Positions 1 to 64,000 of a DNA stretch of 64,000 nucleotides are shown in pieces (the stretch's first letter is position 1; each line of letters begins with the position of its first letter). The stretch comes from a virus (lineage: Duplodnaviria; Caudoviricetes). The stretch is taken from positions 1,428 through 65,427 of IMG/VR virus record IMGVR_UViG_3300033064_001044. One strand, 5' to 3'. Below the pieces are notes generated by a model, which was not told where the DNA came from, did not search any database, and saw nothing but the letters and a program-made list of their open reading frames with translations. The position numbers were made by a program, and so were the translations under genes.

Positions 1-190
1 TACCTAGTTGTTATCAGATACTAACTACACAACAACACATACACACATAACTAACTAACTAAATAACTATTACTAATCACTAACAATTTACCTTGTGTAA
101 TCACATACTAAATACATAGTGATAACAACTATCTATCTCTCTCTATTACTCTCTCTATCTATTACTAATAACAATCATTGTTTATTACTA

Positions 191-207
191 AAGGGGCTTC
201 GCCCCTT
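191..207. terminator. GC-rich hairpin, terminator-like
   Basis: AAGGGGC-TTC-GCCCCTT stem-loop; no long U tract on +. Confidence 0.4.
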
Positions 208-575
208 AGACCCCACCCAATAAACAATAAGTAAAGTAATACAGTTATTAGTTGTTGTAAGTAATCGTCTAAAGAAGTTATGTATTACTTATTTATTTGA
301 TGTTTCATCTTCTGGAACTGTGAGTGATGATGTTATTTATTTATTAGTAAATAAACTTCTATAGATAAATAAACAACTATTTATTTTTATTTATTGTCCA
401 AATCTTTGGCTCTACGGGTTCTCGGATTTATTGCGGTGCGACTAGGTATTCCGACACCCAATCCACGCTCATAACACGCTTGATTTACCCCAAGTTGATA
501 ATTGACTTCAGGTCATGCCATACTTAGCCCACGCAAGTGCCCCTCCTGAAAATGGACTCGGTGAGAAAAAGTAGA

Positions 576-650
576 AAGTTATTTCTATTTTTATTTATAC
601 CAACGACATTGTGTGTCGTGTAAATAAAATAAATAAAATAAAAATAACTT
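576..650. repeat. Long imperfect inverted repeat with inner hairpin
   Basis: AAGTTATTTCTATTTTTATTTATAC ... GTAAATAAAATAAATAAAATAAAAATAACTT flanking ACGACA-ttgtg-TGTCGT. Confidence 0.55.
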
Positions 651-1063
651 CTCCGTAAATAAATTAGTTGTTACTAATAAAAAGTAACGCATAACTTCTT
701 TATGAATACAAACTACTTCCAATGACTAACTGTTTGGCAAACACCTTTGGCTCTTGCGTAGTGGTCAGACACTTTCTCTGATAGTAGTTGCTACTTACTT
801 CAAGTAAAAATAATCTCCGATTAGTTTGTAAAACTGTTCGCCTGTGTATGCGACAACTTACTAAACAAACTTCTTTAGAGATTATGCGTTCAAGGTTTAT
901 TACTTCCGACCTTGTTGTAAGTAGATGTTATTCAACTATTACTAATTTACTTCGCGTCAATAATAAATACGCACTATCACACTCTGTATCACCAACCTAC
1001 AGAGTGTGGTGGTGTGTAGTTATCTCTACACAAACTCAATCCGCTAACGAAAGGTAATACGAC

Positions 1064-1306
1064 ATGGCTACAACAACACAACGCAAAACAAAAGCAGAAC
1101 GCAATTACGAAAACAATACACGCGACATTGAAAACACAATCGCTGTGTTTCGTAAAACAGATAATGTTGAACGACTTGTTCATCTCCTTGCTATGGAACT
1201 TGAACCAAATCAGTTTCGTATGTTGTTTGCTACAGAGTTTGCTTGCGTTCCACTAACTGTTGTTTATGTTGATGAGAACGGCAATCGCATTGAGGAGAAT
1301 AACTAA
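1064..1306 (+). CDS. hypothetical early protein
   Basis: 80 aa ORF with GAAAGG RBS; first gene of a tightly coupled + strand operon. Confidence 0.8.
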   Translation: MATTTQRKTKAERNYENNTRDIENTIAVFRKTDNVERLVHLLAMELEPNQFRMLFATEFACVPLTVVYVDENGNRIEENN

Positions 1307-1407
1307 TGTCTAAAGAAGTTACTTTCAATAATTGTTCTGTATGTGGTCGTTTAGTTATCAACGACTATTGCTCACACCCAACTACAACAGATAAGGAAAA
1401 CAAATAG
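1306..1407 (+). CDS. small Cys/His protein (33 aa, not in ORF track)
   Basis: MSKEVTFNNCSVCGRLVINDYCSH...; TAATG overlap with the upstream stop, GAGGAG RBS. Confidence 0.55.
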   Translation: MSKEVTFNNCSVCGRLVINDYCSHPTTTDKENK

Positions 1408-1526
1408 TGTCTATAACAATTCGTGTTGATGATGAAATAGAGATACTCGTTGATGATACAAACGCACACTTCACACAATTAGTAACACGCACTAAACAAC
1501 TACAACAACTAATCGGAGGTAAGTAA
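1407..1526 (+). CDS. small hypothetical protein (39 aa, not in ORF track)
   Basis: GTG start overlapping TAG, AAGGA RBS, fills the gap to the next gene. Confidence 0.55.
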   Translation: MSITIRVDDEIEILVDDTNAHFTQLVTRTKQLQQLIGGK

Positions 1527-1528
1527 TT

Positions 1529-1795
1529 ATGGGTAGTAACTTCGCAAATGATTTAGCAAGCGGTGAGTTTGTAACTTCTTTAGAACAACAAATCTCAATT
1601 CACTTCTCTGCTAATTGTTATCCACCTGTTCCACAATTCATGGTTGATGTTGCTGTAAAAGCAATTCAATTAGTAAATGATGATGAAGGCGAAACACTTA
1701 TTCAATTACCTCCCCATGTTTCGTTCCGTAATGAAAAAGAAGTATCCGCTTACAACTGTATTGACCAATTACGATTAGAAAGTTGGACTAACTAA
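1529..1795 (+). CDS. hypothetical protein
   Basis: 88 aa ORF, GGAGGT RBS. Confidence 0.8.
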   Translation: MGSNFANDLASGEFVTSLEQQISIHFSANCYPPVPQFMVDVAVKAIQLVNDDEGETLIQLPPHVSFRNEKEVSAYNCIDQLRLESWTN

Positions 1796-1799
1796 TCTC

Positions 1800-2069
1800 A
1801 TGAGTAAAACATACAAAGATAAAAAGTATAAGTATCTAACTTCTTTAGAACAATCAACACACTTGCGAACAAAGTGTGTAGAAACTAATTGCGAGCATTG
1901 TTACGCAATTCCAAAAACAAATCGTAGTAAGCGAGAGCGTGAAGCACTTGCTTATGAACTATCCGCTTACAACTTACTAACAGCAACAGACGCACTACAA
2001 GAAACACTAGATGTGTTCGGGGTAGAAAAAAACAATCCGCTAACAACAACAACGAAAGAGGCTAACTAA
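1800..2069 (+). CDS. hypothetical protein with CxxxxCxxC cluster
   Basis: 89 aa ORF in the operon. Confidence 0.65.
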   Translation: MSKTYKDKKYKYLTSLEQSTHLRTKCVETNCEHCYAIPKTNRSKREREALAYELSAYNLLTATDALQETLDVFGVEKNNPLTTTTKEAN

Positions 2070-2071
2070 CT

Positions 2072-3454
2072 ATGTATTCAATCCTTATTACTTCACAAAC
2101 AAATCAAGTATCAACACAACGACAGAACTTAGTTGTCGCACTATCAAGTGATGATGTTCGTGTATGGACACGCACAACAAATGGTGGTCGCGGTGAGAGC
2201 AACGCATGGTCAGATACAACATGGCTTGATTTACAAGCAACACAGTTTGCTAATGAAGCAATCGTTGGCGAAATACTTTCGTCACCACTAAGTCCTATTG
2301 ACGAACTAGCACTAGAGAACAATGACCGACCAACAATTCTTATTCAGAAACTAACAAAGCAATTCGGTTTGCGACACAAGACGATTACTAATCGTTTGTT
2401 AGGTGACGCAATTAGTGAAGTGGAGAGTTTGATTACTACAGACCCAAACAAATTATCAAAGTATCGTAGTGACGGCAGAAGTGATAAGTCTGCTATTACT
2501 AACAGCACACCAACACCAACACAAATGCCAATAACTATTGTTCGCACACCTGTTGTTACACCACTAGCAAATGTAATTGCTACAGAAGTTACAGGCGATT
2601 ATGTTGCTCTAATTCCAAAACCTGAAAGTGTTGCTGGTTATGTAACACGCAACTTTGCTGATGTAAATGAAGTAACTATTTACGATTACGCAATCACTCA
2701 CAAGAAAAATGTTGCTATAGAAGGTGAAGCAGGAACAGGTAAAACAACTTCTGCTAAACACTATGCGTTTATTCGCAACCTTCCTTTCTATTCTTTCTCA
2801 TCATCAGTTGGTGCTGAATACTCACAACTATTCGGCAAAGTTATTATTAGTGATGAAGGCAAACCAACATGGCAAGACGGAGTTATTACGCAGATGTGGA
2901 AAACAGGTGGTGTATTAGTTATTGACGAAGGTAACTTCTTACCTCCTAAAATTGCTTCATCACTTCACAATGCGTTTGACGATAATCGTATTCTTACTTT
3001 GCTTGATAAGAAGGGCGAGATTATTACAGCACACCCTAATCTCCTTGTAATTCTTTCTTACAACAACGGCTATCGCGGAACTAATCGCATGAACGAAGCG
3101 TTCCTTGACCGCTTTACTTTCAAGTTACAGTTTGAATACGACATAAACATTGAAAAGAAGTTTATTCCTTCTAAAACTTTGTTGGAGTTGTTTGCTTCAA
3201 TGCGAGCAGACGCATTACAAGGTTTGTATGAGACACCACTATCAACAAGACTTCTAAAGAACTTTGTTGAGTTGTGTGGTCTTGGTTATGAGTTTGCTGT
3301 TCAGAACTTACTCAATAACTTTGCTGATGATGAGCGTGGCTCTGTTGCTTTGTTGTTAGAAGCAAAGCGTTACAACATTATGTCTGAACTTGGATTTGCT
3401 GTTGAGAACATTGTTGTTGAACAACAAGATGAAGCAGAACTTCTAAATGCGTAA
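2072..3454 (+). CDS. MoxR/CbbQ-NirQ-NorQ (CobS-like) AAA+ ATPase with N-terminal extension
   Basis: Walker A GEAGTGKT, Walker B LVIDEGN, NxGYRGT and NEAFLDRF motifs, STR sensor-2; adjacent VWA gene. Confidence 0.9.
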   Translation: MYSILITSQTNQVSTQRQNLVVALSSDDVRVWTRTTNGGRGESNAWSDTTWLDLQATQFANEAIVGEILSSPLSPIDELALENNDRPTILIQKLTKQFGLRHKTITNRLLGDAISEVESLITTDPNKLSKYRSDGRSDKSAITNSTPTPTQMPITIVRTPVVTPLANVIATEVTGDYVALIPKPESVAGYVTRNFADVNEVTIYDYAITHKKNVAIEGEAGTGKTTSAKHYAFIRNLPFYSFSSSVGAEYSQLFGKVIISDEGKPTWQDGVITQMWKTGGVLVIDEGNFLPPKIASSLHNAFDDNRILTLLDKKGEIITAHPNLLVILSYNNGYRGTNRMNEAFLDRFTFKLQFEYDINIEKKFIPSKTLLELFASMRADALQGLYETPLSTRLLKNFVELCGLGYEFAVQNLLNNFADDERGSVALLLEAKRYNIMSELGFAVENIVVEQQDEAELLNA

Positions 3455-3504
3455 GCACTTATTCGGGATAGAAAAAAACAATCCGCTACTACGAAAGGTA
3501 ACAA

Positions 3505-5514
3505 ATGACTAGCGTTATGCCCAATGTATTACACGAACAAACTTCTATAGAAACTGAATTAGCAAACAGAAAGCGTGACCGCTTACAACGATTAGCACAG
3601 GTGTTTAGTCGTGCTAACTCTGTTCTTACTTCACGACCAATCGCTGTTCATGTTGTAAGTGAGCCACACAAGAACGCACCTGCTTGGTCTAGTGCTAGTG
3701 ATGTGTGGTTCAACTTAGACAAAGTGCGTGATGAGTTTGACGCACAATCTTTGTTATCACTACAGGGTTTGAACTTCCATGAGTTATCTCATGTTCGTTA
3801 CACACCACGCAACGGCTCGGAGATTTGTCGTTGGGTTATTGAGAACGATAAGTGGCAAGCGTTCAATGCGTTAGAGGACATGAGAATTGAGGGCTTGTTA
3901 GTTTCTCGCTTCCCTTCAATCGCTAACTGGCTTACCGCAACTGTTCTTGATTACTTAGTAAGAGAACCCGAAGGACTAGGAACTTTGTTCGCACTTGTTC
4001 GTGGTCGTAGATACTTACCTGTTGAGTTACGCAAAATCGCAAGAGAAAACTATTTGCGACAAGAGGACATAGATGAGTTGTGTGATGTTGTAGATAGTTA
4101 CCGCACTTTGTTATTCCCTGAGGATACAGAAGTTGCTAAAGAACTTATTGCTCGTTACCACGACTTGTTACAGAACTTACCAATCATTGAACAACCAACT
4201 GGAAGTGGAACTGGTAAAGGTGATGATGAGGGAACTGTAATTGTTCAAGTGCGTATTCACGACCCTCATGGTCACGCAACACGACCAACACAAGGTGTTG
4301 AGTCAAGCAACTCACGACCTGCTTCTAAAGAGGAACAGCGTCAAGACAGAGATAATCTAAAGAAGCAAGACAAACAAGATGAAGCAGAAGTATCTAATAA
4401 AAAACCTGATGTTGTTATAGATGTTCATGTTGATAACACACCACAGGACACAACAGATACAACTTCTAATCAACCTTCTAAAGAGAAGTCTGATACACCT
4501 GATGTTGCTGATAACTTTGATGATGTTGATGTTGATGTTGATGATTATGACTTTGATGATTACAACGACACACAACCAACACCACCAAAAGATAATGGCA
4601 ACTCATGGGGAACTGGTAGTGAAGGTGACGACAACAAGCCTGACGCTATCAACGAACAGATAACTGATTTGCTTGATGAAATTGTTGATGAACTTTCTAA
4701 AGAACTTGACCGACTATCTATTCAGGTCAATGGTTCTCCATTGTTAGAAGGCAACAAAACAAAAACACCACAGCAAATTGACTACACACCAAAACCTGTT
4801 CCACAAGATTTGTTCTTAGTTTCTAAAGCGTTTGCTAGAGAACTAGAACGCTTGCGAGCAAAGCATGACCCTGCTTGGGATAAGTTTGTTGATAGTGGTC
4901 GCTTCAATGTAAATCGTTATCTCAATGGTGGTGAGTTTGATACTTTGTTTGATGAGTGGTCAAGTGGTCGTGATGATGTAACTTCTATAGAAGCCGTAAT
5001 CTGTTTAGATTATTCAGGTTCTATGGAAGGCGATAACGCGACTTCTGCTTACCAATCTATGTGGGCAATCAAGAAGGCACTAGAACAAGTCAATGCTCGC
5101 ACAACAGTTGTGTTGTTTGACGATAGAAGTCCAAGACTTCTTTATGGTGCTGACGACAAAGCAGGAACAGTAATTCGTGACGCTGGAACTGCTTATGGAA
5201 CTGACCCTACTGACGCACTTCTTTATTCTCAAAATGTATTAGCAACAACTGAACAGCCAATCCGTTTGTTATTTATGATTACTGACGGGATTTGGCAAAG
5301 CAAAGTTGCGGAGGAAAGTGTTAGAGAGATGAAGCGAGCAGGTGTTGTAACCTGCCAAGCACTTATCGCTAACTACGAATTACCTAAAGAGTATCTAAAC
5401 GAGAACCGACATGAGTTTGAGTTAGTGTCTCATGTTCGTAGTGCTAAAGATGTTCTCGCTTTAGGTAAGGACTTAGTGCGACTATCTATCGCACGACAGT
5501 TAGTTACTCACTAA
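3505..5514 (+). CDS. CobT-like VWA protein: N-terminal HExxH domain, acidic linker, C-terminal VWA/MIDAS
   Basis: FHELSH and NALEDMRIE; D/T/P-rich linker; CLDYSGSM MIDAS, GT and ITDG motifs. Confidence 0.88.
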   Translation: MTSVMPNVLHEQTSIETELANRKRDRLQRLAQVFSRANSVLTSRPIAVHVVSEPHKNAPAWSSASDVWFNLDKVRDEFDAQSLLSLQGLNFHELSHVRYTPRNGSEICRWVIENDKWQAFNALEDMRIEGLLVSRFPSIANWLTATVLDYLVREPEGLGTLFALVRGRRYLPVELRKIARENYLRQEDIDELCDVVDSYRTLLFPEDTEVAKELIARYHDLLQNLPIIEQPTGSGTGKGDDEGTVIVQVRIHDPHGHATRPTQGVESSNSRPASKEEQRQDRDNLKKQDKQDEAEVSNKKPDVVIDVHVDNTPQDTTDTTSNQPSKEKSDTPDVADNFDDVDVDVDDYDFDDYNDTQPTPPKDNGNSWGTGSEGDDNKPDAINEQITDLLDEIVDELSKELDRLSIQVNGSPLLEGNKTKTPQQIDYTPKPVPQDLFLVSKAFARELERLRAKHDPAWDKFVDSGRFNVNRYLNGGEFDTLFDEWSSGRDDVTSIEAVICLDYSGSMEGDNATSAYQSMWAIKKALEQVNARTTVVLFDDRSPRLLYGADDKAGTVIRDAGTAYGTDPTDALLYSQNVLATTEQPIRLLFMITDGIWQSKVAEESVREMKRAGVVTCQALIANYELPKEYLNENRHEFELVSHVRSAKDVLALGKDLVRLSIARQLVTH

Positions 5515-5572
5515 TGATTACCTTCGGGATAGAAAAAACAACAACCAACCTTCTAAAGAAAAGAGGCAACAA

Positions 5573-6163
5573 ATGAAACTATCAGAACTAAAAGTCGGAA
5601 ATGTTTATGGAATTGTTCCTTCATGGGGTTACAACAATTCAAGTGCTAGAAAGACAGCAACAGTAAAAGAAAATGATGTTGAGAAAGCAACAATTATTTC
5701 TCTTGATAAGTATGAGTATCAGGCTTCACAAAGATACCAAGACCAAACTAAGTTTGTGTTAGCAAAACAAGGTGATAGGTCTGTTGGTGTAGTTGTAAAA
5801 GCGGTAGATAAAAATGGTAATGACTTCTACTGGACAGCACGACTAGCAGACATTGTTGAGGAGTGGTCTAAGTTAGAACCAATTTGGGCAGACAAAAACA
5901 AACTGGAACAAGAACAACAACTCATTGAGGAAGCAAAACAAGCAAAAGCAAAAGCAATTAGACGACAAGCAGAGGAGTATGTAAATCGCGCTAATGTATC
6001 TATTCCAAAATCTGTAACAGATTTAGTTGGTAAGCGTTGCGGTAATGTAACTATTCATACAACAGGTTATGGAGAGGACACGACAGCCGTAGCAACACTT
6101 TCGTTATCAGACTTGGAAACTCTTATTGAACTCGCTTATGACGGAAAGGAACAGGTGGCGTAA
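5573..6163 (+). CDS. hypothetical protein
   Basis: 196 aa ORF, AAGAGG RBS. Confidence 0.8.
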   Translation: MKLSELKVGNVYGIVPSWGYNNSSARKTATVKENDVEKATIISLDKYEYQASQRYQDQTKFVLAKQGDRSVGVVVKAVDKNGNDFYWTARLADIVEEWSKLEPIWADKNKLEQEQQLIEEAKQAKAKAIRRQAEEYVNRANVSIPKSVTDLVGKRCGNVTIHTTGYGEDTTAVATLSLSDLETLIELAYDGKEQVA

Positions 6164-6336
6164 TGAAACAATACACAATCACAATTTCAGATGAGCAATA
6201 CTCGTTACTAATCAAAGCACTTGGTCGGCATAAGTCATGGCTCAATGACGGAGGGTTCTTTCGCTCTGCTCATAGTGCTAGTGACTTACTTGCTCACATA
6301 AAAAACAATGTAAAAGAGGAGGCGGTGTCTTTATGA
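6163..6336 (+). CDS. small hypothetical protein (57 aa, not in ORF track)
   Basis: MKQYTITISDEQYSLLIKALGRH...; overlaps the upstream stop (TAATG) and the downstream start (ATGA). Confidence 0.7.
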   Translation: MKQYTITISDEQYSLLIKALGRHKSWLNDGGFFRSAHSASDLLAHIKNNVKEEAVSL

Positions 6337-6629
6337 AACTTCTAAATAAGTTACGCAAACAAAAAACAAAAAAGAACTTCTTAGCAAACATAGAGGAATA
6401 CTTGCTAAAGAAGGACATAGTAGAAACTTGTGTATCTGCTTTGTCCTTCACCAAACCTGAACTAGAGGAGGAAGTTGTAGAACACTTATTCCTAACTTCT
6501 TTAGTCGCGTTTGTTCCTGTAGAAATCTTAGAAGGTATCAGAGATGAACTAACTAATGACGCAGATAAAAAAGTAAAAGAAGTTGTAGGTATGTATGAGT
6601 CTTTCAACATGAGGAGTAACCATGAATAA
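6333..6629 (+). CDS. hypothetical protein
   Basis: 98 aa, GAGGAGG RBS. Confidence 0.75.
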   Translation: MKLLNKLRKQKTKKNFLANIEEYLLKKDIVETCVSALSFTKPELEEEVVEHLFLTSLVAFVPVEILEGIRDELTNDADKKVKEVVGMYESFNMRSNHE

Positions 6630-6807
6630 TCTAACTCGCAGAGGTTGGGTAGTCCTAGTAATTATTCCTTCACTATTACTAGGACTACTTATTGCTTATG
6701 TAACAAGAGATGTTTGTTATGTAGGAACTGATAAGTCGTATGCCAATGCTATTGGCTATGGCTCATGTCTAAAGAACATTGACGAAGTAATCAAACAAGG
6801 GAGATAA
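6622..6807 (+). CDS. small membrane protein
   Basis: LTRRG followed by a hydrophobic helix; GAGGAG RBS. Confidence 0.75.
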   Translation: MNNLTRRGWVVLVIIPSLLLGLLIAYVTRDVCYVGTDKSYANAIGYGSCLKNIDEVIKQGR

Positions 6808-6809
6808 CT

Positions 6810-7154
6810 ATGTATGAAGGTTATGAAAAACCAAAAGAAAGATGTGTAATTGCTACACACAGTAAAGGTAGTAAGGCTGTTCGTATTAGTTATACAGACT
6901 ATACATACGCTGTTATAGAAGGTGGCTCTGATACTTACAACGGACAAGCATGGGCAACCTTTCATAGACGAGAGGACTTAGCAATTAGAAAGCAAAGGGC
7001 TATGTCTAAGAACTACCCACAGTATTCCTTTGAGGTTGTGGCTACACAAGATGTAAGAAGTAGTGAAGGTCGCAGACTAAAGAGACTTCTAAAACTAGAA
7101 AAGATACAACGAGACATAAACACAGTAACAGAAACCGAAATCGTTTCGGGATAG
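6810..7154 (+). CDS. hypothetical protein
   Basis: 114 aa, GGGAG RBS. Confidence 0.75.
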   Translation: MYEGYEKPKERCVIATHSKGSKAVRISYTDYTYAVIEGGSDTYNGQAWATFHRREDLAIRKQRAMSKNYPQYSFEVVATQDVRSSEGRRLKRLLKLEKIQRDINTVTETEIVSG

Positions 7155-7183
7155 AAAATCCGCTAAGAGAAAGAGGGAACACC

Positions 7184-7864
7184 ATGACCACCCAAACAAA
7201 ACATAAGCAAGCAGGTTCTAAAGCAGGTAATCAGTATGGAACTTACAAGGTTCGCACAATTACAACAGCACAACAGAACTTCCTAAAGAAGTTACTGGAA
7301 CAAAAGAAACACGACATAGATGTATCCGCTATCAACTTTGATGAAGTCAATGTTCAATGGGGAACAGAACTCATTGAGACACTTATCAAGGCGGAGGATA
7401 AATACGAACGCCTAGCAAGTGAGCGACAAGTAGAGTATGTAAAGTCTTTAGCAAACAATCGTATTGGCGGAGATGTCGTGCTTCAATCGCTAAATGATAA
7501 TTCAACTGCTAAAGAAGTTTCTGTATGGATTGAGCAACTACAAAACGCACCATACGCAAAGACAATTACAATCGCAGAAACAGGTGCGTATCGTTACAAC
7601 GGAATTGTTTATTCTGTTCGCAAAGGTCGGCAGAGTGGCAACTGGCAAGTGTTCTCAATCAACCCTGAAACAAACAAATGGGAATACAACAGAACCGCAT
7701 ACAAGTATCTGTATGAACTAAAAGATACTGACCGCCTAACTCTCAATGAAGCAATAGAAGCAAGTGGGCAGACAGGCTCTTGCGTTCATTGTGGGCTAAC
7801 ACTTACAGCATTGAAGTCTGTTGCTGGTGGCATGGGTTCTACCTGCGCTAAGAGGTATCACTAA
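7184..7864 (+). CDS. protein with C-terminal DUF6011-like Zn ribbon
   Basis: CVHCGLTLT..SVAGGMGSTCAKR; two internal (T/S)xxQxx(F/Y) repeats. Confidence 0.75.
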   Translation: MTTQTKHKQAGSKAGNQYGTYKVRTITTAQQNFLKKLLEQKKHDIDVSAINFDEVNVQWGTELIETLIKAEDKYERLASERQVEYVKSLANNRIGGDVVLQSLNDNSTAKEVSVWIEQLQNAPYAKTITIAETGAYRYNGIVYSVRKGRQSGNWQVFSINPETNKWEYNRTAYKYLYELKDTDRLTLNEAIEASGQTGSCVHCGLTLTALKSVAGGMGSTCAKRYH

Positions 7865-8163
7865 TGCCAACTGCTAAAGAACTTTCAAAGCAACTAAAAG
7901 AGTGGTATCCAAAAGGTGATGAACAAGTAGCACTTATCGCAGGGCTATTAGATAAGAGCGAAATCTATGATGTTATTTACAACTCTTATGATGATGTTGA
8001 GGACTACGAAGTTACTGATGAGATGTTTCAAGATGTTGTAAGTAAAGTCGCAAACTGCGATAACGAACTCAATGCCCTTTGGGAAGTTATCAAAGATGTT
8101 ATTACTGGTGAATACGAGAAGCGTATTCACTTAGAAACCGATAACGAACTATGGGAGGCGTAA
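7864..8163 (+). CDS. acidic hypothetical protein with C-terminal DxxLW tag
   Basis: 99 aa ending LETDNELWEA. Confidence 0.8.
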   Translation: MPTAKELSKQLKEWYPKGDEQVALIAGLLDKSEIYDVIYNSYDDVEDYEVTDEMFQDVVSKVANCDNELNALWEVIKDVITGEYEKRIHLETDNELWEA

Positions 8164-8663
8164 TGAATAACTTTGATAACGAAGCAGATTGGTTGTGGGA
8201 TTACAAAAACGGATTTCGTATTCCTTCACAGTTTGGTTTCGGGATAGAAATTACACCAACACCCGATAAGCAAGACAGTAATTGGTATTCAGGTGAAGTA
8301 GCAACTCTTACCAATAAAGAACTAAATCACACAATAAGTATCTGTGCGGTAGGTGAGATTATGATTATTTACAGACCTGATACTTCTAAAGACGAATACG
8401 AAACATTTTATTCTCTAAATGATTTACCGAAAGAACAATTCGTCAATGACGCTTCTGTTCAAAGAGCGTTAGAGATTGAACGCAAATTAGATTACACACA
8501 CAACAACTGGTATGAGTGCTTTGATGAACTAACACAAGAGTTTGGTGATTGCGTTCATCACGAAATACAAGAAGCACTTGATTGTGCCGTTTCACAACTA
8601 TGCCAACACCGCTTGATTGAGTCTGTATTAGACCAAACCGATAAAGGACTATGGGAGGAGTAA
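8163..8663 (+). CDS. acidic hypothetical protein with C-terminal DxxLW tag
   Basis: Start moved to the TAATG overlap after a GGAGG RBS; ends LDQTDKGLWEE. Confidence 0.8.
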   Translation: MNNFDNEADWLWDYKNGFRIPSQFGFGIEITPTPDKQDSNWYSGEVATLTNKELNHTISICAVGEIMIIYRPDTSKDEYETFYSLNDLPKEQFVNDASVQRALEIERKLDYTHNNWYECFDELTQEFGDCVHHEIQEALDCAVSQLCQHRLIESVLDQTDKGLWEE

Positions 8664-8666
8664 CTT

Positions 8667-9002
8667 ATGACTACAGTAAAAAACATGATAAAAAATCTAA
8701 AGGAGTATGACGAGAACGAACACATACTGGTTCTTTATTGGAGTAAAGAACTTGGGTATCAGTTTGTAGAACACCTGTTACAAGATTTGAAACATGAACA
8801 CAAACTAAGTGATGAACAAATGACTAAGTTATTTGATGAAACTTGGGAGTATGTAACAGACATGGAGTATGAAACACCTGATGTTGGAGACGCTCTAATA
8901 AGTAATCTAAGAGAAGGTTTAGAGGAAAGCATTACAGAACTTCTAAAAGAAGTTGTGGATAAAGAACTAGAAATTGTTGATAAAACACTATGGGAGGAGT
9001 AA
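8667..9002 (+). CDS. acidic hypothetical protein with C-terminal DxxLW tag
   Basis: 111 aa ending LEIVDKTLWEE; N-terminus loosely similar to 7864..8163. Confidence 0.8.
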   Translation: MTTVKNMIKNLKEYDENEHILVLYWSKELGYQFVEHLLQDLKHEHKLSDEQMTKLFDETWEYVTDMEYETPDVGDALISNLREGLEESITELLKEVVDKELEIVDKTLWEE

Positions 9003-9006
9003 CACT

Positions 9007-9372
9007 ATGAAATACGCACACATGATTATCGGAGTTCCTGATGAGCAAGACCCTGAACAAGTTGCTTTAGAAATCTTGGCAGACTTCTCGGAGAACAACT
9101 ACGACAGCAATCCTGAACAACTGGAACAAATCTTTGCTCGCATTGTTGGAGTCAATTCAGACAATGATGTTCTTTACATAGGACAAGACGGCAACTACGG
9201 AGACGCTAGAGATTTATGTCTATTAGACACTTCTTTATGGTCTAACGCTGATGAGGAAGCCTTCTCTGAAATCGCAGAGAACGATAGCGAGTTAGCAAGT
9301 TTCGCTTCACAATTCAATGGCGACCCCTCTCTTACCCCTGCTAGATACTTATTAGGAGACACACATGAGTGA
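9007..9372 (+). CDS. acidic hypothetical protein
   Basis: Start moved to the ATG after the GGAGGAG RBS. Confidence 0.75.
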   Translation: MKYAHMIIGVPDEQDPEQVALEILADFSENNYDSNPEQLEQIFARIVGVNSDNDVLYIGQDGNYGDARDLCLLDTSLWSNADEEAFSEIAENDSELASFASQFNGDPSLTPARYLLGDTHE

Positions 9373-10000
9373 TACACCCGAAATCAAATTAGTAAAGACT
9401 TCAAGAGGTTCTACCTATCGCATGAAAAAGAAAGAGATAGTCAGGGTTCAGAAATCCAATCTGACTTTGCCTTACGAAGTTGGCAAACTTCTTAGGGGAT
9501 TGGCTATGCCTCAAAAGAAGGCTTACTGCTTACTTCTTATAGAAGGTAGTTGGACACTACAAAGTATCGCTAACGAACTTCTTTGCCACAGACAAACTGT
9601 TCTTGATTACACAAGGTCTAAAGAAGCACAAGACGCTGATGTATTAGCAAGCGTTTGGGATTTACCAATTCCAAAGTTGCCAAGAGTTGTTGTTGGTGAA
9701 GTCTATGAAAAAGATGTTGTTGAGCCTAACGCTGATGTTCTAAAGAGGTTATTAGAACTTCAACCTTTGGCACAGAAGGTTCGTAGTTACAGCCCAAAGT
9801 TTCGTGAGGAAGCAGAGGAATACACAAAACTATTAGCAGAGGAGATTGGTCGTGGAGTAACTGCGTATCAACTTTCTAAAGAACTTGGTATCACCATTGG
9901 TGCTATCAATTTCCGTCTCACACGATACGGATACAAGCCATTAGGCAAAGGCAAATCAAAAGCCTATAACACTATTCTTGAACAAAACCGACCACAATAA
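9365..10000 (+). CDS. putative DNA-binding protein with two HTH-like segments
   Basis: WTLQSIANELLCHRQTV and VTAYQLSKELGITIGAI. Confidence 0.7.
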   Translation: MSDTPEIKLVKTSRGSTYRMKKKEIVRVQKSNLTLPYEVGKLLRGLAMPQKKAYCLLLIEGSWTLQSIANELLCHRQTVLDYTRSKEAQDADVLASVWDLPIPKLPRVVVGEVYEKDVVEPNADVLKRLLELQPLAQKVRSYSPKFREEAEEYTKLLAEEIGRGVTAYQLSKELGITIGAINFRLTRYGYKPLGKGKSKAYNTILEQNRPQ

Positions 10001-10011
10001 GGAGGCAACAC

Positions 10012-10467
10012 ATGATTACAAAAGAACTAGAAACAACTACAACGACAACTAAATGGCAAGGAATAACTTTCGGGATAGAAACTATCTTGTCTGACTACGA
10101 CCAAATAGTTATAGATGTTCCTGTATTTCAAAGCGGTTACAACAACACTACTAATAATTGGGAAGTTGTGGCAACAGGTGAAACTCGTAAGTTTCGTTTA
10201 GAAAAAATTGAATACAGTTTGGTAAATAGAAAGAACGACTCTGTTGGTATTCACTCTTTGTATGGTAGAGGTTTCACAAAAGCCAACACCCTAAGGGTTC
10301 AAGGCAATTCTTTCTATAATGAACACATAACTGATGAAATCCTTGCTCAAATCCCTGACCACTATCACGACAAAGCAAAAGAACAGTTTTTACTAACTGC
10401 TAAAGAACTTACAGAGCAGATGAACACAATAAATGCCAACGGGCTATCACTAACACCACAAAGATAG
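10012..10467 (+). CDS. hypothetical protein
   Basis: 151 aa, AGGAGG RBS. Confidence 0.8.
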   Translation: MITKELETTTTTTKWQGITFGIETILSDYDQIVIDVPVFQSGYNNTTNNWEVVATGETRKFRLEKIEYSLVNRKNDSVGIHSLYGRGFTKANTLRVQGNSFYNEHITDEILAQIPDHYHDKAKEQFLLTAKELTEQMNTINANGLSLTPQR

Positions 10468-10475
10468 GAGGAACT

Positions 10476-11093
10476 ATGCCAAATCATTGTATAAGCACAC
10501 TAACAATTACTGGTAACTCAAAACAACTACACAAACTTCTAAAGCAAGTTGAAATAACAAAATCGGAAGCAACTCCAAGCCATGATGAACGAGAGTTCTC
10601 ATGCCACAAGATTATTCCGCGACCTGCTAAAGAAGATGATAATTGGTATAACTGGAACTCGGAGAACTGGGGAAGCAAGTGGGATTTAGCAGACTTTGAG
10701 TGGATAACTAACGATTGGGAAAACGGATTTGTTCATGCTTCTTTTTGGACAGCGTGGAGTCCTATTCCCCTTGTGTTAGAGAAGTTATCTAAACAACATA
10801 AGTCTTTAGAAATGACTTACCGCTTCCATGATGAAGGGGCTGGTTTCTACGGCACTTACTCTTTCAAGGGTGGAGTGCTAACAGTTGATGAGGAAGGTGA
10901 GTCCTTCACCTGTGATGTTAGAACTCGCTACTGGGGATACTCGGAACACCATTACTGTAAAGAGTGTGAAAATCACTTTGAGTGTCCTGATGAAAACTAC
11001 GAAGGCTCTATTGAGGAAATCTGTGAGGATTGTAAGACTTCTTTAGAAGCAACAGAGAAAGACTTATGGGAGGAGAAAGAAAGTGTTGCGTGA
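10476..11093 (+). CDS. DUF1281/YubB ferredoxin-like protein with C-terminal Cys cluster and ExxLW tag
   Basis: MPNHC start, WYNWNSENWGSKWD, FWTAWSP; ends LEATEKDLWEEKESVA. Confidence 0.8.
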   Translation: MPNHCISTLTITGNSKQLHKLLKQVEITKSEATPSHDEREFSCHKIIPRPAKEDDNWYNWNSENWGSKWDLADFEWITNDWENGFVHASFWTAWSPIPLVLEKLSKQHKSLEMTYRFHDEGAGFYGTYSFKGGVLTVDEEGESFTCDVRTRYWGYSEHHYCKECENHFECPDENYEGSIEEICEDCKTSLEATEKDLWEEKESVA

Positions 11094-11352
11094 ATTACCT
11101 ATGCTTCAACTCAAACGAGAACCGAATAAAAAAGGTGGGGGAAGTTACCTATCAAAAGACAAGCGTATCTATGTCCTCCGAAATGAGGACAACCTATGGG
11201 CGTGGGGATACCACGACTACAACGATAAGGGTGAGTTCATTGGTAGTCGTAATGGTGACGACTCTTTGTATGGCGCAAAGACACATTGTGTTGAAGCCAT
11301 AAACAAAGTTCTTTATGAACAAGCCTATGACGAAGCACTATGGCAAAACTAA
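11083..11352 (+). CDS. hypothetical protein with C-terminal DxxLW tag
   Basis: 89 aa ending YDEALWQN. Confidence 0.7.
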   Translation: MLRELPMLQLKREPNKKGGGSYLSKDKRIYVLRNEDNLWAWGYHDYNDKGEFIGSRNGDDSLYGAKTHCVEAINKVLYEQAYDEALWQN

Positions 11353-11414
11353 TGGATTACGAAACTGTAATTCTAATAACTGGGCAACCTTCTTTAGAAG
11401 GTATCAACCCGAAG

Positions 11415-11452
11415 TTGAATAAAGGAATAAATCAAGATAACCTGAGGTTATC
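11415..11452 (+). promoter_or_regulatory. putative sigmaA promoter overlapped by a palindromic operator
   Basis: TTGAAT-17 nt-TAACCT; GATAACCT-G-AGGTTATC at 11436-11452. Confidence 0.45.
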
Positions 11453-11473
11453 CATAACAGAGGAGGCAACAAC

Positions 11474-11677
11474 ATGGCAATAAAACATTACCTAGTGGAA
11501 TTGGCAACGGAAGTTCCAATCACTATCAACGATAAGAACCTAAAAGACAATTCAATTTATGAAACTGTCTTAGAGGCTACGCAACATTACATAAACGATT
11601 ACATAGAAACTGATGAGCAATTCTTTGTAAAGATTGTTGCGGAACAAACACATGAGGAGAGTGATACAAATGTCTAA
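11474..11677 (+). CDS. hypothetical protein
   Basis: 67 aa, GAGGAGG RBS. Confidence 0.7.
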   Translation: MAIKHYLVELATEVPITINDKNLKDNSIYETVLEATQHYINDYIETDEQFFVKIVAEQTHEESDTNV

Positions 11678-12428
11678 CAAGACACTACTACGCAAGAAAG
11701 CATTGGCAAAGAAAAGAATTGCGTCTAAGGTTTGGCGTGACTCTTTCAAAGAGTTGAAGTCGCGTTATCCTGTTGATTGGGAAGCGTTACACACAACAAC
11801 AAGTGGAGATAGAGAAGCAACAAGACGAGAACTAAGACGCTTGTATCCTGCTGACTTCGCTTCTATCTACACACGCCACGCAAAACAAAACGGCATAACG
11901 CCACACATCACCAACGAGATACATCAGGAAGGAGGTAGTCCAATCCAATCACAAAATCTGATAATCAAACAAACAGTAAAACAATCATCACCATCAGACT
12001 TCACAAAAGAAGGTTACTCTCTAATTGCTAGAGAACTTATGCCTTCTCCAAGCGGAGGAGTGTTCTCGTCAATGAGCCGAGTTCTATTCGCTGATAACAT
12101 AGACGGCACAGAGTTTGAAGCCGTTGGTTGTAACAAGTGCTTCATGTTGTTTAGAAATCTCCAAGCAACAGCACACCATGTCGGTAGAGTCCATAACGGC
12201 AAAACTGGCATACACAAAAAAGCAAAAGCAAAGGCAAAGCCAATCGCAAAGCCAATCGCAAAGCCTTCAACACAGCCTGTAGTATCAACAACACCGCTTA
12301 TCCCTACTGGCATTGACCCTGTAAAAGCCATTACAGACCTTGTAGCACAACGACAGTATTGGGAAGCACAAGCAAAGGCGTATGAGGAACAACTCAACGC
12401 AATCCGCAAAGCCTTCAACGGCAAGTAA
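11670..12428 (+). CDS. basic protein with C2H2-like zinc finger, AKPI repeats and C-terminal coiled coil
   Basis: GCNKCFMLF...HHVGRVH; start moved to the ATG after GAGGAG. Confidence 0.7.
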   Translation: MSNKTLLRKKALAKKRIASKVWRDSFKELKSRYPVDWEALHTTTSGDREATRRELRRLYPADFASIYTRHAKQNGITPHITNEIHQEGGSPIQSQNLIIKQTVKQSSPSDFTKEGYSLIARELMPSPSGGVFSSMSRVLFADNIDGTEFEAVGCNKCFMLFRNLQATAHHVGRVHNGKTGIHKKAKAKAKPIAKPIAKPSTQPVVSTTPLIPTGIDPVKAITDLVAQRQYWEAQAKAYEEQLNAIRKAFNGK

Positions 12429-12441
12429 TCTATTCACCAAC

Positions 12442-12478
12442 AAGTTGATAGGGGCAGTTGGTTTGCCCCTATCAACTT
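12442..12478. other. 15-bp stem-loop without U tract (RNA processing or stabilising hairpin)
   Basis: AAGTTGATAGGGGCA-gttggtt-TGCCCCTATCAACTT. Confidence 0.55.
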
Positions 12479-12497
12479 CTATAGAAGGGAGTATCCA

Positions 12498-12731
12498 ATG
12501 GATACTACGAAAGAAAAACAAACAGCAGAACAACTAATCATGGTGTCTCATAGCCTGAAACTATCAAGCGACATCTTTATTGAATTAGTTGAAAAAGGTT
12601 ATCGCCCTGAAAACATGGAGAACATCTATGCGTTCATGTTCGGTATGAGAACTACGGCTGACGCACTAGGTAATCTAATAGAAAGCCAAAAGGCATTACT
12701 GGTAGCCTCTAAAGACCTTGATAGCCTATAA
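12498..12731 (+). CDS. hypothetical protein
   Basis: 77 aa, AAGGGAG RBS. Confidence 0.7.
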   Translation: MDTTKEKQTAEQLIMVSHSLKLSSDIFIELVEKGYRPENMENIYAFMFGMRTTADALGNLIESQKALLVASKDLDSL

Positions 12732-12747
12732 AGAAAGGACAACAACT

Positions 12748-12954
12748 ATGGATTGGCTTACTACTAACGAAGTATCCGAAAAGACAGGATTGACTAGAGA
12801 TACTCTAAAGACTTATCTAAGCAATAAGTCAATGCCTCAACCTGACCACTACTTTCAACGAACACCTGTTTGGAAAGAGGAAACAATCAACGAGTGGATA
12901 ACGACAAGACAAAAGACAAAGCCTGTTCCTTCTAAAGAAGGTTCAGACTTCTAA
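12748..12954 (+). CDS. AlpA/excisionase-like winged-HTH protein
   Basis: WLTTNEVSEKTGLTRDTL...MPQPD...PVWKEETINEW; next to the recombinase. Confidence 0.8.
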   Translation: MDWLTTNEVSEKTGLTRDTLKTYLSNKSMPQPDHYFQRTPVWKEETINEWITTRQKTKPVPSKEGSDF

Positions 12955-12963
12955 ATAACTTAG

Positions 12964-13004
12964 AAGGGGAACGAGTTGCTTCGGCAACTTGTTCCCCTTT
13001 TTTT
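12964..13004 (+). terminator. intrinsic terminator
   Basis: AAGGGGAACGAGTTGC-TTCG-GCAACTTGTTCCCCTT followed by a T tract. Confidence 0.85.
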
Positions 13005-13011
13005 GTGCCCA

Positions 13012-13057
13012 AAAGTTACTGGTCAGTAACTTGGCTTTAGTCCTACTCGTTGGTAAC
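13012..13057. promoter_or_regulatory. palindromic site pair upstream of the recombinase (operator or recombination site)
   Basis: AAGTTACTGGTCAGTAACTT and a degenerate copy CCTACTCGTTGGTAAC. Confidence 0.4.
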
Positions 13058-13082
13058 ATAGGGGTTGAGGAGAGGAACTCAA

Positions 13083-14408
13083 ATGGCGTATGTAGTTACC
13101 CGAAATAAACGGCATACAGGCTATTACCGCAGAAGCGGTAAGGTTCAGAGTGCTGGAACTTATGGCACTAGAGCCAAAGCCTTGAACTCTGCCCTGCTCG
13201 CAGAGGAAGGCATAGTCTCAACTAACCCCGAACTAATTACAACCCTTGAAGCCTATGTAAAAGATTGGCTCATCAACCGAACAGATGTTCGGGTAATAAC
13301 AAAGAAAACTTATGCCATAACTCTAAAGAAGTATGCCCTACCTTCTTTGGGTCATAGACAAGTAACAGGCATAACTCGTAAAGATGTTAGGCAACTTATA
13401 GAGAAGTTGCTCTCCGAAGGTATAAGTCCTGCCACAGTTTCCCATGTAAAAACAGCGTTGGGTTCTGTGTTCAGGCAACTCGTTGAGGAAGAACAAATCC
13501 CCGCAAACCCTACGCATGGCATAAAGATAAAGACTTCTAAAGCAGACCCCACAAGTTCTTTAGAGCCTTCAGATTTCAAAAAAATTGTTGAGTCCCTGGA
13601 AACTGAAGGGGCAAAGATGTTTGCTCAATTCTTAGTTGCTTCAGGCTGCCGATTTGGAGAAGCCACAGAACTAAGAGTAAAAGACTTCAACTTCAAGTCA
13701 AAAGAAGTTTATGTTCGTAGAACTGTGAGTGATGTAGGCAAAGCCTTGAACAATGGAAGCCGTTTCCTTATCGTGCCTTCAACAAAGAACGGGCATAAAC
13801 GCACAGTAATCATCAACAAAAGCCTCAATGAAGCCCTAAAGAAGTATGTTCGGGATAGAAAATTAGGGGCTAATGATTTGCTGTTTTCCAAAGCCTTAGT
13901 GATAGAGTTTGGTAAAATAGTGACCACAGGTAGTCAATTGGAAAGGACTAAGAAGCCCTATACCGTTGGAAGTAGACTATTCCAACACGCAACTCCGTAC
14001 TCGTACAATGTCGGTGGGTGTAGGTGTGACCTGTGTAAACAAGCGGTCAGTAAGTATCGCAAACAATACAGAGAGGACAAATCAAAAGGTAGAGAAAGCC
14101 TAAGCCAAAGCCTTAGTCAAAGCCAAAGCCTTGACCAAAGCCTTGACCAAAGCCACCTCAGTCGTGACAAGTGGAGAACCACTTGGAACAAAGCCATAGA
14201 AAAGTCAGGTATTGGTTGGTATCCAAGAACGCATGACCTAAGACATGCCAACGCTACTCAACTCCTAAAGAGTGGGGTAGATGTGCATGAGGTCAAAGAG
14301 CGTTTGGGTCATCAGTCAATCACAACGACAGAGCGGTATCTACACCGTCTCCGTCACCAAAGTTCAAATGCTGCGGAAGCAGTAAATGATTACTTTGGGG
14401 AAAGGTGA
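13083..14408 (+). CDS. tyrosine recombinase/integrase with inserted Cys/His module
   Basis: GCRFGE (Arg), STKNG (Lys), HDLRH, LGHQS, TERY (Tyr); N-terminal SAM-like core-binding domain. Confidence 0.9.
   Translation: MAYVVTRNKRHTGYYRRSGKVQSAGTYGTRAKALNSALLAEEGIVSTNPELITTLEAYVKDWLINRTDVRVITKKTYAITLKKYALPSLGHRQVTGITRKDVRQLIEKLLSEGISPATVSHVKTALGSVFRQLVEEEQIPANPTHGIKIKTSKADPTSSLEPSDFKKIVESLETEGAKMFAQFLVASGCRFGEATELRVKDFNFKSKEVYVRRTVSDVGKALNNGSRFLIVPSTKNGHKRTVIINKSLNEALKKYVRDRKLGANDLLFSKALVIEFGKIVTTGSQLERTKKPYTVGSRLFQHATPYSYNVGGCRCDLCKQAVSKYRKQYREDKSKGRESLSQSLSQSQSLDQSLDQSHLSRDKWRTTWNKAIEKSGIGWYPRTHDLRHANATQLLKSGVDVHEVKERLGHQSITTTERYLHRLRHQSSNAAEAVNDYFGER
14095..14155 (+). repeat. coding tandem repeat of AAAGCC/CAAAGCCTTGAC units (SLSQSLSQSQSLDQSLDQS)
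   Basis: Direct repeats visible in both DNA and protein. Confidence 0.8.
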
Positions 14409-14414
14409 GAAACT

Positions 14415-14978
14415 ATGAAACTAACACAACGCGGAAAAAAAGTAGTTGTTATCGCAACTATAACAGTAGCAAGTTCATTGTTCTTTAGCGGTTTTGCAAT
14501 TGCTAAAGCACTTGAACCTTCGAAGGTAGTGGTTGTACAGCCAGTTCAACCCGCCCAATCAACAGTCGAGAAATCTCTAAAAGTAAGTCCGTCAGATAAG
14601 TTGGAAGAGTTGAGGCAAAAGCCTCAACTAACAAGACTTGAATTGAAAGCCTTACTAAAGGAAGTTGGGTTTGAGGGTAAAGCCTTGAGCCAAGCATGGG
14701 CTATTGCTATGCGTGAGAGTCGTGGTCGTTCTATTGCCTTCAATGGTAATGAAGAGACAGGCGATAACTCTTATGGACTCTTTCAAATAAACATGATTGG
14801 GAAAATGGGAGATGTACGCAGAGATAAGTTCAGCATGGTATCTAATGCAATGCTTTTAGACCCTGTGACAAATGCCCAAATTGCTCATTACATGAGCAAG
14901 GGTGGTGAAGATTGGTCAGCATGGAAAGGTATGACACCTCGTGCTAAAGAATGGCTAAAATCTTTTCCTAAAAACTAA
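14415..14978 (+). CDS. membrane-anchored lytic transglycosylase (SLT/lysozyme-like)
   Basis: N-terminal TM; AWAIAMRES, DNSYGLFQINM, DPVTNA, DWSAW. Confidence 0.85.
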   Translation: MKLTQRGKKVVVIATITVASSLFFSGFAIAKALEPSKVVVVQPVQPAQSTVEKSLKVSPSDKLEELRQKPQLTRLELKALLKEVGFEGKALSQAWAIAMRESRGRSIAFNGNEETGDNSYGLFQINMIGKMGDVRRDKFSMVSNAMLLDPVTNAQIAHYMSKGGEDWSAWKGMTPRAKEWLKSFPKN

Positions 14979-14984
14979 ATAAAG

Positions 14985-15019
14985 GAAAGCCCTCCTGTGT
15001 TGGTGACAGGAGGGCTTTC
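14985..15019. terminator. stem-loop terminator
   Basis: GAAAGCCCTCCTGT...ACAGGAGGGCTTTC directly after the SLT gene. Confidence 0.75.
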
Positions 15020-15054
15020 TGTTAGGATTACAGTTCTACAAAAGGAGAAAGCCT

Positions 15055-15213
15055 GTGGGCAAGCACTTAGATAAAATACAAGCAGCATTATTAGTTAGAC
15101 AAGCAAGTATGCCAAAAGGAGAAGGATTCAAAAAACCTGGAAGCATGAACCCACGAAAAACGGGTTACATGAGCATAAGGTCAGACCAAGCAAAGAAGAT
15201 TTTAGGTAAGTAA
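15055..15213 (+). CDS. small basic protein (52 aa, not in ORF track)
   Basis: GTG start, AAAGGAG RBS; MGKHLDKIQAAL...KKPGSMNPRKTG; flanked by terminators. Confidence 0.7.
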   Translation: MGKHLDKIQAALLVRQASMPKGEGFKKPGSMNPRKTGYMSIRSDQAKKILGK

Positions 15214-15221
15214 TAATTACT

Positions 15222-15258
15222 AAAGACCCATTAGCCAAGTGCTAGTGGGTCTTTTTTT
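15222..15258 (+). terminator. intrinsic terminator
   Basis: AAAGACCCATTAGC...GCTAGTGGGTCTTTTTTT. Confidence 0.8.
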
Positions 15259-15266
15259 GTATCATA

Positions 15267-15659
15267 ATGAGCATGGAAGCAATGCCTTTAGCACATGCAG
15301 GAGACCGTTCGTTCGAAAGAGACGTGTCTTGGCCCGCAGTTCAGCATGTTGTAAAGCATGGACAGCAAACAGAGCAAGACAACGGAAACATAAAGCATGT
15401 GGGGTATCACAAGAGCGATACTGACCACGAATACACCGTTGTAACAACTCCACACCCTAAGCACATTGTTACAGTTTTTAAAAATTACCAGCCTTTAGAG
15501 AAACTTCTTTCCGAAAGACAACAGGCAAACAAAGACGAAGCCTCAGCCAGAGGTGTTGAACAAGAGAAGGTAAATACTTCTGCTCGTCGTAAAAAACTAC
15601 AACTAGAGAAGAAGCGTTTGCGTTCTGCTAAAAACAATAACAAAAATACAGGTAAGTAA
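15267..15659 (+). CDS. DUF4258-like putative RNase domain with basic tail
   Basis: HAGDRSFERDVS...VVKHG...IVTVF pattern. Confidence 0.55.
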   Translation: MSMEAMPLAHAGDRSFERDVSWPAVQHVVKHGQQTEQDNGNIKHVGYHKSDTDHEYTVVTTPHPKHIVTVFKNYQPLEKLLSERQQANKDEASARGVEQEKVNTSARRKKLQLEKKRLRSAKNNNKNTGK

Positions 15660-15662
15660 GTA

Positions 15663-17699
15663 TTAGTTGTCTTTGATTAGTTTGACTTCACAGAAGTCTG
15701 TGGTGCAGTAAGCCTCTCCTATAGCGTCAGAAGCCATACCTGCGTACACACCTGAAAAATCTATAGGCATAAGGTTCATGCGACTTTCTTCATACTCAGC
15801 CTCAGTAATTTGTGTGTAAGGCATTTGAGGATACACAGCGTTACCCATAGGCAAGAAAGAGATTGTCTTTAGTTGTCCATCGTGCATGTGAAGGATTGAA
15901 GCAATAGAGTCTGATTCCTTCTCAGGGTCAAAGGTTACAGTTACAGAGACAGAGTTATCTGACCAGTATCGTTGAGTTACAACTGCTAAAGCAACCTTCT
16001 CATAGACAGAGACTTCTTTCTCTGCTCTCTTAGCGGTAGTCTCAATAGGAAAGAACACAACAGAAGTTGTATCAGGAGATTCAGAAGCAGGTTCAACTCT
16101 GTAGTTACCCATTTTGAAAAGCGGAAGCATTGGGTCAGAGTTAGCAAAACGAATTGCTCTATTAAAGAACTTACCACCTGAAGCCCAATGAACTCCAGGA
16201 CTTTCACCAGCAAGGATTGAAACTGTGCCCGAAGGCTTTACTGTTGTCATCTTGATTGACTGACGAATACCAAGCCATTCAGAGTAAGACTCGTCATAAG
16301 CCTTGACTGTAGCGTAACCAGCGTCAAGCCAATCACGAAGCACAGTCCAACCATTGTTATCTGCAAAGTTAGCAATACCTGAAATAGAAGTTCCAATACG
16401 ACGATTGCGTTGCATGATTGCGTTGGTTTCTTCCCAATGTGTAGGAAGAAGAGTTACAGTCTTTGCATACAGATAAGCAAACTTCAATGTTCTTTTAAAA
16501 TCTTCTAAAGAGTCGTGGCGACCTAAGTAAGTCTCAACCAAAGTACAGCACTCAAAAGACTCAAGGCTTTGTTCAGCACAAGGGTTGTACCCTGTTACAC
16601 GCCAGTCTTTGTTGTTAGGTGGGTCAATGAGACGACCATACTTGCGTGATACATCCATCCACACAACTCCAGGCTCACCGTTACGAACAATGCCGTCAAT
16701 AATCTTAGAGAAGTCTGAACCGACCTTAGCCTCTACAGAGTTGTTACTCATCCAAGCCCAACCAGGATTGGCAGGGTCATAAGAGTTACGCTCAGGATAG
16801 ACCTCAGAGTTCTTTAGGTTTAAGAAGTCCTCATCGTCAATGCGACCAATAAGAAGTTCTGCTGAACGGCGAACGTTGCCTGAAACTACGCATACGCCAA
16901 TAAGGTTTCCAATGTCAGCAAGGTCTTTGCGGGTAACTTTCTCTCCAGAACGACCTTTAAACAAGTTCTCAATGTGGTTGTGTAACTTCTTTAGAGGTTC
17001 ATGTCCTGCTGCCGTGCCACCAAAAATTTTGATAGGAGCACCTGCTGGGCGAATCAAAGAGTAGTCAAAGCGTTGCATAGGTTGTTCAGGCTTTAGGTAA
17101 GCGTTTATTAAAGAAGTTACAGACTCAACCCAACCTTCTCTGGTATCTGGGATTACGGTTGTTTCTTCTTCAGCCTTTGGCTCGTAGATAGAGAACTCTT
17201 TGTCAGCACCCTTATCGTCAAAGCCAACACCTACTCCAAGCATGGAAGCCTCCATGAGAAAGGCAAAAGGCTTGGCTGGATTGTTCTTGGTCATTTCGTT
17301 AGTGGATACGAAGGCACAGTTCTGTAGGGCTGCGGAGTTACGCTGTTCATTGACTAAGGGTGTTCCCATCATCCACAGACCTCGACCAGGTGGAGTCCAC
17401 TTCAACTCAAAAAGACGGTCGAAGGCTTCTTTAGCAGAAGCCTGAGCCTTTGCGTCATTCCATGGAAGACGCTGGGATTTAGCATGGTCTTTCTGAAGCG
17501 AGTACATGCCGTTGATTACACGCTCACATACATCAACCCAAGTCTCTTTCGTCCCATCGGATTTTAAACGAGAGTAAGTTCTTAAGAAGGTAATCTCTCC
17601 AACCGAGTTACCTGCAGCATCTCGGTATCCGAAAGGGGCTTTCTTAGAACGGTAACTGGTTACAAAATCTTCGGTAAGTTTGAAAGAAAATAGGGACAT
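15663..17699 (-). CDS. nrdJ: class II (adenosylcobalamin-dependent) ribonucleoside-triphosphate reductase
   Basis: PPGRGLW, ALQNCAF, GNVRRSA, NPCAEQ, TTVKPSGT, C-terminal CTTDFC. Confidence 0.95.
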   Translation of the reverse strand: MSLFSFKLTEDFVTSYRSKKAPFGYRDAAGNSVGEITFLRTYSRLKSDGTKETWVDVCERVINGMYSLQKDHAKSQRLPWNDAKAQASAKEAFDRLFELKWTPPGRGLWMMGTPLVNEQRNSAALQNCAFVSTNEMTKNNPAKPFAFLMEASMLGVGVGFDDKGADKEFSIYEPKAEEETTVIPDTREGWVESVTSLINAYLKPEQPMQRFDYSLIRPAGAPIKIFGGTAAGHEPLKKLHNHIENLFKGRSGEKVTRKDLADIGNLIGVCVVSGNVRRSAELLIGRIDDEDFLNLKNSEVYPERNSYDPANPGWAWMSNNSVEAKVGSDFSKIIDGIVRNGEPGVVWMDVSRKYGRLIDPPNNKDWRVTGYNPCAEQSLESFECCTLVETYLGRHDSLEDFKRTLKFAYLYAKTVTLLPTHWEETNAIMQRNRRIGTSISGIANFADNNGWTVLRDWLDAGYATVKAYDESYSEWLGIRQSIKMTTVKPSGTVSILAGESPGVHWASGGKFFNRAIRFANSDPMLPLFKMGNYRVEPASESPDTTSVVFFPIETTAKRAEKEVSVYEKVALAVVTQRYWSDNSVSVTVTFDPEKESDSIASILHMHDGQLKTISFLPMGNAVYPQMPYTQITEAEYEESRMNLMPIDFSGVYAGMASDAIGEAYCTTDFCEVKLIKDN

Positions 17700-17825
17700 A
17701 AGGAGAGCCTTTCGGGTTGGATTTAAATAAAGATAAGGGGCAATTTAATCGTACTTGTACTACTCACACACCTGATAACAGCGACTACCCAAGTTCAATA
17801 CTTCAGTAGCACTGTTATCAGATAA

Positions 17826-19343
17826 TTACTCTAGGCTTTGTTGAATGATTTTGTTAGTTTCATTAGCGGTCAAACCACCGTTTGGAAGGTCTTTTAGAGC
17901 CTGTGCTCTGTCACCAAAAATGGCTGAAAGTACTCCTCCTGACGACTGCCGTTCAGCAGTAATTCTAATGAACTCTCGGTTCTCTTCTAACTCTTTCATG
18001 CCCTTGACCAGTTTGAAAAGACGGTCAATTTCCTGTGATGTGTTTGGGTCAGGGTAACCACCATTGAGTTCTTCTGCAAACCGAGAGAAAGCAACTCTTG
18101 CTCCCTGCATCTCAATAACAGTATTTAATAAGGCTTTTAATTGTTCTTTAGTCTTTATCTCAACAGGTAGGTTGAAGGCACAACTGTTCTGAGGTTTGAA
18201 GGCTGGACAGTTAGAAGCAACGAAACAGGTGTCACATTGTCTTAGAGAAGTCCCTGTTGTTTGAACCATTGGAACGTCTTTAAGGACTTCGTTACCCTCG
18301 TCATCGACATCAACAATGGTCTTCATTTTGTAACCAAAGACAGGGAGGTTTGTTATCTCTTCTGGGTCTCTTTCTATGAGTTTTTTAGGCTCTTCAAGTG
18401 CTGAATCTTTCCGCACTTCAAGGTCACTGTTATCAGAAGCACCCCCCCATGTTTCCGCGAAAGTACTCATAAGGGGTGTATCGCTGTTATCAGATAATAA
18501 GGGGTCATTACCGCCTTCAATAATGTGAAGGTCAGGGCGTTTTTTATCCATTGAGGACTCCAATTGTTTGTAAGACCATACGGCAATCTTAGATGACTCA
18601 ACGCCATCGTTTTCTAAAAACTCCTCAAAGTCTAGTCCTGCTTTGGTTACTACGGCTTTATACCGTGGTCTGGCTTGAGCCATCATCTTTTTAGGGTAAC
18701 GAACAATCTGCTTGCCATCCCAAATGATGGTCTCACCGTTTCGCATAGGAGACAGCCATGAAAGGGTTGTGGAGGTTGAAAAAGGTATCTGACGTAGGTT
18801 GTCTGGCTTGGCTGAACCTAGAGCGTGGAACTTCGTACCCTGCTGGGCTACAAGGGCTTTTGTGACCCCTGCAAGGGTCGTAACAGACTCAATAGTGGCG
18901 TGGGGTATGGCGACATTACGATAGGTCTTAGACCACTCTCTGAGGCTTTGAAGCCCGTAAACCTCATGCCAAACAACCCACAGTTTTGGGTCGTGTTCGT
19001 AAGAGGCTCGCTCTTGAAGTACCCAATCTAACCCCAAAACCTGTGAGTCAAACTCAACAAACCCACTGATGCGTTCCAGGTTGTTTGCTACAAAATCTTG
19101 GTATTCGGCTGCTAAAGAAGTTAGTTCTCTCATTGAGAGGTTATCTCTTTCTGCCTGGGCCACACCAGAGTCTAAGATGACTTTAACTTCTTCTGGGAAA
19201 TGCTCAGAGACTAGCCACAACTTAGTCTTTGGAAGGTATCTCTTCTTTAGAGCGTAAAACGACAGGCTCATAACTTCTACAGACATTCCTTCTAGAAGGG
19301 TACGGTTGCTACCAACCTCTGCTCCACCAAAAATAATCTTCAT
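17826..19343 (-). CDS. TGT/DpdA-like TIM-barrel protein fused to a 4-Cys cluster and helical tail
   Basis: VILDSG, KFHALG and PF..S...SW..P.R.G motifs; CDTCFVASNCPAF...C. Confidence 0.55.
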   Translation of the reverse strand: MKIIFGGAEVGSNRTLLEGMSVEVMSLSFYALKKRYLPKTKLWLVSEHFPEEVKVILDSGVAQAERDNLSMRELTSLAAEYQDFVANNLERISGFVEFDSQVLGLDWVLQERASYEHDPKLWVVWHEVYGLQSLREWSKTYRNVAIPHATIESVTTLAGVTKALVAQQGTKFHALGSAKPDNLRQIPFSTSTTLSWLSPMRNGETIIWDGKQIVRYPKKMMAQARPRYKAVVTKAGLDFEEFLENDGVESSKIAVWSYKQLESSMDKKRPDLHIIEGGNDPLLSDNSDTPLMSTFAETWGGASDNSDLEVRKDSALEEPKKLIERDPEEITNLPVFGYKMKTIVDVDDEGNEVLKDVPMVQTTGTSLRQCDTCFVASNCPAFKPQNSCAFNLPVEIKTKEQLKALLNTVIEMQGARVAFSRFAEELNGGYPDPNTSQEIDRLFKLVKGMKELEENREFIRITAERQSSGGVLSAIFGDRAQALKDLPNGGLTANETNKIIQQSLE

Positions 19344-19831
19344 TAGTCATACCTGATAAATGATGTGTCTGCTTTTGAAGCGTCTAAAGAACGCTTGATG
19401 TTTCTTTTGGTTATCACTGCTTCTATAGAATCCCAAGCCCGAACCTTTGTGGGTGAATCTGGGCGATTAGATAGGTTCATAGTGTCTGGATTAGCAAACA
19501 ATAAAGAAGGTAGCCCTTGCCCAAAGGTCCAAGCACATAGCCCTGGGTCTGCACTTACAACTAACTCCACAGGATTTTTTGACCGTGCTAAATTAACTTG
19601 GCGTTGCCCTAGTTCTTCACCAATTAACTCGTAGGTGTTGTCTATCAACTCATCGTATCCAATGAATCCATTGACCATAAGCCAATGCTCTGCGTCTTTC
19701 TTAGACCAAGAGGTAAATATTGCTACACGATTGTTTGTTCTTAAGGCATAGTAAAGGAGAGCACCAGTTCTATTTGGATTGTCTGTGTTATCCGAACTTA
19801 GTACCCCTTCTAGTGCTACGAGTATGTTCAC
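19343..19831 (-). CDS. degenerate HAD-fold protein
   Basis: ILVALEGVL in place of DxDGVL; AIFTS and HWLMVNGF resemble PNKP-type phosphatases. Confidence 0.55.
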   Translation of the reverse strand: MNILVALEGVLSSDNTDNPNRTGALLYYALRTNNRVAIFTSWSKKDAEHWLMVNGFIGYDELIDNTYELIGEELGQRQVNLARSKNPVELVVSADPGLCAWTFGQGLPSLLFANPDTMNLSNRPDSPTKVRAWDSIEAVITKRNIKRSLDASKADTSFIRYD

Positions 19832-19837
19832 TTAGTC

Positions 19838-20779
19838 CTATCTTCCCGCCCTATACGTTAAGGCTCTTCGCACCAACGTTCTATCGTCAGGTAGCGTAAC
19901 TCCGTAAGTCTGTAGTTCGTTTGACTCTTTAACGGAGTCTAAATAATCTTTTAATGTTTTAAGAGCAACAATCGTTCCAAGTCTTTTCCCTGCTTGCCAA
20001 CGATAGTTATAAAAATCTCCGTAACCTTCTCCTGTTTCAGAAAAGGCTTTTTTACGACTGCTGTGTATGTCTTCCCACAACGCAGAGGCTTGTTCTAGTA
20101 GAGCCATTAGTTGAACTTCGGCATTTCTACGACCAGCAGGATTAACGGCTGCTTGTAAAGTAGTAACAATCTGTGAGTAACGAGAGACTATTTCAAGAGC
20201 CTTGTCACGGTCTTTTTCTGCTGCTTGTTCCCACGCAGGTTGGTCAGCACCATGAGCATCTGGGTTGGGGTGGACAGTCCATTCGCTATGAGTTAAATCG
20301 TATGCAGCATAAGGTTTAATAATTCTAATATCTGTAGCACCAGGATTAACGTAGAAGGTAACTTCAAAACCTTCCCAACGTTTAGTGTTGGGCATCAACC
20401 CCACTCTAAAGTCTTCGTTTAACATTCGGCTAATTTCAACATCTGATAACCCCATGTAGTCTGGGTTTAATTTTTTAAAGGTGAGGTAATCAACCCCAAC
20501 AAGAACATCTAGGTCTCCTGGGTCACGCTGTACTTTCCATTGGTAAGAAACACCAGAACCAGCAATCCAAGTTGTTGACCAAAGATTGGGGTACATGTAT
20601 TTTGTAGCCAAAAAGTCATTTAACATTCTTAACAGACTATTGCGTACCCAACCTTTTAATACATCTCCGTCAAATAACACTGGGTCAAGGGTTTTTTCGG
20701 GTTCGCTAAAATACGAAGTGGTTGACTCTGCCAAAGTGACTGAGCCAACCACCCGATTTAGAGCGTCGTTGCGGTTCAT
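19838..20779 (-). CDS. Pol-beta superfamily nucleotidyltransferase
   Basis: IAGSGVSYQW...GDLDVLV motif; later EVTFYV strand. Confidence 0.8.
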   Translation of the reverse strand: MNRNDALNRVVGSVTLAESTTSYFSEPEKTLDPVLFDGDVLKGWVRNSLLRMLNDFLATKYMYPNLWSTTWIAGSGVSYQWKVQRDPGDLDVLVGVDYLTFKKLNPDYMGLSDVEISRMLNEDFRVGLMPNTKRWEGFEVTFYVNPGATDIRIIKPYAAYDLTHSEWTVHPNPDAHGADQPAWEQAAEKDRDKALEIVSRYSQIVTTLQAAVNPAGRRNAEVQLMALLEQASALWEDIHSSRKKAFSETGEGYGDFYNYRWQAGKRLGTIVALKTLKDYLDSVKESNELQTYGVTLPDDRTLVRRALTYRAGR

Positions 20780-20788
20780 GCTTTTAGT

Positions 20789-21004
20789 TTACTCGTCATT
20801 GTCCTCGTTGAAAGGCTGGATGAATCTCTTTTTCATTGGTCTGTGTGCTTCATTCTCTACAGAAGGTGGTTTGATAAACCCACACGTTGTATGAGCAGCA
20901 GTAAACCTATGGGTGAGATGCCAGATTTGTTCGCTTTCTTTGTCATCTCCTGCAATGGAAATGGAACTTTCACAGCCTCCACAAGACATCTCTATAGTAA
21001 TCAT
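20789..21004 (-). CDS. small Zn-binding protein
   Basis: CGGC...HxxC. Confidence 0.65.
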   Translation of the reverse strand: MITIEMSCGGCESSISIAGDDKESEQIWHLTHRFTAAHTTCGFIKPPSVENEAHRPMKKRFIQPFNEDNDE

Positions 21005-21333
21005 TAGTCTTCGATTACCTCAGCATCGGCTGCAAACTCAATCGTTTGCTCACCAGCATTGAATTCAACTCCACGAGCCTTCAGAGCCTCGGAAACCTTG
21101 TCACTTACTGTTTGCTCACGTTGGTTAAGAACGTTGAGAACGCCACCAATTACTCGGTCTGCAAGTAGTTGTGCTTCAATGTCTGAAGAAATTTCACGAC
21201 ACACCTTGTAGATGTCAAAAGTGTTTGGAACCTTATTTGGCTCAAAACCATCTTCAGGCATGTCCTTGTGAGTTTGAATTGTTCCATCTTCTTGAACTTC
21301 AATAATGAAGTAGAAGTCAGTTTTATTAGTCAT
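21004..21333 (-). CDS. hypothetical protein
   Basis: 109 aa, coupled ORF. Confidence 0.75.
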   Translation of the reverse strand: MTNKTDFYFIIEVQEDGTIQTHKDMPEDGFEPNKVPNTFDIYKVCREISSDIEAQLLADRVIGGVLNVLNQREQTVSDKVSEALKARGVEFNAGEQTIEFAADAEVIED

Positions 21334-21890
21334 TAGTCGTATAGTCCCATCAGTTGTCGTTTACGTTGTACTACCTTACTATGGATTGGACAGAAGTGGC
21401 ACAGGTAGTTTTTTGGACCTGTATCCCCTATTTTATCCATACCCAATTCTTTTCTTTCTTTTGCTGTGTCTGGTAACAGTCTCTTACGTTCGGATTGGTA
21501 CTCATCACAATTGTCTTGAGGCTTGTTCTTTTGTTTCCAACAAGACATAGCGTCTTCACCAAATTGGCTCTTAGTATCGTAAAAAGTATCATCAATTTCA
21601 GCAAGACCTTTAGACCCTCCGCCTTTAATTTGACGGATAACGTCTTTACGGGCATCGGTGTTCATCCATACTTTTAAGGGAACAATAAAAAGAAGACCTT
21701 TGTGTTCTTCTCCTGAAGGAAACCTATGTTTTTCACAAGCAATCTGGAGTAAGTGGTCTTCTTCTGGTTTGCCATTAAATGGCGGAAGTTCTTCTATAGA
21801 AGAACAGACTTTACAATTCAATAATCGTAGAACAGGACCTAAGTTTTGGTCCTCTGGTTTACGAGTACCTAATAGAGGTACATCTCCCAT
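21333..21890 (-). CDS. hypothetical Zn-binding protein
   Basis: CKVC and YLCHFCP; AAGGAG RBS. Confidence 0.8.
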   Translation of the reverse strand: MGDVPLLGTRKPEDQNLGPVLRLLNCKVCSSIEELPPFNGKPEEDHLLQIACEKHRFPSGEEHKGLLFIVPLKVWMNTDARKDVIRQIKGGGSKGLAEIDDTFYDTKSQFGEDAMSCWKQKNKPQDNCDEYQSERKRLLPDTAKERKELGMDKIGDTGPKNYLCHFCPIHSKVVQRKRQLMGLYD

Positions 21891-21927
21891 GTTGTGCTCC
21901 TTGTAATTAGTGGTTTATCGTATCAGA

Positions 21928-22320
21928 TTAAGAGTTCCAGAGTCCTTGCTCTTGCGTTTCTGAGGTTGCTTTTTGTTTTGCAGCACGTTTTGCATTACGG
22001 GCTTCCATCTTAACTTCACGTCCACTTTTAACGCCAATAGCACGTCGAACAATGGATTGATGCTTGCCAGTAGATGGGCTGTGGGAAACGTCTGGATAAA
22101 TCCAACCACCTTCATGGTGAACGGCAATTGGGGTGTTGTAAGACTTAACGTGGTAATCGGTTGTGTTTGCTACCTTTGCCATTTGTTCTGAAAACTGGGT
22201 CTGGTTTAACCAACCGTGTGAGGCTGGTGCTCCCTTTACGCCTTCCATATTAGAACCCTTAAAAGGTTCACGTGCTGAAATTAGTGGTCCAGCATTTGTA
22301 TTAGAAGTTTTTTTAGCCAT
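21928..22320 (-). CDS. hypothetical protein (SYNTPIA...STGKHQ type)
   Basis: 130 aa; ends EQGLWNS. Confidence 0.75.
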   Translation of the reverse strand: MAKKTSNTNAGPLISAREPFKGSNMEGVKGAPASHGWLNQTQFSEQMAKVANTTDYHVKSYNTPIAVHHEGGWIYPDVSHSPSTGKHQSIVRRAIGVKSGREVKMEARNAKRAAKQKATSETQEQGLWNS

Positions 22321-22322
22321 GA

Positions 22323-22538
22323 TTAAAGGTAATCCCTTCCCTTTGAACGTCTTTTTTTATTACGTGGGGCAAATGCCATTCCTTTAATACGGTCTGCATG
22401 TAATTCAGTTGCTTTTTCTTTAGACTCCGTTTGATAAATAGCCCCACCAACATCATTACGGTCATTGGTTGCTTCAACGTGAATACCGTTTTTACGTTGG
22501 GAAGCAACGTACTTGCGACGGTCGTTGAATTCAATCAT
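22323..22538 (-). CDS. small basic protein
   Basis: Starts MIEFNDRRK; AGGT RBS. Confidence 0.7.
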   Translation of the reverse strand: MIEFNDRRKYVASQRKNGIHVEATNDRNDVGGAIYQTESKEKATELHADRIKGMAFAPRNKKRRSKGRDYL

Positions 22539-22540
22539 GA

Positions 22541-22747
22541 TTACTTACCTGGGTTTACCTGGTCAGGATGTTCTGTAGTTACAAATCCATAGTTGAAGAA
22601 TGGGTGCAATGATTGACGATTGCGTAGTGTTTCTTCTGAACCTGCACCTGCAATAACTTCTGTATTAGGACGTGCCTTACGGTACTTACCATCTGTTGCA
22701 CCAGCATCTAGTGACTGGTTCATTGAACGTGATGAGTTAACTGCCAT
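22541..22747 (-). CDS. small hypothetical protein
   Basis: 68 aa in the operon, AGGT RBS. Confidence 0.75.
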   Translation of the reverse strand: MAVNSSRSMNQSLDAGATDGKYRKARPNTEVIAGAGSEETLRNRQSLHPFFNYGFVTTEHPDQVNPGK

Positions 22748-22749
22748 GA

Positions 22750-23115
22750 TTACTTACCTGCCTTTGGTAGATACTTCTTCTGTTGTCCACGTGCGTTCAT
22801 CTTTGCATCTGATTTGCGATAAGCAGGACCGTCATAACCTTTAACGTCTGCAGCCTGGTCAACTTTTTTTGTTGCACGAGCAACACGCTGTGCTCTAGAA
22901 CCAGTAACTCCAGGGTTATCTACAGGACCATACTTGGTTTGTTCTGCATTAACTTCTGACTGTACGGCAGAACGTTCTGCTTTGCCAAACTCTCTTTGTC
23001 CAGGGCTAGTTGTGGTTGCTCTTAATGTGCCACGTTTTGCCATAGCAGAAAGTTGTGCTTTGGTTGTATCGCTGGCAGCCTTCTTTGCTTTACGACGGTC
23101 ATTCCATGCAATCAT
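22750..23115 (-). CDS. basic low-complexity protein
   Basis: Starts MIAWNDRRK; AGGAG RBS. Confidence 0.75.
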   Translation of the reverse strand: MIAWNDRRKAKKAASDTTKAQLSAMAKRGTLRATTTSPGQREFGKAERSAVQSEVNAEQTKYGPVDNPGVTGSRAQRVARATKKVDQAADVKGYDGPAYRKSDAKMNARGQQKKYLPKAGK

Positions 23116-23789
23116 TGTGAATCTCCTTGTGGTCTGTTTGCATCACGACGTGTTTGGCGGTCAGCCTCTACAGACCTGATGATGCCCAGTCTACCGTGAA
23201 GTGCTTTCTGTGTTTCTATTAAACCCTGAGCAGATTTTGCTGAGGGGGTATGAACAAATCCTTTGGCTAAACCTAAAATTCCATGTATTTCTGGGGACAT
23301 TTGACCCACAGCAGCATGAACCATATTGAAATCAGCATGGTGGTCGTGATACTCGTCAGTCCCACGGGTCTCTTGCATACGTCCTAATAACTTAGTGGCA
23401 TGGTTGGTCAGGGCTTGAATTTGAACAAACCGTCCTTGACGTGCACCTTTTTTAATAGGAGCAACGCCTCCTCTATAAACACTTGCTTTGCCACTACTAC
23501 GAGGGGCAGTTGGAGTAACAGGTGTTGCAGGTAATTCAGTAGTTGTTGCTGCTGTGACATCTGCTTCAGTAACTTGACGAACTCTTCCGTCTCCTGTTGA
23601 AACTATTCTACCTTTTTTAGGTGTAACAATTTTTCCAGTGTTCTTATCAATCTTTTTTCCTGTACGAGTTTTGCTGCGTTTTTTAGGAGTTGGTGTTACT
23701 GGAGAATTGGCTTTACCACTTGCACCCACAAAGTTAGGTAAACCAGTTGGTCCTGGAGTTACTGGCTTCTTAGGAAATAGTGGAGACAT
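23112..23789 (-). CDS. basic P/T/K-rich protein
   Basis: 225 aa, coupled ORF. Confidence 0.75.
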   Translation of the reverse strand: MSPLFPKKPVTPGPTGLPNFVGASGKANSPVTPTPKKRSKTRTGKKIDKNTGKIVTPKKGRIVSTGDGRVRQVTEADVTAATTTELPATPVTPTAPRSSGKASVYRGGVAPIKKGARQGRFVQIQALTNHATKLLGRMQETRGTDEYHDHHADFNMVHAAVGQMSPEIHGILGLAKGFVHTPSAKSAQGLIETQKALHGRLGIIRSVEADRQTRRDANRPQGDSQ

Positions 23790-23989
23790 TATGCCATCCT
23801 ATTTTTTAAACGCTTTGCACTATGTTGTGCATAACACTCTGGACATAATCCTTTGCTGTACATAGCAGCAACAGGAGACATTATTAATCCGCATTGTGGG
23901 CAAGGGTGTGCACCTTTATATTTTAGCATGTTGTCTACAACACGCTTTGCTTGCATTTCTAAAGGGTATGAGCCGTCTTCTGTATCCAT
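23789..23989 (-). CDS. small zinc-finger protein
   Basis: CPQCG...LCPEC. Confidence 0.75.
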   Translation of the reverse strand: MDTEDGSYPLEMQAKRVVDNMLKYKGAHPCPQCGLIMSPVAAMYSKGLCPECYAQHSAKRLKNRMA

Positions 23990-24354
23990 TAGTTGTTCCC
24001 CAAATCATTACGTGCTGAACCTGAATAACCAGCGACACCACCTGAAAACCAAGTAATACGTGGTTCTACGTAGTTGCGGTCAATAGTAACTATGTCATCA
24101 ATTCCAAACATTTTGCGGTTATATCCGTACTTTTCTGGAAATAATCTAATCTGTGGCAATGGTGGACGTACCATTCTTTGAATGTCTGCTCCTGGAACAT
24201 TCATAACCATCAATGCTTGAGAAACTAAACGTTCTTGATTTGATGACCAAGGTCCGTTGTACTGCCAACGCTTTGCTACTTGGTCAGGTTGAAACGGTGG
24301 TCGTTTAGCCCATGGCTTAGTGTGGTCATAACGACCGTCTGCTTTTTGTGTCAT
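23989..24354 (-). CDS. hypothetical protein
   Basis: 121 aa, coupled ORF. Confidence 0.75.
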   Translation of the reverse strand: MTQKADGRYDHTKPWAKRPPFQPDQVAKRWQYNGPWSSNQERLVSQALMVMNVPGADIQRMVRPPLPQIRLFPEKYGYNRKMFGIDDIVTIDRNYVEPRITWFSGGVAGYSGSARNDLGNN

Positions 24355-24355
24355 G

Positions 24356-24886
24356 TTATCTCCACGCTGGTCTCATGTTTATAAGACGACCGCTACTTTG
24401 TTTAGCGTAAATAGCACCTGGTTCATCTGCACGTTTGTTTGTCTTACCATCGTTAACTAAGTGTGGGGCTGGAGTTAGTGTAACTTCTGGTGAGTTTCTT
24501 TCTGAATAATATACAACCACACCTTTAGAGGTATCCACCTTTGATTTCATTTGTCGTGTGATTCCACGGGTTGGTTGTAATTCTAAGGGCCAGTAGTACA
24601 TAGAAGGTTCGATACGTTCACCTTTATGTACACCACGCTGGTACGCTTTTTTATTAACATTGTTTTTAACTGAATCTAATAGTCTGTCATCACGACGACG
24701 AGTTATAAGAGTTCCAAGATAACCGTCTGGATACTCTGCGGAGGGAACACGACCAACACCAAGGCGTTGAAAATCTAGGTTAGAGCGAACTGCTGGTCCA
24801 CCGTAACCACCTTGGTTGTTGTACCCGTTTAATCCACCAGCACCAAGGGATTGCCAGTTTTGATTAGGGCTTAAGTTTCCTAACAT
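24356..24886 (-). CDS. hypothetical protein
   Basis: 176 aa; YPDGYLG and YQRGVHKGERI segments. Confidence 0.75.
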   Translation of the reverse strand: MLGNLSPNQNWQSLGAGGLNGYNNQGGYGGPAVRSNLDFQRLGVGRVPSAEYPDGYLGTLITRRRDDRLLDSVKNNVNKKAYQRGVHKGERIEPSMYYWPLELQPTRGITRQMKSKVDTSKGVVVYYSERNSPEVTLTPAPHLVNDGKTNKRADEPGAIYAKQSSGRLINMRPAWR

Positions 24887-25434
24887 TATTTTTGTCTTTT
24901 CCCTTCCTGATAATCAGGATTGCTAACTTCAGACATGTTTTTCATATCCCAAATTGCTTTTTCATTTCTTTTTTTAGCATGAGACATGGCTTCTTCTATT
25001 CCACCATAACCACCAGAGGCATCAACTTGCACTCCCTTGTGTGGTGCATCAGAATCAACCCAGGAACCAATGTTTGTAGTTTCACGGTTGCCTGTAGCCT
25101 GTCGTAAACGAGTTACGTGTTGGATAACATCAAGTGGGCTTAACCCAGGGCTAGATGTAGAACCCTTTGGTTTGCGACCAACGTATGCTGTCTTAATTCT
25201 TTTACCTGCTGTGTTCTTTTCTCCGCCAACAAAATATGCTGAATCCCCAGGACTTGCAATGTTCCAAGTCTTTGTGTTCATGGAAGCACCGCCACCTGTG
25301 TTTGTAGCGTGAGCAAATAGAACAGCACTTACAACAGGATGGCTGCTTGAAGGGGGCTTCATAGCCTCTTCTAAGCGTTGTTTCATGATGGCTTGGTTCT
25401 TCTTGCTACGGCTTGGCATACGTACATAATCCAA
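24886..25434 (-). CDS. hypothetical protein
   Basis: IGSWVD...VDAS...NEKAIWD pattern; start uncertain. Confidence 0.7.
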   Translation of the reverse strand: MDYVRMPSRSKKNQAIMKQRLEEAMKPPSSSHPVVSAVLFAHATNTGGGASMNTKTWNIASPGDSAYFVGGEKNTAGKRIKTAYVGRKPKGSTSSPGLSPLDVIQHVTRLRQATGNRETTNIGSWVDSDAPHKGVQVDASGGYGGIEEAMSHAKKRNEKAIWDMKNMSEVSNPDYQEGKRQK

Positions 25435-25455
25435 TGAAGGTGTTAAACTGTCTGT

Positions 25456-25644
25456 ATGAACACCCCAGAAATTTCTGTAATGGTTGTATTAGGTGACCCT
25501 ATGCAATATAAAGCACACTGTCATGAGTGCAATACAGACTTAGGTTTAGTAGGAACTGGGGTTGAAGCCAGCATTACTGCGAAGATGCACTCGACTCTTG
25601 TGCATGGAATTCCTTACCCTGATAAAGAGCAGTTCCTTCAATAA
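25456..25644 (+). CDS. possible small C2H2 zinc protein, antisense to its neighbours
   Basis: CHEC...H....H; TGTTAAACT 6 nt before the ATG (leaderless geometry). Confidence 0.45.
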   Translation: MNTPEISVMVVLGDPMQYKAHCHECNTDLGLVGTGVEASITAKMHSTLVHGIPYPDKEQFLQ

Positions 25645-26791
25645 TATGAATCATCTCTACTGAGAATCTTCCAGTATCTTCGTTGTACCAAACCACTGCC
25701 ATTCCCTGTTGCCAATTTTCCCAGTTTGTTCCTGGACGACCATCAGAACCAACTCCTGAATTAGCAGAAGGAACTGCACCGTCTACACGACACAGACATC
25801 CTGGAGAAAAACTACCGCTACGAATTGGGCCGTCTGCATCAAACGTTGTTCTGTATTGAACTTCAATTCTATGAATGTGTCCAAAAATAGTTGATAGGTG
25901 TGGGGTGTCGTTTGTATAAGCAACCGCTGTATTGCCGTTACTTCTAACCTTATTACCGTGCATTGCACGTAGGTATTTGCCTAACCAAATCTGTGACTCT
26001 TGTGAAGGGTATTTGTCAAAGAATTCAACATTTAGTTCGTCTAAACACAAAAGATTTTGTACGCTTAAAACAGGGTCGCCTTCTAAATCAACAGCCCTCT
26101 TTAAACCGTAGGAGGCTGCAGCATTCCTAGTTGCATGAAGGTTAAGTCTGTTGTCGTGGTTACCTTCTAGTAAAACAATACGGGCATCTGGTGCAATTGC
26201 CCTTTGTTTAGCAAGGAACTCGTGTCCATAATTAATAGACGCTTGAGTTGTGTTTGCAAATGAGGCTTCTTGAGTAAACCGAGAGTGTTCAGGTAAATCT
26301 AAAAAATCTCCTAAGTTAAGGATGTCATCAATACCAAACTGTTCTTGAACATAAGCAGTTACTTTTAACGCACAATCAATTGCTTGTATATCGTGAAAGG
26401 GGTCTAACGTTCCGTCTTCGTAACGACGGTATCCAATCTGTGGGTCAGGTAAAATAACCGCACATTTAAGTTTAGTATTGGTTTTATTGTGACGAGTGGG
26501 GTTCCAATCTAATTTTACTTCGACAGGTGTTGCTGGTCGAATTATTTCCCACTGTGGTCCTTCTTCGAATTTAGGATGTAAAACAATCTTAATCGCTTCA
26601 AGGTCGTGGACTGATGGGTTGCCGTCGTCGTCTTTAGTAACCGACTGGTAATTAGATACAGTAACCCGACTAATCTTCCCAACTTCCTCGCGGTCAATGC
26701 CATTGTTCTTTAACACCTCATCAATCTTCGATTGAATTATGGCATCTTCACCCGCTTTAATTAGGTCATCTAGTGGGTCTATTTGCGACAT
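25574..26791 (-). CDS. calcineurin-like metallophosphoesterase
   Basis: LPDPQ, LGDFLD, EGNHD, MHG, GHIH motifs. Confidence 0.88.
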   Translation of the reverse strand: MSQIDPLDDLIKAGEDAIIQSKIDEVLKNNGIDREEVGKISRVTVSNYQSVTKDDDGNPSVHDLEAIKIVLHPKFEEGPQWEIIRPATPVEVKLDWNPTRHNKTNTKLKCAVILPDPQIGYRRYEDGTLDPFHDIQAIDCALKVTAYVQEQFGIDDILNLGDFLDLPEHSRFTQEASFANTTQASINYGHEFLAKQRAIAPDARIVLLEGNHDNRLNLHATRNAAASYGLKRAVDLEGDPVLSVQNLLCLDELNVEFFDKYPSQESQIWLGKYLRAMHGNKVRSNGNTAVAYTNDTPHLSTIFGHIHRIEVQYRTTFDADGPIRSGSFSPGCLCRVDGAVPSANSGVGSDGRPGTNWENWQQGMAVVWYNEDTGRFSVEMIHIIEGTALYQGKEFHAQESSASSQ

Positions 26792-27045
26792 GAGCAACGT
26801 CCTTGTCTGTGAGTACGAATGGTGTCTCTGCTTATATGTACAACTTTTTCTAGTAAACGTGCTAAATCTGCATGATTAATTTGCGATGCTAATATCGCTG
26901 TAATTTTTGTTTGTTTTTCTTCTGGTAAGGAATCTAACCACTTACCAAATTTGCAGACTTTATATTGAATCTGTGGGCGTAACGCTTCTTCCAAGAGAGC
27001 GTCTAATACCTCTATTGAAGGTTCTTCGTAAACGTTGTTAGACAT
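26779..27045 (-). CDS. small HTH/Zn protein
   Basis: HADLARLL...SRDTIRTHRQGRCSC. Confidence 0.7.
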   Translation of the reverse strand: MSNNVYEEPSIEVLDALLEEALRPQIQYKVCKFGKWLDSLPEEKQTKITAILASQINHADLARLLEKVVHISRDTIRTHRQGRCSCRK

Positions 27046-27119
27046 GTAGGCCCTCTCGTAGCGATTTCGTATACTAAATAGTACACGTAAATTGCTACGA
27101 AAAGGCTACGACACGTAAA

Positions 27120-27350
27120 TTATTCTACTCGTTTTTGAGTGGAAGAACCAGAGTCCCATTTGTAGAATGAACCTGCTGTTTGTGCATTTAATGGGGCAGG
27201 AGTTCCATAAGGATTACTCTCATTTGCCCATGCAGTTCTGGCAGCAGCGGTATTAGAGTTTGAAGCACCAAGACCTTTAGGAGAAGGAACTCCTGTGTAA
27301 CGGTATGGTTGCATACCGCCTTGCTGTGAAGACATTGCGTTGTTACTCAT
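27120..27350 (-). CDS. hypothetical protein
   Basis: 76 aa, low complexity. Confidence 0.65.
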   Translation of the reverse strand: MSNNAMSSQQGGMQPYRYTGVPSPKGLGASNSNTAAARTAWANESNPYGTPAPLNAQTAGSFYKWDSGSSTQKRVE

Positions 27351-27352
27351 TA

Positions 27353-27760
27353 TTAGTCCAAAGATGCAGAGGCACTGTCCATCATGCCTGAACTAGCACC
27401 CATTGCGGATGGAATAATTCTTGCATTACGCATTGTCTGTCCTGCTGCTGGGTCTGAAACACTGTAACGTGCTGTAACTTTGTAAGCAGCACCCATACGG
27501 TCTTGACCAGCAGGGGAAGAAACATTTTTACGGTTCTTCTTAGTTCCCATACCTGTTGGGTCTCCTGCTTGTGTGCTCTTCTTTGGTATTAATGTACCCT
27601 TAACTGCACCAACAGCAATTCGTGCACTGTTAGCAATAATGTGTTGTGCCATTAAATCTGGAACAGCAACATCTGCACTCTTACCTGAAGCAGCCATTGA
27701 ATTACTCGCTGCACCTACACGACGACGCATAGCGTGTCCCATATCTCTATAATCTGACAT
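27353..27760 (-). CDS. hypothetical A/S/M-rich protein
   Basis: 135 aa, AAGGAG RBS. Confidence 0.75.
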   Translation of the reverse strand: MSDYRDMGHAMRRRVGAASNSMAASGKSADVAVPDLMAQHIIANSARIAVGAVKGTLIPKKSTQAGDPTGMGTKKNRKNVSSPAGQDRMGAAYKVTARYSVSDPAAGQTMRNARIIPSAMGASSGMMDSASASLD

Positions 27761-27800
27761 TTCAACTCCTTAGTGTGAACTAAAAGAAGGATACCCTTTT

Positions 27801-28097
27801 TTAGGTTGTTTGAATGCTAAAAACTATGGCGGAAATTTCTCCGTCACGGCTTTCAATTGTAGTAAACCCTGGCTTACAAGTAAGGTCTAACCCCCTTGGG
27901 GCTACATACCCTCTGGCAATTGCCATTGCTTTTACGGCTTGATTTACCGCTCCCGCACCTACTGCACGAACCTTTACTTCATGTTTTTCATATAACGCAT
28001 GGGCGATTGCGGATGCAACGCTTTGTGGGTTGCTTCCTGCACTTACCCTTAAAAAATGTTCTTCCGTAGAAGAGCCTTCTTTTTTAATATCAGTCAC
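27801..28097 (-). CDS. spoVS: SpoVS-like (Alba-fold) nucleic-acid-binding protein
   Basis: LRVSAGSNPQSVASAIA...AVGAGAVNQAVKAMAIARGYVAPRG. Confidence 0.9.
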   Translation of the reverse strand: MTDIKKEGSSTEEHFLRVSAGSNPQSVASAIAHALYEKHEVKVRAVGAGAVNQAVKAMAIARGYVAPRGLDLTCKPGFTTIESRDGEISAIVFSIQTT

Positions 28098-28168
28098 GAT
28101 TTTGTGTTCCTTTAGTTAGTATTAGTAGTGCCCTCGCTCTCTAAAGGTAGGCTCAAATACACAAATCG

Positions 28169-28744
28169 TCAGTCTAAACGCTTCTCGTCTCTATATTTTG
28201 GGTCAGACATTTGAGTAATAACGGCCTTTTCTATAACCCCTGTCCCATTACCTGAGACTAATCTGGCTAAGGCATAGGAATCAGCAGCATTATCATCTGT
28301 AAATTCAACACCCCAACGTTTGTACATTTGCATCAACATCTCTTGTTTTTTAGCGTTGCCTTTACCTGCAGCAAACTTCTTTAAGGTCATTGGGGATACC
28401 TGTAATGGGAATATCTTGTCTCGTTCATACAATTCTAATTTAACTATTGCTGCTAACTCTCCTAGTTTTAAAGCAGCAGGAGATTGAAGAACGCTACCTT
28501 CTATAGCAACATCAAGTATCTCTGCACCGAGTTCTTGAACGTAATCAAGGGTGTCACCAATCCACTCTTTAATATCTACTAATCGTTCAATTCCAAAATA
28601 AGGCGATTTATAAACCCAAGTATAAAACTCAAGTGGGTTGTCTTCAGACAAGGCAGTTAAACCAAATCCAGTTAGTGATTGGTCTATGCCTATGTACACG
28701 TCTTCTTTACGTGTAAGACCTCCGTCAAACGTTTTTGTTGACAA
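28169..28744 (-). CDS. RuvC-like Holliday junction resolvase
   Basis: IGIDQSLTGFG, AIEG, GKGNAKK, DDNAADS. Confidence 0.85.
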   Translation of the reverse strand: MSTKTFDGGLTRKEDVYIGIDQSLTGFGLTALSEDNPLEFYTWVYKSPYFGIERLVDIKEWIGDTLDYVQELGAEILDVAIEGSVLQSPAALKLGELAAIVKLELYERDKIFPLQVSPMTLKKFAAGKGNAKKQEMLMQMYKRWGVEFTDDNAADSYALARLVSGNGTGVIEKAVITQMSDPKYRDEKRLD

Positions 28745-29252
28745 GGCTGTCTACTAAAAAGTTAAGTTGTTCAACACTTCCGTCATTACCAAGTGTTTCA
28801 TCAAAAGTATATGCGTTCATTTCCCACTCAGAAACGTGTTGATTTGCAGCCTCTATGTCTGGTCGTTCTACACGCCATATCTTTCCCTTTAAAATTTTTA
28901 TTGTTCCCGCTTCATTTAAAAACCGAACATCTGTAATTACATATCTTTGGGATTTGTCCCACATTTTACGAAGCACGGCAGCAATCCAAACATCGTCTCC
29001 TAAATAAACACGAGCAGAATATCCAAGTTGTTGAAGCATTTCACGAACTTCAGGGTTTTGTTTAGCAATGTCCCATCCGTATTCATCAACTAACTCATCT
29101 AAAGGGTTTCCATTAATCTTAGGGTTCATTGCGTAAACCATTTTTCGAATTGGGTCAGCAAATGCAATACGTTCAAACCCGTGTTCTGTTACCAAACGTT
29201 CTGCAACAGTATCTTTTCCCGACTGTGCGTATCCCGATAGACCAATAATCAT
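28725..29252 (-). CDS. deoxynucleoside monophosphate kinase
   Basis: IGLSGYAQSGKDT, FADP, ITDVRFLNE, HVSE. Confidence 0.9.
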   Translation of the reverse strand: MIIGLSGYAQSGKDTVAERLVTEHGFERIAFADPIRKMVYAMNPKINGNPLDELVDEYGWDIAKQNPEVREMLQQLGYSARVYLGDDVWIAAVLRKMWDKSQRYVITDVRFLNEAGTIKILKGKIWRVERPDIEAANQHVSEWEMNAYTFDETLGNDGSVEQLNFLVDSLVNKNV

Positions 29253-29737
29253 GAGGAGAATTTATCCTTTCTCATTGTACGAAAATCTGATGAGCGTCTA
29301 GTTATTTCACGGGAGACCAAAGCGGTGTCTCGTTCTAGGTTGTAGAACATAACTTCTACCATCTTACGATAAGCGTAAGACTCCTCTAATTTTTCAGACA
29401 ATCCCAAAATCTTTGGGTCAATGGCAACCTCTGCTTTAATTGCAGTAATGCGTTCTCCCGTTGTCTTTTGACCCATACGAGTAACCATCAATCTTGCAGA
29501 TGCAGAGTCAACGGCTTTCTCTGCGTATCTTTCGTCAACCTGTGCTGCAGATAGTTGGGTTGCTATGTAATTAGACCATGCAGTTAAACTACTAAACAAA
29601 TGGCTTAGGTCTTCTCCGTCAAGGTCGGTGAGTTCTCGTGGCATCTCTGGGAACTCACTTTGTTTTGCTGCATGAAAGAACCCTTGTTTAGTCAATTCGT
29701 CAACCGCTTTCTGTGATGCGTCACCAAACTTATGCAC
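29249..29737 (-). CDS. helical protein, possible UvsY-like recombination mediator
   Basis: All-helical coiled-coil pattern; recombination-cluster context. Confidence 0.5.
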   Translation of the reverse strand: MHKFGDASQKAVDELTKQGFFHAAKQSEFPEMPRELTDLDGEDLSHLFSSLTAWSNYIATQLSAAQVDERYAEKAVDSASARLMVTRMGQKTTGERITAIKAEVAIDPKILGLSEKLEESYAYRKMVEVMFYNLERDTALVSREITRRSSDFRTMRKDKFSS

Positions 29738-30560
29738 TTATGTCTCCAAACTGTTGGCATTGTTTACATCCTAATGCACCGTTGTTGCTGCACTCAAGGG
29801 GAGTACTTGCTTTAACTGCGTCTACAACAATTTGAGCCTTATTAAATATTGGCTCTACAAACTCGTAATCAGCCTTTATAGTGAATTCCCTATAATCCTG
29901 GTCAGCCTTGAGTTCATAAAGAAACACTATTTCTTTAGGAGCGTCTTTGCCAAAGATACGATTTGCCAATTCTAAGTACATTTGACCTTGCAGTAAATGA
30001 CTTCTAAACGGACGGCGAATACTTCTCCAGGCTTTAGTTAAATCACCATCAGCCTTAGCAAGTAGTTCAGGGGCTTCAAAACGTAGGGTTCCTGCACCAA
30101 TTGATTTAATCTCAATTAGGCAGTCATCACCGATACCTTTAATCCAGCCATCAGCGTGACCAGCAATCATTAGTTCTGGAAGGACTAATGGAACTTCTCT
30201 GTACTCAACGCTTTTGTGTACGTCTTTAGAAACAGCCCAAGAAGCAGCGACAGTTGAGTCACTCCACATACCGTATAGAACACCCATTTCTTTAAACCAG
30301 TTTTGCCATTTAGCATGGATTGTGTGCCCTTCGTCAAATATAGATTGTAAACGTAAGTTAGGTTTTTCTTTCTTTACCTCTGCACCCATAAGTGCAAAGT
30401 AAGAGGCTCTTAGACACCAGTCAGCCTTAATCATTTCCGAAGGGTGTAAAACGTTTGTTGAACGCTTTTCTAATGGTCTAGCCATTAAATGCCGTTCAAG
30501 GTCTCCGATAAGACGAGGGTTACTCTTCTTAGCATCTAAGAACTTCTTTAACTCAGTCAT
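29730..30560 (-). CDS. Cas4-like PD-(D/E)XK exonuclease
   Basis: HPS...C, GHADG, IEIKS, QGQMY, C-terminal C...CKQC. Confidence 0.85.
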   Translation of the reverse strand: MTELKKFLDAKKSNPRLIGDLERHLMARPLEKRSTNVLHPSEMIKADWCLRASYFALMGAEVKKEKPNLRLQSIFDEGHTIHAKWQNWFKEMGVLYGMWSDSTVAASWAVSKDVHKSVEYREVPLVLPELMIAGHADGWIKGIGDDCLIEIKSIGAGTLRFEAPELLAKADGDLTKAWRSIRRPFRSHLLQGQMYLELANRIFGKDAPKEIVFLYELKADQDYREFTIKADYEFVEPIFNKAQIVVDAVKASTPLECSNNGALGCKQCQQFGDISA

Positions 30561-30877
30561 TCCGTATCCAATCGTAGGATGAACTCTTTTAGAGTCATCT
30601 TCTTTTTATAAGACTTTTTCCACTTACGAATTTGAGCGTTGCGTTCACGATGTGAAAGCCCACCCCAAATTCCATGTGGTTCATCTCTTTCTACAGCATC
30701 CCACAGACATTTCTGTCTTACTGGACACGGGTTTTTGCCATTTTCACCAAAGCAAAAGGTCTTAGCCCTATCTGCAATGATTGTATATAGTTCTTTATCA
30801 CGCGGTGGATAAAAAGTGTCGGTGTCCTCTCCTTTACACCTAGCCTTATATCGCCATGCGTACGACGGTTCATCCAT
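30557..30877 (-). CDS. whiB: WhiB-family Fe-S transcription factor
   Basis: Four Cys and GIWGGLSHRER. Confidence 0.92.
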   Translation of the reverse strand: MDEPSYAWRYKARCKGEDTDTFYPPRDKELYTIIADRAKTFCFGENGKNPCPVRQKCLWDAVERDEPHGIWGGLSHRERNAQIRKWKKSYKKKMTLKEFILRLDTE

Positions 30878-30880
30878 GTA

Positions 30881-31201
30881 TTACGATTCCTTTGCAAGAG
30901 TCTCCCTCATTTCTAGGTAATCGTCTTCAAGGAGAATGACATAGTTCTCCCCGTCTAGATGGATGCCGAGTATCGGTATACGGCTATCTAGTATTGCTTC
31001 TTTTGTAATCTTCTTTAGAACTTCCGATTTAATAGTGACCTGTTTTTTACCAGTCCACTTATGTTCAATCAGTAAGTCCTCAGAACGTACATCTCCCTTT
31101 CGTGACCAAAAGGCTCCAGAAGCAGCAGTACGAGAACCATTAACCTTTTTGGCTAAACGATTTTCGTGCTTGCGTGATTGCTTCTGTCCTTCTGACTTCA
31201 T
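30881..31201 (-). CDS. Hjc-like PD-(D/E)XK resolvase/endonuclease
   Basis: HE..LAK, SGA, KGDV, IEHK. Confidence 0.75.
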   Translation of the reverse strand: MKSEGQKQSRKHENRLAKKVNGSRTAASGAFWSRKGDVRSEDLLIEHKWTGKKQVTIKSEVLKKITKEAILDSRIPILGIHLDGENYVILLEDDYLEMRETLAKES

Positions 31202-31401
31202 TTTTTCTTTTTGACCTTTATTTGGTCGTATGCAATTAGTGTCAATGCAACGTTCTCGGCTGCTGTTTGCACTTTGTGCATTAAATCTTCTGGGTGTGCT
31301 GTTTTATCGTCAGCAGAACTGCGAACAACAAAAGAGAGCATTTGAAGGTACTCATCCATAGTTACGTACCAACTGCATTTTTTATCATCAACCAAGTTCA
31401 A
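31198..31401 (-). CDS. hypothetical protein
   Basis: 67 aa, overlaps its neighbours in the operon. Confidence 0.65.
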   Translation of the reverse strand: MNLVDDKKCSWYVTMDEYLQMLSFVVRSSADDKTAHPEDLMHKVQTAAENVALTLIAYDQIKVKKKK

Positions 31402-32407
31402 TCACCTTCTTTGCTAATTCTTCTTTAAGTTCAATCTCTTCACGAATACTTGCAATCAATGCGTCTGTACCTTGCCACTTACGTTCACCGTAGTAGTACC
31501 AAGCACCCTTACGCTCTACTATGTCATTGAGGACTGACATTGCTGCAATTTCTTTAGCAAAGTCGTACTCTCCTGGAGCACAGTCTCCTCCTGGAGCAAA
31601 ATAAAAATCAAAGAACGCCACACGTTGTGGAGGTGCTGTTTTGTTCTTTAAACTACGAACCTTGATAACTTGACCAATACGAACTTTATTACCGCTGGGT
31701 CCAATCTCAATCCACTCGTCTCTACGTACCTCACAACGAGTAAAGAAGGCATAGTTCTTGCCTTCTCCTCCTGGAGTTGTGCGAGGGTCTCCGTGCATTA
31801 CGCCAATTTTCATACGGTACTGATTGATAACTATGCCAAGCACAGCACGTTCATCCTCAACCAAACTTCTTTTGATGGCTGAACCAACAACTCTAAAGAA
31901 CTTGTTAGTAAGCATTGCACCACGACCAATGGTTAATTCGTCCATGTTCTTTTCCATCTCAGGTTTAGGAGATAAGGCTGGAAGAGAGTCGATAACAATT
32001 GCGTCAATAGACTTGGATTCAGCAAACGCAATAACAGCGTCGTAGGCTTCTTCCATAATGTTTGTTTCAATAACGATTACACGGCTTGTATCTACGCCAC
32101 ACATTGCAGCGTATTCTGGAACCCATTGTTCTGCTGCAACCCAAACAGTTGTGTGGTCTGGGTTTAGTTTCTGATTAGCAGCAATCGTTTTTAAAGCAAC
32201 AGCAGTCTTACCGTGCGATGCTTCACCAACTAATTCGTTCCACTGGTTTCCTGGAAATCCTCCTCCAAGGACGTAATCCAATGTAGTAGAACCACTGGTA
32301 ATGCGAGGAATAAGGTCAGCCCTAATATCAGAAGCGACCACAACGACGTTGTCGCCAAACCTCTTATTGAGTAATGCTGCAATCTTTTTTGCTTCATCAT
32401 TTATCAT
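31388..32407 (-). CDS. recA: RecA-like recombinase
   Basis: GEASHGKT, VIDS, INQYRMKIGVMHGDPRTTPGG, KNKTAPP, KGAWY. Confidence 0.92.
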   Translation of the reverse strand: MINDEAKKIAALLNKRFGDNVVVVASDIRADLIPRITSGSTTLDYVLGGGFPGNQWNELVGEASHGKTAVALKTIAANQKLNPDHTTVWVAAEQWVPEYAAMCGVDTSRVIVIETNIMEEAYDAVIAFAESKSIDAIVIDSLPALSPKPEMEKNMDELTIGRGAMLTNKFFRVVGSAIKRSLVEDERAVLGIVINQYRMKIGVMHGDPRTTPGGEGKNYAFFTRCEVRRDEWIEIGPSGNKVRIGQVIKVRSLKNKTAPPQRVAFFDFYFAPGGDCAPGEYDFAKEIAAMSVLNDIVERKGAWYYYGERKWQGTDALIASIREEIELKEELAKKVIELG

Positions 32408-32778
32408 CCGTTAATTCTTCCTACGATGCCTTGTGGGTTCCAGTTACTAGCGGTGTCATTTCCTAATGCACCTTTTACATTGCCCTCAACCTTAGCACCA
32501 GTTAAGGCTCCATAACGGGAACCTGATTGACTAATTGGGTATCCGCAGTCATAGCAACGAGGTGCTGAGTTTTGTACTGCCATGTAATTACTGGAACTAC
32601 ATTCAGGACAAGTCTGTGTTTGTTGAGCACTTCCTATTCTCAAATTAACAGTTTGAGGTTGAGGTGCTTCATATCGTGTCATTGGTTGTTGAGACGGAGG
32701 CATCGGGGGAGTAATGTCTTGACGTGGTTGATTATTAGGTTGCTGTAGTTTTTTAGCCCACCAGTCTGCATTAGTCAT
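32404..32778 (-). CDS. zinc-ribbon protein
   Basis: CPECSS...CYDCGYP. Confidence 0.75.
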   Translation of the reverse strand: MTNADWWAKKLQQPNNQPRQDITPPMPPSQQPMTRYEAPQPQTVNLRIGSAQQTQTCPECSSSNYMAVQNSAPRCYDCGYPISQSGSRYGALTGAKVEGNVKGALGNDTASNWNPQGIVGRING

Positions 32779-33203
32779 TACTTTGGTCTCCTTGGCCCTA
32801 CGGTTAATAAATCTAAGTCTACCATCTGTGAAATTGAGCCTAAAACAGATGCCATGGCAATCTGTTGTGTTGTTTTAACTATGTGTTCCCAGACTTCTTC
32901 TGGCATTTCTTCAGCAATTTTTCCCAACTTAGTTCTTTGCAATACAGCCACAGATTTGGCAATCTGGTACGTATGAGCAAAAACTAACGGGTATAAGTGA
33001 GCAACTTTGGAATAACGCTTATCGCTTTCTTCCTGTTCTCTTTGGGCTACTTCATCGCTAACCATGGTTGTTCCAGCAATAACGCTTAAAGAAAAAGCAT
33101 CATCTAATTGGGCATCAAGCAGAAGACCTCTCATACGAAACATGACTTCAGTTGTTAACGCTTCAAGGTCTAATTCAATCTTGCGTTTTCTAAAGAACAT
33201 CAT
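32778..33203 (-). CDS. hypothetical protein
   Basis: 141 aa, coupled ORF. Confidence 0.75.
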   Translation of the reverse strand: MMFFRKRKIELDLEALTTEVMFRMRGLLLDAQLDDAFSLSVIAGTTMVSDEVAQREQEESDKRYSKVAHLYPLVFAHTYQIAKSVAVLQRTKLGKIAEEMPEEVWEHIVKTTQQIAMASVLGSISQMVDLDLLTVGPRRPK

Positions 33204-35215
33204 TCTTTTGCTTCACCCCACTTTTGAACTGTTTTTATATCTGCAATCAATGGGACAATCATATCTGGAAGTTTGACCCCCTCCATGGATTGACGAATTG
33301 CTTCAGCCGTTTCTTCGACTAAATGGTCTGGAGTTAGGGTTACTAGTTCATCGTGAACCGTCAAGAGGACGTTTACCTCTGGCTCAGTCACAAAACAAGA
33401 GTGTGCTCTAACCATAGCCAACTTAATTAAGTCAGCAGCAGACCCCTGAATAACGGTATTAAAGGCTTGTCTTTCGGCTCGTGATTTCATTCCAAGGTCT
33501 TTATTAAGTAACTCTGGAATGTAACGTCTACGACCTAAAACAGTAGATACAAAAGGCAAAGGACGTTGTTGTCGTGCAGTTCTAACAATAAAATCACGAT
33601 AGTTATTTACTGCTTTAAACTTATCGTTAAATAGGTCCATTAATTGATGGCTCTCTTTTACTGTGCAACCAATTTGGTCAGCAATTTTTTCAGGACCTAC
33701 CCCGTAAGACATAGCAAGAACTAAAACTTTACCTGCTCTTCTGTCTACTCCCATACGAGAACCAATGGTTGTGTAGATGTCTCCACCTTGTAAATAGTTT
33801 TCTACGAAGGCTGCGTCTTTTGAAAACGAAGCAATAATGCGTGGTTCAATCTGTGAATAATCAGCAACCACTAGTTTATATCCTGGAGGAGCAATAAACA
33901 GATTACGGATTAATTTTCCATACTCTCCTTGAGATGGGATATTTTGTAAGTTAGGCTCACTACTAGAAAATCTACCTGTCTCTGCTCCATGCGATTTAAA
34001 GTTAGTGTGTACTTTGCCGTTGACTAAAAGACTCTGACGTTCTGTTGTCTTAGACTTTCCACCAGAAGTACGAGTTACATCTCCACCTGTATACGGTGTT
34101 ACGTAAGTAGTCATGATTTTATTTAAATCTTGATACTTCATGATGGAAGCAACTAAGGGGTCTTTCTCACGATAATACTCCAAGGCTTCAGCACTTACAG
34201 AATAATGTTTAGGCCCTACCTCTTCTCCACCTTTTACAGCCTCTAATCCTTTAGGAGTTAACGCAATCTTAATTGTTTTATTAGGTCTAATTCCTCTGCC
34301 ACCCTCAGACTTAGGAGTGAACAGTAACTGTTGTTTTTCTTGTATGGAGTTCATGTGGAACTCACGTCCAGCAAGTTTATAAGCCTCACCAGTAACTTTA
34401 ATAATGTCTTTTTCTAGTTGAGTGTGGAGATTCTTTAACTCTGTTTCATCAATATTTGCACCTGCTAATTCCATATCAGCAAGGACTAACATCAAGTCCA
34501 TCTCTAAGCCCCATACAGTTGTTAAGTTATAGTTTTTAATTTTTGGCTCATAGACCTGATACAACTGCCAAGTTGATTCGGCATCAATGGCTGCATACTT
34601 AGCAACCTCACTAAATGAATGGCGTTCTACTGCTTTACCTACGCCTTTAACAACAACTAATCCCAACTCTCTTTCAGCACAGGCTGCAAGTCCTAAGTTG
34701 TTCTTTGTTCTGTTATCTATAATGAAAGAAGCCATCATGGTGTCAAAGTACGGCTTTGGGCAAACTACTCCTCGGTAATACTTGGCGATTGCTTTAAGGT
34801 CAAACTTAATGTTGTGTCCAACTTTGATTTTGTCACTAAACAATAAAGGCTTGAGTGCTTTAAACACATCCCCTGGGAGTAACTGAGGTGGGGCTGTATC
34901 AAATACTGGTGTCCAGTTATCTTCACGCTTTGAATAGTCTTGTTCACGAACTTCTCTTCCTTCATCTAATCGTTTCTGTCCAGAACCTAGTAACGGCTTA
35001 TCCCAACGAATAAACTCTCCATTGGGATGACCCATTGGTATTACATCTGTGCGTCCTTCAGTTGCAAATGCAATCCATGTAACTTCATTGAGTAATGGGT
35101 GTAGCCGAGAAAAATCATCGGGACCTACAGTTTCAACGTCAAAAGCAAAAGCAGGTTGGTCTAAGTAATAGTCAACCATCTCTAATAAACCTAAAGGTGT
35201 TGTAATAATATTCAT
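33200..35215 (-). CDS. polA: family A DNA polymerase (3'-5' exonuclease + polymerase; no 5'-3' nuclease)
   Basis: FDVET, HNIKFD, TGRFSSSEPNLQNIP, DYSQIE, RRAGK...YG, VHDE. Confidence 0.95.
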   Translation of the reverse strand: MNIITTPLGLLEMVDYYLDQPAFAFDVETVGPDDFSRLHPLLNEVTWIAFATEGRTDVIPMGHPNGEFIRWDKPLLGSGQKRLDEGREVREQDYSKREDNWTPVFDTAPPQLLPGDVFKALKPLLFSDKIKVGHNIKFDLKAIAKYYRGVVCPKPYFDTMMASFIIDNRTKNNLGLAACAERELGLVVVKGVGKAVERHSFSEVAKYAAIDAESTWQLYQVYEPKIKNYNLTTVWGLEMDLMLVLADMELAGANIDETELKNLHTQLEKDIIKVTGEAYKLAGREFHMNSIQEKQQLLFTPKSEGGRGIRPNKTIKIALTPKGLEAVKGGEEVGPKHYSVSAEALEYYREKDPLVASIMKYQDLNKIMTTYVTPYTGGDVTRTSGGKSKTTERQSLLVNGKVHTNFKSHGAETGRFSSSEPNLQNIPSQGEYGKLIRNLFIAPPGYKLVVADYSQIEPRIIASFSKDAAFVENYLQGGDIYTTIGSRMGVDRRAGKVLVLAMSYGVGPEKIADQIGCTVKESHQLMDLFNDKFKAVNNYRDFIVRTARQQRPLPFVSTVLGRRRYIPELLNKDLGMKSRAERQAFNTVIQGSAADLIKLAMVRAHSCFVTEPEVNVLLTVHDELVTLTPDHLVEETAEAIRQSMEGVKLPDMIVPLIADIKTVQKWGEAKE

Positions 35216-35236
35216 TATGCTCCTAGTTAGTTAAGT

Positions 35237-35275
35237 GTGGTGGGTGTTGCATCCGCTAAGAACAACACCCACCAC
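35237..35275. other. 13-bp intergenic stem-loop between ssb and polA
   Basis: GTGGTGGGTGTTG-catccgctaagaa-CAACACCCACCAC. Confidence 0.6.
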
Positions 35276-35292
35276 TTGGGACGAGTCGTTGA

Positions 35293-35961
35293 TTAGACGA
35301 CTGAACGAGCAATCTCAAGTAATTCAGAACGAGGTGTGTCCCAAATTACTTCAGGGCTAAATGGTTCAGCCTGTGCTACAAGTTCCTCAACCTGAGCGGG
35401 GTCAAGGTCCCAATCTTCAACAAGGTCTGTAGGACGAACACGCTCTAATGAGTATGTTGTCTGTGGACCAGTACCTTGGCGTGAAATTGAATAGAAGAAC
35501 TTATTCAATGGACCACGCTTTGGGTCTTCGTGTGCTGCTTTGATTTGACGGAAAAAAGTTGGTGGAGCAGTAAGAATCATTGTCTTCTTCTCTTCTGATG
35601 AAAGAACAAGAACAGTGAAAGCAAACTTGCCACGTGGCTTATCTCCTAGAAGGTCACACAATGGGCAACCTTCAGCACCCGTATCAGCGATACAAACGAA
35701 TGAACGCTTGCCTGATGAACGGTCAATCCAATGTTGTTCGTAAGAACGAAATGGACCGTCACCAATGAATTTGATTAGTTGTGAGTCTTCGGTGAATTTA
35801 AAGTCATTAGGATATTCACCAGACTCTTTTGATGTTGCTTTGAGTGTCTTAGTTGCTGCTTCCCAGCCAGACTGAACAGTAGTTCCGACTTTAGGTGCTG
35901 CATCTTCGTTGTCTTCATCCAAATACGATGAAGCATTTACTGCTGGTTGCGTGATAGGCAT
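35293..35961 (-). CDS. gp32-like single-stranded DNA-binding protein
   Basis: QHW...FVC...CPLC, ISRQGTGPQTTY; replication-cluster context. Confidence 0.7.
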   Translation of the reverse strand: MPITQPAVNASSYLDEDNEDAAPKVGTTVQSGWEAATKTLKATSKESGEYPNDFKFTEDSQLIKFIGDGPFRSYEQHWIDRSSGKRSFVCIADTGAEGCPLCDLLGDKPRGKFAFTVLVLSSEEKKTMILTAPPTFFRQIKAAHEDPKRGPLNKFFYSISRQGTGPQTTYSLERVRPTDLVEDWDLDPAQVEELVAQAEPFSPEVIWDTPRSELLEIARSVV

Positions 35962-36009
35962 TTTTCTTCTTTCGGTAATGAGGCTTTCGCACTCGGTTAG
36001 TTGTGAGGT

Positions 36010-36489
36010 CTATTGACTCTCGTTGGCAACAGCGTCTTTCCATTTTGATGTAATCGCAAAGGTCAGTTCCGTCTGTTGCGACCATTCTACACGAGCAGTA
36101 CCCAAAAGACCACGCTTTGAGAACTCTTCTACAGCAATTTCTATTAATTGCCGAGTGTAGACACGGTTTCCTCCTACTTTCTTACCGTTTAAGGACTTAG
36201 AACGTAGTCGATATGGTGCCCCAGGAATGTACCCCTTCTTCTCCCATGAGCGAATACTGATAATGCTTTTCTCTAATGCTTGAGCCAAAGCACTTACAGT
36301 AAACACTTCTGTTTCTTTTCCATTTAGATGTTTAACTATTGGGTTGGAATCCCAAGCCGTATCTTCAGTAGATTTGCGTTTACGTTTTGCTGCGGGATTA
36401 ACCTCACGACGTTTTTGTTTTGACCCAGGCTTGTACTGTAAATCAGCAAAGGCTTTATCAATCTCGTCTTGTCCACGTAAACCAGCCAT
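36010..36489 (-). CDS. MerR-like HTH DNA-binding protein
   Basis: FTVSALAQALEKSIISIRSWEKKGYIP...RVYT. Confidence 0.75.
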   Translation of the reverse strand: MAGLRGQDEIDKAFADLQYKPGSKQKRREVNPAAKRKRKSTEDTAWDSNPIVKHLNGKETEVFTVSALAQALEKSIISIRSWEKKGYIPGAPYRLRSKSLNGKKVGGNRVYTRQLIEIAVEEFSKRGLLGTARVEWSQQTELTFAITSKWKDAVANESQ

Positions 36490-36491
36490 TA

Positions 36492-36929
36492 TTACTTCTT
36501 ACTTAGCATTAATGCCCAGACAATTTTTGCTGGGAACATCTCATCAATTTCTTCTTCTGTAAGAAGTCCTTCGTACAAAGCAGCCATTAGTTCATCTTCA
36601 TCAACTATACGAACTGTTTTGTAAAGACGTTCAGTAAGACCTTTCTTTTCAAGAAGGTCTTCTGCAATCATTTCATCAATCTTACGAGTAACACGCTTTT
36701 GTTTTTGTAGGCTTACATAATCACCAACAGGTTCAGGCAACTCTAACCACCAGTTACCTTTGTCATCAGTAAAACCATCGGCTTCAATTTTTTCAAACAG
36801 AGATGCTTTTAATTCCTTTTGACGTGCTTCATACAAGTCTAAGTTTTTCTTTATTGAGGCGTACTCTTTGGTCTGCCCTAGTAAGTCATCAGAGTTAAAC
36901 TCTCTTGGTCCATCAATTCGCTCAACCAT
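36492..36929 (-). CDS. hypothetical protein (N-terminal coiled coil)
   Basis: 145 aa, AGGAG RBS. Confidence 0.75.
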   Translation of the reverse strand: MVERIDGPREFNSDDLLGQTKEYASIKKNLDLYEARQKELKASLFEKIEADGFTDDKGNWWLELPEPVGDYVSLQKQKRVTRKIDEMIAEDLLEKKGLTERLYKTVRIVDEDELMAALYEGLLTEEEIDEMFPAKIVWALMLSKK

Positions 36930-36937
36930 TGTTGCTC

Positions 36938-38518
36938 CTATATTTGATTAGTTAGTAAGAAGTTTAAGAGGCTGCCAACTGTTAAGTCAACACCTCCACG
37001 TGTGTTTATTCCTTGTCCATCTATTACAGCATCTGCGATTGTGTTCTTCTGTTGCAGCATTTCATATTGTCTTTCTTCAATGGAATTAAGTGCTAAGAAG
37101 TCCTGAATAATAACGCTTTTCCACGTGCTAGAAGTGCGTCTTATACGAGAGTTCCTTTGTACCGCTGCACCAGAAGACCACGGTAAATCATAGTTTACAA
37201 GAAGATTGGCTTGAGGTAAATCAACGCCATAGCCTCCAGCATCACTTGATATAAGTACCCTAACTTCTTTAGAAGTTTGGAATTCTACTTTAGAAGTTTC
37301 TTTTTCCTTAGCATTCAACTCTCCAGAGTATAAACGAGATTCAATCTTCTTTAACATAAGTCTTCGCTGTATTAATGGAAGCATCCCCAGGTAACTGGCA
37401 AAGATTACAACCTTAGAGTTCTCATCTGTCTCTAGGTGTTCGGCAACGTAGTTAATCATTGCGTCTAACTTAGGACCGCCATCAGTGATGTCCGTTAGGT
37501 AGCCGTCGTCAGCCAATCCCGCCACATAAGAACTTCCGCCTTTAATACCGTTACCCTCAACAAACTTTTCTGCACTACGAGTTAACAATGAGGGGCTGTC
37601 ACAAAGCATCCTTAAAGAAGTTATCTTAGACATGATGGAACCCCGCAAAGCATCTGCAGGACCGCCTACTGCATACCCTTGACCGTAGTGAGACTCAATA
37701 GAGAACCCCACACCAAAAAGTTCCTGTGCTTCTTGTAGTTCATTGGTTAAATCCAACGCAATTTTTTCATACAAATCACGTGTCTTTTTATCTAGTTTTA
37801 TCCGTATTGGTGCTAAATGAATAGTGGCGGGCAAGTACGGAGCAACATCTTCATCAGACTGTGCTTTACGTACTGATGCGACTTTAATCTTCTCGTGTAA
37901 TAACGGAAGATTTCGGTATCTCTGTACCCCGCCAAAAGTGTTTCTTACTATGAAGGTCTTATCAAAGAGGTCAAATCGGCCCAGTAGACCTGGCTCAACA
38001 AATTGCATAATGCTGTACAACTCTTCTGGCTTACCGTTTTCAATAGGGGTTCCTGTTAAAGCAAACCGAATAGGAATACTAGAAGCAAGTTCTTTTACTT
38101 TTTTAGTTCTTTTAGACCTAAAACTTTTGATAGCAGTTGCTTCATCACAAACAACAACTCCAAAGTCTATGTGGTTTAACACATCCCAATCATTAACTAT
38201 TGACTCGTAATTTGTAATTACGTAGTTGTAATTACAAGAATCAGCGTATTGAGTTGTACGAGTAGTTTTGTTTCCATCAATAACTATAGATGTTGAGTCT
38301 GAAAACTTTGCTATCTCACTAGCCCATTGATACTTAAGACTGGCTAGTGCAATTACTAGTACTGGCTTCTTTAGTCCTTCGTCACGCATCTTCTCTATTG
38401 CTGCAATAGTCATGCAGGTTTTACCAAGACCCATTTCATAGGCAACAAGAACCTTGCCTCGTTCCACCATCTTGTCAACGGCTTCAGGCTGATAGGGCTT
38501 TAGTGTTCCTTTAAACAT
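36938..38518 (-). CDS. SNF2-family SF2 helicase
   Basis: EMGLGKT, CDEA, LTGTPIEN, DAGGYGVDL, QRNSRIRR. Confidence 0.92.
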   Translation of the reverse strand: MFKGTLKPYQPEAVDKMVERGKVLVAYEMGLGKTCMTIAAIEKMRDEGLKKPVLVIALASLKYQWASEIAKFSDSTSIVIDGNKTTRTTQYADSCNYNYVITNYESIVNDWDVLNHIDFGVVVCDEATAIKSFRSKRTKKVKELASSIPIRFALTGTPIENGKPEELYSIMQFVEPGLLGRFDLFDKTFIVRNTFGGVQRYRNLPLLHEKIKVASVRKAQSDEDVAPYLPATIHLAPIRIKLDKKTRDLYEKIALDLTNELQEAQELFGVGFSIESHYGQGYAVGGPADALRGSIMSKITSLRMLCDSPSLLTRSAEKFVEGNGIKGGSSYVAGLADDGYLTDITDGGPKLDAMINYVAEHLETDENSKVVIFASYLGMLPLIQRRLMLKKIESRLYSGELNAKEKETSKVEFQTSKEVRVLISSDAGGYGVDLPQANLLVNYDLPWSSGAAVQRNSRIRRTSSTWKSVIIQDFLALNSIEERQYEMLQQKNTIADAVIDGQGINTRGGVDLTVGSLLNFLLTNQI

Positions 38519-38712
38519 TAACTACGTCCGTTAATAGAACCAGACAGAGCAATGCGAGTTGTGTGGGTTTCCATATCTTTAAGAAGCATGTCTTCTAAGT
38601 CCATAGCATTGTGTTTCTTTAACAATCTTCTAACTTTTTCAATACTCTGAAGAAACATTAGTCGTTCTTTTTCAACAAGTTCATCGCGTAAAAGGTCGGC
38701 TGTATCAGTCAT
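38518..38712 (-). CDS. hypothetical protein
   Basis: 64 aa, coupled ORF. Confidence 0.65.
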   Translation of the reverse strand: MTDTADLLRDELVEKERLMFLQSIEKVRRLLKKHNAMDLEDMLLKDMETHTTRIALSGSINGRS

Positions 38713-39671
38713 CCTAGGTAAGCCTTCTCTCCGTAGATAGAGTCTTTAGCAGTTTCAACTCCGTGTTGAACTTGCTCATCAGTCATATCTCCAACATCTT
38801 TTATACCTGTAGAGGCATAATTAAAAAACTTCAATGTCATTCCGTATTTACGAGCACTAACTATCATTGCTGCACAAGCAGTTCTACCTGCTTCATCTAT
38901 GTTTGGATTATCAAAGGCTGCAATGACCGTATCGCTATATCTAAGTAACTTAACCTGAGCATCACTTACGATTGCTCCAAAGGTAGAGACTGCCCCAATA
39001 ATTCCCGCTGAAGCAACTCTTACAGCGTCTAAAGGGGACTCAACAACAATAACCATGTCTGGGTTTTGTTCATGTCCTCCAAACAATGTGCTTGATTTTT
39101 TCACACCAACAGGAGTGTTTCTAAACTTACGAACTCCCTCTTGTTTTTCTTGCCAACCCATTAAAGAGTAATCATGTGGGTTTCTTATTGGCAAAATCCA
39201 CGTGTTATCTGGTGCCCAAAGAACCTCATATCTATTAGCAGACTCTGGTTTAAGTCTTCTTTTCTCTAATGCCCATTCTGGTGGGTCACCAAACAAAGCC
39301 AGTCTTGCTTCAGACATAGGTACTGATTGAGTTGATGTGACGTGAGTTGGCACTCTCTTAAGCCTCTCTGCTAGTTCTTCGACCGATATTTCTTCGACGT
39401 TTGCTAACCATTGTTTTGCTGCTTCATAATCTAATCCGTCACCTATATACAGTTCACGGACTTCAGCAACTAGGGAGAAGACATTGCCTTTAAAACCACA
39501 GGAGAAACAGATGTGTGCTCCTGTGTCTTCGTTAATCCACCATGATGGATTGTTGTCTTCTTTGCCCGTCCTTGATTTGTGCATAGGACATAGACAAAGA
39601 ATTTCACTGCCACGTGCTCTAACAACTTCAATTGAAAGATTTGCGAGTACTTGAGTGATGTTAAAGTTCAT
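38709..39671 (-). CDS. DnaG-type DNA primase
   Basis: CPMH...CFSC zinc finger; TOPRIM VVESPLDA, FDN, KDVGD. Confidence 0.9.
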   Translation of the reverse strand: MNFNITQVLANLSIEVVRARGSEILCLCPMHKSRTGKEDNNPSWWINEDTGAHICFSCGFKGNVFSLVAEVRELYIGDGLDYEAAKQWLANVEEISVEELAERLKRVPTHVTSTQSVPMSEARLALFGDPPEWALEKRRLKPESANRYEVLWAPDNTWILPIRNPHDYSLMGWQEKQEGVRKFRNTPVGVKKSSTLFGGHEQNPDMVIVVESPLDAVRVASAGIIGAVSTFGAIVSDAQVKLLRYSDTVIAAFDNPNIDEAGRTACAAMIVSARKYGMTLKFFNYASTGIKDVGDMTDEQVQHGVETAKDSIYGEKAYLG

Positions 39672-40921
39672 ATCATTAACCCACGCTTACAAACTAAACA
39701 AGAAGACATCTTCGTCTCTTCATGGAAGCAACCTGTTTCCCAGTTCCACGTTAATGTGGTCTCACTTGGCCCACAGTTACGACTAGCAACAATCTTAAAG
39801 TTACGAAGGTTGTCGTAATCGGGGACAGGCTCTAGTCCCAAGATAACATCTGAGTCTTGGAAGAATGATGATGAGTAACCGATTGAGTCAGCAGATACTT
39901 TGCCACCACGCATCTTCCACAACAACGTCTGAGTAGTAATAACCACAGGTATGTCATGTCGTTGTGCCAAACGCTTAAGGGAACGAGTCACATTGGTAAT
40001 TGACTGAGGAGTATTCATCTCTCCTGTTTGCTCATCCATCATCAAATACACACCATCAACAAATACGACATTTGGCTTTAACTTTGAAATGGTTGCTGAT
40101 AAAGACCCAACAGTTAATCCGTTTACGGCATCAACTAAATAATTTTTGTTAGACATCTGCTCTAATCCTGTAAGCATGTCCATGTAGCGGGCTTCTTCAT
40201 CTTGAAACAACTTTCCACGACGAAGACGACCATGTGAAATCTGTGCACGAATGGAGTCGTGACGTTGTTGTATCTCTCGGTTAGTCATCTCAAAAGACTG
40301 AAACATTGGAACTAACCCTTGTTTGTGCACATGTATTGCAACTGCTAATGCAATCTGTGACTTACCTGTTTTTGGTGGAGCAATAACTGTTATTAATTGA
40401 CCGCCTTGCAAACCTGCTGTTGCTTCATCAATTTTATCAAACCCTGTTGGAATACCAATCATTGCATGGCTTGCTAATGCTTGATACTCAGCAAAACGAT
40501 TAGTTGCATCTTGTGTTAGTTCTAATTCATTTGTGCCTTGCACACCAGAAGTATTAACACGAGTAATGGCTGCTTCCATTGCAACCAAAGCACCTTCGTG
40601 GTCATTGTGAGTTAACTTATCTACAGACTCTTCAAGACCTTGACGAACTAATACTTTGCGACGAAATGCAACTGCTTGGTCAACAAGAAAATCTAAAGAG
40701 TCTTGTACATCTAAAACTTTGTAAGTTGGGTAATGGTCTTTAACAGTTACTGCAGTAGGTACTTCTGAATACTCGTTGTAATGCTTAACAACAAACTTCC
40801 AAACTCTGGAGTTGTCGTCATCTAAAAACCAATCGTGGGTTATTCCTTTTTGTAGGACTGGCAATATGTCTCTGTCGCGAATTACTTTGCTAACTAAACG
40901 ATGCTCGTTATCTGCTGCCAT
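39668..40921 (-). CDS. dnaB: DnaB-like replicative helicase
   Basis: IPTGFDKID, APPKTGKS, SFEM, FVDG, QDSD. Confidence 0.92.
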   Translation of the reverse strand: MAADNEHRLVSKVIRDRDILPVLQKGITHDWFLDDDNSRVWKFVVKHYNEYSEVPTAVTVKDHYPTYKVLDVQDSLDFLVDQAVAFRRKVLVRQGLEESVDKLTHNDHEGALVAMEAAITRVNTSGVQGTNELELTQDATNRFAEYQALASHAMIGIPTGFDKIDEATAGLQGGQLITVIAPPKTGKSQIALAVAIHVHKQGLVPMFQSFEMTNREIQQRHDSIRAQISHGRLRRGKLFQDEEARYMDMLTGLEQMSNKNYLVDAVNGLTVGSLSATISKLKPNVVFVDGVYLMMDEQTGEMNTPQSITNVTRSLKRLAQRHDIPVVITTQTLLWKMRGGKVSADSIGYSSSFFQDSDVILGLEPVPDYDNLRNFKIVASRNCGPSETTLTWNWETGCFHEETKMSSCLVCKRGLMI

Positions 40922-40936
40922 TGCCCCATCTTTTCT

Positions 40937-41353
40937 CTAAAGTCTGTTTAAGTCAATACTCCAAGAGCCATATCTCAAACCTCTGGTTGGCAAGTCAACC
41001 ACACCTTTTAAGTTTGTGCGATAAGGCAAGTCATCTACTAATTCTTGTGTCGTTAAATAAGTTTGGACAAGGTTAAAGGGGTTGGTACCGCGTCTGTCTA
41101 AGATGTCCATTACTTTTTCTAAAGAAGTTTGGTCCCAACCATCTTCTTCAATACCTGCTAACTCAACTGCAAGTCCATACTTATAAGTTAAAGTCCACAA
41201 CTGAGACACCGCTGCTTTATTAATGTTCTTTAACTGTAAAGAGGTTGTTTTATTTAAGAACTTTCGTTCCGTAACTTTTTCAAACTCAGCAACAACTTCT
41301 GCAAGAACAATTAAACGAGGAGGGGTTTCGTTGGAGATGTCCCCGCCCTTCAC
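40937..41353 (-). CDS. hypothetical protein
   Basis: 138 aa in the replication operon. Confidence 0.75.
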   Translation of the reverse strand: MKGGDISNETPPRLIVLAEVVAEFEKVTERKFLNKTTSLQLKNINKAAVSQLWTLTYKYGLAVELAGIEEDGWDQTSLEKVMDILDRRGTNPFNLVQTYLTTQELVDDLPYRTNLKGVVDLPTRGLRYGSWSIDLNRL

Positions 41354-41649
41354 AACACCTCTACTCTAGCGTACTTTAAAATGAAGTTGCGGAAAGTCTC
41401 TGCGGACTCATTGGCTCTTGCTTGAATTTCTTCTGGCACATCATCAGGTACCAGGATTGCATACTGACCGTTGTTCTCAGACATACGGGTCTGTACAAAC
41501 GTAGCGTGTTTACACCCGTTTCTAATTTTAAATGATGGACACGAACATTGTGCATCGGTGTCGTTAGGGCGTAGTTGTACTTCATACACACCCGTAGGTG
41601 AGAGAAATACTTGGACTGTACGCCACTGTTCCAATTGTGAACCTTTCAT
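41350..41649 (-). CDS. SWIM zinc-finger protein
   Basis: YEV...CSCPSF....CKH. Confidence 0.8.
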   Translation of the reverse strand: MKGSQLEQWRTVQVFLSPTGVYEVQLRPNDTDAQCSCPSFKIRNGCKHATFVQTRMSENNGQYAILVPDDVPEEIQARANESAETFRNFILKYARVEVL

Positions 41650-42362
41650 GCTGTAGCCCTTCGTAAGTCTTTGCCAGTTAGTCGAACACGTTGGAACGCC
41701 TCATTAGCAAAACTTGCCATCGCGTTGCTGTATTTGGCGGACCAATTTTCCAGCATCTCGTTGGTAGTTACTATTGTAGGCAATGCACGGTCATAACGAC
41801 TGCGTAAAATCTCATCAAATGATGCGTCATCGTATTTAGAACCGTACTCTTTTCCTAAATCATCAAGTATTAATAAACGAACGTTTAACCAATCTTCTTT
41901 AGCACGACCATGAAACCCCTCAATCTGTCTGTTCATCTCACGTTTTTCTTCAATATCTGCGTCAAACATAGCCTTCTTACGGGATAGAAATTCAGGGTAA
42001 GTTAGGTAATAAATAGGACGAGACAACATGCCGAAGTCAGACTCGCTGTTGTATCGCAATATGTTTTTGCATTCTTCTGGGTTTAATCGACGAACAAACT
42101 CCATCGCTGCAACTACAGCATGTGTTGTTTTGCCTAGTCCAGGTCCGCCATCAAACAAAAGACCCACGCCCGTAAGTCCCAGTCCACCTACTTGTTTGAT
42201 GACAGACCCAGATACTAAATCCTCAAGCCACTCATTTACTACTTGAGGAAACGCTGTGTCCATATCGCTTGGCTCGTATCCCAGAAAGCGTCGTGGGATA
42301 TTTGAGTTACGCATAATCCAGTGCTTGTTAAGTGAGGGAAGTTCATCAACTTGATAGGTCAA
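41646..42362 (-). CDS. DnaC/IstB-like helicase loader ATPase
   Basis: NIPRRF, GGPGLGKT, LLILDDLGKE, PTIVTTN. Confidence 0.88.
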   Translation of the reverse strand: MTYQVDELPSLNKHWIMRNSNIPRRFLGYEPSDMDTAFPQVVNEWLEDLVSGSVIKQVGGLGLTGVGLLFDGGPGLGKTTHAVVAAMEFVRRLNPEECKNILRYNSESDFGMLSRPIYYLTYPEFLSRKKAMFDADIEEKREMNRQIEGFHGRAKEDWLNVRLLILDDLGKEYGSKYDDASFDEILRSRYDRALPTIVTTNEMLENWSAKYSNAMASFANEAFQRVRLTGKDLRRATA

Positions 42363-42552
42363 CTGTTACCCCTCGGTCGTCGGTGTACTTGCCTTTGCCA
42401 TCTGTGGTCATGTGTGTGCTCTGAATTGTTAATACAAAATACTGTTCGCCTGGAAAAAGAATACTTACAACAATGTCGCAAATCTTTGCTTTCCATTTGG
42501 GCATATCAACCATGGTGAATACTGGAAGGTCAACTTTTTTCTTCTTAGCCAT
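42346..42552 (-). CDS. hypothetical protein
   Basis: Start moved to MAKKKKV. Confidence 0.6.
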   Translation of the reverse strand: MAKKKKVDLPVFTMVDMPKWKAKICDIVVSILFPGEQYFVLTIQSTHMTTDGKGKYTDDRGVTVDLSS

Positions 42553-42628
42553 CTTTTTCCACCCACGTATGTACAAGCATCCCAACTGGAATACCAATTA
42601 AAATCCCAATAATAAGAACTAGGTTCAT
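42545..42628 (-). CDS. tiny single-TM protein (27 aa, not in ORF track)
   Basis: MNLVLIIGILIGIPVGMLVHTWVEKDG; ATGA overlap with the upstream gene. Confidence 0.5.
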   Translation of the reverse strand: MNLVLIIGILIGIPVGMLVHTWVEKDG

Positions 42629-42795
42629 TGTCCGCCCCACCCTCCGCCTTTAAATTGAACTGCAGGTGGTGTGAATACTTTACTCATAGGATTGCCACAA
42701 CGGTCACAGTTAGGTCGCTCTGTAACGTCATAGGACATGTGCATTTCAACAATACTGTCTTCGCAGGTATCGCATTTAAAATCATACTTAGGCAT
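42625..42795 (-). CDS. FmdB-family zinc ribbon protein (56 aa, not in ORF track)
   Basis: MPKYDFKCDTC...CDRCGNPMSKVFTPPAVQFKGGGW. Confidence 0.85.
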   Translation of the reverse strand: MPKYDFKCDTCEDSIVEMHMSYDVTERPNCDRCGNPMSKVFTPPAVQFKGGGWGGQ

Positions 42796-43729
42796 TTAGT
42801 TTCCTCTCGTAACGTTCCAGTGCTTTGCGACCGACAATTGTGTTATCAAATTCTCTGCCATCTGAAGCGTACACGAACTTGTCCCCGACTTCTTCAGTTG
42901 GGTTAACGAGTCCTAGGTTTTCTCGTGCCTTGTTCATGTGAGTGCGGAACATCCCAAGGTATGTCTTGTACAAGTGCGGTGCTTCATCGCCAACGTCTTT
43001 AAAGTTCTTTTCATCAACCATAAACATCTTTAGAATCTCTAACTCCATCAGGGCTGTCGTTTGGAACCTGGTCCGCATCTGCTGCAGCCCGCCTGACAGG
43101 TTGTTGACGCTCACGGTGCCTGGTAGCCACGGGAACTTACGACCGACTAGGAATGAGAACTCTGCTGCAACATCGCGGACTGTCCACTCTGCCTGTGGTC
43201 GCTTGCCACGGGTATTTGTGTCCCGTTTGCTGGGCGTGGACCTCGGTTGCTCTGAGGCCAACTTGCCGATGCCTCCGATTGAATCATCCTTGGCTTGTTC
43301 TTCTCGCCAACTTTTATTCATGGTTTCCTCACCTACTTTGAGTATTTTTATATTTTCATAACTTACTGACTTACTGGTATTAGGTACTAATGGCTGTTGA
43401 CTATATGACTTAAGCACTTGACCATGTGTTGTCCGCCTCTGTACAGGCGACGGTGCTTGACTCTGTGGAGGCGACGGCAGCGTGTACTTCTTTGTTGTGT
43501 AGAAACCGCGATTACGCTTTTGGGCCGTGGCGACGAGATAACCCCCCGTTTCTAAAACCTTTAGAGAGGCTCTTACATGGGAGTCTGCTTTGGTCTGGGT
43601 CAGGCGACCGAGATTAGCCACGGAAGCCTCTACGACCCCATCAGGGTCTGCTAATGAGTACAGCACGACTAAGAGACGGAACTGATGATGGGTCAGTTCC
43701 GCCTCTAGGAGGTCGTGTGGGATGTTCAT
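42788..43729 (-). CDS. putative replication initiator (N-terminal winged HTH)
   Basis: LTHHQFRLLVVL...SVANLGRLT...LKVLETGGYL; upstream of loader, helicase and primase. Confidence 0.65.
   Translation of the reverse strand: MNIPHDLLEAELTHHQFRLLVVLYSLADPDGVVEASVANLGRLTQTKADSHVRASLKVLETGGYLVATAQKRNRGFYTTKKYTLPSPPQSQAPSPVQRRTTHGQVLKSYSQQPLVPNTSKSVSYENIKILKVGEETMNKSWREEQAKDDSIGGIGKLASEQPRSTPSKRDTNTRGKRPQAEWTVRDVAAEFSFLVGRKFPWLPGTVSVNNLSGGLQQMRTRFQTTALMELEILKMFMVDEKNFKDVGDEAPHLYKTYLGMFRTHMNKARENLGLVNPTEEVGDKFVYASDGREFDNTIVGRKALERYERKLNA
43437..43477. repeat. 17-bp direct repeat (iteron candidate) inside the initiator gene
   Basis: CTCTGTACAGGCGACGG at 43437 and CTCTGTGGAGGCGACGG at 43461. Confidence 0.5.
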
Positions 43730-44193
43730 TGAGAGCGACGGTACTTGCGCTTACCTTGTTCGTCAATCTGGTCCATAACCATTTTGTAGACCACAGCAGT
43801 GAGTGTCTCTGTAAAGTCCTGCAGTACCTCTTCAAGACGTTCTTCTAGGATGTCTGTCTCCATATCAACAAGGTTTAACCCATCTGATATGTCCCAGATT
43901 TCTCTACGATTTTCATGTGCCCAAGCAACTGTCTCAAAACAGTCGTCAGAGTCATCCCAAGCAAGAGCAACTATGTCATCTGGAGCAGCCGACTGTAGTA
44001 ACTCTTCTAAAGAAGAACCAGTAGAGACAGGTATGTTTAACTCTGAAGCAGCCATAATTACTTGGTCGTGGGTTTCGTTCTCTAGTGCTAAAGGAAGGTG
44101 CACTTCAGTAAACTTTTTTTGCGTCAAAAGTAAACGGAACCCGTGGGTTACATCTACATCATCTGATGTTCCAACAACAATTAGACGGGACAT
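43726..44193 (-). CDS. acidic hypothetical protein
   Basis: 155 aa, AGGAG RBS. Confidence 0.75.
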   Translation of the reverse strand: MSRLIVVGTSDDVDVTHGFRLLLTQKKFTEVHLPLALENETHDQVIMAASELNIPVSTGSSLEELLQSAAPDDIVALAWDDSDDCFETVAWAHENRREIWDISDGLNLVDMETDILEERLEEVLQDFTETLTAVVYKMVMDQIDEQGKRKYRRSQ

Positions 44194-44201
44194 TTTTTCT
44201 C

Positions 44202-44453
44202 CTAGTAGCGACGAGGTGGTTGAATTGTTACAGGACGGTCAAGCATTGCCATAATAGCCAAAGATGCAAAGGCTGCTGCTGTTGCCATAAGGGCTAGGTC
44301 ATACTCTGAGTAACCTATAAAGTAAAGAGCCAGCACTGAGAAAACCAATGCTACAAACCCTTTTAGTTTCTTTAAGTCATAGAAAGCATCAATCGCCCCT
44401 ATGAAGTATGAGGTGGAAAGTGTTGCTATAAATAAGTCAATTAATGTGGTCAT
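44202..44453 (-). CDS. small multi-TM membrane protein
   Basis: Three hydrophobic segments; leaderless-type -10 upstream. Confidence 0.7.
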   Translation of the reverse strand: MTTLIDLFIATLSTSYFIGAIDAFYDLKKLKGFVALVFSVLALYFIGYSEYDLALMATAAAFASLAIMAMLDRPVTIQPPRRY

Positions 44454-44483
44454 AGCGGGAGTCTACTACGACCTTAAAGTAAA

Positions 44484-46700
44484 TCAACTAAAGGTAGCGG
44501 AGGTTCCTTCTAAGCCTTTATAAGACCTAACACGCCATGGAGAATTCATAGGAACCCAGTATTTTAGGGTGTTTAGAAGTCTTGCCATTTTAATAGTCCA
44601 GTTGTCATAGCGATATGAGTATGAAGCATGGGCTGTTCCAGACCAGAAAACGCCAGAAGCCTGTGGCAATGAGCCGTCAAAATAATCGGTAGGTTTAAAA
44701 GCCTGTTCGAACTGAGCATTATCAACATAAACGTTAACCCCAGAACCTACAGTTCCAGATAAAGTAAAAGTAACTGTTATGTTGTTGGCGACTGATAACC
44801 CTTCAGGAACATACACTTGAACAAATTGTCTTGCCCAAGAAGTAGTTACTGAAACAGTTTTAGTTCCACTTTCTAAAGAAGTGGAGTCGTCATCATCTGC
44901 CACAATAGTCATGGTTAAAGTAGAGGCGGTGGATGCTTTCATATATAGAGAAAAAACATACCAATTGCCTTGAGTTAATTTAAAAACAGTTGGCAATGTA
45001 TTGCATATAGTTGAAAGACTTAGGCTTGTTTGTCCAGATAGCCTTAAAGAATATGAACCAGGCAAACCTTCAGGAACGGTGGAATTGTCTCTCGTAGTTG
45101 AAGAGTTTGTTGTCCAACCCGTAGCGTTTGTTTCAAACGAAGGGTTTCTTAAAATATTAACGAATCGTGGGGTTACAAACAAATCTACCGCTCTTGCTTC
45201 ATCAAACGTTGTTGCCGTAGCAGTTGGTGAAAATTGAATCATGTCTAGGTTATAAGAGTTTTGTGTTGTAAATACAACCCGAATACCTGCGTACACCGCA
45301 GTAGCGGGTGAAGTAACTGTTTGAGATTGTCTTTGATAAACACCTGTAGTTCCAAGGCTTGTTCCTTCAACTGAGGTGCTAATTTGCACTCCAAGGTAGT
45401 CGTACCAATAAACATAGGCTATTAAATTTCCGTTAGAATCTGAAGCAGCATGATAAGCAAATTGATAAGACGTGCTTGGTTGTACTGGTATTCCATTTAT
45501 AACAGGGTTATTTCTTCCTAAACTCATAGTAGAGGTTTTAGAAACAGAGCCAGTGGCTGCTGTTGATGCTTGATTTACGTCTGTGTTAGCGTAAGTAAAT
45601 GTAGTGGTTGAAGGGACAGATGCGACAGTAAAATTGCCGTTATATGTAGAATCAACTCCTGTAATAGCAATAGCGTCACCAATATCTAATCCATGAGCAG
45701 TGTTGAGTGTCAGTGTTGCTACGTTGTTTGTTCTTGTTTTAAACGTAACTGTTGAGGTTGAAGTTACAAAACGACCAGAGTAATTCCTGTCTACAGCGTT
45801 AGTTCCAGTAGGTCCTACCTTGTTACTTACTGAGGTTAATGTTCCATGTGTCTTTGTCCAACGCCCAATAGATTTATAGAAAGAAGAGTCTTGCACATCT
45901 AGCATTAAATTGGGAGAGATAGTTAAAGTTGGTGACCAAGTTGTTAAAGACTCGGCGTATCCCTTAATACCTAACTCAGTTCCCTTACCTTTATAAAGGT
46001 AGGATGCTTCTCTTATTAACTTTTTTCTGTTTTTAAAAGGTAGTCCGTTTTCTGGTTCCATACCTAATTGATTTGCGAATAAATTTATTAACTGTGGAGG
46101 AGTTGTTTTCTTTCCATACGATGGTGCTAACAACTCAGAATAGGTCAATAGTTGGTCATAAGTAAAAGAGAACGGTTGAAGAAAGTTGTACAAATCACTA
46201 TAAGGGTCTGAAATACCTGTGGGACTTTGTTCTGAACTTGTATAAACTTTTGGCAGTAGGTCAAACAAGGTCTTTTGAGTTCCCTTGTTTTTAGGCATTA
46301 AGCAATAAGAACGTCCTGAAAGAACCCAAATATTTGCAGAAGTAAACAACCAAATGGCATAATAAATAAACTGCCCAGCAGCAATAGGAACATTGTTTTC
46401 AGTACTACTGTCAAGAAAGTTATCCACACCGTCTGTAAAAGTGTTTCGACTAACACTTCCAGACAAGTTTGTAGTTGAAGCCTGTTCATAAAGAACTACT
46501 CCATCTTGTTCGGACTCAGGAAAATTATCGTTGTTTCTAACTAACCTAAATTTATAAAAGGTTCCTTGTGGAGGAGTCCATTGAACGGATACCTGACCAT
46601 AGTCCAACGCAACGGCAGACATAGGTTCTGCTGAGAGAACCAACCGTGGAGTTTGACCGTAATACGCTCCACGGTAAATAGCACCTGTGTACTTTGCCAC
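44484..46700 (-). CDS. baseplate wedge/tail protein (P2 gpI-like core with carbohydrate-binding-like domains)
   Basis: LFDLLP...YKGKGTELGI; NPSFE and YFDGS CBM-like motifs. Confidence 0.75.
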   Translation of the reverse strand: MAKYTGAIYRGAYYGQTPRLVLSAEPMSAVALDYGQVSVQWTPPQGTFYKFRLVRNNDNFPESEQDGVVLYEQASTTNLSGSVSRNTFTDGVDNFLDSSTENNVPIAAGQFIYYAIWLFTSANIWVLSGRSYCLMPKNKGTQKTLFDLLPKVYTSSEQSPTGISDPYSDLYNFLQPFSFTYDQLLTYSELLAPSYGKKTTPPQLINLFANQLGMEPENGLPFKNRKKLIREASYLYKGKGTELGIKGYAESLTTWSPTLTISPNLMLDVQDSSFYKSIGRWTKTHGTLTSVSNKVGPTGTNAVDRNYSGRFVTSTSTVTFKTRTNNVATLTLNTAHGLDIGDAIAITGVDSTYNGNFTVASVPSTTTFTYANTDVNQASTAATGSVSKTSTMSLGRNNPVINGIPVQPSTSYQFAYHAASDSNGNLIAYVYWYDYLGVQISTSVEGTSLGTTGVYQRQSQTVTSPATAVYAGIRVVFTTQNSYNLDMIQFSPTATATTFDEARAVDLFVTPRFVNILRNPSFETNATGWTTNSSTTRDNSTVPEGLPGSYSLRLSGQTSLSLSTICNTLPTVFKLTQGNWYVFSLYMKASTASTLTMTIVADDDDSTSLESGTKTVSVTTSWARQFVQVYVPEGLSVANNITVTFTLSGTVGSGVNVYVDNAQFEQAFKPTDYFDGSLPQASGVFWSGTAHASYSYRYDNWTIKMARLLNTLKYWVPMNSPWRVRSYKGLEGTSATFS

Positions 46701-46710
46701 TTAAAAGTAC

Positions 46711-47157
46711 CTACGCAGTCATTTGAACGGCGATGTAGTTTAACTTTAGAGGGTAGTTGTTTCCTACTTGTCCATCTGTAATTGGTGTATCCATTTCAAC
46801 TTCGTATGTAAACGCAGAAGTTGAAATTGTCTTTACTGTTCCAAACCCGTTTTTAACAGTTGTTGGGTAGGTAACTGAAACAAAGACAGTAGGGATTTGA
46901 TTAAAACGACCCCCGTCAAAAGTTTTTGTTCCAATTATTAATGAGTCTCCACCAGTAGTTGTGGCTAAATTTACTGTGCCAACTTCAATAGCGTAAGGGA
47001 CCTGTGCAGGTCTAATTATCTGACCATTAAAGGTTGCCCCACTAGTAAATGTGTTTGCAGCATTGAGACGTGCATAGTTGGTTAAATCAGGAAAGGCAAT
47101 AGCAAGGGCTTCCCATTCCGTACCGCTCCATACTCGGACTTCTCTGTAATTAGGCAT
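46711..47157 (-). CDS. tail fibre-associated protein (H-type lectin-like C-terminus)
   Basis: VWSGTEW, NTFT repeat, FNQIPTVFVS...LNYIAV. Confidence 0.6.
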   Translation of the reverse strand: MPNYREVRVWSGTEWEALAIAFPDLTNYARLNAANTFTSGATFNGQIIRPAQVPYAIEVGTVNLATTTGGDSLIIGTKTFDGGRFNQIPTVFVSVTYPTTVKNGFGTVKTISTSAFTYEVEMDTPITDGQVGNNYPLKLNYIAVQMTA

Positions 47158-47159
47158 GG

Positions 47160-47396
47160 TTACTCGCTAACTGGGGGTGTGAGATTTGTGCCGTCCCATT
47201 TCCAACCAAGTTGTGGGTTGTTTTCAGCACCACGGGTAAACTCAACAACGGTTGGGTTACTGGTAAATACGGCAGCGTGTCGGTCGTCTGTCCCCATAAT
47301 AACAACAACTTCTCCGTCTAGTATAAACGCTAAGTGTTTTGTCATATTAGAGGGTTGTTCACGTAAAACTTTTTTAGTTACTTCTGGTTCACTCAT
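47160..47396 (-). CDS. small fibre-associated protein
   Basis: AFILDGEVV...GWKWDGTNLTPP. Confidence 0.65.
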   Translation of the reverse strand: MSEPEVTKKVLREQPSNMTKHLAFILDGEVVVIMGTDDRHAAVFTSNPTVVEFTRGAENNPQLGWKWDGTNLTPPVSE

Positions 47397-47670
47397 TTGA
47401 TTCTCCTTCGGTAGATACTGTAACAGGTCCCCACTTACCTATGGGGCATGAAGCGTGAGGCAATTCAGCCTTTTTAGTCATAAAGCAACCACATTTCTTA
47501 CAAGTTTTTGTGGCTTGAATTAAAAATGGGCAGTTAAGACAGTGATTAGTATACCGATATTCAAAGGTTTCTTCGTCTACTCTTCCTATTTTAGGGTTGA
47601 GTAAATCCCAAGGACGAACTGAATCTCCTGCTTGTTTTTCTTTCCAAATATCCCAAGGTCTTTTTTCCAT
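47389..47670 (-). CDS. Cys-rich DUF6171-like protein
   Basis: CLNCPFL...CKKCGCFM..K..LPHASCPIGKW. Confidence 0.7.
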   Translation of the reverse strand: MEKRPWDIWKEKQAGDSVRPWDLLNPKIGRVDEETFEYRYTNHCLNCPFLIQATKTCKKCGCFMTKKAELPHASCPIGKWGPVTVSTEGESNE

Positions 47671-47671
47671 A

Positions 47672-48889
47672 TTATTGTCCTAACGGTTTAACAAATAGTG
47701 AGCCTATTGTACGTCCATCTTCAAAGTTACTTGGACGGGCTACAACTCCGTAACCAGTTCCAGTTTCAAAGAAGGAGGTGGTTGAATAGGTCCCAATTTG
47801 ATTGGTGTAAATGCTATCAGTAAAGGCCCTAACAGTTAAAGAGTTGCTGCTTGCAGAAACCTTTACCGCAGACCATCTTTCTGGAACAGAAACATCTGCT
47901 ACAACAGAAAACACTCCATTTACCATCTTTACAACCTGTAGATAGTAGTAGTTGGTATATGTCGTGCCTGTGGCTGTTTGGTCACATATAGTTTCAGAAC
48001 CTGCTTGGCAACAATCATAATACGGAACATTATCGAACCCGTCTGGAGAACACTCGTGCGAATAGCCTATTTTTGCATAAACTTCTCCACCAGGACAGTC
48101 TTCGTAGTAAGTTTCTTGTAATTCATACACATCGTCGTCACAGACCGTTTCAGATGTGGCTGGGTCACAGATTCGTGTCATACCTGGATTACAAACTTGT
48201 CTTATTCCAGAGGTTGTCCATTGGTAAGAACAGTTTTGGCGGTATTCGTTGTAGCACTCACCTGGAACGACTACTGTTGTACACGCACCTTCAGAAATTA
48301 AAACCCATTCATCGTAATACACAAGTTCATATCCACCAGGACATGTCCAGTCGTAAATATCTTCAAAAATGGAAACATTTGGGGGATTACAGACTAGGTT
48401 GTATCCAGCAGGTTCAGTACAAGCAGCAATACAATAACTTTCTTGATGAGAGGCTACGCAGTAAGAATAAGTTTGAGCCGTTTGATTATAGTAAGGAACA
48501 ACACCCCACCAGTTATTTGCATCCGTTACACGGATAGCAACACCTGTTCCTGGAGTTAACTCGTTGGCTTGAAGGTCAAAGTCTAAAAAACCAGCATCAA
48601 TAGAGGCTAATGGATAATCTGTTTTTGCTCCCGTTGTATTAGCGTTGTTAGAGTTAATACGCCATTGACTTCTTAGGATAGTCCACGCTTGACCAGACTC
48701 GGCAACTCCAAGAGTGTTAGTTGTGTCTGTTCTGTTAAATGTATCTTCTAACTTATCTGCCCAAAATTGTTGCCACTGACCGTTAACTTTTATGTAGCCA
48801 AATTTAGCCTTCTTCCAACCGCCATTTACTTTTGCAAATAGCCCAGAAGCAGACTTAAAGTTGCCAGATACCTTAGAACCGATAGCCAT
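47672..48889 (-). CDS. tail-associated beta-sandwich protein with a 16-Cys insert
   Basis: KVNGGW repeats and DTFNR motif typical of tail proteins; Cys-rich central segment. Confidence 0.7.
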   Translation of the reverse strand: MAIGSKVSGNFKSASGLFAKVNGGWKKAKFGYIKVNGQWQQFWADKLEDTFNRTDTTNTLGVAESGQAWTILRSQWRINSNNANTTGAKTDYPLASIDAGFLDFDLQANELTPGTGVAIRVTDANNWWGVVPYYNQTAQTYSYCVASHQESYCIAACTEPAGYNLVCNPPNVSIFEDIYDWTCPGGYELVYYDEWVLISEGACTTVVVPGECYNEYRQNCSYQWTTSGIRQVCNPGMTRICDPATSETVCDDDVYELQETYYEDCPGGEVYAKIGYSHECSPDGFDNVPYYDCCQAGSETICDQTATGTTYTNYYYLQVVKMVNGVFSVVADVSVPERWSAVKVSASSNSLTVRAFTDSIYTNQIGTYSTTSFFETGTGYGVVARPSNFEDGRTIGSLFVKPLGQ

Positions 48890-48900
48890 TAAAGGTCGTC

Positions 48901-49578
48901 CTAAGCCGTGTACTTAATCCAGATGTCTCCGTTATTACCACCAGTTGGGTCAGCAGTAGAGACCGTGATATTACGAAGTCGTGAGGTAAGTGCTTGGTCT
49001 CCTGTAAGAGTTCCGCCAGTAATTTGTAGTGTCGTGTCAGCAGTAAGAACAGCAGGTGCTGAATCTGAGTCAACCCAAATTGTTCCTGTTGGAAGTCCTA
49101 AAGCAGCAGCATCAGGTTGAGTTGATTGCATCAAGATAGGTTTAATTTCTTGGCTATTTACAAATAACTTTCCAGCAGAATCTACTTTAGTAAGAACAGT
49201 TCCAGAGGAATTTTTAAACCGAAGAAGGTCCGCAGTTTGACCTGAAAATCCTTGAAGGTTTAGAGCAATAACAGTTGAGTTGGAAGACTGGATTGTTTCT
49301 CCACCAGTGAACTTTAAATATTGGGTGTGTACATCAGCGTTAATACCGTATTCAAGATTTTGAACACGGGCTGCCAAAGTAGACCAAGTGGTAGTTCCTG
49401 TTATAAAAGTACCTACACCTGAGCCGTATCCAGCGGAAACGTGAGGCGACACTCCAACATAAGTTTCAACTGCTTGAACTTCGTCTTGCAGACTGTTAAT
49501 GTGTTCTGCAACTACTACCTGAGTAAAGTCAACCTTTGGGTCAAAGGGCTTTACGCTACTGGGATATACGGCTGGCAT
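48901..49578 (-). CDS. tail fibre-like protein
   Basis: AEHINSLQDEV, HTQY, GTIWVD, GDIWIK. Confidence 0.7.
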   Translation of the reverse strand: MPAVYPSSVKPFDPKVDFTQVVVAEHINSLQDEVQAVETYVGVSPHVSAGYGSGVGTFITGTTTWSTLAARVQNLEYGINADVHTQYLKFTGGETIQSSNSTVIALNLQGFSGQTADLLRFKNSSGTVLTKVDSAGKLFVNSQEIKPILMQSTQPDAAALGLPTGTIWVDSDSAPAVLTADTTLQITGGTLTGDQALTSRLRNITVSTADPTGGNNGDIWIKYTA

Positions 49579-49637
49579 GTTGTCTCCTAAATGTCTCGGT
49601 CTATTTTGTCGTTAAATGGGGTTAAAAACTGTCTTAA

Positions 49638-50111
49638 CTATGCGTGACTATGGCTGGTACTTGCTTTTGTTGCCATTTGTCCCTCTAAAGTAGTCACTCT
49701 TGTCTCTAAACTTTTAATTTTGGCTGCCATAACTAAGAGGGTTGCTACAAGGTCTACCTCTGTTGTGCCGTTTTTTGTACGTTCGGTAATGATGTGAGTA
49801 TTTTCTATTCCCGATAAAGACGTTGTATCTTTCAAAACTTTAATGTTTACTCTTTTGTCTTGTTTAGGCTTGCCAAAAGTTCCAGTCCAAATTGGGTATG
49901 AAGAGTCCCCACCCTCAAACATAACCCAAACACCTTCACCAATGTCAGGCACTTGTACTTTAGCAAAGCCGTTTTCTTGAGGCCAAGCCCAATCAGAAAC
50001 AAAGTCGCCAGTTAATTGAGGAACCTTAAGGGTTACTCGACGATGACCTTGTGGGTCGTTATTATCAACAACCAAGCCTCTGTAAACTCCGTAATATAAA
50101 TCTTGACTCAT
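49638..50111 (-). CDS. baseplate central spike (gp5/gpV OB-fold)
   Basis: YRGLVVDNNDP...VPDIGEGVWVMFEGGD.SYPIW; C-terminal HSH. Confidence 0.88.
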   Translation of the reverse strand: MSQDLYYGVYRGLVVDNNDPQGHRRVTLKVPQLTGDFVSDWAWPQENGFAKVQVPDIGEGVWVMFEGGDSSYPIWTGTFGKPKQDKRVNIKVLKDTTSLSGIENTHIITERTKNGTTEVDLVATLLVMAAKIKSLETRVTTLEGQMATKASTSHSHA

Positions 50112-51658
50112 AATGCCTCTAGGATAAGTGAGCCTTCAGCAAAGGAGAGGATTTCATTAGAAAGCGCAGATATTTCTGTAAGGCTTGGGCTTCCTCCAGT
50201 TTTATATAAAAACTGTACTTTACCTTTTGTAATTCCAGGAACTGTTTGCAATACATATTCAAGGTCTTGTGCAGTAATTACTGACCCAAAATCTTGATAA
50301 AAATACGAGAAGTTATTAATGATGTAGGTCTTAACATTAGACTCGGCCTCTGCGGTTGTATATGAAGGGTCTAATTTGTATTGAACGTTTAAGGTTACTG
50401 CAACATACGTTGGAATTGTATAAGTTACAGTTGTTCCCGCTAATAATTTATCTGCTAAATACGCTTTAACTGAGTCTCTTAAAGCAGTCCATTCAATTGT
50501 TGCACCATAAGGAGAGTCTGTCTCAAGACCAGGAGTTGCATCTGCATCTCCGCTGTCTCGTCTTGGAGCAAGATAAACAGTAACGGAGGTATACCCCGTT
50601 GATACCGCTTTTGCTTTTCCGCAGTTGTCCACAGATAAAGCCAAGTTTTCAAAGTCTTCCAAAGTTACTGCTCTGTTTTGTGCTCGTAAGAACAAAGGAG
50701 CATTTGCACGAATTGAAGAACTGCTCTCTGGGTCTTGACCACCAACGCCTGTTACGGCGTTAGTTACGGAAAGGTTTCCACTTAAAGCAGCAGTTTGATT
50801 AGAAGTAAGTCCTGGAACATAAGATATTGAATCTATAAGTGCGATTGATATGTTACCGATAGTTCCGCCACCAACTGTGTACTTTGCACGGACAATTGCT
50901 TGTAGAGTTGGGATAGCACCAGATATTCCATCGCCAAAAACGATAGAAACAACATTGTCTTTATCAAGAACTACAGAATATACAGAATCAGCGGGACCAA
51001 AATCTAATAGATGTTTTACTTGCGTCCACTTTTTATAATCACTACCGCTTTGTACAAAAACTTCTACGCTGTCTGAAACAATTGGGTCGTCAAAAATAGT
51101 AAAGCGTTGTTCCGAAGAACCGTCAGAAGTGCCGATAATGGCACCATAAACTGAGGAAGACTCCACTGTATTAACAGCACCTTCATAAGCAGCAACGGTT
51201 GCTTGTCCAGCAACACCACTTGCAAATGCGGGTACGCTGACTGCTACGTATGTTGTGAAGGTTACGTTTTTTACGGAAGTCCCATCTGTGACATCTGCAG
51301 TGACTCTTACACCAGCAGGTAGTTCAACAGCAGAAGTCGATGTGTTAGTAAAAGTCAAAGTTACATTAGCATTTGAATATCCTGTTGGTGTATAGCCATA
51401 GATTTCTGCCAAAGCCAGGATAGAACTTCTTTGAGTTGCTGTCGCTAAAAATCCTTCGTTAGCAATTCTGTCAATGTAGTAACTTGCCATATCTCCCATA
51501 TAAGCAAATGCTTCAACTAATGCAAGACCAAAATCTGAACTGTCTGCACCATTCCACTCAGGAACAACTCTTTTAACACGAGCAATCAACTCTTGTTTTA
51601 ACGCATAGTAGTCGCGACTTGTATAATCGACCGATGGTGGGGTTTCATTTATAGCCAT
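50108..51658 (-). CDS. baseplate wedge protein (gp6/gpJ-like)
   Basis: DYTSRDY, FGDGISGAIP, GGQDPES, RAVTLEDF. Confidence 0.9.
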   Translation of the reverse strand: MAINETPPSVDYTSRDYYALKQELIARVKRVVPEWNGADSSDFGLALVEAFAYMGDMASYYIDRIANEGFLATATQRSSILALAEIYGYTPTGYSNANVTLTFTNTSTSAVELPAGVRVTADVTDGTSVKNVTFTTYVAVSVPAFASGVAGQATVAAYEGAVNTVESSSVYGAIIGTSDGSSEQRFTIFDDPIVSDSVEVFVQSGSDYKKWTQVKHLLDFGPADSVYSVVLDKDNVVSIVFGDGISGAIPTLQAIVRAKYTVGGGTIGNISIALIDSISYVPGLTSNQTAALSGNLSVTNAVTGVGGQDPESSSSIRANAPLFLRAQNRAVTLEDFENLALSVDNCGKAKAVSTGYTSVTVYLAPRRDSGDADATPGLETDSPYGATIEWTALRDSVKAYLADKLLAGTTVTYTIPTYVAVTLNVQYKLDPSYTTAEAESNVKTYIINNFSYFYQDFGSVITAQDLEYVLQTVPGITKGKVQFLYKTGGSPSLTEISALSNEILSFAEGSLILEAL

Positions 51659-52059
51659 TATAGGTTCTCCTGATAAATAGGTTGTTTTCTAGAGATAGCA
51701 GCAAGGGCTACCACGGTTGTTTGCTCTTCTTCAGTAGGTAGTTCATACGTTATAACTATGTCTAAAGAACCCGTAAATTCGTCTGCTACAACTTCTGTAG
51801 ACACCAAGTTTAACAAAGGCAAGAACTTTATAAACCCTTGTTCAACTTCTGTTTCTATAGAAGTCGTTAAATTGCTTGCATTTCCATAAACAAAGGTTGC
51901 AAGATAGGTGCCAAAATCTGGCTCCATAACTCTTTCTCCCTTTAGAGTACCCATAACAGACAGAACTCGGTCAGACCAAATTTCAGAATAGGTAGCAGAA
52001 GTACTTATTCTTCCGTAAGAGTCTAACTTAAACGGCAACGAAATTGCTTTTTCAGCCAT
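51658..52059 (-). CDS. baseplate gp25-like protein
   Basis: GERVMEPDFG. Confidence 0.88.
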   Translation of the reverse strand: MAEKAISLPFKLDSYGRISTSATYSEIWSDRVLSVMGTLKGERVMEPDFGTYLATFVYGNASNLTTSIETEVEQGFIKFLPLLNLVSTEVVADEFTGSLDIVITYELPTEEEQTTVVALAAISRKQPIYQENL

Positions 52060-52061
52060 AG

Positions 52062-53330
52062 TTATCCTACCCATCTTCTAGAGTTCAAAGTATATCCGCT
52101 TTGGGTTTCATTAAACATAGAAGTTGGTGACGATAATGTTGGAGTAGCCGATACTCCTAGTGAATCGCCATCTTCAAGGTCAATTAAATTTAATGCTGGG
52201 ATAAGGCCAAGACCAGAAACTCGTTGATTTGTAGACTCAGCGGGTCCACTTCCTTCGCACATTAAATAACCACTACAGATGTATGTACCCACTTTACTCA
52301 TCACATGAGTAGCAGACCTGACCAACCAAATACCGTCATTGATGTCGTCAATACCCTGTACATCTACCGCTCCATAAGGAGTTATACGAGGGTCTCCTTG
52401 ACCTGACCACCACGCTGTATTTGTTAATCGTGCATTTTCGGTAGCACCTTTTGCTATTATTTTAGCGTCACTTGCAGAGTTAACAACTTTCATAGTGCCC
52501 TGATGTTCAAACAACACCTGATTAAATTTAGTTCTCATAGTTTTTTTAGTTTGAGGGGTTTGGACAGAGCCGTAAGTTTTTCCAGTAACTGGGTCAACTC
52601 CAGTTACTTGTTGTGTTCGTCTTTGAACAACGCCTTCTCCTTCAATAAAGTCTCCAGAAGTTGGCTCAAAATAATCTAAAGTTCTTTCAATAGGTGCGTG
52701 AAATGGAGGAGCAAATTGATTTTCAAAGTAAAGAACTGGGGTTGTTCCAATAGATTTTGTTAACACATCGTCAATACTTTTAAAATAAATAGTTGTTCCC
52801 TTTACCCATAAGGCATAACCCAAGGAGGTTGCTAACGTAACTAGGTACTCCCAATACGATAACCCTTGTTGGTTTAACTGACTCCATTTAGTTGGGTGAC
52901 TAGTAACAATGGCTTTCATGTTACTCTTTTTTGCAATTTCTTGAACAACTTCAGGAATACTTTTTTTCTTCCATATATTTGAGGCTTGGTTTTTTAAAGG
53001 GAAAGACCCACCAATACACGTGATTTCAACATCACTATTTACTGGAGATTTTTTAGATTTTCTAACTGTTGAGACGTATCCAGTAAATACTCCTTTTGCG
53101 GGAGCAGAGTTCGTCCAATTTACCTGCACTGTTGTTCCAGTTTTAAACCCCTTAAAGAATAAAGGCGTTGAAACTTGAAACTTTAAAATTAAAATATCGT
53201 GAGTTCTAATTGCTTGATGCAACTCAATCTCGTAGGGTTTAGTTTTAAAAGTTGGAAAGTCAGGAAAAGTTACAGTATAACTAGTCCCATACCTTGCTTG
53301 ATACCCTGCTGGGATACTGCTAATCGCCAT
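52062..53330 (-). CDS. baseplate hub (gp27/gpD-like)
   Basis: QQGLSYWEYLVTLA, GQGDPRI, GIWLVRSATH. Confidence 0.8.
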   Translation of the reverse strand: MAISSIPAGYQARYGTSYTVTFPDFPTFKTKPYEIELHQAIRTHDILILKFQVSTPLFFKGFKTGTTVQVNWTNSAPAKGVFTGYVSTVRKSKKSPVNSDVEITCIGGSFPLKNQASNIWKKKSIPEVVQEIAKKSNMKAIVTSHPTKWSQLNQQGLSYWEYLVTLATSLGYALWVKGTTIYFKSIDDVLTKSIGTTPVLYFENQFAPPFHAPIERTLDYFEPTSGDFIEGEGVVQRRTQQVTGVDPVTGKTYGSVQTPQTKKTMRTKFNQVLFEHQGTMKVVNSASDAKIIAKGATENARLTNTAWWSGQGDPRITPYGAVDVQGIDDINDGIWLVRSATHVMSKVGTYICSGYLMCEGSGPAESTNQRVSGLGLIPALNLIDLEDGDSLGVSATPTLSSPTSMFNETQSGYTLNSRRWVG

Positions 53331-53598
53331 TAGGAATCCTTATATACGTACCACTAGTGATGGTAAATGGATTAATAATCTCTGGGTTAAAGTCCATAAT
53401 TTGCCACCAGTATTCGGGTAACCCCAATAGTTTAGTTGCAACTAAATCTATGCGGTCTCCTTCTTTCCACTGGTAATAAAAAATTTCAGAGGCTTTTTCA
53501 GGGAACACTCTAAACACTGTTTGTTCAAAACTGTCTTTAGTAGGGTTATAGGCTTTAAATATGTTTCCATCCGCATATCTGCTATCTAAATAAATCAT
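53320..53598 (-). CDS. LysM-like baseplate protein (gp53/gpX-like)
   Basis: EGDRIDLVA...WWQIMDFNP...IRIP. Confidence 0.85.
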   Translation of the reverse strand: MIYLDSRYADGNIFKAYNPTKDSFEQTVFRVFPEKASEIFYYQWKEGDRIDLVATKLLGLPEYWWQIMDFNPEIINPFTITSGTYIRIPNGD

Positions 53599-54857
53599 GG
53601 TTTACTCACCTTTATATCGTAGAACCTAGAAGCAGTAATATGAAGAGTACTTAAAGTTGGAACCATTCGTTCATTAAAAATTGCGTGGTTAACAGCAACT
53701 GAGTTAATTCTACATAAATACCGCATATTGTTACCTAAATGAAATTCAACTGCAACGCCATTTAACCAACCAATATCAGAAGTCCAACCACGCAAAGCAC
53801 TTTGGTAACTACCCCAATTACCATGAACCGCTTTAAATAAATACTCTAAGTCGTACATAGTTCCTTTGTTATAAATTTCTTTTATATCGTCAGTTAATAC
53901 GGTTTCTGAGTAAAGGTCTGTAGAAGAAAAGGTTTTTCCGTTTGCACTTTTTAACGTTCCGTCTTTTTGAACGTAGTTCATGTCTTCTATACGGTTTAAA
54001 TACAAATCAAACTGTAGTCCACTTCCACCCTCTAAAGGAAGCAATGGGTTGTACTGGTCTCTTCCACTCATAAGTAGTTCTGGAGATTGACCACCCATTT
54101 GACCGTAGTTCATAGAAATAGAGGTTGGGTTGTAATGAAACCTAAATCCATACGCTTTCAATGATGTTTTTTTATCTTTAGATTGTTTTTTATAATAGGC
54201 TGCTGTGTCGGAACTCATTTGGATTACTCCACGAGTTCCTTTTAATTTAAAAGCACTAGTTAAAGCATCTTGAAACTTTTCGGGAGTTGTTCCTTTTAAA
54301 TCAGTTAAAGAAGTCTGTAATGAAGGAGCAACTGAGCGAGCATTAAAGTAAGCGTGTTGAATCATAGGGGCGTTGTATAGCCAAGTTGTTCTTGGAGTTG
54401 CAGGACCTGTTTTTGGTCCGTCTCCAGGAGGAGTCCCGTTTGCTGCAACCGCTGCAGTACTTAAAGATTTGTAATCTGTAAGGTCTTTTAAGTTATTTTG
54501 ATTTCCCTGTAGAGCAGTGTTAAAATTACTAATGTTTCCACTAAGTAAATTCATACGATTTTTTGCAGCAATTGCTTTGCTATTTGCAACGGCTAACGCT
54601 GCTTTTTTAGCAACAATGTCCCCTGCACTTGGGTTTTTTACTGTGTATTCATACAGTTTAGTAACATCATTTTGGGCAGCAATATATGCTTTTTGTTCAA
54701 TTGCGTAGTTTTTTTTCAATGTTTCAAGGCTAGTTTTTTCCGATTTAATAGCGGTTTGTAGAGCAGTAATTTCTTTAAGAACTGAAATTGGGTCTTTAAG
54801 TTGTTTATCAGATATTTTAATTCTGTAACCATACCTGGCTTGAAGTGGTGCTGCCAT
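53595..54857 (-). CDS. tail tube initiator-like protein with N-terminal coiled coil
   Basis: FRFHYNPTSI motif; lies between the tape measure and the LysM gene. Confidence 0.65.
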   Translation of the reverse strand: MAAPLQARYGYRIKISDKQLKDPISVLKEITALQTAIKSEKTSLETLKKNYAIEQKAYIAAQNDVTKLYEYTVKNPSAGDIVAKKAALAVANSKAIAAKNRMNLLSGNISNFNTALQGNQNNLKDLTDYKSLSTAAVAANGTPPGDGPKTGPATPRTTWLYNAPMIQHAYFNARSVAPSLQTSLTDLKGTTPEKFQDALTSAFKLKGTRGVIQMSSDTAAYYKKQSKDKKTSLKAYGFRFHYNPTSISMNYGQMGGQSPELLMSGRDQYNPLLPLEGGSGLQFDLYLNRIEDMNYVQKDGTLKSANGKTFSSTDLYSETVLTDDIKEIYNKGTMYDLEYLFKAVHGNWGSYQSALRGWTSDIGWLNGVAVEFHLGNNMRYLCRINSVAVNHAIFNERMVPTLSTLHITASRFYDIKVSKP

Positions 54858-57628
54858 TATCCTCTACCAATCGTGTGTAGTGTCATGGTTTTTTCTAGTT
54901 CTCGTTTTACAACAGATACTAATTTCATGGCTTCTGCTTCGCTTGTTCCGCTAAAAGAAGCATTGATTGTGATTTGTGGGGCTGAGATTTGTACTCCGCT
55001 ACCAGACATAGTTGCTCCAGTAGATGATGGAGAACCGCCTCCACTAAATCCTTTATAAGAGTTTTGTCCAGTTTTTCCACTCACCCATGCAGAGTTGCTA
55101 ATAGCACTAAGAATAGTAGAGGTATTTGCACCTCCTTTTAGAGCGTTAACAATTGCACTATACCCACGAGCCTCAGCATTGTTTCCTGTTAAAGTATTTA
55201 CTGTTGCTGCAATTCCTTCATCCCAAGAGGGATAACGTCTTACTCCAACGCTATTCATTGACTCGTACTTTTTGTCTGGGTCATAAGTTGTATTAAGTGG
55301 GTTGTAACTTGCACTGTTTTCCCAGTGACCCCCTTCTCTACTTTGCCAAGTAGTAAGAGCATTGATATTTGTATCAGTTACAGGAGCACCCATAGCAGTA
55401 AGTAGTTGTGTAGCCCAACTTTTCTTGTCACCAGTTCCTTTTACAACTTTTGCAGTGCCACTAGAACTACCAGTACCAGTACCGTTATCTCCACCACCTA
55501 TTTGTCCAACAGATGCTTGCAAAATTGCAGTAGTGCTTGAAGAACCTAATAAATTTGAAAGTTTTACTTCGTTTGCTTTTACTCCAGAGATGTCAGATGT
55601 AAGTGGGCTAGAACCTAATCCACCATTTTGGATTATGGTTGAAAGGCTTTCTGCTAATGTTCCGCCATCTTTAGTTAACTCTGAAGGGTTAACTGGGTTG
55701 TTCTTACCTTTGCGAACTTCAAAGTGAAGGTGGGGACCAGTAACATTACCTGTATCACCAGAACGACCAATGACTTGTCCACGCTTTACATTTGCACCCA
55801 CCGCCACAGAAACTTCTGAAAGGTGACCATAAAGAGTTTGTAAACCATTGCCGTGGTCAATTTGTACAGTCTTACCGTATTGGTCGCCAGGGTTATCATT
55901 AAAGACAGTTCCATCCATAGCAGCAACAACTGGTGTTCCAATTGGACATGGGTAGTCATCACCTGTGTGACTTCCGCTTTGCCACATTTTTCCTTTTGCA
56001 CCGTAGGGAGTACCAACAGAGCCACCAGTAATAGGGGCTACTGCATTTGTACTTCCACTGCTTCCACCAAATGAAGCACCGAATCCTGGAGAACCACCAC
56101 CTGAACCACCGTAAGGATTTGCAACTGCACCTGCAGTACCTGCTGCTACACCCGCAAGACCTACATACGGGTTTCCAGTTGCTAATCCAGAAAGACCACC
56201 TTGTCCTGCATCATAAAGAAGGTTTGCAATATAACGAACTTCATCTGGAACATTTGCTTTGTTTAAAAACTTTTGCCCTTGCTCTAACCCCATATAGGTC
56301 ATTCCAGCAAGACCTGCTTTTCCAAAAAGACCTTTTACTCCGCCAAGTTTTGAAAAAAGACCCTTAGCACCAGCAAATATTCCTCCGCCTTTACCGCCCA
56401 TAAGACCCTTTAAACCACGAGCACCTAAGAACGCACCACCAGCAGTCATCAATCCTTGAAGAAGACCACCAGTAGCAATACCCATACCAGTTCCTGCACG
56501 AGATTCGCCAAGTCCTCCTAAGAAACCTGCTGCTCTTCCCGCAGAATCTGCCATTTTTTCTAATGCTGGGTTTACAGTATTAACAATTAAATCTGCTGCT
56601 TTTTCAAAGCCCTTTAAGAAAGGCTCTTCATATTTATTTAAGACAGAGGTATCAGAGGTTGTAATACGCATCTTGTCTTTAAGAGGGTTATCTCCATAAC
56701 CAAGTTTTGATAAATCGGTCTCTTTTCCACCTGCTTTATCTAACATAAATTGAGAGAACATACCTTTTTGGTCTTCGCTCATATTAAGGCTATTCATCAT
56801 AAAACCTAATTGACCTGCTTGAATACTAGTCATGGTGTCTTGGGCGTTCATCTCAGGACGACCAAAAGTTAAACGGCTATGTAGTTGTTCAAAGACTTGG
56901 TTTTGGTCACGCATCTGACCAGTCTTTGCATCATAGGTACTAATACCCATACCGTATAACTGAGCACTAAATCCGCCTTGTGTAAGACCTGACATAGCAA
57001 CGGCAGCATTCTCGTTAGCCATATTCATATAACGAGCAGCACCACCGATTTGTGCAACAGTAGCGTTGTACTGTGCACTTCCAGGCATGATTCCACGAGC
57101 AGCCAAAATTGCTGATGTAGTTGAAGGAGACAAGGTACTAGTTACACCACCAGCAAGACCGCCAAAAGTTGCCTCTCGAACTGCTTGACGTGACATTCCG
57201 CCAGAACGTAAAGAAGCACCGTAGTAGTTACCAGCACTTCCCATAACTTCTGCTGCACCAGGCACAGATGCAGCAATACCTGCAATAATTCCAAAGGTGG
57301 CTTGTGCTACACCTCGCCCAACACCAAGTGCTTTGCTGTCTTGATTGTTAGAGAACCGACCAATTACTGAGTTGGCTTCTTCATGATAAGCGCGATAACT
57401 ACTATCTCCACGCCCACTGAACTTGCCTTCCATGTGAGACATCTGGCTGGAAGCACCTGTGCCATTACCACGTGACCCACCAGCCATGAGGGCTTTAAGA
57501 GTGCCAAAGGCTTTTCCAACTTTGCCTGGAGTTTTATCAGTTTCTTTATTTATAGCACCAAGGTTTTTAAGGACTTCTTTTAGAAGGTCGTTAGTGGACT
57601 TTAACCCACTAGTAACGTCTTCTGCCAT
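54857..57628 (-). CDS. tape measure protein fused to M23 peptidase and a C-terminal lysozyme-like domain
   Basis: G/A-rich helical region; [19 protein letters not shown]; REGG..YNPLNTT. Confidence 0.85.
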
Positions 57629-57637
57629 GGCAACTCC

Positions 57638-57787
57638 TTAATATCCTTGACTAGATAAATTTATCCAGTTTTTGCGTTCTCTAACTGAAAGTTCCTGAAC
57701 CTCACTTAAGGTCCAACCTGTATGTCTATCTGAGATGGCTAACCATTCGGCAACCAAATTAGAATAGTGCGTAGTGCTAGAAGCGAA
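57638..57787 (-). CDS. tail assembly chaperone C-terminal extension (+1 frame)
   Basis: ...AEWLAISDRHTGWTLSEVQELSVRERKNWI...; no RBS/ATG of its own; fills the gap to the tape measure gene. Confidence 0.7.
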   Translation of the reverse strand, partial: FASSTTHYSNLVAEWLAISDRHTGWTLSEVQELSVRERKNWINLSSQGY

Positions 57788-58586
57788 ACAAGTTACCTAA
57801 ATTAATAGGAACCGTTACCTCACTTTCACAATCTGGACACTGCACTTTGATGTCATCAAATAGAGGTCCAATATTGTTTTCGGTGATGGCTTCTGCAATC
57901 ATTTTGCGGTCATTAATTCCCAAGTTTTGTACTTGGACTTTGCTAATAACTGGGGAACCATTAATGCTTAGGACACAGTTTTCAAGGAGAATTGTCGTTA
58001 ACTCTGATACTGATTTATCTGAGTTATTAATAAGGTCCTTTTGAACGTGTCCTGTTGGAAGAGTTACTACAACTTCTCCAACTTTACAATCAACAGTAAA
58101 TCTACGAAGAGATTCATCAACTAATGGTCGCACCTTAATATCTTCGTCGATATTAACGTCTACCTCTTTAAAGGTATTGCACCCTGGGCATACGCCATTA
58201 ATAGTTGTTGTTGGTCCAAATGTGGCTCTGTAAATACCCAACATAAGTGCGTCACGGTCTCCTGAAAGAAGGCTGTTTAACATATCTTCTGTTGCTTTTA
58301 CATCACCAATTTTTACTGTGCCACGAGAAAGAATTGCAAGAAGAGCCTTACCCATGCTTGTCGAACGGGAAATTGCTTCTTCATCTTTACCGTTTAATTC
58401 ACGAACCTCTGCCTCCGTGATGACATCCCCAGCGGAATTTACATATCCGCCAGGGAGTGTCACTACGGTTTCAGAAGGAGGCACAATGGTTACTGGGCCT
58501 TGCTTCTGTTCTGTAGAAGCAAGGACCTCAGAAACCATTGAATTAACAAGGTCTGGGTTTTGTGCTGCGTTAACTGCTGTTGTCAT
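57777..58586 (-). CDS. tail assembly chaperone (T4 gp26-like, two CxxC)
   Basis: VRELNGKDE, GDRDAL, CPGC, CPDC; between tube and tape measure. Confidence 0.8.
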   Translation of the reverse strand: MTTAVNAAQNPDLVNSMVSEVLASTEQKQGPVTIVPPSETVVTLPGGYVNSAGDVITEAEVRELNGKDEEAISRSTSMGKALLAILSRGTVKIGDVKATEDMLNSLLSGDRDALMLGIYRATFGPTTTINGVCPGCNTFKEVDVNIDEDIKVRPLVDESLRRFTVDCKVGEVVVTLPTGHVQKDLINNSDKSVSELTTILLENCVLSINGSPVISKVQVQNLGINDRKMIAEAITENNIGPLFDDIKVQCPDCESEVTVPINLGNLFRF

Positions 58587-58607
58587 TTTGTATGCCTATT
58601 CTTTAGA

Positions 58608-59246
58608 TTAGTTTGAACCTGCTGTTTTGCTTACTGCTGCTGCTGCTTTGTACTCAATTGCTTTTGCTGACTCGAATACTCCAGTAGAACTAATACTAGA
58701 CCATTCAGCATCAAAGCCTTCGTGTACAAGAGTCATTTGCTCAACAAATAGTGAGTTGTCTCCTGCATTTAGGTCTGAGTATGCAATTGCTGTAGGCCAA
58801 GCGTTGTAAACATGGAAACGCATCGCCACATCTTCAATAACTTGGGTTGTTGGAACCGATGCAATTGGGTGAGGTAGAACTTGGATTTCAAGGTCACAGC
58901 GGAAGTTCTGATTAATAGTACGACCAGCACCGCCTTGGACAGTTGCGAACATGTTACGCATCCAATCCCATTGAGCACGTTTTCCAAGAACCACACCACG
59001 TTGTAGTGTGATTGGTTGGAAGGATGTCTGTCCTGGAATCTGGTGAACAGTGGTGTTGTATCCACCTTCACGGTAAGGAATTGAGTCTGTTGTAACCGCT
59101 AGTCCAGATACTGATGTAAACCCGATTGTGGTTTCTAGGGCTTTGAGGTTACTATCACCTGTTGATAGAGGTAGAAATGAAACTAGAAACCTAAAGTTTC
59201 TAACTGGGTCGGTCGCTAGTGACGAACGATTATTAATGATTGCCAT
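58608..59246 (-). CDS. tail tube protein (gp19-like)
   Basis: DPVRNFRF, YREGG, ITLQRG, YNAWP, LVHEG. Confidence 0.93.
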   Translation of the reverse strand: MAIINNRSSLATDPVRNFRFLVSFLPLSTGDSNLKALETTIGFTSVSGLAVTTDSIPYREGGYNTTVHQIPGQTSFQPITLQRGVVLGKRAQWDWMRNMFATVQGGAGRTINQNFRCDLEIQVLPHPIASVPTTQVIEDVAMRFHVYNAWPTAIAYSDLNAGDNSLFVEQMTLVHEGFDAEWSSISSTGVFESAKAIEYKAAAAVSKTAGSN

Positions 59247-59265
59247 TTATGTGCTTCCTTCTTTC

Positions 59266-60792
59266 TTAGGAGTTAACGGTCTTCTGAGACAAAGCAATGA
59301 CAATAAATTCGGCTGGGTATTGCAGAGCAACACCAACTTCAATATTGACTTGACCTTGAGCAATCAGATTGTCTGGGTTGTTTTCTGCATCACATTTGAT
59401 GAAGAAGGCTTGGTCTGGGCTATTACCGCGTAGACCACCTTGGTTGTAGTACTCGTTTAAGAAGGTACCTAATCCAGCATTAATACGTTGCCACAACTTT
59501 TCATCGTTATTCTCAAACAATGCAAACTGTGTTAAGTCATTAAGTTGTTTACGAATGTAGATTAATGAACGACGCATATTTACATACCTATTTGCTGTAC
59601 CGTCATTCTTCAATGTACGAGCACCCATTACTGAGATACCTGCACCTGGAAGTTGACGAATAGCATTTACTGGAGCAGAGGCACCATTAAGGCTATCTAG
59701 TTCTGCAGATGTAAATGCTTTTTCTAGACTAATAGCACCTTGAACAGTTGTTCCAATACCTGCTGGAGCCTTGAATGGACCAAAAGTTGCATCAGTATTC
59801 ATGTAGATACCAGCCATAGCACCTGCGGGTCCAATTAAACGAATTGAACTTGCAGAACGTCCGACTGGGTCGGTGATGTAATAGTTTGGATAATATACTG
59901 CTGAATGACTTGAGCCAGCCAAAGTAGTAGCAACAGTAAGTGCTTGAGCAACTGTTCTACCTGAGACTGTATCAGCAACCACGAAGTGGATACCCTTACC
60001 TGTTGCCCAACTGATTAACTCAATAGTGTGAGTTGAAGCATTTGTAGCAGTAATAGCATCTGCAAGTGCTGGCAAAAACACAACCAATGGTCGGTCAATG
60101 TTATCAAAAGCAGCAATTGTTCCAGATGTTGCACTTTGGAAATCAGTAAGAGCAACAGCACTTCCGTTGCTTCCTGTTGCTAACGGATAAACCGCAAGAG
60201 CAGGGGCATTAGCGTTGTCTGCAACTGTTACTGTGATGTATGTAGACACTGCGTTAATAACAGTTGTCATGTAGTCGCTAGAGGTTGTTGAGTTTAGTAC
60301 AACGTTCTCATAAGACTCAAGAAGTACGTCGTTGGTTACATCGCTTGATGTTCCTGCAACTCCTTCTTTATAAACAAGAACGTCATAGTAACCAGTACCT
60401 AAAGTTCCTGCCTGAAGTTTTACTCGTAGGTTGTTTCCGTCAGTTCCAACTGCTTTTGCAGTAAAGGTTACAACGGTTCCTGCTGCTAGAGAAGCACGAC
60501 CAACTATGGCTGCTGCTGCTGTTGCATCTGTTGCAACAACACGCTTTACGTAGAGGTCACGTCCACCGTTCTTAAAGAAGGCTCCTACCTGAAATGTTGC
60601 TGGGTAAAGAGCGTTATAGCCACCAAAATTCTTTGTAAATTCATACCAAGAACTTACTAAGGTTGTTGTGGTTGGACCGCTGGCAAATGTGCCAGAGACT
60701 GCACCCGCTGCATTAGCCGAAGCCGTTACTGCAACTGGAGCAGGAAGTACGCGTTCACTGATGTAAACGCCAGGACGATTATAAGTCGCCAT
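59266..60792 (-). CDS. contractile tail sheath protein
   Basis: RPGVYISE, FFKNGG, KAPAG, GARTL, RYVNMRR, FENND, PAEFI. Confidence 0.95.
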   Translation of the reverse strand: MATYNRPGVYISERVLPAPVAVTASANAAGAVSGTFASGPTTTTLVSSWYEFTKNFGGYNALYPATFQVGAFFKNGGRDLYVKRVVATDATAAAAIVGRASLAAGTVVTFTAKAVGTDGNNLRVKLQAGTLGTGYYDVLVYKEGVAGTSSDVTNDVLLESYENVVLNSTTSSDYMTTVINAVSTYITVTVADNANAPALAVYPLATGSNGSAVALTDFQSATSGTIAAFDNIDRPLVVFLPALADAITATNASTHTIELISWATGKGIHFVVADTVSGRTVAQALTVATTLAGSSHSAVYYPNYYITDPVGRSASSIRLIGPAGAMAGIYMNTDATFGPFKAPAGIGTTVQGAISLEKAFTSAELDSLNGASAPVNAIRQLPGAGISVMGARTLKNDGTANRYVNMRRSLIYIRKQLNDLTQFALFENNDEKLWQRINAGLGTFLNEYYNQGGLRGNSPDQAFFIKCDAENNPDNLIAQGQVNIEVGVALQYPAEFIVIALSQKTVNS

Positions 60793-60827
60793 TATTTTCT
60801 CCTATCGTAGGGTTGGGTTGCGCCATG

Positions 60828-61469
60828 TTATGCCGTAATGATTTCCCCTGGAGGTCCCACAAATCTTGTTCCCCTTAGTGGGGTCAAAGAAGGACTTGAG
60901 AGATGAATTGACTGCACCTTATATAGTTCTTTGTATAGTGTTTGTGCGATTTCACTTGAAATACGCACAGTTATTGCATTCATGAACAAACGTTTTGCTT
61001 GTTCAATCGTATCTCGTTTTGCAACGTCAAGTACATCTAGACGACGCACCGTTGTGTCGTCTGCTGGTATGACTGTTCCAAACCGAAAAGGTAGTCTTGT
61101 ATAAAGTAGTTGAGTTAAAATTTGACGGTCGTGACGTGGGTTACGGCTGTAGGTTGTAATTTGATAATCAATATTAATGGGTATAGGCATTTCAATTTCG
61201 TAGCCTCTGTTAGCACCTAGAGTTGGCTTTAGATAATCAATCTCAATGTAACCACGCATAGCACGGTCACGAGCCTCTGAAATATCAATCATGTCAATAG
61301 TTACGTATGGGTAAGACTGGTCTCTGATTTCTTGGTCAGGCATACCAAACCAAACACCAACAGGACGAGCAACACCCTCTTGGTCACCTCGCTGGTCGTT
61401 AACTGTCATACCTTTTAAAAGGTCACGTAATGCTTTATCTTCTGTTAAAAATAGAGGTCCTAAAGTCAT
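60828..61469 (-). CDS. tail terminator/completion protein
   Basis: YPYVTID...PINIDYQIT; directly upstream of the sheath. Confidence 0.65.
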   Translation of the reverse strand: MTLGPLFLTEDKALRDLLKGMTVNDQRGDQEGVARPVGVWFGMPDQEIRDQSYPYVTIDMIDISEARDRAMRGYIEIDYLKPTLGANRGYEIEMPIPINIDYQITTYSRNPRHDRQILTQLLYTRLPFRFGTVIPADDTTVRRLDVLDVAKRDTIEQAKRLFMNAITVRISSEIAQTLYKELYKVQSIHLSSPSLTPLRGTRFVGPPGEIITA

Positions 61470-61792
61470 TAGAACTTACCTCTTTTCAGTAGTGCACCTG
61501 CTACTTTTAACAGATGATTTTCTGCAGCACCAGTTCTATTCGAGTATCTATGAATAGCACGGGCAGGTTGACTAGAAGATGTTCCGTACTCTAAGTCTTT
61601 AACTTGCTTATCGTATTTTGCGGGGATAGAAACTTTAAATTGATTGTTGGAAAACTTAACGCTCAAAGCGTTAGCGACTTCTTCATCCCATCCACTAGCA
61701 ATGGCTTCAGAACGTAATTGAGCAGTCATGACCTTAGTGGTCTCTTTTGCTGCTTGGCTGAGTACTTTTGTGTAGTTAGAGTTATTTTTCAT
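61469..61792 (-). CDS. neck/tail completion-like protein
   Basis: LEYGT...PAR motif. Confidence 0.6.
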   Translation of the reverse strand: MKNNSNYTKVLSQAAKETTKVMTAQLRSEAIASGWDEEVANALSVKFSNNQFKVSIPAKYDKQVKDLEYGTSSSQPARAIHRYSNRTGAAENHLLKVAGALLKRGKF

Positions 61793-61964
61793 TTCGTGAC
61801 TTCTTAGATTTGAAAAGGAGGCCAGTACCTACATAACCTGCCAAAAGGCCGATTAAAAAACTGTGCTGACTATGGGGCTTAAACCCATACATTCCCTTAA
61901 CAAATTCGTCACGTTCTTGAGCAGATTGCATATCAGCAATCTGTTGCCACCAAGGTGTAGACAT
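61782..61964 (-). CDS. small membrane protein
   Basis: 60 aa, C-terminal TM. Confidence 0.65.
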   Translation of the reverse strand: MSTPWWQQIADMQSAQERDEFVKGMYGFKPHSQHSFLIGLLAGYVGTGLLFKSKKSRNEK

Positions 61965-62048
61965 AGAAAACCCCTAACAGGAGAAGCAAAGTAATCAGCA
62001 GGTAAAACGTTAAAAACCGCACGGCTCTTAACACAACGATAATAAATG

Positions 62049-62070
62049 AAAAAGCCCCCTTGCGGGGGCT
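62049..62070 (-). terminator. intrinsic terminator
   Basis: AGCCCCC-GCAA-GGGGGCT then TTTT on the - strand. Confidence 0.8.
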
Positions 62071-62076
62071 AAGTCA

Positions 62077-62205
62077 TTACTTCTTTTTAGGCTTGGGTTT
62101 GTCTTTTTTACTGCTGTCCTTTTTATCGAATTTTTTGTTTGCTGAAGCCAGGGTTTTCATGCCGTGCTTGTTCTTAGGCTGCATACAGCCACAGGTAGCA
62201 CACAT
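62077..62205 (-). CDS. Lys-rich micro-protein (42 aa, not in ORF track)
   Basis: MCATCGCMQPKNKHG...; TAATG overlap. Confidence 0.7.
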   Translation of the reverse strand: MCATCGCMQPKNKHGMKTLASANKKFDKKDSSKKDKPKPKKK

Positions 62206-62420
62206 TACTTCTTCTTCTTCCTTAGAGCAGCAAAGTCAGAGCCTTCTAGTTTGCCGTCTTTGTCTGTATCAAGTTTACTTTGTTTACCTTTTAAAGGTGA
62301 CTTTTTTCCCTTACATGACTTACAGGTACCGCAAGTACAAGCCTTTTTTGACTTAGACTTTGGGCCTTTGCCAAATCCTGGCTCGCCCTTCTTCTTACCA
62401 CATCCACATGCTGCACACAT
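62205..62420 (-). CDS. Cys/Lys-rich micro-protein with an EF-hand-like loop
   Basis: MCAACGC, CTCGTCKSC, DTDKDGKLEGSDF. Confidence 0.75.
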   Translation of the reverse strand: MCAACGCGKKKGEPGFGKGPKSKSKKACTCGTCKSCKGKKSPLKGKQSKLDTDKDGKLEGSDFAALRKKKK

Positions 62421-62422
62421 AG

Positions 62423-62560
62423 TTATTTACCTTTCTTAGGTTTAGCGATTTTTTTCTTACCTGAACCTTCAGGAACACAGTTTGGCACTTTTTTGCCGTT
62501 CTTGTTCTTGAATCCTACCTGAACATAACCGTCCCAACATGGGTCCGTATCTTTAGCCAT
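62423..62560 (-). CDS. micro-protein with CWDGY...VPNCVP motif (45 aa, not in ORF track)
   Basis: MAKDTDPCWDGYVQVGFKNKNGKKVPNCVP...; coupled ORF. Confidence 0.7.
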   Translation of the reverse strand: MAKDTDPCWDGYVQVGFKNKNGKKVPNCVPEGSGKKKIAKPKKGK

Positions 62561-63051
62561 TATAGTCCTTTCGAATGTCTACTAAGTTGTTCACCAATGT
62601 GGCTCATTGGGTCCGCCATCTTACCCTCTGGACACTCTTCTTCTTTATGCCAATGCACCTGTGAGTGACCGTCATCGTTTCGGAATATATGCCCTATTCT
62701 TTTAAAATCGCTGTGTTTAATTGTTTTATGAAAGAAGTAACCGCCAGCAGCATCCTGTACGTCTGAATACACTTTAGTGTTCTTAGGCTTGTTAATTTGG
62801 TAGATGTCCCCACCGTATTGCTTTGCATTTTCTGCCCAATCACGCCCAGGGTCGCCTTTTAAAGTGGGTTCATATAATTCTGGGTGCTCCTGCACATATA
62901 CGCCCATGTGTTCGTCTCCCCAACCAACTGGTTGCGAAGGTACTAAACCTCTTTTTTTAATGCTGTCGCGAGTTTCTCTATGGCTATTGTGAACAAAGGG
63001 TCCTTCGTGGCCTGATTCAAGTTCATCTAATGTGTATGGCTTCTTAGCCAT
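62560..63051 (-). CDS. ADP-ribosyltransferase-fold (Tpt1/KptA-like) protein
   Basis: FVHNS...SIKKRGLVP...GVYV...AKQYGG.IYQI. Confidence 0.55.
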   Translation of the reverse strand: MAKKPYTLDELESGHEGPFVHNSHRETRDSIKKRGLVPSQPVGWGDEHMGVYVQEHPELYEPTLKGDPGRDWAENAKQYGGDIYQINKPKNTKVYSDVQDAAGGYFFHKTIKHSDFKRIGHIFRNDDGHSQVHWHKEEECPEGKMADPMSHIGEQLSRHSKGL

Positions 63052-63311
63052 TATTTGCTCCTACTTGTATGTGGGTTTGCTTTATGCCATTTCTGCACAG
63101 CCTTAACGCCTTGCTGAACTGTCTTAGAGCCACCCATTTTGGTGAGGTTAATTTTGTCATATTTACCTTGGTTTGTGTTTGTGTGCTCAACTACAACATC
63201 ACCCTTTTTATTTTTTGTGACCTTGTGGGTAACGCTTTTCTTTTTTCCAGGAACGCCGATACCTAGACTAACTGGCTTCTCTGGCTTAACGACTTTCTTT
63301 TTCTCAGCCAT
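63051..63311 (-). CDS. small basic protein
   Basis: 86 aa, coupled ORF. Confidence 0.7.
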   Translation of the reverse strand: MAEKKKVVKPEKPVSLGIGVPGKKKSVTHKVTKNKKGDVVVEHTNTNQGKYDKINLTKMGGSKTVQQGVKAVQKWHKANPHTSRSK

Positions 63312-64000
63312 TAAGCAGGACCTAAAGTAGTAATCGTTCCTGATGAGCCTCGGTACTTGAGAGCACCAGCCTCAACATAAATGATTCCTCCGCCTGTTAA
63401 GTTGGCAGCAGGGGCTGTTCCATTTTGCATAAGAAGTCTATCTGCGTTGACGTACTGGAAGTAGTCAATAGAGCCAGTTGAGCCACCAGTTCCAGAGAGT
63501 GCCACCAAAGTTGAAGCAGGTTTATCAAAGACGCAGTTTATGATTGAGTAAAAGCCATTCAATACAACTGGGGCAACGTTATTTGACGCTGTGTGTACTA
63601 ACTGAGAGTTTGCTATGGTAAGAACGCTTCCAGCAGCAGATGTGACAGCGTTAGTTACCGCAGCAACTACTACCGTCTGTACTAGGCTTAAACTTCCAGC
63701 AGTTAAAACTGGGGCAACGGTAGTTCCGTTCTTAATAAGAACAGTTGCACTAGCGTGGTTAGTTGTTACAAAAGTTGTAGTACCACCATAAATATCAATT
63801 AGTCCGCTTCCAGTAATGTTGGCAGCACCGCAATCGGTAAAACGAATAAGGGTGTATAGACCAGTGCCACTCTTGGTAATAGTGCCAGAAACGTCGCAGT
63901 TAAGTAGGTATACATTTCCTGCACCATTAGCCGTGCTGGTAAAGTTTGTCATCTTTAGCCCTGAAACAGTACAGGCAGTACTTGTGCTTACAGTTCCAGA
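63311..64000 (-). CDS. beta-helix fibre/structural protein (5' end outside the window)
   Basis: Frame open to the window end; G/T/S/V-rich beta repeats; [15 protein letters not shown] tail. Confidence 0.7.

Follow-up and report, generated by a model that had tools for sequence, protein, structure and literature searches.

One arm of an uncultured freshwater phage genome, known from a metagenome contig, has been purged of more than 20 four- and five-base words whose density is normal throughout the remaining ~85 kb. The window, by which we mean the whole 64-kb stretch analyzed, corresponds to bases 1428 to 65427 of a 65,427-bp record with a CheckV completeness of 68%. The record is best explained as part of a myovirus that carries whiB and whose linear genome, some 99 kb long, ends in a short direct terminal repeat of ~208 bp. 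The features of the window are as follows.

1 to 787, plus strand: non-coding, AT-rich leader that separates the predicted terminal repeat from the first early ORF
1 to 13996, no strand: strict site-free zone; both strands lack 10 of the 16 four-base palindromes and 13 or more five-base words
788 to 14978, plus strand: cluster of about 26 tightly packed ORFs, presumed early
2072 to 3454, plus strand: AAA_5 (MoxR/CobS-like) ATPase, a core early gene present in all relatives
3505 to 5514, plus strand: acidic protein of 669 aa, weakly recognizable as a von Willebrand A domain at its C terminus
7864 to 9372, plus strand: four consecutive, very acidic small ORFs (pI 4.1 to 4.4) that vary between lineages
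12718 to 12954, plus strand: excisionase-like helix-turn-helix protein
13065 to 14408, plus strand: tyrosine recombinase (integrase), conserved in four of four genomes
13997 to 19717, no strand: graded inner edge, where the avoided words come back one by one
14415 to 14978, plus strand: lytic-transglycosylase-like (SLT_3) protein, whose gene is the last one ahead of the hairpins
14985 to 15019 and 15222 to 15254, end of the plus-strand cluster: two terminator-like hairpins with 14-bp stems
15663 to 17699, minus strand: class II (B12-dependent) ribonucleotide reductase (RNR), first gene of the oppositely oriented remainder
17826 to 19343, minus strand: highly conserved 505-aa PHROG 887 protein (PHROG annotation, queuine tRNA-ribosyltransferase)
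30635 to 30856, minus strand: gene of the WhiB family, which marks phages of Actinomycetota

The cluster at 788 to 14978 was the only one in plus orientation in the genome, and most of its ORFs had no family match. The 669-aa acidic protein, paired with the ATPase, was likewise a core early gene. The four acidic small ORFs are candidates for DNA-mimic anti-restriction proteins; a fold prediction was of low confidence (pLDDT, 59.6). The leader, even at ~65% A+T, contained neither TTAA nor ATAT, and it had a hairpin at record 1618 to 1640. The integrase/excisionase pair suggests that the phage may have a temperate option, which weighs against the entry model favored below.

Loss of short words from the arm

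The first-pass annotation had described seven palindromes as absent from positions 1 to 13,996, and an exact recount gave 0 copies of each (ACGT, ATAT, GGCC, GTAC, TCGA, TGCA, and TTAA). Their first occurrences had all been placed exactly (GTAC, 13997; TGCA, 14284; TCGA, 14520; ACGT, 15322; GGCC, 15331; TTAA, 15478; ATAT, 19717), with the first GTAC sites lying in the 3' third of the integrase gene, and their return beyond the arm was borne out by whole-window totals of 22 to 384 (ACGT, 165; ATAT, 135; GGCC, 22; GTAC, 168; TCGA, 35; TGCA, 258; TTAA, 384). Expectations for 1 to 13,996 were derived from three models, which were based on base composition (21 to 115 copies per word), conditioned on trinucleotides (15 to 100 copies), or conditioned on codons and proteins. 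The last of these predicted 74 TTAA, 60 ACGT, 41 TGCA, 38 ATAT, 36 GTAC, 27 TCGA, and 9 GGCC, against 0 observed, and its simulated minimum was at least 13 for all of the seven palindromes except GGCC. The depletion is thus real once protein sequence is allowed for.

The depletion is also stronger than first described, since a genome-wide trio and a set of five-base words have to be added. AGCT, CCGG, and GATC had zero copies in the 64-kb window and in the entire 65,427-bp record, and altogether 10 of the 16 four-base palindromes stood at 0 in the block against 8 to 74 expected given the proteins. Sixteen of 472 five-base word classes were missing from both strands of the block, compared with a Poisson expectation of 3.8; for 13 of the 16, the density in the rest of the genome predicted 10 to 25 copies. 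The absence of these words from both strands points to double-stranded DNA, not RNA, as the molecule recognized. Two further palindromes were about halved given the proteins (AATT, 58 observed versus 109 expected; TATA, 16 versus 41), and the copies remaining in the block were AATT 75, CATG 47, CTAG 30, TATA 22, CGCG 9, and GCGC 3. Outside the block, TTAA, ATAT, GTAC, and TGCA were at or near expectation, and therefore the rest of the genome is not under this selection at all.

Edges of the zone and the predicted genome end

The first base of the window had been taken for the end of the contig, a point corrected here, as the window starts at record base 1428. The site-free zone begins 243 bp upstream of it, at record base 1185, immediately after a GTAC at record base 1184, and all seven palindromes occur in record bases 1 to 1184. 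At this left edge, a single sharp boundary near record base 1190 accommodated all 21 avoided words (P > 0.1 for each). On the right side, the words returned between record bases 15,424 and 21,144, beyond the end of the operon and staggered over about 7 kb into the convergent minus-strand genes (TTAA, P = 5e-6; ATAT, P = 3e-8; GCATC, P = 1e-3; GGWCC, P = 2e-3). In window coordinates, the returns beyond those of the seven palindromes were at 16652 (GGATG class), 17617 (GCATC class), and 19526 (GGWCC).

A short direct terminal repeat of ~208 bp is predicted at record bases 1206 to 1413 (window -221 to -14), so placed that the site-free zone starts 22 nt before it. The prediction was made from two motifs whose offsets are constant within the repeats of the nearest cultured phages, BRock and LuckySocke of Streptomyces: a G-run motif begins at repeat position 33, and 36 nt separate the end of a GGCTACTG motif from that of the repeat. 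The exact repeats of these phages measure 221 bp (BRock) and 344 bp (LuckySocke), and that of BRock was defined by double read coverage with sharp margins (PMC7453282). Both motifs recurred in a non-coding element at the sharp edge, conserved in five genomes of the family, although a BLAST comparison of this element with the BRock and LuckySocke repeats gave no alignment. In the five genomes, the distance outward from the predicted repeat start to the last avoided-word site was 22, 114, 67, 1, and 275 nt, and the predicted repeats themselves contained no such site.

The earlier proposal, by which virion DNA is exposed first at this arm, is accordingly upheld in part: a predicted terminal repeat, located by homology, adjoins the zone, and the sharp outer and graded inner edges, together with the recurrence of the block in all 11 evaluable relatives, point the same way. 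Contig word depth in run X1 was 10.3 to 12.9 in the block and 10.7 to 12.7 in the flanks, and depths were likewise equal in run X2. A long terminal repeat of the T5 kind does not, therefore, make up the block.

Recurrence in related genomes

Three complete, circular-assembled relatives of 98 to 100 kb each contained exactly one such block, which was their only oppositely oriented gene cluster. The words absent from the first 6 kb, with at least 6 copies expected, numbered 12, 17, and 19, compared with 0 to 3 in each control window (13 to 14 windows per genome). Observed/expected ratios stood at ~1 just left of the edge; to its right, they were zero by construction in the first 6 kb, 0.03 to 0.35 from 6 kb to 12 to 14 kb, and ~1 by 14 to 18 kb. 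Among 14 ATPase-bearing loci, block-only avoided palindromes were present in all 11 that were evaluable. The pattern thus repeats in relatives, each with its own word set, for example, ACGT plus GGCC; ATAT plus GTAC; or ACGT, ATAT, GGCC, and TCGA. ATAT was purged from the arm of the window phage and, among the 11 evaluable related loci, from that of 9; we know of no restriction enzyme described with ATAT specificity.

WhiB (PF02467) scored above the cut-off in four of four genomes, and 79 of the 80 cellular relatives among the matches listed were labelled Actinomycetota (37 to 47% identity). The host is probably a freshwater actinobacterium.

BRock and the window phage share 60% identity in the capsid protein and 54% in TerL, values which suggest related but separate groups of genus level or higher. 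The gene order is the same in BRock and LuckySocke, both Borockvirus-type myoviruses, with a one-strand cluster at one end and all else on the opposite strand, and the terminal-repeat motifs of the two are shared with the family's edge element. BRock differs in having no block of avoided four- to five-base words, and its early genes are nearly unrelated (1 weak match among 27). According to its published description, BRock has 52% G+C and 29 tRNAs, and genes for recombination are reported to be absent (PMC7453282).

Explanations of the position-dependent loss

The explanation that we favor, and regard as probable though well short of certain, is that DNA enters from the arm end and that restriction therefore reaches nothing but the leading arm. 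The left arm would comprise the terminal repeat, the ~0.8-kb AT-rich leader, and a ~14-kb early cluster transcribed inward. Its end would pass first into the cell, and during expression of its genes the arm would be present in the cytoplasm as naked DNA, with the remaining genome either still outside or arriving only after early products have neutralized restriction. Because the arm would enter in this state before neutralization, the many short-site type II/IIS enzymes of the host population would select on the leading arm alone. GATC, CCGG, and AGCT would have been lost genome-wide, their enzymes presumably not being neutralized. The explanation has to postulate a single early function effective against more than 20 enzymes, which weighs against it; none of the 27 block ORFs matched a known anti-restriction family, and a search for ArdA was negative in all four genomes. 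We infer the direction and staging of entry, as well as the existence of this protective function.

Four other explanations were weighed. An artefact, either a chimeric assembly or an effect of composition, might be suspected of a metagenome contig that is 68% complete, but contigs of six runs from two studies contained 97 to 100% of the sampled words, the left edge was bridged by contigs in the four runs examined (of 21 found), and the architecture was repeated in at least 11 independent contigs. Moreover, arm and rest both lacked GATC, CCGG, and AGCT, and trinucleotide- and codon-conditioned models still expected tens of sites. Contig support, recurrence, the genome-wide trio, and the conditioned models led us to reject an artefact, to which we give almost no credence. 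More serious, though still unlikely, is the possibility that the whole genome enters at once and that a base modification, or a coat of co-packaged DNA-binding proteins like P1 Dar, shields all but the left arm; only the uncovered arm would then need to lack sites. Normal word density in the rest is also predicted by such a shield, and two genes would suit it: the strongly conserved PHROG 887 protein gene just past the block and a dNMP kinase domain of the type usual in phages with unusual nucleotides. Phages that modify their DNA with 7-deazaguanine (DpdA) combine a TGT/DpdA-family transglycosylase with a preQ0 pathway, and the PHROG 887 match (E = 3e-53) was the sole sign of such a system here. 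However, the 505-aa protein had no Pfam or NCBIfam match, so that a role for it in DNA modification is unconfirmed, and there were no preQ0-synthesis (Que) genes among 40 scanned proteins of the rest, 32% of the genome lying outside the record. A deazaguanine, furthermore, could not protect TTAA or ATAT, both of which lack G, and no known mechanism spares one physical end with a sharp outer edge and a graded inner one.

The remaining two explanations are more remote. The integrase and Xis-like genes at the inner end of the block, a block G+C content 2 to 4.5% below that of the rest in four genomes, and the greater divergence of early genes (ATPase identity, 44 to 72%, versus 79 to 86% for the PHROG 887 protein) would suit a semi-autonomous integrase/excisionase module that moves among phages and hosts and so meets restriction more widely. 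We consider this very improbable: position, orientation, and core order are kept in all complete relatives and also in the BRock-type phages, which have no integrase; the outer edge coincides with a predicted genome terminus, not an attachment site; and avoidance runs past the integrase into the RNR gene and the next gene. A module would in any case gain nothing from its own freedom from sites if the other 85 kb could be cut anywhere. It is less probable again that the words are avoided owing to early nucleases of the phage itself, which would serve to destroy host DNA and which the arm would have to survive until a self-protection function is made. Lineage-specific word sets do accompany lineage-variable small early ORFs, and T5 pre-early genes include host-DNA-degrading functions (PMC10644984), but more than 20 specificities would be needed from a few small ORFs, among which there were no nuclease matches. 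The rest of the genome would still have to be absent or protected, so that this explanation reduces to entry from the arm end.

Comparison with known systems

Genome-wide avoidance of restriction sites is a classical phage pattern, and the absence of GATC, CCGG, and AGCT from whole genomes of the present family conforms to it. What differs is a second, position-dependent tier limited to one arm. Such a tier has an experimental precedent in T5-like phages (Tequintavirus: T5 and BF23), which are sensitive to restriction-modification only when the first-transferred DNA contains sites (PMC10644984). T5 and the present phage both have an arm, terminal in T5 and predicted to be so here, with small pre-early genes and sites that are missing from the arm and present elsewhere, their harmlessness elsewhere being deduced here from normal density; in both, the protective function has no assigned gene. 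The first-pass annotation had cited first-step-transfer DNA of T5 as depleted of restriction sites, but a general depletion of four-base palindromes did not hold, as all 16 were near expectation and only 3 words with at least 6 expected copies were absent, versus more than 20 in the present arm; the sites that T5 avoids are those of particular enzymes (PMC10644984). By the record annotation, this T5 DNA lies inside a ~10-kb terminal repeat, whereas ~208 bp is predicted here. T5 also has a ~1-kb repeat-rich injection stop signal; the inner border here had two hairpins, with genes contiguous up to the convergent RNR gene and no long repeat-rich non-coding stop region, which counts against entry from the arm end as we propose it. 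No A1/A2-type DNA transfer proteins were annotated by PHROG or Pfam among the 27 block ORFs. T5 is an Escherichia coli siphovirus, and the present phage is an unrelated myovirus with a probable actinobacterial host.

Among T7-like phages (Autographiviridae), experiments showed that the sensitivity of Murciavirus was decided only by motifs in the first-injected region, and the same paper (NAR 2025) states that bioinformatic studies of avoidance had ignored site position (PMC12455610). Shared features are a short terminal repeat, predicted in the present case, and early genes that run inward from the leading end. Murciavirus is affected by single type I motifs, compared with tens of 4- to 5-bp type II/IIS-like words here. 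T7-like phages, moreover, have a phage RNA polymerase and co-oriented genes; here, genes are reversed beyond the arm, and the proteins scanned, in a record that covers two-thirds of the genome, included neither a single-subunit RNA polymerase nor Ocr. As the genes past the block are oriented against entry, T7-style pulling by transcription could not simply continue. A scan for host promoters at the leading end with the sigma-70 consensus, which may not suit the probable actinobacterial host, gave 3 sites versus 8.4 expected.

The leading region of conjugative plasmids, also the first DNA to enter, is rich in anti-defence genes, and short palindromes are depleted from it in some groups (bioRxiv 10.1101/2025.04.03.647016). 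Plasmid entry is single stranded, however, and the depletion is partial and group specific rather than a total purge. The principle is already known; new are the extent of the loss, the sharpness of its anchoring, and the family of phages concerned. Because BRock had no block and T5 palindromes were near expectation, the signature is not a general result of polar entry.

Implications

Tentatively, and with rather less than even confidence, we read the arm as a fossil record of the pan-restrictome of one uncultured population of freshwater actinobacteria, an arm that also encodes a generic early anti-restriction function. If this is true, then the purged words of each lineage would spell the type II/IIS specificities that it has met, and the function encoded in the arm would protect ~85 kb of DNA rich in sites from more than 20 different enzymes. 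Anchored word-free arms would then allow polarity, entry end, and host defence repertoire to be called from sequence for uncultured phages.

Four- and five-base words missing from the block

Counts of all 16 four-base palindromes over the window bore out the first-pass annotation: the seven palindromes that it had listed as missing (ACGT, ATAT, GGCC, GTAC, TCGA, TGCA, and TTAA) were at zero copies in positions 1 to 13,996, the site-free block, and each first occurred exactly where claimed. Expected palindrome counts in the first 14 kb were 21 to 115 from base composition and 8.5 to 100 when conditioned on trinucleotides. The avoidance also held when the encoded proteins were taken into account, a check that had been recommended: 10 palindromes had no copies in the block, with expectations of 74 (TTAA), 60 (ACGT), 47 (AGCT), 41 (TGCA), 38 (ATAT), 36 (GTAC), 27 (GATC), 27 (TCGA), 9 (GGCC), and 8 (CCGG). 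The leader at positions 1 to 787, made of runs resembling TAAATAAA and TTATTTATT, contains neither TTAA nor ATAT although it is very AT-rich, and thus noncoding DNA is also constrained by avoidance.

Longer words followed the same pattern. With words containing an avoided 4-mer set aside, 472 five-base classes were left, of which 16 were missing on both strands of the block, against a Poisson expectation of 3.8, and 13 of the 16 had 10 to 25 expected copies. These 13 classes are the following, several of which are targets of known Type II or IIS enzymes (SfaNI, FokI, AvaII, and TspRI):

GCATC, GACTG, TGACA, GAATG, GGATG, GGWCC, GAWTC
CACGG, CASTG, CGATG, GGAGC, CGACG, GGACG

Selection at the RNA level, such as by toxin endoribonucleases, was rejected as the source of the main signal, since the nonpalindromic 5-mers are missing whichever way they are oriented. 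Some words in the block are nevertheless strand biased. On the plus strand of the block, CCAG occurs once and CTGG 29 times (183 and 197 elsewhere in the genome), CCTC 10 and GAGG 60 times, and TTTT 14 and AAAA 166 times. The CCAG bias recurs in the nearest relatives and weakens in more distant ones. It could be a means of escaping orientation-dependent (Type III-like) enzymes, or it could result from selection against terminators.

Three further palindromes, GATC, CCGG, and AGCT, were absent from the entire 64,000-base window and from the full 65-kb record, with 48 to 193 copies of each expected in the nonblock part alone. All related loci of at least 9 kb lacked GATC and CCGG, and nearly all lacked AGCT; the AGCT exceptions were locus L044, which has it only outside its block, and locus L005, which has a single copy. 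This genome-wide loss suggests a second tier of enzymes that is not neutralized.

Gene content and probable host

The only plus-strand gene cluster coincides with the site-free zone and encodes an AAA_5 ATPase, a vWA protein, an excisionase-like protein, a tyrosine integrase, a transglycosylase, and about 20 orphan ORFs. From window position 15,663 onward, all genes lie on the minus strand, and they include a class II ribonucleotide reductase, a PHROG 887 protein, a dNMP kinase domain, RecA, PolA, a primase, a DnaB-like helicase, a DnaC-like loader, and contractile-tail and baseplate proteins. The domains of the integrase (window 13065 to 14408) are separated by a low-complexity insert rich in serine and glutamine, which differs in length among relatives, and the C-terminal catalytic part is nearly invariant. 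The PHROG 887 protein (505 amino acids; window 17826 to 19343, minus strand) matches a family annotated as queuine tRNA-ribosyltransferase and no Pfam or NCBIfam model; it is 79 to 97% identical in most relatives and 63 to 65% in the most distant loci, with an invariant cysteine cluster (C370, C373, C379, and C388).

The host is probably a low-GC freshwater actinobacterium, a call made at the phylum level only, because a whiB gene was present in 4 of 4 genomes examined, the nearest cultured phages, BRock and LuckySocke, are Streptomyces myoviruses, and the runs containing the sequence were freshwater and viral metagenomes. BRock, one of these Streptomyces phages, is 60% identical in the capsid and 54% in the terminase, and the WhiB relatives are only 37 to 47% identical. 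A nucleotide search of cultured phages gave no match, no prophage was found with a PHROG 887 protein profile among one genome per species, and no tRNAs or Rfam matches were found. At least 120 close relatives came up in the ribonucleotide reductase search, with the longest of their contigs reaching about 103 kb; one of the reductase relatives bears a "Bacteroidota bacterium" MAG label, which was treated as a binning label.

One sharp edge and one graded edge

The parent record comprises 65,427 bp and is rated 68% complete; the window covers its positions 1428 to 65427. Its contig end is not the start of the site-free zone: record positions 1 to 1184 hold all seven words and code for minus-strand ORFs. 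On the left, all 21 of 21 avoided words fit one sharp edge near record position 1190 (every P > 0.1). On the right, the words reappear one by one from 15,424 to 21,144, with gaps extending beyond a sharp-edge model at 15,424 for TTAA (P = 5e-6), ATAT (3e-8), GCATC (1e-3), GGWCC (2e-3), and ACGT (8e-3). Relative to the terminator-like hairpins of the operon, some words return about 1 kb earlier, and others return only 2 to 4 kb past them, within convergently transcribed genes. A property of a transcription unit or of a mobile module would be expected to give two sharp edges, whereas the observed pattern fits exposure decaying from one end.

This phage has four GTAC sites in its integrase and transglycosylase genes (window 13997 to 14814). 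In a relative that is 93% identical (L003/L019), the first GTAC comes only in the reductase gene, at position 18688 of the relative, and so the point at which a word returns on the inner side differs even between very close strains. Recent import of the inner ~1.5 kb by recombination might have explained the return of GTAC within the integrase gene, but no segment stood out by an unusually high identity to relatives. At record positions 1 to 254 and ~15624 to 17894, the contigs from several runs branch or stop (loose ends at 25, 157, 253, 254, 16317, 17229, and 17829), which indicates that strain variants coexist there, both where the contig starts and near the inner border of the block.

The block in related genomes

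A total of 47 related loci were gathered by querying with the ATPase, vWA, and PHROG 887 proteins. Related genomes were a check proposed in the first-pass annotation: of the 14 ATPase-bearing loci, 11 include the edge, and all 11 have palindromes avoided only in the block. Three complete relatives of 98 to 100 kb, whose assembly overlaps of 123 to 127 bp indicate circular maps, each have one ACGT-free block of 13.5 to 14.7 kb, which is the only oppositely oriented cluster, and the core gene order is kept. Their first 6 kb lack 12, 17, and 19 words with at least six expected copies, compared with 0 to 3 in control windows (13 to 14 per genome). Avoided-word density is normal directly left of the edge and recovers over 12 to 18 kb to the right, and the per-word gaps are nested and anchored at the left.

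The sets of avoided palindromes differ between lineages, and the longest list belongs to the lineage of this phage together with its 93%-identical relative. Differing lists in a conserved position argue that restriction enzymes, in sets that vary, continue to exert selection, and they argue against both shared sequence ancestry and composition as the cause. Separately, relative G002 has a 16.8-kb TCGA-free gap well outside the early block (record 31007 to 47825; mean TCGA spacing, 868 bp).

A predicted terminal repeat at the left edge

The linear BRock record has a one-strand cluster, gp1-27 (869 to 12,128), at its left end, with the remaining genes on the other strand, and an exact 221-bp terminal repeat. 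LuckySocke, another Streptomyces myovirus, deposited in reverse orientation, has an exact 344-bp repeat in the same place. A G-run motif begins at position 33 of both repeats, and the octamer GGCTACTG ends 36 nt ahead of the end of each. In the present family, a noncoding element conserved across five genomes lies precisely at the sharp edge, and in it the same G-run is flanked by GGCTACTG copies. The copies, all on the same strand and in the same place in four relatives, are as follows:

Record 569 (window -858), GGCTACTG
Record 1165 (window -262), GGCTACTG
Record 1370 (window -57), GGCTACTG

The element is conserved even where early proteins are <50% identical between genomes. Given the fixed offsets of both motifs in the BRock and LuckySocke repeats, the motifs probably act as signals for the terminase or the terminus. 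When the two offsets are carried over, a repeat of ~208 bp is predicted at record positions 1206 to 1413 (window -221 to -14). Outside this predicted repeat, the last site of an avoided word lies 22 nt from its start in this genome and 114, 67, 1, and 275 nt in four others, and no avoided-word site falls inside it in any of the five. BLAST of the edge region against the BRock and LuckySocke repeats gave no alignment. Two short motifs and the genome architecture thus make a good case, short of proof, that the left edge is a genome end.

Proposed polar entry and alternative explanations

Site avoidance confined to one arm is useful only if the remaining genome is beyond the reach of the enzymes. 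The best-documented route to such a state is polar entry with early protection: T5-like phages are restricted only via sites in first-transferred DNA (PMC10644984) and T7-like Murciavirus only via motifs in the first-injected region (PMC12455610). On these precedents the block is taken as a putative leading arm that would enter first, either pausing in the manner of T5 or moving slowly, coupled to its inward transcription, in the manner of T7. The uniform inward orientation of the arm and the strong depletion of sense-strand T-runs (TTTT 14, AAAA 166) fit transcription-coupled entry, and the reversed gene direction beyond the arm fits a pause at its end. In T5, the 4-bp palindromes of the first-step DNA are not depleted, and BRock has no avoidance block; the signature reflects the restriction pressure of this host population rather than polar entry as such.

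Modification or copackaged proteins might instead shield everything but the arm. The sole hint of modification is the PHROG 887 protein, which no Pfam or NCBIfam model bears out, and a guanine modification could not protect TTAA or ATAT. The notion that the block is a mobile module is contradicted by its conserved position and by the anchoring of its edge at the predicted terminus. An assembly artifact was excluded. Contig depths inside and outside the block were equal (10.3 to 12.9 versus 10.7 to 12.7 in run X1; 39.7 to 53.6 versus 38.8 to 40.4 in run X2), which rules out that the block is a collapsed long terminal repeat like those of T5 or SPO1.

Candidate early protective genes

ArdA was not found in any of four genomes of the family, and the block ORFs matched no known antidefense families. 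Four very acidic ORFs (window 7864 to 9372) and nine conserved early genes are candidate protective genes. Two of the acidic ORFs had no usable match in the Atlas, and an AlphaFold model of a 170-amino-acid acidic ORF, built from 13 sequences, reached a pLDDT of only 59.6. In LuckySocke, an ArdA-like antirestriction gene is annotated at the inner end of the terminal gene cluster, just within it (record 101870 to 102541).

Novelty and implications

Position-dependent restriction escape has been demonstrated experimentally for a few coliphage-type models. The principle is already known from T5-like and T7-like phages and from plasmid leading regions (10.1101/2025.04.03.647016). Recent work notes that position has been left out of account in sequence surveys of site avoidance (PMC12455610). 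Two papers on freshwater whiB phages (PMC10914622 and PMC6802176) contain no mention of restriction, and PMC6802176 contains none of palindromes; the literature searches made here likewise gave no description of the phenomenon. New here are an all-or-none loss that affects >20 words across ~14 kb, a pattern in two tiers, an edge sharply anchored at a predicted terminal repeat, and, in an abundant uncultured phage family, word lists specific to each lineage.

Even after decades, the analogous protective function in T5 is not known to have been identified. If the reading is correct, the ~26 early ORFs, nine of them conserved, would be the place to seek a broad antirestriction mechanism. The signature would also allow the leading end of a phage genome to be located purely by computation and would provide, for these abundant, uncultured freshwater phages, a culture-free reading of host restriction specificities, including candidates for unknown enzymes.

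Follow-up and report, generated by a model that had tools for sequence, protein, structure and literature searches.

A recurrent acid-x-x-Leu-Trp tail at or near the C-termini of unrelated small proteins in a lineage of uncultured phages

Six tails and the genes that carry them

The DNA analysed here (the window) is a stretch of 64,000 nucleotides, positions 1,428 to 65,427 of the IMG/VR record IMGVR_UViG_3300033064_001044, from a 65-kb uncultured phage. C-termini of the [DE]xxLW type occur in six proteins of this phage, which fall into at least four unrelated families (Table 1), and all six, that of the distant gene 21928..22320 included, read exactly as the first-pass annotation had written them. 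The consensus that we propose is [DE]-x-x-L-W-[EDNQK]-x, usually with the stop codon directly after it. The carriers are mostly early, small and acidic. One had been described as DUF1281-like, and the family B protein indeed matches DUF1281_C above the Pfam gathering cutoff (36.9 versus 22.8 bits, E = 3.4e-9, residues 78-143); Pfam and PHROGs searches gave no function for the family A, C and D proteins. The 8163 carrier starts at 8151 in the ORF list and has its ATG start at 8163. In the family B protein the motif is extended by KESVA because the next gene (GTG 11083) overlaps, and the gene after the family D carrier begins 38 nt downstream.

Table 1. Coordinates in the window of the tail carriers, their tails, the overlapping Shine-Dalgarno (SD) sites and three upstream genes
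Feature	Coordinates	Strand	Remarks
AAA_5 (MoxR/CobS-like) ATPase	2072..3454	+	query for relatives; genomic context only
CobT-like protein	3505..5514	+	N-terminal domain with invariant HExxH, acidic linker, C-terminal VWA
Conserved 196-aa protein	5573..6163	+	directly 3' of the VWA gene
Family A carrier	7864..8163	+	99 aa, net charge -16; ends ...TDNELWEA-stop
Tail D-N-E-L-W-E-A	codons 8140-8160	+	7864 carrier
GGGAGG in 7864 gene end	8153-8158	+	SD for ATG 8163
Family A-related carrier	8163..8663	+	166 aa from ATG 8163; ends ...TDKGLWEE-stop
Tail D-K-G-L-W-E-E	codons 8640-8660	+	8163 carrier
GGGAGG in 8163 gene end	8653-8658	+	SD for ATG 8667
Family A carrier	8667..9002	+	111 aa, net charge -18; ends ...VDKTLWEE-stop
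Tail D-K-T-L-W-E-E	codons 8979-8999	+	8667 carrier
GGGAGG in 8667 gene end	8992-8997	+	SD for ATG 9007
Family B carrier	10476..11093	+	205 aa: DUF1281_C, Cys-rich stretch, motif, then KESVA
Motif E-K-D-L-W-E-E	11055-11075	+	10476 carrier; C-terminus ...EKDLWEEKESVA-stop
GGGAGG in 10476 gene end	11068-11073	+	SD for GTG 11083
Family C carrier	11083..11352	+	89 aa; ends ...YDEALWQN-stop
Tail D-E-A-L-W-Q-N	codons 11329-11349	+	11083 carrier; no SD overlap
Family D carrier	21928..22320	-	130 aa; alpha/beta domain 1-95, Lys/Arg/Ala/Glu-rich helix, then tail; ends ...EQGLWNS-stop
Tail E-Q-G-L-W-N-S	21931-21951	-	21928 carrier; no overlapping gene or SD

The carriers had been called unrelated, with differing protein bodies, which holds for several of the families but must be qualified for three of the five early ones. 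An alignment of the 8667 protein with the 8163 protein covers the C-terminal half of the latter (E = 2e-5), an N-terminal stretch is common to the 7864 and 8667 families (hhalign E = 2.6e-4, probability 42%), and the ends of the 7864 and 8151 (ATG 8163) genes, already noted as similar in DNA, are identical at 24 of 27 nt. These three carriers are probably paralogues, so the window would hold about four independent families rather than six.

Among the 97 proteins of the whole 65.4-kb genome LW is strongly over-represented at C-termini: 6 of the 21 LW dipeptides lie within the last 9 residues, and the chance of at least five proteins with LW at positions -4/-3 is 7e-8. The longer [DE]xxLW pattern is found 6 times in 1,164 tail residues versus 4 times in 18,974 body residues, a 25-fold excess (Fisher p = 6e-6), and none of the other 48 hydrophobic pairs tested in tails exceeded 2.

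The phage had no blastn match to cultured phages, and the closest cultured homologues of its AAA, VWA, polymerase and family D proteins are in phages of Actinobacteria. A profile of the AAA protein matched nothing in a set of one genome per species. The family D profile had one match in genome contigs, on a 1.5-kb contig of a 1.5-Mb, ~50% GC MAG, and no AAA gene turned up in the 401 genomes examined from the order of that MAG. A search of the phage for tRNA genes was negative.

Conservation of the tail as a peptide

Four of the six tails in the window overlap the ribosome-binding site of the next gene, all by way of the exact 9-mer TATGGGAGG, which has four copies in the window, only at 8150, 8650, 8989 and 11065; by our arithmetic about 0.5 exact matches would be expected by chance in 128,000 positions. 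With one mismatch allowed, a shuffle test gave 11 matches versus 7.4 expected, which is not significant. The overlap of WE(E) with GGAGG in four carriers had been described before and is correct, as is the statement that the 11083 copy lacks GGAGG: the tail DNA of that carrier (CTATGGCAAAACTAA) has no such SD site.

Is the tail, then, simply what a TATGGGAGG(AG)TAA SD-plus-stop cassette happens to encode? On this explanation the peptide would be a functionless by-product of translational coupling together with paralogy, and would owe its spread to tandem duplication or to recombination where genes meet. It has in its favor that each of the 9-mer's four copies lies at a gene end with its GGGAGG 5-8 nt before the next start, that the three probable paralogues are among the carriers and two of them have nearly the same gene end, and that signals do shape tails here, as the start/stop overlaps recurring with ...KEQVA-stop, ...KESVA-stop and, in relatives, ...KKEEVA-stop show. 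But SD sites within other gene ends of the same genome use all three frames and encode EE, GR, RG or GD, and the 11083 and 21928 tails have no SD overlap at all. Less favorable to selection of the peptide is that Leu in the early-gene tails is always YTA, although CTA plus TTA make up 52% of the Leu codons there.

The relatives bear most directly on this question. We compared the window with 14 IMG/VR loci found through their AAA proteins, which are 43-94% identical to that of the window, giving 34 distinct tails in all. These use five Leu codons (CTA 17, CTC 7, TTA 5, TTG 3 and CTG 2) and ten different codons after Trp. In the relatives the tails lie on both strands and often have no ribosome-binding site nearby; opposite-strand tails such as CTCTGGAACTCTTAA and CTGTGGGCGTCGTAA have neither GGAG nor GAGG at the Trp codon or directly behind it. 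Between the window and its relative L001, none of the 15 anchor positions (acid, Leu and Trp of 5 tails) differs in amino acid and 2 Leu codons differ synonymously, whereas of the 10 x positions that separate the acid from Leu 6 have changed. The acid and the Leu, which lie outside the SD, are thus invariant, in agreement with the earlier remark that both are kept with variable codons.

Within single families the picture is similar. The sequence [ED]xxLWxx ends 117 of 120 family D homologues among the matches listed (120 of the 152 found), although in the window nothing overlaps this tail, and the linker before it has a 4-residue indel. D-x-x-L-W-E-[EA] is kept in 8 of 9 database homologues of the family A 8667 protein, after a variable indel of 6-7 residues; D, E, L and W are invariant in all seven aligned family C orthologues; and all 6 family B sequences keep the L and W, with between 7 and 25 residues past the motif. 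Conservation of GGAGG nucleotides regardless of frame was looked for specifically, and it was the peptide that was found to be kept. To judge from these comparisons, the tail is selected at the protein level and not as GGAGG nucleotides, and the SD overlap in four tails does not account for the motif. The relatives largely refute the by-product explanation, which we regard as very improbable. Where genes are packed tightly, the Trp-Glu codons (TGG GAG G) have probably also been recruited as the SD site of the next gene, which would fix the residue after Trp as Glu and would not create the motif itself. In overlapping the ribosome-binding site of the gene that follows, the tag offers a clear case of dual coding and hints at a route by which such tags spread.

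Portability and restriction to one lineage

By BLAST, 31 tagged ORFs fall into 14 clusters, although one cluster is a doubtful 50-aa ORF. Orthologues and more distant homologues that lack the tail also exist: the family A orthologues of two relatives (L008 and L014) end before it, the family D domain homologues of Rhodococcus phage Reynauld and Streptomyces phage Wakanda have neither linker nor tail, and alignments of the family B homologues of cultured phages reach residue 167 at most. The tail is therefore a lineage-specific add-on. The alternative offered in the first-pass annotation, a cassette-junction DNA repeat used for gene shuffling, is not favored, because among close relatives the Leu codons vary synonymously while the residue stays constant.

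How widely do such tails occur? A scan of IMG/VR for D-K-x-L-W-E-E-stop matched 25 stretches, of which 21 belong to one other protein family ending ...DKFLWEE-stop, with no second such tail nearby in the six loci scanned; the remaining matches are 2 close relatives of the phage, one 9-codon ORF and one ...FWEE. By this narrow pattern, a tag on several proteins was thus not seen outside the lineage. The lineage itself is not small, since family D comprises 152 database clusters, on contigs of up to ~100 kb, and two relatives (L005 and L013) are ~100-kb contigs with the same motif and AAA+/VWA neighborhood. Among the papers listed by full-text literature searches, none appeared to deal with such a tail or with a phage AAA+/VWA pair that recognises it.

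A probable docking peptide and its candidate partners

What common role could be served by a tail that is enriched at C-termini, conserved as a peptide, portable and restricted to one lineage? We think, with a probability of roughly 0.6, that it is a short helical docking or recognition motif. Acid, Leu and Trp at i, i+3 and i+4 would lie on one face of a helix and form a portable, probably helical recognition peptide. Several unrelated proteins, small and for the most part very acidic, appear to have received it in this lineage by way of a variable linker; the early (+ strand) block encodes most of them, and at least one is encoded elsewhere. Its most likely role would be to plug these carriers into one common partner. 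Both the docking and any choice of partner we infer from the evolutionary pattern.

In AlphaFold2 models the tail forms the last part of a long unbroken helix (H73-110 of the 8667 protein and H100-129 of the 21928 protein) and is not disordered, with modest pLDDT in the tail region (50-65 in family A, whose model reaches only 64, and 65-76 in family D). Because of this helix we also considered a role in cis or in a coiled coil, in which the Leu-Trp helix end packs on its own protein body or drives homo- or hetero-oligomers of the carriers and there is no separate hub; the i, i+3, i+4 spacing would suit this. We think it unlikely, since bodies as unlike as a helical bundle, a Cys-rich stretch past DUF1281_C and an alpha/beta domain are all followed by one five-residue core, the linkers between core and bodies have indels, some orthologues do without the tail, and an element that packs on its own domain should vary along with that domain and not remain the same from one family to the next. 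The family D domain had no match in PDB at E <= 0.001 by Foldseek, and a wide VIA-align search gave a best Z of only 3.3.

The tail might also be a degron or timer, read by a protease or unfoldase adaptor of host or phage that would clear early proteins at the proper time. C-terminal degrons such as those of ssrA and MuA lie at or near the C-terminus and have a non-polar end. The position of the tail, its mostly early, small and acidic carriers and the AAA+ ATPase and HExxH-bearing protein encoded just upstream all suit this idea. The ends do not: the 23 tails in which just two residues follow Trp finish with E, A, N, S or G (K also occurs among the tails overall) and never with a bulky hydrophobic residue, and 11 of the 34 tails have 3-17 residues after Trp (3 in 2 tails, 7 in 3 and 10-17 in 6). 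Moreover, the tail is absent from actinophages that have the same AAA+/CobT-like pair (below). We rate a degron as improbable.

In form the tail resembles known portable docking peptides. Beta-clamp-binding motifs are five- to six-residue peptides of the QL[SD]LF type, with Gln at position 1; many unrelated proteins have one, frequently at the C-terminus or close to it, and are docked by it on one hub. They have a Leu-aromatic pair at positions 4-5, as do the phage tails, where it is always L-W. Unlike in the clamp motifs, position 1 of the phage tails is Asp/Glu in 30 of 31 and Gln in 0 of 31, and acidic or polar residues follow the Trp. A Trp-bearing clamp motif does exist in Actinobacteria, the phylum that hosts the phages with the closest cultured homologues: PMC10421592 gives the beta-clamp-binding motif of mycobacterial ImuB as 352-QLPLWG-357.

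Other acidic tips offer a second parallel to the phage tails. Through a C-terminal acidic stretch with one or two hydrophobic or aromatic residues, the bacterial SSB tip and the T7 gp2.5 and gp4 tails bring several proteins to the same partner. As in the SSB tip and T7 gp2.5, an acid precedes the hydrophobic anchor of the phage tails, three residues before Leu in 30 of 31. SSB-type tips end on an aromatic residue whose free carboxylate is part of recognition, whereas the phage Trp is followed by 2 to 17 residues; given the 11 longer tails, a free carboxylate next to Trp cannot be required. In T4 the polymerase gp43 and the late transcription factors gp33 and gp55 have a common C-terminal tail that binds a ring-shaped hub, the sliding clamp, and so place one short peptide on functionally different phage proteins. 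The motif sequence differs from T4's, and this phage, for which Pfam finds a DnaB-like helicase, primase, SNF2 helicase, family A polymerase and RecA-like protein, encodes no sliding clamp recognisable by Pfam. Since relatives conserve it as a peptide, the acid-x-x-Leu-Trp-polar tail is most likely a portable docking tag.

The odds that the docking partner is a host protein are about even, and those for a phage protein are rather lower. Tentatively, one could go further and suppose a lineage-wide addressing system, in which one helical tag links a dozen or so unrelated small acidic takeover families to a single hub. If that hub were the host sliding clamp, it would be read through an actinobacterial-style Leu-Trp motif with acid replacing Gln; if it were a phage protein, it could be a lineage-specific receptor such as the 196-aa protein. 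As the tag's last codons double as a ribosome-binding site, the tag could travel with cassettes and be grafted onto any upstream gene. Short docking peptides common to many viral proteins point to control hubs of the cell or virus. Should there be one receptor for this tag, pulling it down once would identify a first target of an abundant uncultured phage group, and the tag would be a function-independent handle on a dozen or so "hypothetical" early protein families.

The proposal of the first-pass annotation that the motif recruits different cargoes to one hub thus stands in part, as regards a peptide-level motif on unrelated families; the comparisons and the complex prediction made here pointed to no hub. 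One of its candidates, the upstream VWA/AAA+ machine, is weakened: the MIDAS motif D-x-S-x-S is present in 14 of 14 VWA orthologues, but the cultured actinophages Cantare and Gray, which have a homologous AAA+/CobT-like pair, show LW tails in 0 of 54 and 0 of 56 annotated CDS, which would argue against a VWA hub. The 196-aa protein, a candidate hub only, has no homologue among cultured phages and no usable match in the ESM Atlas (TM <= 0.36 to small beta-barrel domains). It adjoins the VWA gene in 13 of 14 loci, the remaining one (L011) ending inside the VWA gene. A complex prediction with the CobT-like VWA protein, the 196-aa protein, Mg and the 11083 protein in one model, which counts neither for nor against any binding, gave a median score of 0.39 that was not specific, as a control with the VWA chain replaced scored 0.30.

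Six tails and their carriers

The first-pass annotation had described six proteins of the window that end in a C-terminal peptide [DE]-x-x-L-W (genes 7864, 8163 and 8667, here called family A; 10476, family B, DUF1281_C; 11083, family C; and 21928 on the minus strand, family D), and all six tails were found exactly as written. Two starts in the ORF list were too early; the true starts are ATG 8163 (TAATG overlap), ATG 8667, ATG 9007 and GTG 11083, each preceded at 5-8 nt by GGGAGG, and the 9-mer TATGGGAGG has exactly four copies in the window, every one at these four junctions. The fifth early tail (11083-11352) is without the GGAGG site, as had been stated, and the distant tail (21928-22320) is also without one and is followed by a 38 nt spacer.

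Are the carriers unrelated, as had been claimed? Families A, B, C and D do differ from one another, but the three family A carriers are probable paralogues. The 8667 protein can be aligned to the C-terminal half of the 8163 protein (E = 2e-5), the 7864 and 8667 family profiles have their first 35 residues in common (hhalign E = 2.6e-4, probability 42%), and the layout agrees in a joint alignment, so the window count is probably one paralogous family plus families B, C and D. BLAST clustering places 31 tagged ORFs of the relatives in 14 clusters (counting one doubtful 50-aa ORF), and some of these clusters may be distant paralogues.

The 97 proteins called across the whole genome contain 21 LW dipeptides, six of which fall in the final nine residues of a protein. 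At least five proteins with LW at positions -4/-3 would arise by chance with a probability of 7e-8, and [DE]xxLW occurs 6 times in 1,164 tail residues versus 4 times in 18,974 body residues (25-fold, Fisher p = 6e-6), although kinship between some of the carriers means that the figures exaggerate independence. LW was the sole outlier among 49 hydrophobic pairs tested likewise, every other pair occurring at most twice in tails. Trp at position -3 is found in 7/97 proteins (1.4 expected).

Peptide or nucleotide conservation

The tails might be a by-product of coupling signals, and the first-pass annotation had set conservation of the GGAGG nucleotides only against its own proposal. The overlapping Shine-Dalgarno (SD) site does shape the residue after Trp, that one position, since it is Glu in 4/4 window tails with SD overlap and Gln or Asn where there is none. 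Elsewhere in the same genome, SD sites inside upstream gene ends are read in all three frames (GAG GAG = EE, GGG AGA = GR, AGA GGT = RG, GGA GAC = GD), so the SD does not force Trp-Glu; nor can it fix the Leu or the upstream acid.

Fourteen IMG/VR loci retrieved with the AAA protein of the window (43-94% identity) give, together with the window, 34 distinct tails. Their Leu codons are CTA (17), CTC (7), TTA (5), TTG (3) and CTG (2), and the residue after Trp is written with ten codons (E, D, N, K, Q, A). In tails on the strand opposite the AAA gene, for example ...EELWNS-stop (CTCTGGAACTCGTGA), ...DELWAS-stop (CTGTGGGCGTCGTAA), ...SLWNS-stop and ...TLWDE-stop, neither the Trp codon nor the sequence directly behind it contains GGAG/GAGG. 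L001, the 94% relative, differs from the window at none of the 15 anchor residues (acid, Leu and Trp) of the five early tails, where 2 Leu codon changes (CTA to TTA) are synonymous, but at 6/10 x positions between acid and Leu. These results favour the peptide, and we regard an origin of the tails as a coupling by-product as very improbable.

Another set of ends does look like a second recurrent tail that is a by-product of coupling signals: unrelated proteins end in ...KEQVA-stop, ...KESVA-stop or ...KKEEVA-stop where the next start overlaps the stop (window 6140-6163 and 11076-11093, and genes after the VWA gene in relatives L007-L014).

Conservation and distribution of the tail

In family D the end [ED]-x-x-L-W-x-x, with Trp at -3, is present in 117 of the best 120 of 152 database proteins, with variable x positions and last two residues in these 120, and the alignment runs from a conserved domain through a stretch rich in Lys, Arg, Ala and Glu, which has a 4-residue indel, to the tail. 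In the AlphaFold2 model of the 21928 protein (pLDDT 86) residues 1-95 form an alpha/beta domain and 100-129 a long helix ending in the tail; no solved fold matching this model was found. Residues 100-130 (window 21931-22030, minus strand) are Glu/Arg/Lys/Ala-rich and predicted as a single long helix, which in this model may be a rigid spacer keeping the tail off the domain. Family A (8667) keeps D-[KT]-[ET]-L-W-E-[EA] past a 6-7-residue indel in 8/9 database homologues, the ninth being a shorter sequence that stops ahead of the tail. In family C, 7/7 sequences share the D, E, L and W although their identity to the window's is otherwise 28-33%, and L and W are invariant in 6/6 of family B, where 7 to 25 residues follow the motif. 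The number of residues after Trp is 2 in 23 of the 34 tails, 3 in 2, 7 in 3 and 10-17 in 6; the motif is thus near-terminal rather than strictly terminal.

Judged from the sequences compared, the tail is an add-on typical of this lineage, a property of no protein family, nor of the AAA+/VWA pair as such, because orthologues and homologues exist without it. Family A orthologues in relatives L008 and L014 stop before the tail, the family D domain lacks linker and tail in Rhodococcus phage Reynauld gp98 and Streptomyces phage Wakanda gp2, and the match to family B homologues in cultured phages reaches residue 167 or less. Near the homologous AAA+/CobT-like pair, LW tails are absent from Brevibacterium phage Cantare (0/54 annotated CDS) and Gordonia phage Gray (0/56). 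An IMG/VR scan for D-K-x-L-W-E-E-stop returned 25 stretches, only 2 from this lineage and 21 from one unrelated protein family, and six of those 21 loci, scanned further, had no other such tail. Among loci L020-L044 is a separate phage group (36-39% GC, contigs 42-83 kb) in which one protein family ends in ...GRG[TIV]DKFLWEE-stop and differs in its N-terminal part (65 to 198 aa).

The 121-aa acidic protein 9007-9372 (+) has an internal D-T-S-L-W-S 45 residues before its end, invariant in 4/4 relatives within an otherwise conserved stretch, which may be an internal motif copy or a coincidence. Near-terminal Trp without Leu is seen in two more early proteins, 1529-1795 (+) (...LESWTN-stop; relatives ...LESWTN-stop, ...LEAWVK-stop) and 11340-11483 (+) (...ATTWQ-stop, its TGG overlapping the next gene's ATG at 11474).

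Possible function and genome setting

What might the tail do? We favour a docking or recognition tag (probability about 0.6). Its pattern is the one that short linear motifs recognised by another macromolecule usually show: three anchors are invariant, x positions change fast, linkers vary, bodies are unrelated, and tails have been both acquired and dropped. Anchors spaced at i, i+3 and i+4 point to a short amphipathic helix whose N-terminal side is acidic. That the tail is a helix associating in cis or with itself seems unlikely, and we also think it improbable that it is a degron. In concept the tail resembles those of T4 gp43, gp33 and gp55, which reportedly bind the clamp, the acidic ones of T7 gp2.5 and gp4, and the tip of SSB, but it differs from them in sequence and aromatic position. 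The literature search, at the level of search results, found no published account of such a tail.

The VWA protein, proposed earlier as one candidate hub, is weakened as partner by the tail-less actinophages that carry a homologous AAA+/CobT-like pair. By analogy, a sliding clamp would retain some appeal, because mycobacterial ImuB has a Leu-Trp clamp-binding motif, QLPLWG (PMC10421592), and the nearest cultured kin are actinophages; however, 30/31 phage tails have Asp or Glu where that motif has its defining Gln. Another candidate would be the lineage-specific 196-aa protein whose gene follows that of the VWA protein.

The VWA protein, "CobT-like" by the annotation of its actinophage homologues, carries an invariant HExxH (H92, E93, H96) in its N-terminal domain, as well as some 200 residues of acidic linker (whole-protein net charge -41) and an intact MIDAS motif; HExxH and MIDAS are both kept in 14/14 relatives, and a metallopeptidase-like role is possible.

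Main features of the genome (window positions)
Feature	Position	Strand	Remarks
Plus-strand block	about 1 to 15.6 kb	+	AAA_5 ATPase, CobT-like VWA protein, small-gene run, integrase, lysozyme-like protein
AAA_5 ATPase	2072-3454	+	
CobT-like protein with VWA domain	3505-5514	+	
Tyrosine integrase	13065-14408	+	
Lysozyme-like protein	within plus-strand block	+	
DpdA/queuine-tRNA-ribosyltransferase-like protein	17826-19343	-	505 aa; PHROG 887 match, E = 3e-53
Class II ribonucleotide reductase		-	
Replication set		-	family A polymerase, RecA/UvsX-like, Cas4-like exonuclease, RuvC, SNF2 helicase, primase, DnaB-like helicase, IstB-like loader
Structural genes		-	

The record is a single contig of 65,427 bases (GC 41%), of which the window covers 64,000, and all genes beyond the plus-strand block are on the minus strand. 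The DpdA-like protein suggests that the phage may carry out 7-deazaguanine DNA modification. No DNA-level match to any cultured phage was found. For the proteins AAA, VWA, polymerase and 21928, all nearest cultured homologues are from actinophages (of Brevibacterium, Gordonia, Streptomyces and Rhodococcus), with identities of 32-40% or lower. GC is lowest (0.35) at 1-2000; window 1-1000 and the preceding 1.4 kb of the genome have short ORFs only, on mixed strands, and this low-GC region may be a regulatory, origin or terminal region.

Follow-up and report, generated by a model that had tools for sequence, protein, structure and literature searches.

Gene order around the 405-aa protein

The window, the whole stretch of 64,000 nucleotides that was analyzed, is nearly all of a viral record of 65,427 bases, the completeness of which is estimated at 68%. 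The gene studied here encodes a protein of 405 aa, in which a probable N-terminal anchor is followed by a lectin-like sandwich, and the sandwich is interrupted by a long hairpin carrying a putative Cys ladder. The parts of the gene and its neighbors were as follows.

47672..48889 (-): whole gene, 405 aa; an open reading frame with 64 homologues and an AlphaFold2 (AF2) mean pLDDT of 88.3
48758..48889 (-): residues 1-44, a small beta-meander of four short modelled strands and probable attachment module, delimited by PHROG 36019 and 25859 and by entropy
48461..48757 (-): residues 45-143, N-terminal half of a ConA-like lectin/CBM sandwich; strand 126-143 continues into the hairpin
47984..48460 (-): residues 144-302, insert with 16 Cys, delimited by Cys codons, DSSP strands, nested sums, and Cys gained or lost in pairs
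48194..48229 (-): residues 221-232, the tip of the hairpin, flanked by C8 and C9 and turning at 226-227 by DSSP
47675..47983 (-): residues 303-405, C-terminal sandwich half, into which the hairpin returns as strand 303-323
47389..47670 (-): 93-aa DUF6171-like protein, with its start 1 nt beyond the stop of the hairpin gene
44484..47157 (-): downstream proteins of 148 aa and 738 aa, of no known family, in conserved order
48901..49578 (-): 225-aa upstream neighbor with a tail-fiber-like C-terminus (PHROG 14064, 'tail fiber protein', E 3.5e-5), always directly upstream
49638..53330 (-): upstream baseplate genes, namely OB-fold gpV-like (PF04717), Baseplate_J (PF04865), gp25-like (PF04965) and hub (weak PF05954), all with PHROG baseplate families

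On the same strand, the genes upstream were ordered hub, gp25-like, Baseplate_J, OB-fold gpV-like and 225-aa protein. The order 225-aa protein, hairpin gene, DUF6171-like gene, 148-aa protein and 738-aa protein was kept wherever the flank was present among 24 related IMG/VR loci. A tail sheath gene was found at 59266-60792, and the phage is therefore taken to be contractile-tailed. The initial annotation had called the product a tail protein, and this is backed by the conserved synteny with baseplate genes; the gene probably encodes a peripheral baseplate or fiber-module protein of a contractile-tailed phage. A fiber or adhesin is also the probable identity of the 738-aa protein; like the 148-aa protein, it had no Pfam or PHROG match.

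The record also encodes a WhiB protein (window 30635-30856, minus strand), an integrase, a class II RNR and a family A DNA polymerase. The sheath and the polymerase were closest to those of the Streptomyces myophages BRock, Alone3 and LuckySocke, with 32-36% identity. The G+C content was 40%, and exact matches were found only in public runs labelled viral or freshwater metagenome, among which no RNA run was listed. Because of WhiB, the Streptomyces myophage relatives, the G+C content and the freshwater or viral runs, the host is likely a low-GC freshwater actinobacterium. A prophage scan of 185,579 species genomes with the family alignment gave 92 pattern matches and no relatives, so that no host could be read from prophages. 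No tRNAs were found in the window.

Cysteine pattern of the insert

The Cys residues of the protein were 144, 153, 157, 167, 183, 203, 212, 220, 233, 241, 250, 265, 280, 293, 294 and 302, and the inter-Cys gaps were, in order, 9, 4, 10, 16, 20, 9, 8, 13, 8, 9, 15, 15, 13, 1 and 8. The remaining 246 residues of the 405-aa protein contained no Cys. The initial annotation had placed 16 Cys between 47960 and 48480, and their codons indeed span 47984-48460; the spacings it listed were exact (C6-C7 9, C7-C8 8, tip 13, C9-C10 8, C10-C11 9), and PGG directly follows both C5 (residue 183) and C12 (residue 265), as it had described. The insert that it put at about 170 aa was also present, but its size was overstated, as the flanks that it quoted stop at residue 143 and resume at residue 307, which leaves 163 aa. 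Cys made up 0.8% of residues in window ORFs of at least 150 aa, and given this background the probability of at least 16 Cys within 159 aa was about 3e-13. The mirror score of the gap vector was matched by 0.16% of gap shuffles.

Modelled fold

AF2 was run on the 64-sequence family alignment. The model had a mean pLDDT of 88.3 and a pTM of 0.58, and the pLDDT of the insert was 79-93. In this model, residues 45-143 and 303-405 jointly formed one beta-sandwich of the ConA-like lectin/CBM type, a two-sheet jelly roll that could be superposed on solved ConA-like members. VIA-align comparison with 48,161 chains gave the following matches.

4b1m_A: CBM66 (VIA-align 17.0, 2.3, 148)
9n6a_A: receptor-binding domain of TM4 gp23 (VIA-align 15.1)
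8zdo_a: Douge baseplate, the matched part being the CBM of BppU (VIA-align 14.5)
5ly8_A: CBM2 of phage J-1 Dit (VIA-align 12.9)
9vyh_q: Pan3 tailspike (VIA-align 10.8)

According to the available text on Douge, BppU has a ring domain at its N-terminus and a CBM after it, and this CBM binds M. smegmatis cells (PMC13033339). By analogy with the fold and with the Douge BppU-CBM, the sandwich may bind a host-envelope carbohydrate. The 405-aa protein matched none of the Pfam families (E <= 0.01), and its sandwich was without a PHROG match; PHROG 36019 and 25859 matched residues 1-44 only. The ESM Atlas gave PF22237 (SO2946-like_C, score 0.87) as a lead only. No match was obtained by tblastn of the 405-aa protein, or of its relative P0123, against 50,697 phage records, or by megablast of 10 kb around the gene against phage records.

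Residues 126-323 were modelled as a single hairpin with its turn at 226-227. The ascending strands assigned by DSSP were 126-166, 172-182, 188-199, 203-208 and 212-225, and the descending strands were 228-241, 245-250, 254-264, 270-281 and 286-323, so that every strand break was mirrored between the limbs, with i+j = 453 as the axis. Within the insert the limbs were residues 144-225 (ascending) and 228-302 (descending), which formed a two-stranded antiparallel ribbon; the antiparallel two-stranded sheet of a cystine ladder is thus present in the AF2 model. The long hairpin foreseen in the initial annotation thus appeared in the model as one hairpin with mirrored breaks, and no tandem local modules were seen.

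The 453 register set C203/C250, C212/C241 and C220/C233 face to face, and Y191/Y262 and Y192/Y261 also paired in it. C183/C265 (C5/C12, sum 448) and C167/C280 (C4/C13, sum 447) were 5-6 residues off this register. In the model, pairing of C4 with C13 and of C5 with C12 would need bulges at the CPGG/CPGG and CNPP/PDGF breaks, which seem to be two-fold-related; pairing of these Cys is plausible.

Foldseek with the model gave no match at E <= 1e-3. The best of the weak rows (E >= 3e-3, TM <= 0.12) were pore-form aerolysin, lysenin and haemolysins, in which a globular domain carries a very long hairpin. A beta-pore-forming-toxin stem hairpin was rejected on these E and TM values, and on both register faces of the hairpin aromatic residues occur together with charged ones. 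When residues 120-330 were modelled as a homo-oligomer of three copies, the score was 0.00 in a run without controls, which speaks neither way. We know of no solved precedent for a lone ribbon with 80 residues per limb.

Proposed pairing of the cysteines

The mirrored spacing, the parity of the Cys counts, and their paired gain and loss all argue that the 16 Cys most likely form eight nested disulfides (C1-C16, C2-C15, C3-C14, C4-C13, C5-C12, C6-C11, C7-C10 and C8-C9). The sums of nested partners were 446-453 in this protein, and within single homologues they spanned 6 to 21 residues (64 examined). The number of Cys was even in all 64 homologues, with a range of 14-34, and in 28 of them it was not a multiple of four (e.g. 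14, 18, 22, 26, 34). Mirrored spacing was better than in gap shuffles (p < 0.05) in 63 of the 64 homologues, although these p-values overstate independence, since the homologues share ancestry even though Cys number and spacing vary widely among them. The correlation between mirrored gaps was r = 0.83, compared with 0.40 when the partners were slid by one (426 gap pairs from 45 distinct gap vectors).

We also analyzed Cys gain and loss among the 23 closest homologues. All four events struck mirror partners together, which agrees with the expectation raised at the outset that indels would remove Cys in mirrored pairs. The co-varying Cys columns were 193/259, 196/253, 212/241, and 224 with an inserted tip Cys; the other variable Cys columns in these sequences were shifts of 1-3 residues. 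The spacings at the base of the hairpin co-varied in mirror as well: with the 3' gaps read in reverse, 9, 4, 10 on the 5' side occurred with 8, 1, 13 on the 3' side, 10, 2, 10 with 9, 2, 12, and 9, 13 with 9, 13. The tip gap (equivalent to C8-C9) varied from 4 to 34 residues across homologues. When the tip was taken at fixed alignment columns, equal numbers of Cys on each side were counted in 28 of the 64 homologues, including all 23 closest ones, but this count is unreliable for divergent sequences, in which MAFFT puts extra segments after the reference tip.

Variation of the hairpin gene

Residues 1-44 had the lowest column entropy in the protein (0.70) and are therefore its most conserved part. 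Within the hairpin, column entropy rose from 0.8 at the root to 2.7 near residues 206-215 and fell back symmetrically; the two basal limbs had entropies of 1.89 and 1.88. The hairpin gene was the most divergent member of the conserved module. At locus L013 the neighbors were 72-94% identical to those of the window, while the hairpin protein was 46% identical and had 22 Cys in 447 aa; at L020 only residues 1-158 remained alignable. In the homologue P0008, identity was 93% in the anchor, 89% in each lectin half and 59% in the insert. The same difference was seen in relatives' contigs from other runs, of which two spanned the gene: the alignable piece of the insert had 24% differences compared with 9-11% in the flanking pieces, and two further stretches were too diverged to align. 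Run X7 had no coverage of 48058-48736, to which no weight is given.

The dN/dS of the insert was 0.17-0.37 (NG86) and never exceeded 1; in close pairs it was 0.28-0.37, compared with 0.12-0.13 in the flanks. The dS of close pairs was also higher in the insert (0.68-0.80) than in the flanks (0.36-0.38). Positive selection on the insert was rejected, as omega by NG86 was never above 1. Because the insert dS was also raised and dN/dS stayed below 1, these sequence comparisons suggest that recombination of older cassettes, and maybe relaxed constraint, may have produced the variation, rather than selection for new specificities.

A full HMMER scan (E <= 1e-3) extended the family to at least 515 cluster representatives at the 50% identity level, in which the sandwich halves were common and the intervening segment differed. 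Some representatives had very regular ladders, such as P0123 (twelve-residue gaps six times, then 18, then twelve-residue gaps six times) and P0133 (gaps of 9 around one of 22). Others (P0104, P0130, P0137 and P0119) had a similar central motif surrounded by Tyr/Pro-rich repeats that contain no Cys, which indicates that the hairpin has no strict need for disulfides, and some long relatives carried tandem local Cys modules. Among 146 further representatives at the 50% level, the Cys count was even in 127 and odd in 19; for representatives of at least 250 aa with at least four Cys, 117 were even and 15 odd. Of 114 distant representatives that had at least eight Cys in even number, 47 passed the mirror test, a fraction held down because the test is powerless on equal gaps and because some of these proteins are not hairpins.

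The DUF6171-like neighbor and redox genes

The 93-aa protein scored 26.0 bits with PF19668, against a cut-off of 27 (E 1.3e-5), and matched PHROG 13558 with E 5.7e-12. Its six Cys, in the pattern CxxC...CxxCxC...C, were invariant in 63 sequences. Its model had a pLDDT of 85.8 and matched no solved fold. In most of 103 loci from diverse lineages, the hairpin gene was followed on its own strand by a DUF6171-like ORF, often 2-20 nt away, and at L074-076 and L098 this ORF was fused at the end of an approximately 480-aa protein. Homologues in cultured cyanophages (Synechococcus) and Stenotrophomonas phages were not beside ladder proteins, and in phage Moby the DUF6171 homologue was not in any tail module. 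We found no paper on DUF6171 in the literature. A role as dedicated oxidase or chaperone was rejected on the position of the cultured-phage homologues; that the protein helps in some way in folding or oxidation of the hairpin protein is a weak idea.

No match to thioredoxin, glutaredoxin or DsbA profiles was found in the 65-kb, 68%-complete record. The Erv/ALR profile had no match in the record either, but it was silent in control genomes too, so that this negative carries no information. An oxidase could lie in the missing part of the record.

Proposed function and alternative readings

We favor the reading that the protein is a lectin-type adhesin with a disulfide-runged two-stranded hairpin for host-surface recognition or reach, and we consider it probable. 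The N-terminal beta-meander of 44 residues would attach the protein to the tail. The sandwich, as modelled, is of the kind that actinophages use for cell-wall glycans, and it may have the same function here. Two adjacent sandwich strands are predicted to run out as an antiparallel ribbon that turns at 226-227 and has some 80 residues in each limb, and eight nested disulfides would staple the limbs from C8-C9 at the tip to C1-C16 at the base. Because the host cytoplasm is a reducing one, of the mycothiol type, and no recognizable thiol oxidase was found in the record, closure of the rungs would probably be delayed until late infection or until the virions are in oxic water after lysis. Oxidation could then turn a floppy loop into a projection resistant to proteases and shear, with a length of about 20-25 nm if fully extended, which is an upper bound. 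In this arrangement the lectin domain would bind glycan, and the variable distal half would be turned to the host envelope. The hairpin is taken as an element of recognition or reach because its base is conserved, its distal half evolves faster than any other part of the module, and the cassette is exchanged among similar phages.

It is unlikely that the hairpin is real and cross-linked but serves as a strut, spacer or inter-subunit tie, with its variability reflecting relaxed constraint. In its favor, dN/dS is below 1 throughout, Cys-free and very different inserts occupy the same site, and disulfides tether the Pam3 fibers to the wedge and DTT releases them, according to the available text of PMC9942802. 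However, the variability is graded, lowest at the base and highest distally, and the mirror pairing and even parity favor intramolecular bonds. The cassette also differs in the L013 and L020 phages, the neighboring genes being 72-94% identical. A variable cassette swapped among similar neighbors is the usual pattern of host-range determinants.

We think it quite improbable that the insert is instead a compact disulfide-knotted or locally paired domain (C1-C2, C3-C4, or crossed), the AF2 hairpin being an artefact of end-to-end contacts. The register is inexact, with the sums of basal and middle pairs drifting from 446 to 450, the pTM was only 0.58, some superfamily units have a Gly-Pro in each inter-Cys segment, which may mark turns rather than strands, and the tandem Cys modules of the long relatives are plainly local. 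Against this, the Cys that change together are 29-66 residues apart with other Cys between them, and sequential pairing is disfavored because such distant paired changes would re-register every intermediate pair. The mirrored gap correlation of 0.83 and the DSSP strand boundaries, which are mirrored over the full length at a pLDDT of 79-93, argue against local pairing as well.

Binding of metal (Zn or Fe-S) by Cys in tandem clusters, with no disulfides, is highly improbable: although the protein is synthesized in a reducing cytoplasm and the CxxC...CxxCxC...C pattern of the 93-aa neighbor is typical of metal sites, the insert itself has mostly single Cys with gaps mostly of 8-20 and only 2 His among 159 residues, the Cys counts are not multiples of four in 28 of the 64 homologues, and Cys change by twos rather than fours. 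Membership of a Zn-ribbon or Cys4 module class was rejected, as the insert has no CxxC and the Cys counts of the 28 homologues just mentioned are not divisible by four. Taken against the Zn-binding or local modules that the initial annotation had named as the competing outcome, the even counts, the 28 homologues outside multiples of four and the two His favor its nested hairpin.

The laddered lectin-type adhesin could also be read further, as a new kind of fiber: a monomeric ribbon, the length of which is tuned by mirror-paired rung modules (from none to over 17 rungs, in hundreds of lineages) and the rigidity of which is switched on by oxidation after release, giving a redox-armed probe of adjustable reach that carries host specificity through the actinobacterial envelope, possibly with the DUF6171-like protein as helper. 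We put this forward tentatively and regard it as rather doubtful. To our knowledge, next to nothing has been established about the host-recognition proteins of phages on the freshwater actinobacteria that dominate and are for the most part uncultured. Should the ladder prove real, it would provide an evolvable scaffold that keeps its fold through the Cys pairs while its length and tip vary, and which would be of interest for binder engineering. It would also serve as a sequence-only marker of a host-range cassette in metagenomic phage genomes, and would be a case of oxidative folding outside the normal secretory route.

Comparison with known systems

The sandwich fold is common to this protein, the Douge BppU-CBM (8ZDO), the C-terminal domain of TM4 gp23 (9N6A) and CBM66 (4B1M). 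In contrast, these three structures are without a 160-residue Cys-laddered hairpin that grows from two sandwich strands, and they had no sequence-family match here. In tentaclins, a C-type lectin bears a hypervariable hairpin that is short and lacks a ladder (PMC10743442). In the literature on receptor-binding proteins, disulfides, ladders and freshwater actinophages, no description of a giant disulfide-laddered phage hairpin was found; nor did any paper or solved structure show a familiar glycan-binding fold combined with a covalently laddered hairpin. The kind of adhesin is thus known, and the hairpin design is, as far as found, new in print.

Disulfides in virions are uncommon, as the initial annotation remarked, yet there are precedents in tailed phages. 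In the available text of the respective papers, disulfides tether the fibers of cyanophage Pam3 to the wedge in a DTT-sensitive manner (PMC9942802), Agrobacterium phage Milano has a disulfide network in its sheath and tube (PMC10811340), and siphovirus tail-tube rings use disulfides (PMC13576161). As far as these texts go, the three cases indicate that tailed phages assembled in the cytoplasm can carry functional disulfides. The bonds that they describe are few, mostly inter-subunit, and lock assembly, whereas eight putative intramolecular rungs lie here in one hypervariable projection.

Protegrin and tachyplesin are among the known cystine-ladder hairpins. Theta-defensins are 18-aa cyclic peptides with three parallel disulfides, and Chlamydomonas HAP2 has an inserted 37-residue loop with three disulfides that resembles a cystine ladder, as given in the available text of PMC6327110. 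Both have antiparallel strands and parallel nested disulfides, like the design proposed here, and the HAP2 ladder is likewise a loop insertion in a larger extracellular beta-protein, according to the same text (PMC6327110). However, the known ladders have 3 rungs in 18-37 residues, compared with a putative 8 within the 159 residues of this insert, or as many as 17 in close homologues. The rungs would be 8-20 residues apart in this protein, compared with 2-4 in the theta-defensin and HAP2 ladders, and there is no homology between them. Theta-defensins are cyclic, whereas the putative ladder here is embedded in a 405-aa phage tail protein made in the bacterial cytoplasm.

The bovine ultralong CDR-H3 carries a variable knob on a beta-ribbon stalk of about 12 residues per strand, with the disulfides in the knob. 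It has in common with this protein a hypervariable ribbon with a variable distal part, a conserved beta-sandwich and an even number of Cys. The two differ in where the bonds lie: those of CDR-H3 are in the knob, whereas the putative disulfides of the phage protein are rungs of the stalk, below a tip loop of 12 residues.

Cysteine-free and other cysteine-rich inserts on the same scaffold

The ConA-like lectin/CBM beta-sandwich that flanks the 16-Cys insert of the hairpin protein was also analyzed in representatives of its wider family. In P0104, P0130, P0137, and P0119, the sandwich was kept and the insert lacked Cys, consisting of Tyr/Pro-rich heptad-like repeats that flank a similar central motif. 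Therefore, the hairpin seems to be older than its own disulfides. The larger relatives P0078, P0087, and P0094 (546-647 aa) contained 34-46 Cys, whose spacings formed local modules repeated in tandem (for example 16,1,11 and 7,5,5,1) and lacked mirror symmetry. These three proteins represent a second, distinct Cys-rich architecture upon the shared scaffold.

The neighboring DUF6171-like gene and other Cys-containing ORFs

The following ORFs adjoin or overlap the hairpin gene:

47389-47670 (-), DUF6171-like protein of 93 aa, starting 1 nt after the hairpin gene
48073-48537 (+), ORF of 154 aa, antisense to the Cys-rich insert

The antisense ORF is most likely spurious. The DUF6171-like protein has six invariant Cys in the pattern CxxC...CxxCxC...C, and it was also found downstream of relatives of the hairpin gene in most loci (L025-L103). 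In loci L074-076 and L098, the DUF6171-like part was fused to the C-terminal end of a larger protein (about 480 aa). Its structure model was confident, although no match to it was obtained among solved folds. Two more ORFs with raised Cys content were present in the window, at 10476-11093 (+) (8 Cys in 205 aa) and 21333-21890 (-) (7 Cys in 185 aa).

Host, lifestyle, and baseplate genes

Three further genes were identified:

30557-30877 (-), WhiB-like gene (63.5 bits, above the Pfam cut-off)
13065-14408 (+), tyrosine integrase
49638-50111 (-), OB-fold 'Phage_base_V' gene

The presence of the WhiB-like gene points to a probable actinobacterial host. Relatives of this integrase-bearing phage reach about 100 kb, and a scan of 185,579 species genomes detected no prophage that carries the hairpin protein. 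Near the left edge of the viral record, an AAA_5 (dynein-related/MoxR-like ATPase) gene adjoins a VWA-domain gene (2072-5514, +). The 'Phage_base_V' gene follows Baseplate_J and precedes the fibre genes. A gene order in which a spike protein is not adjacent to the hub is unusual.
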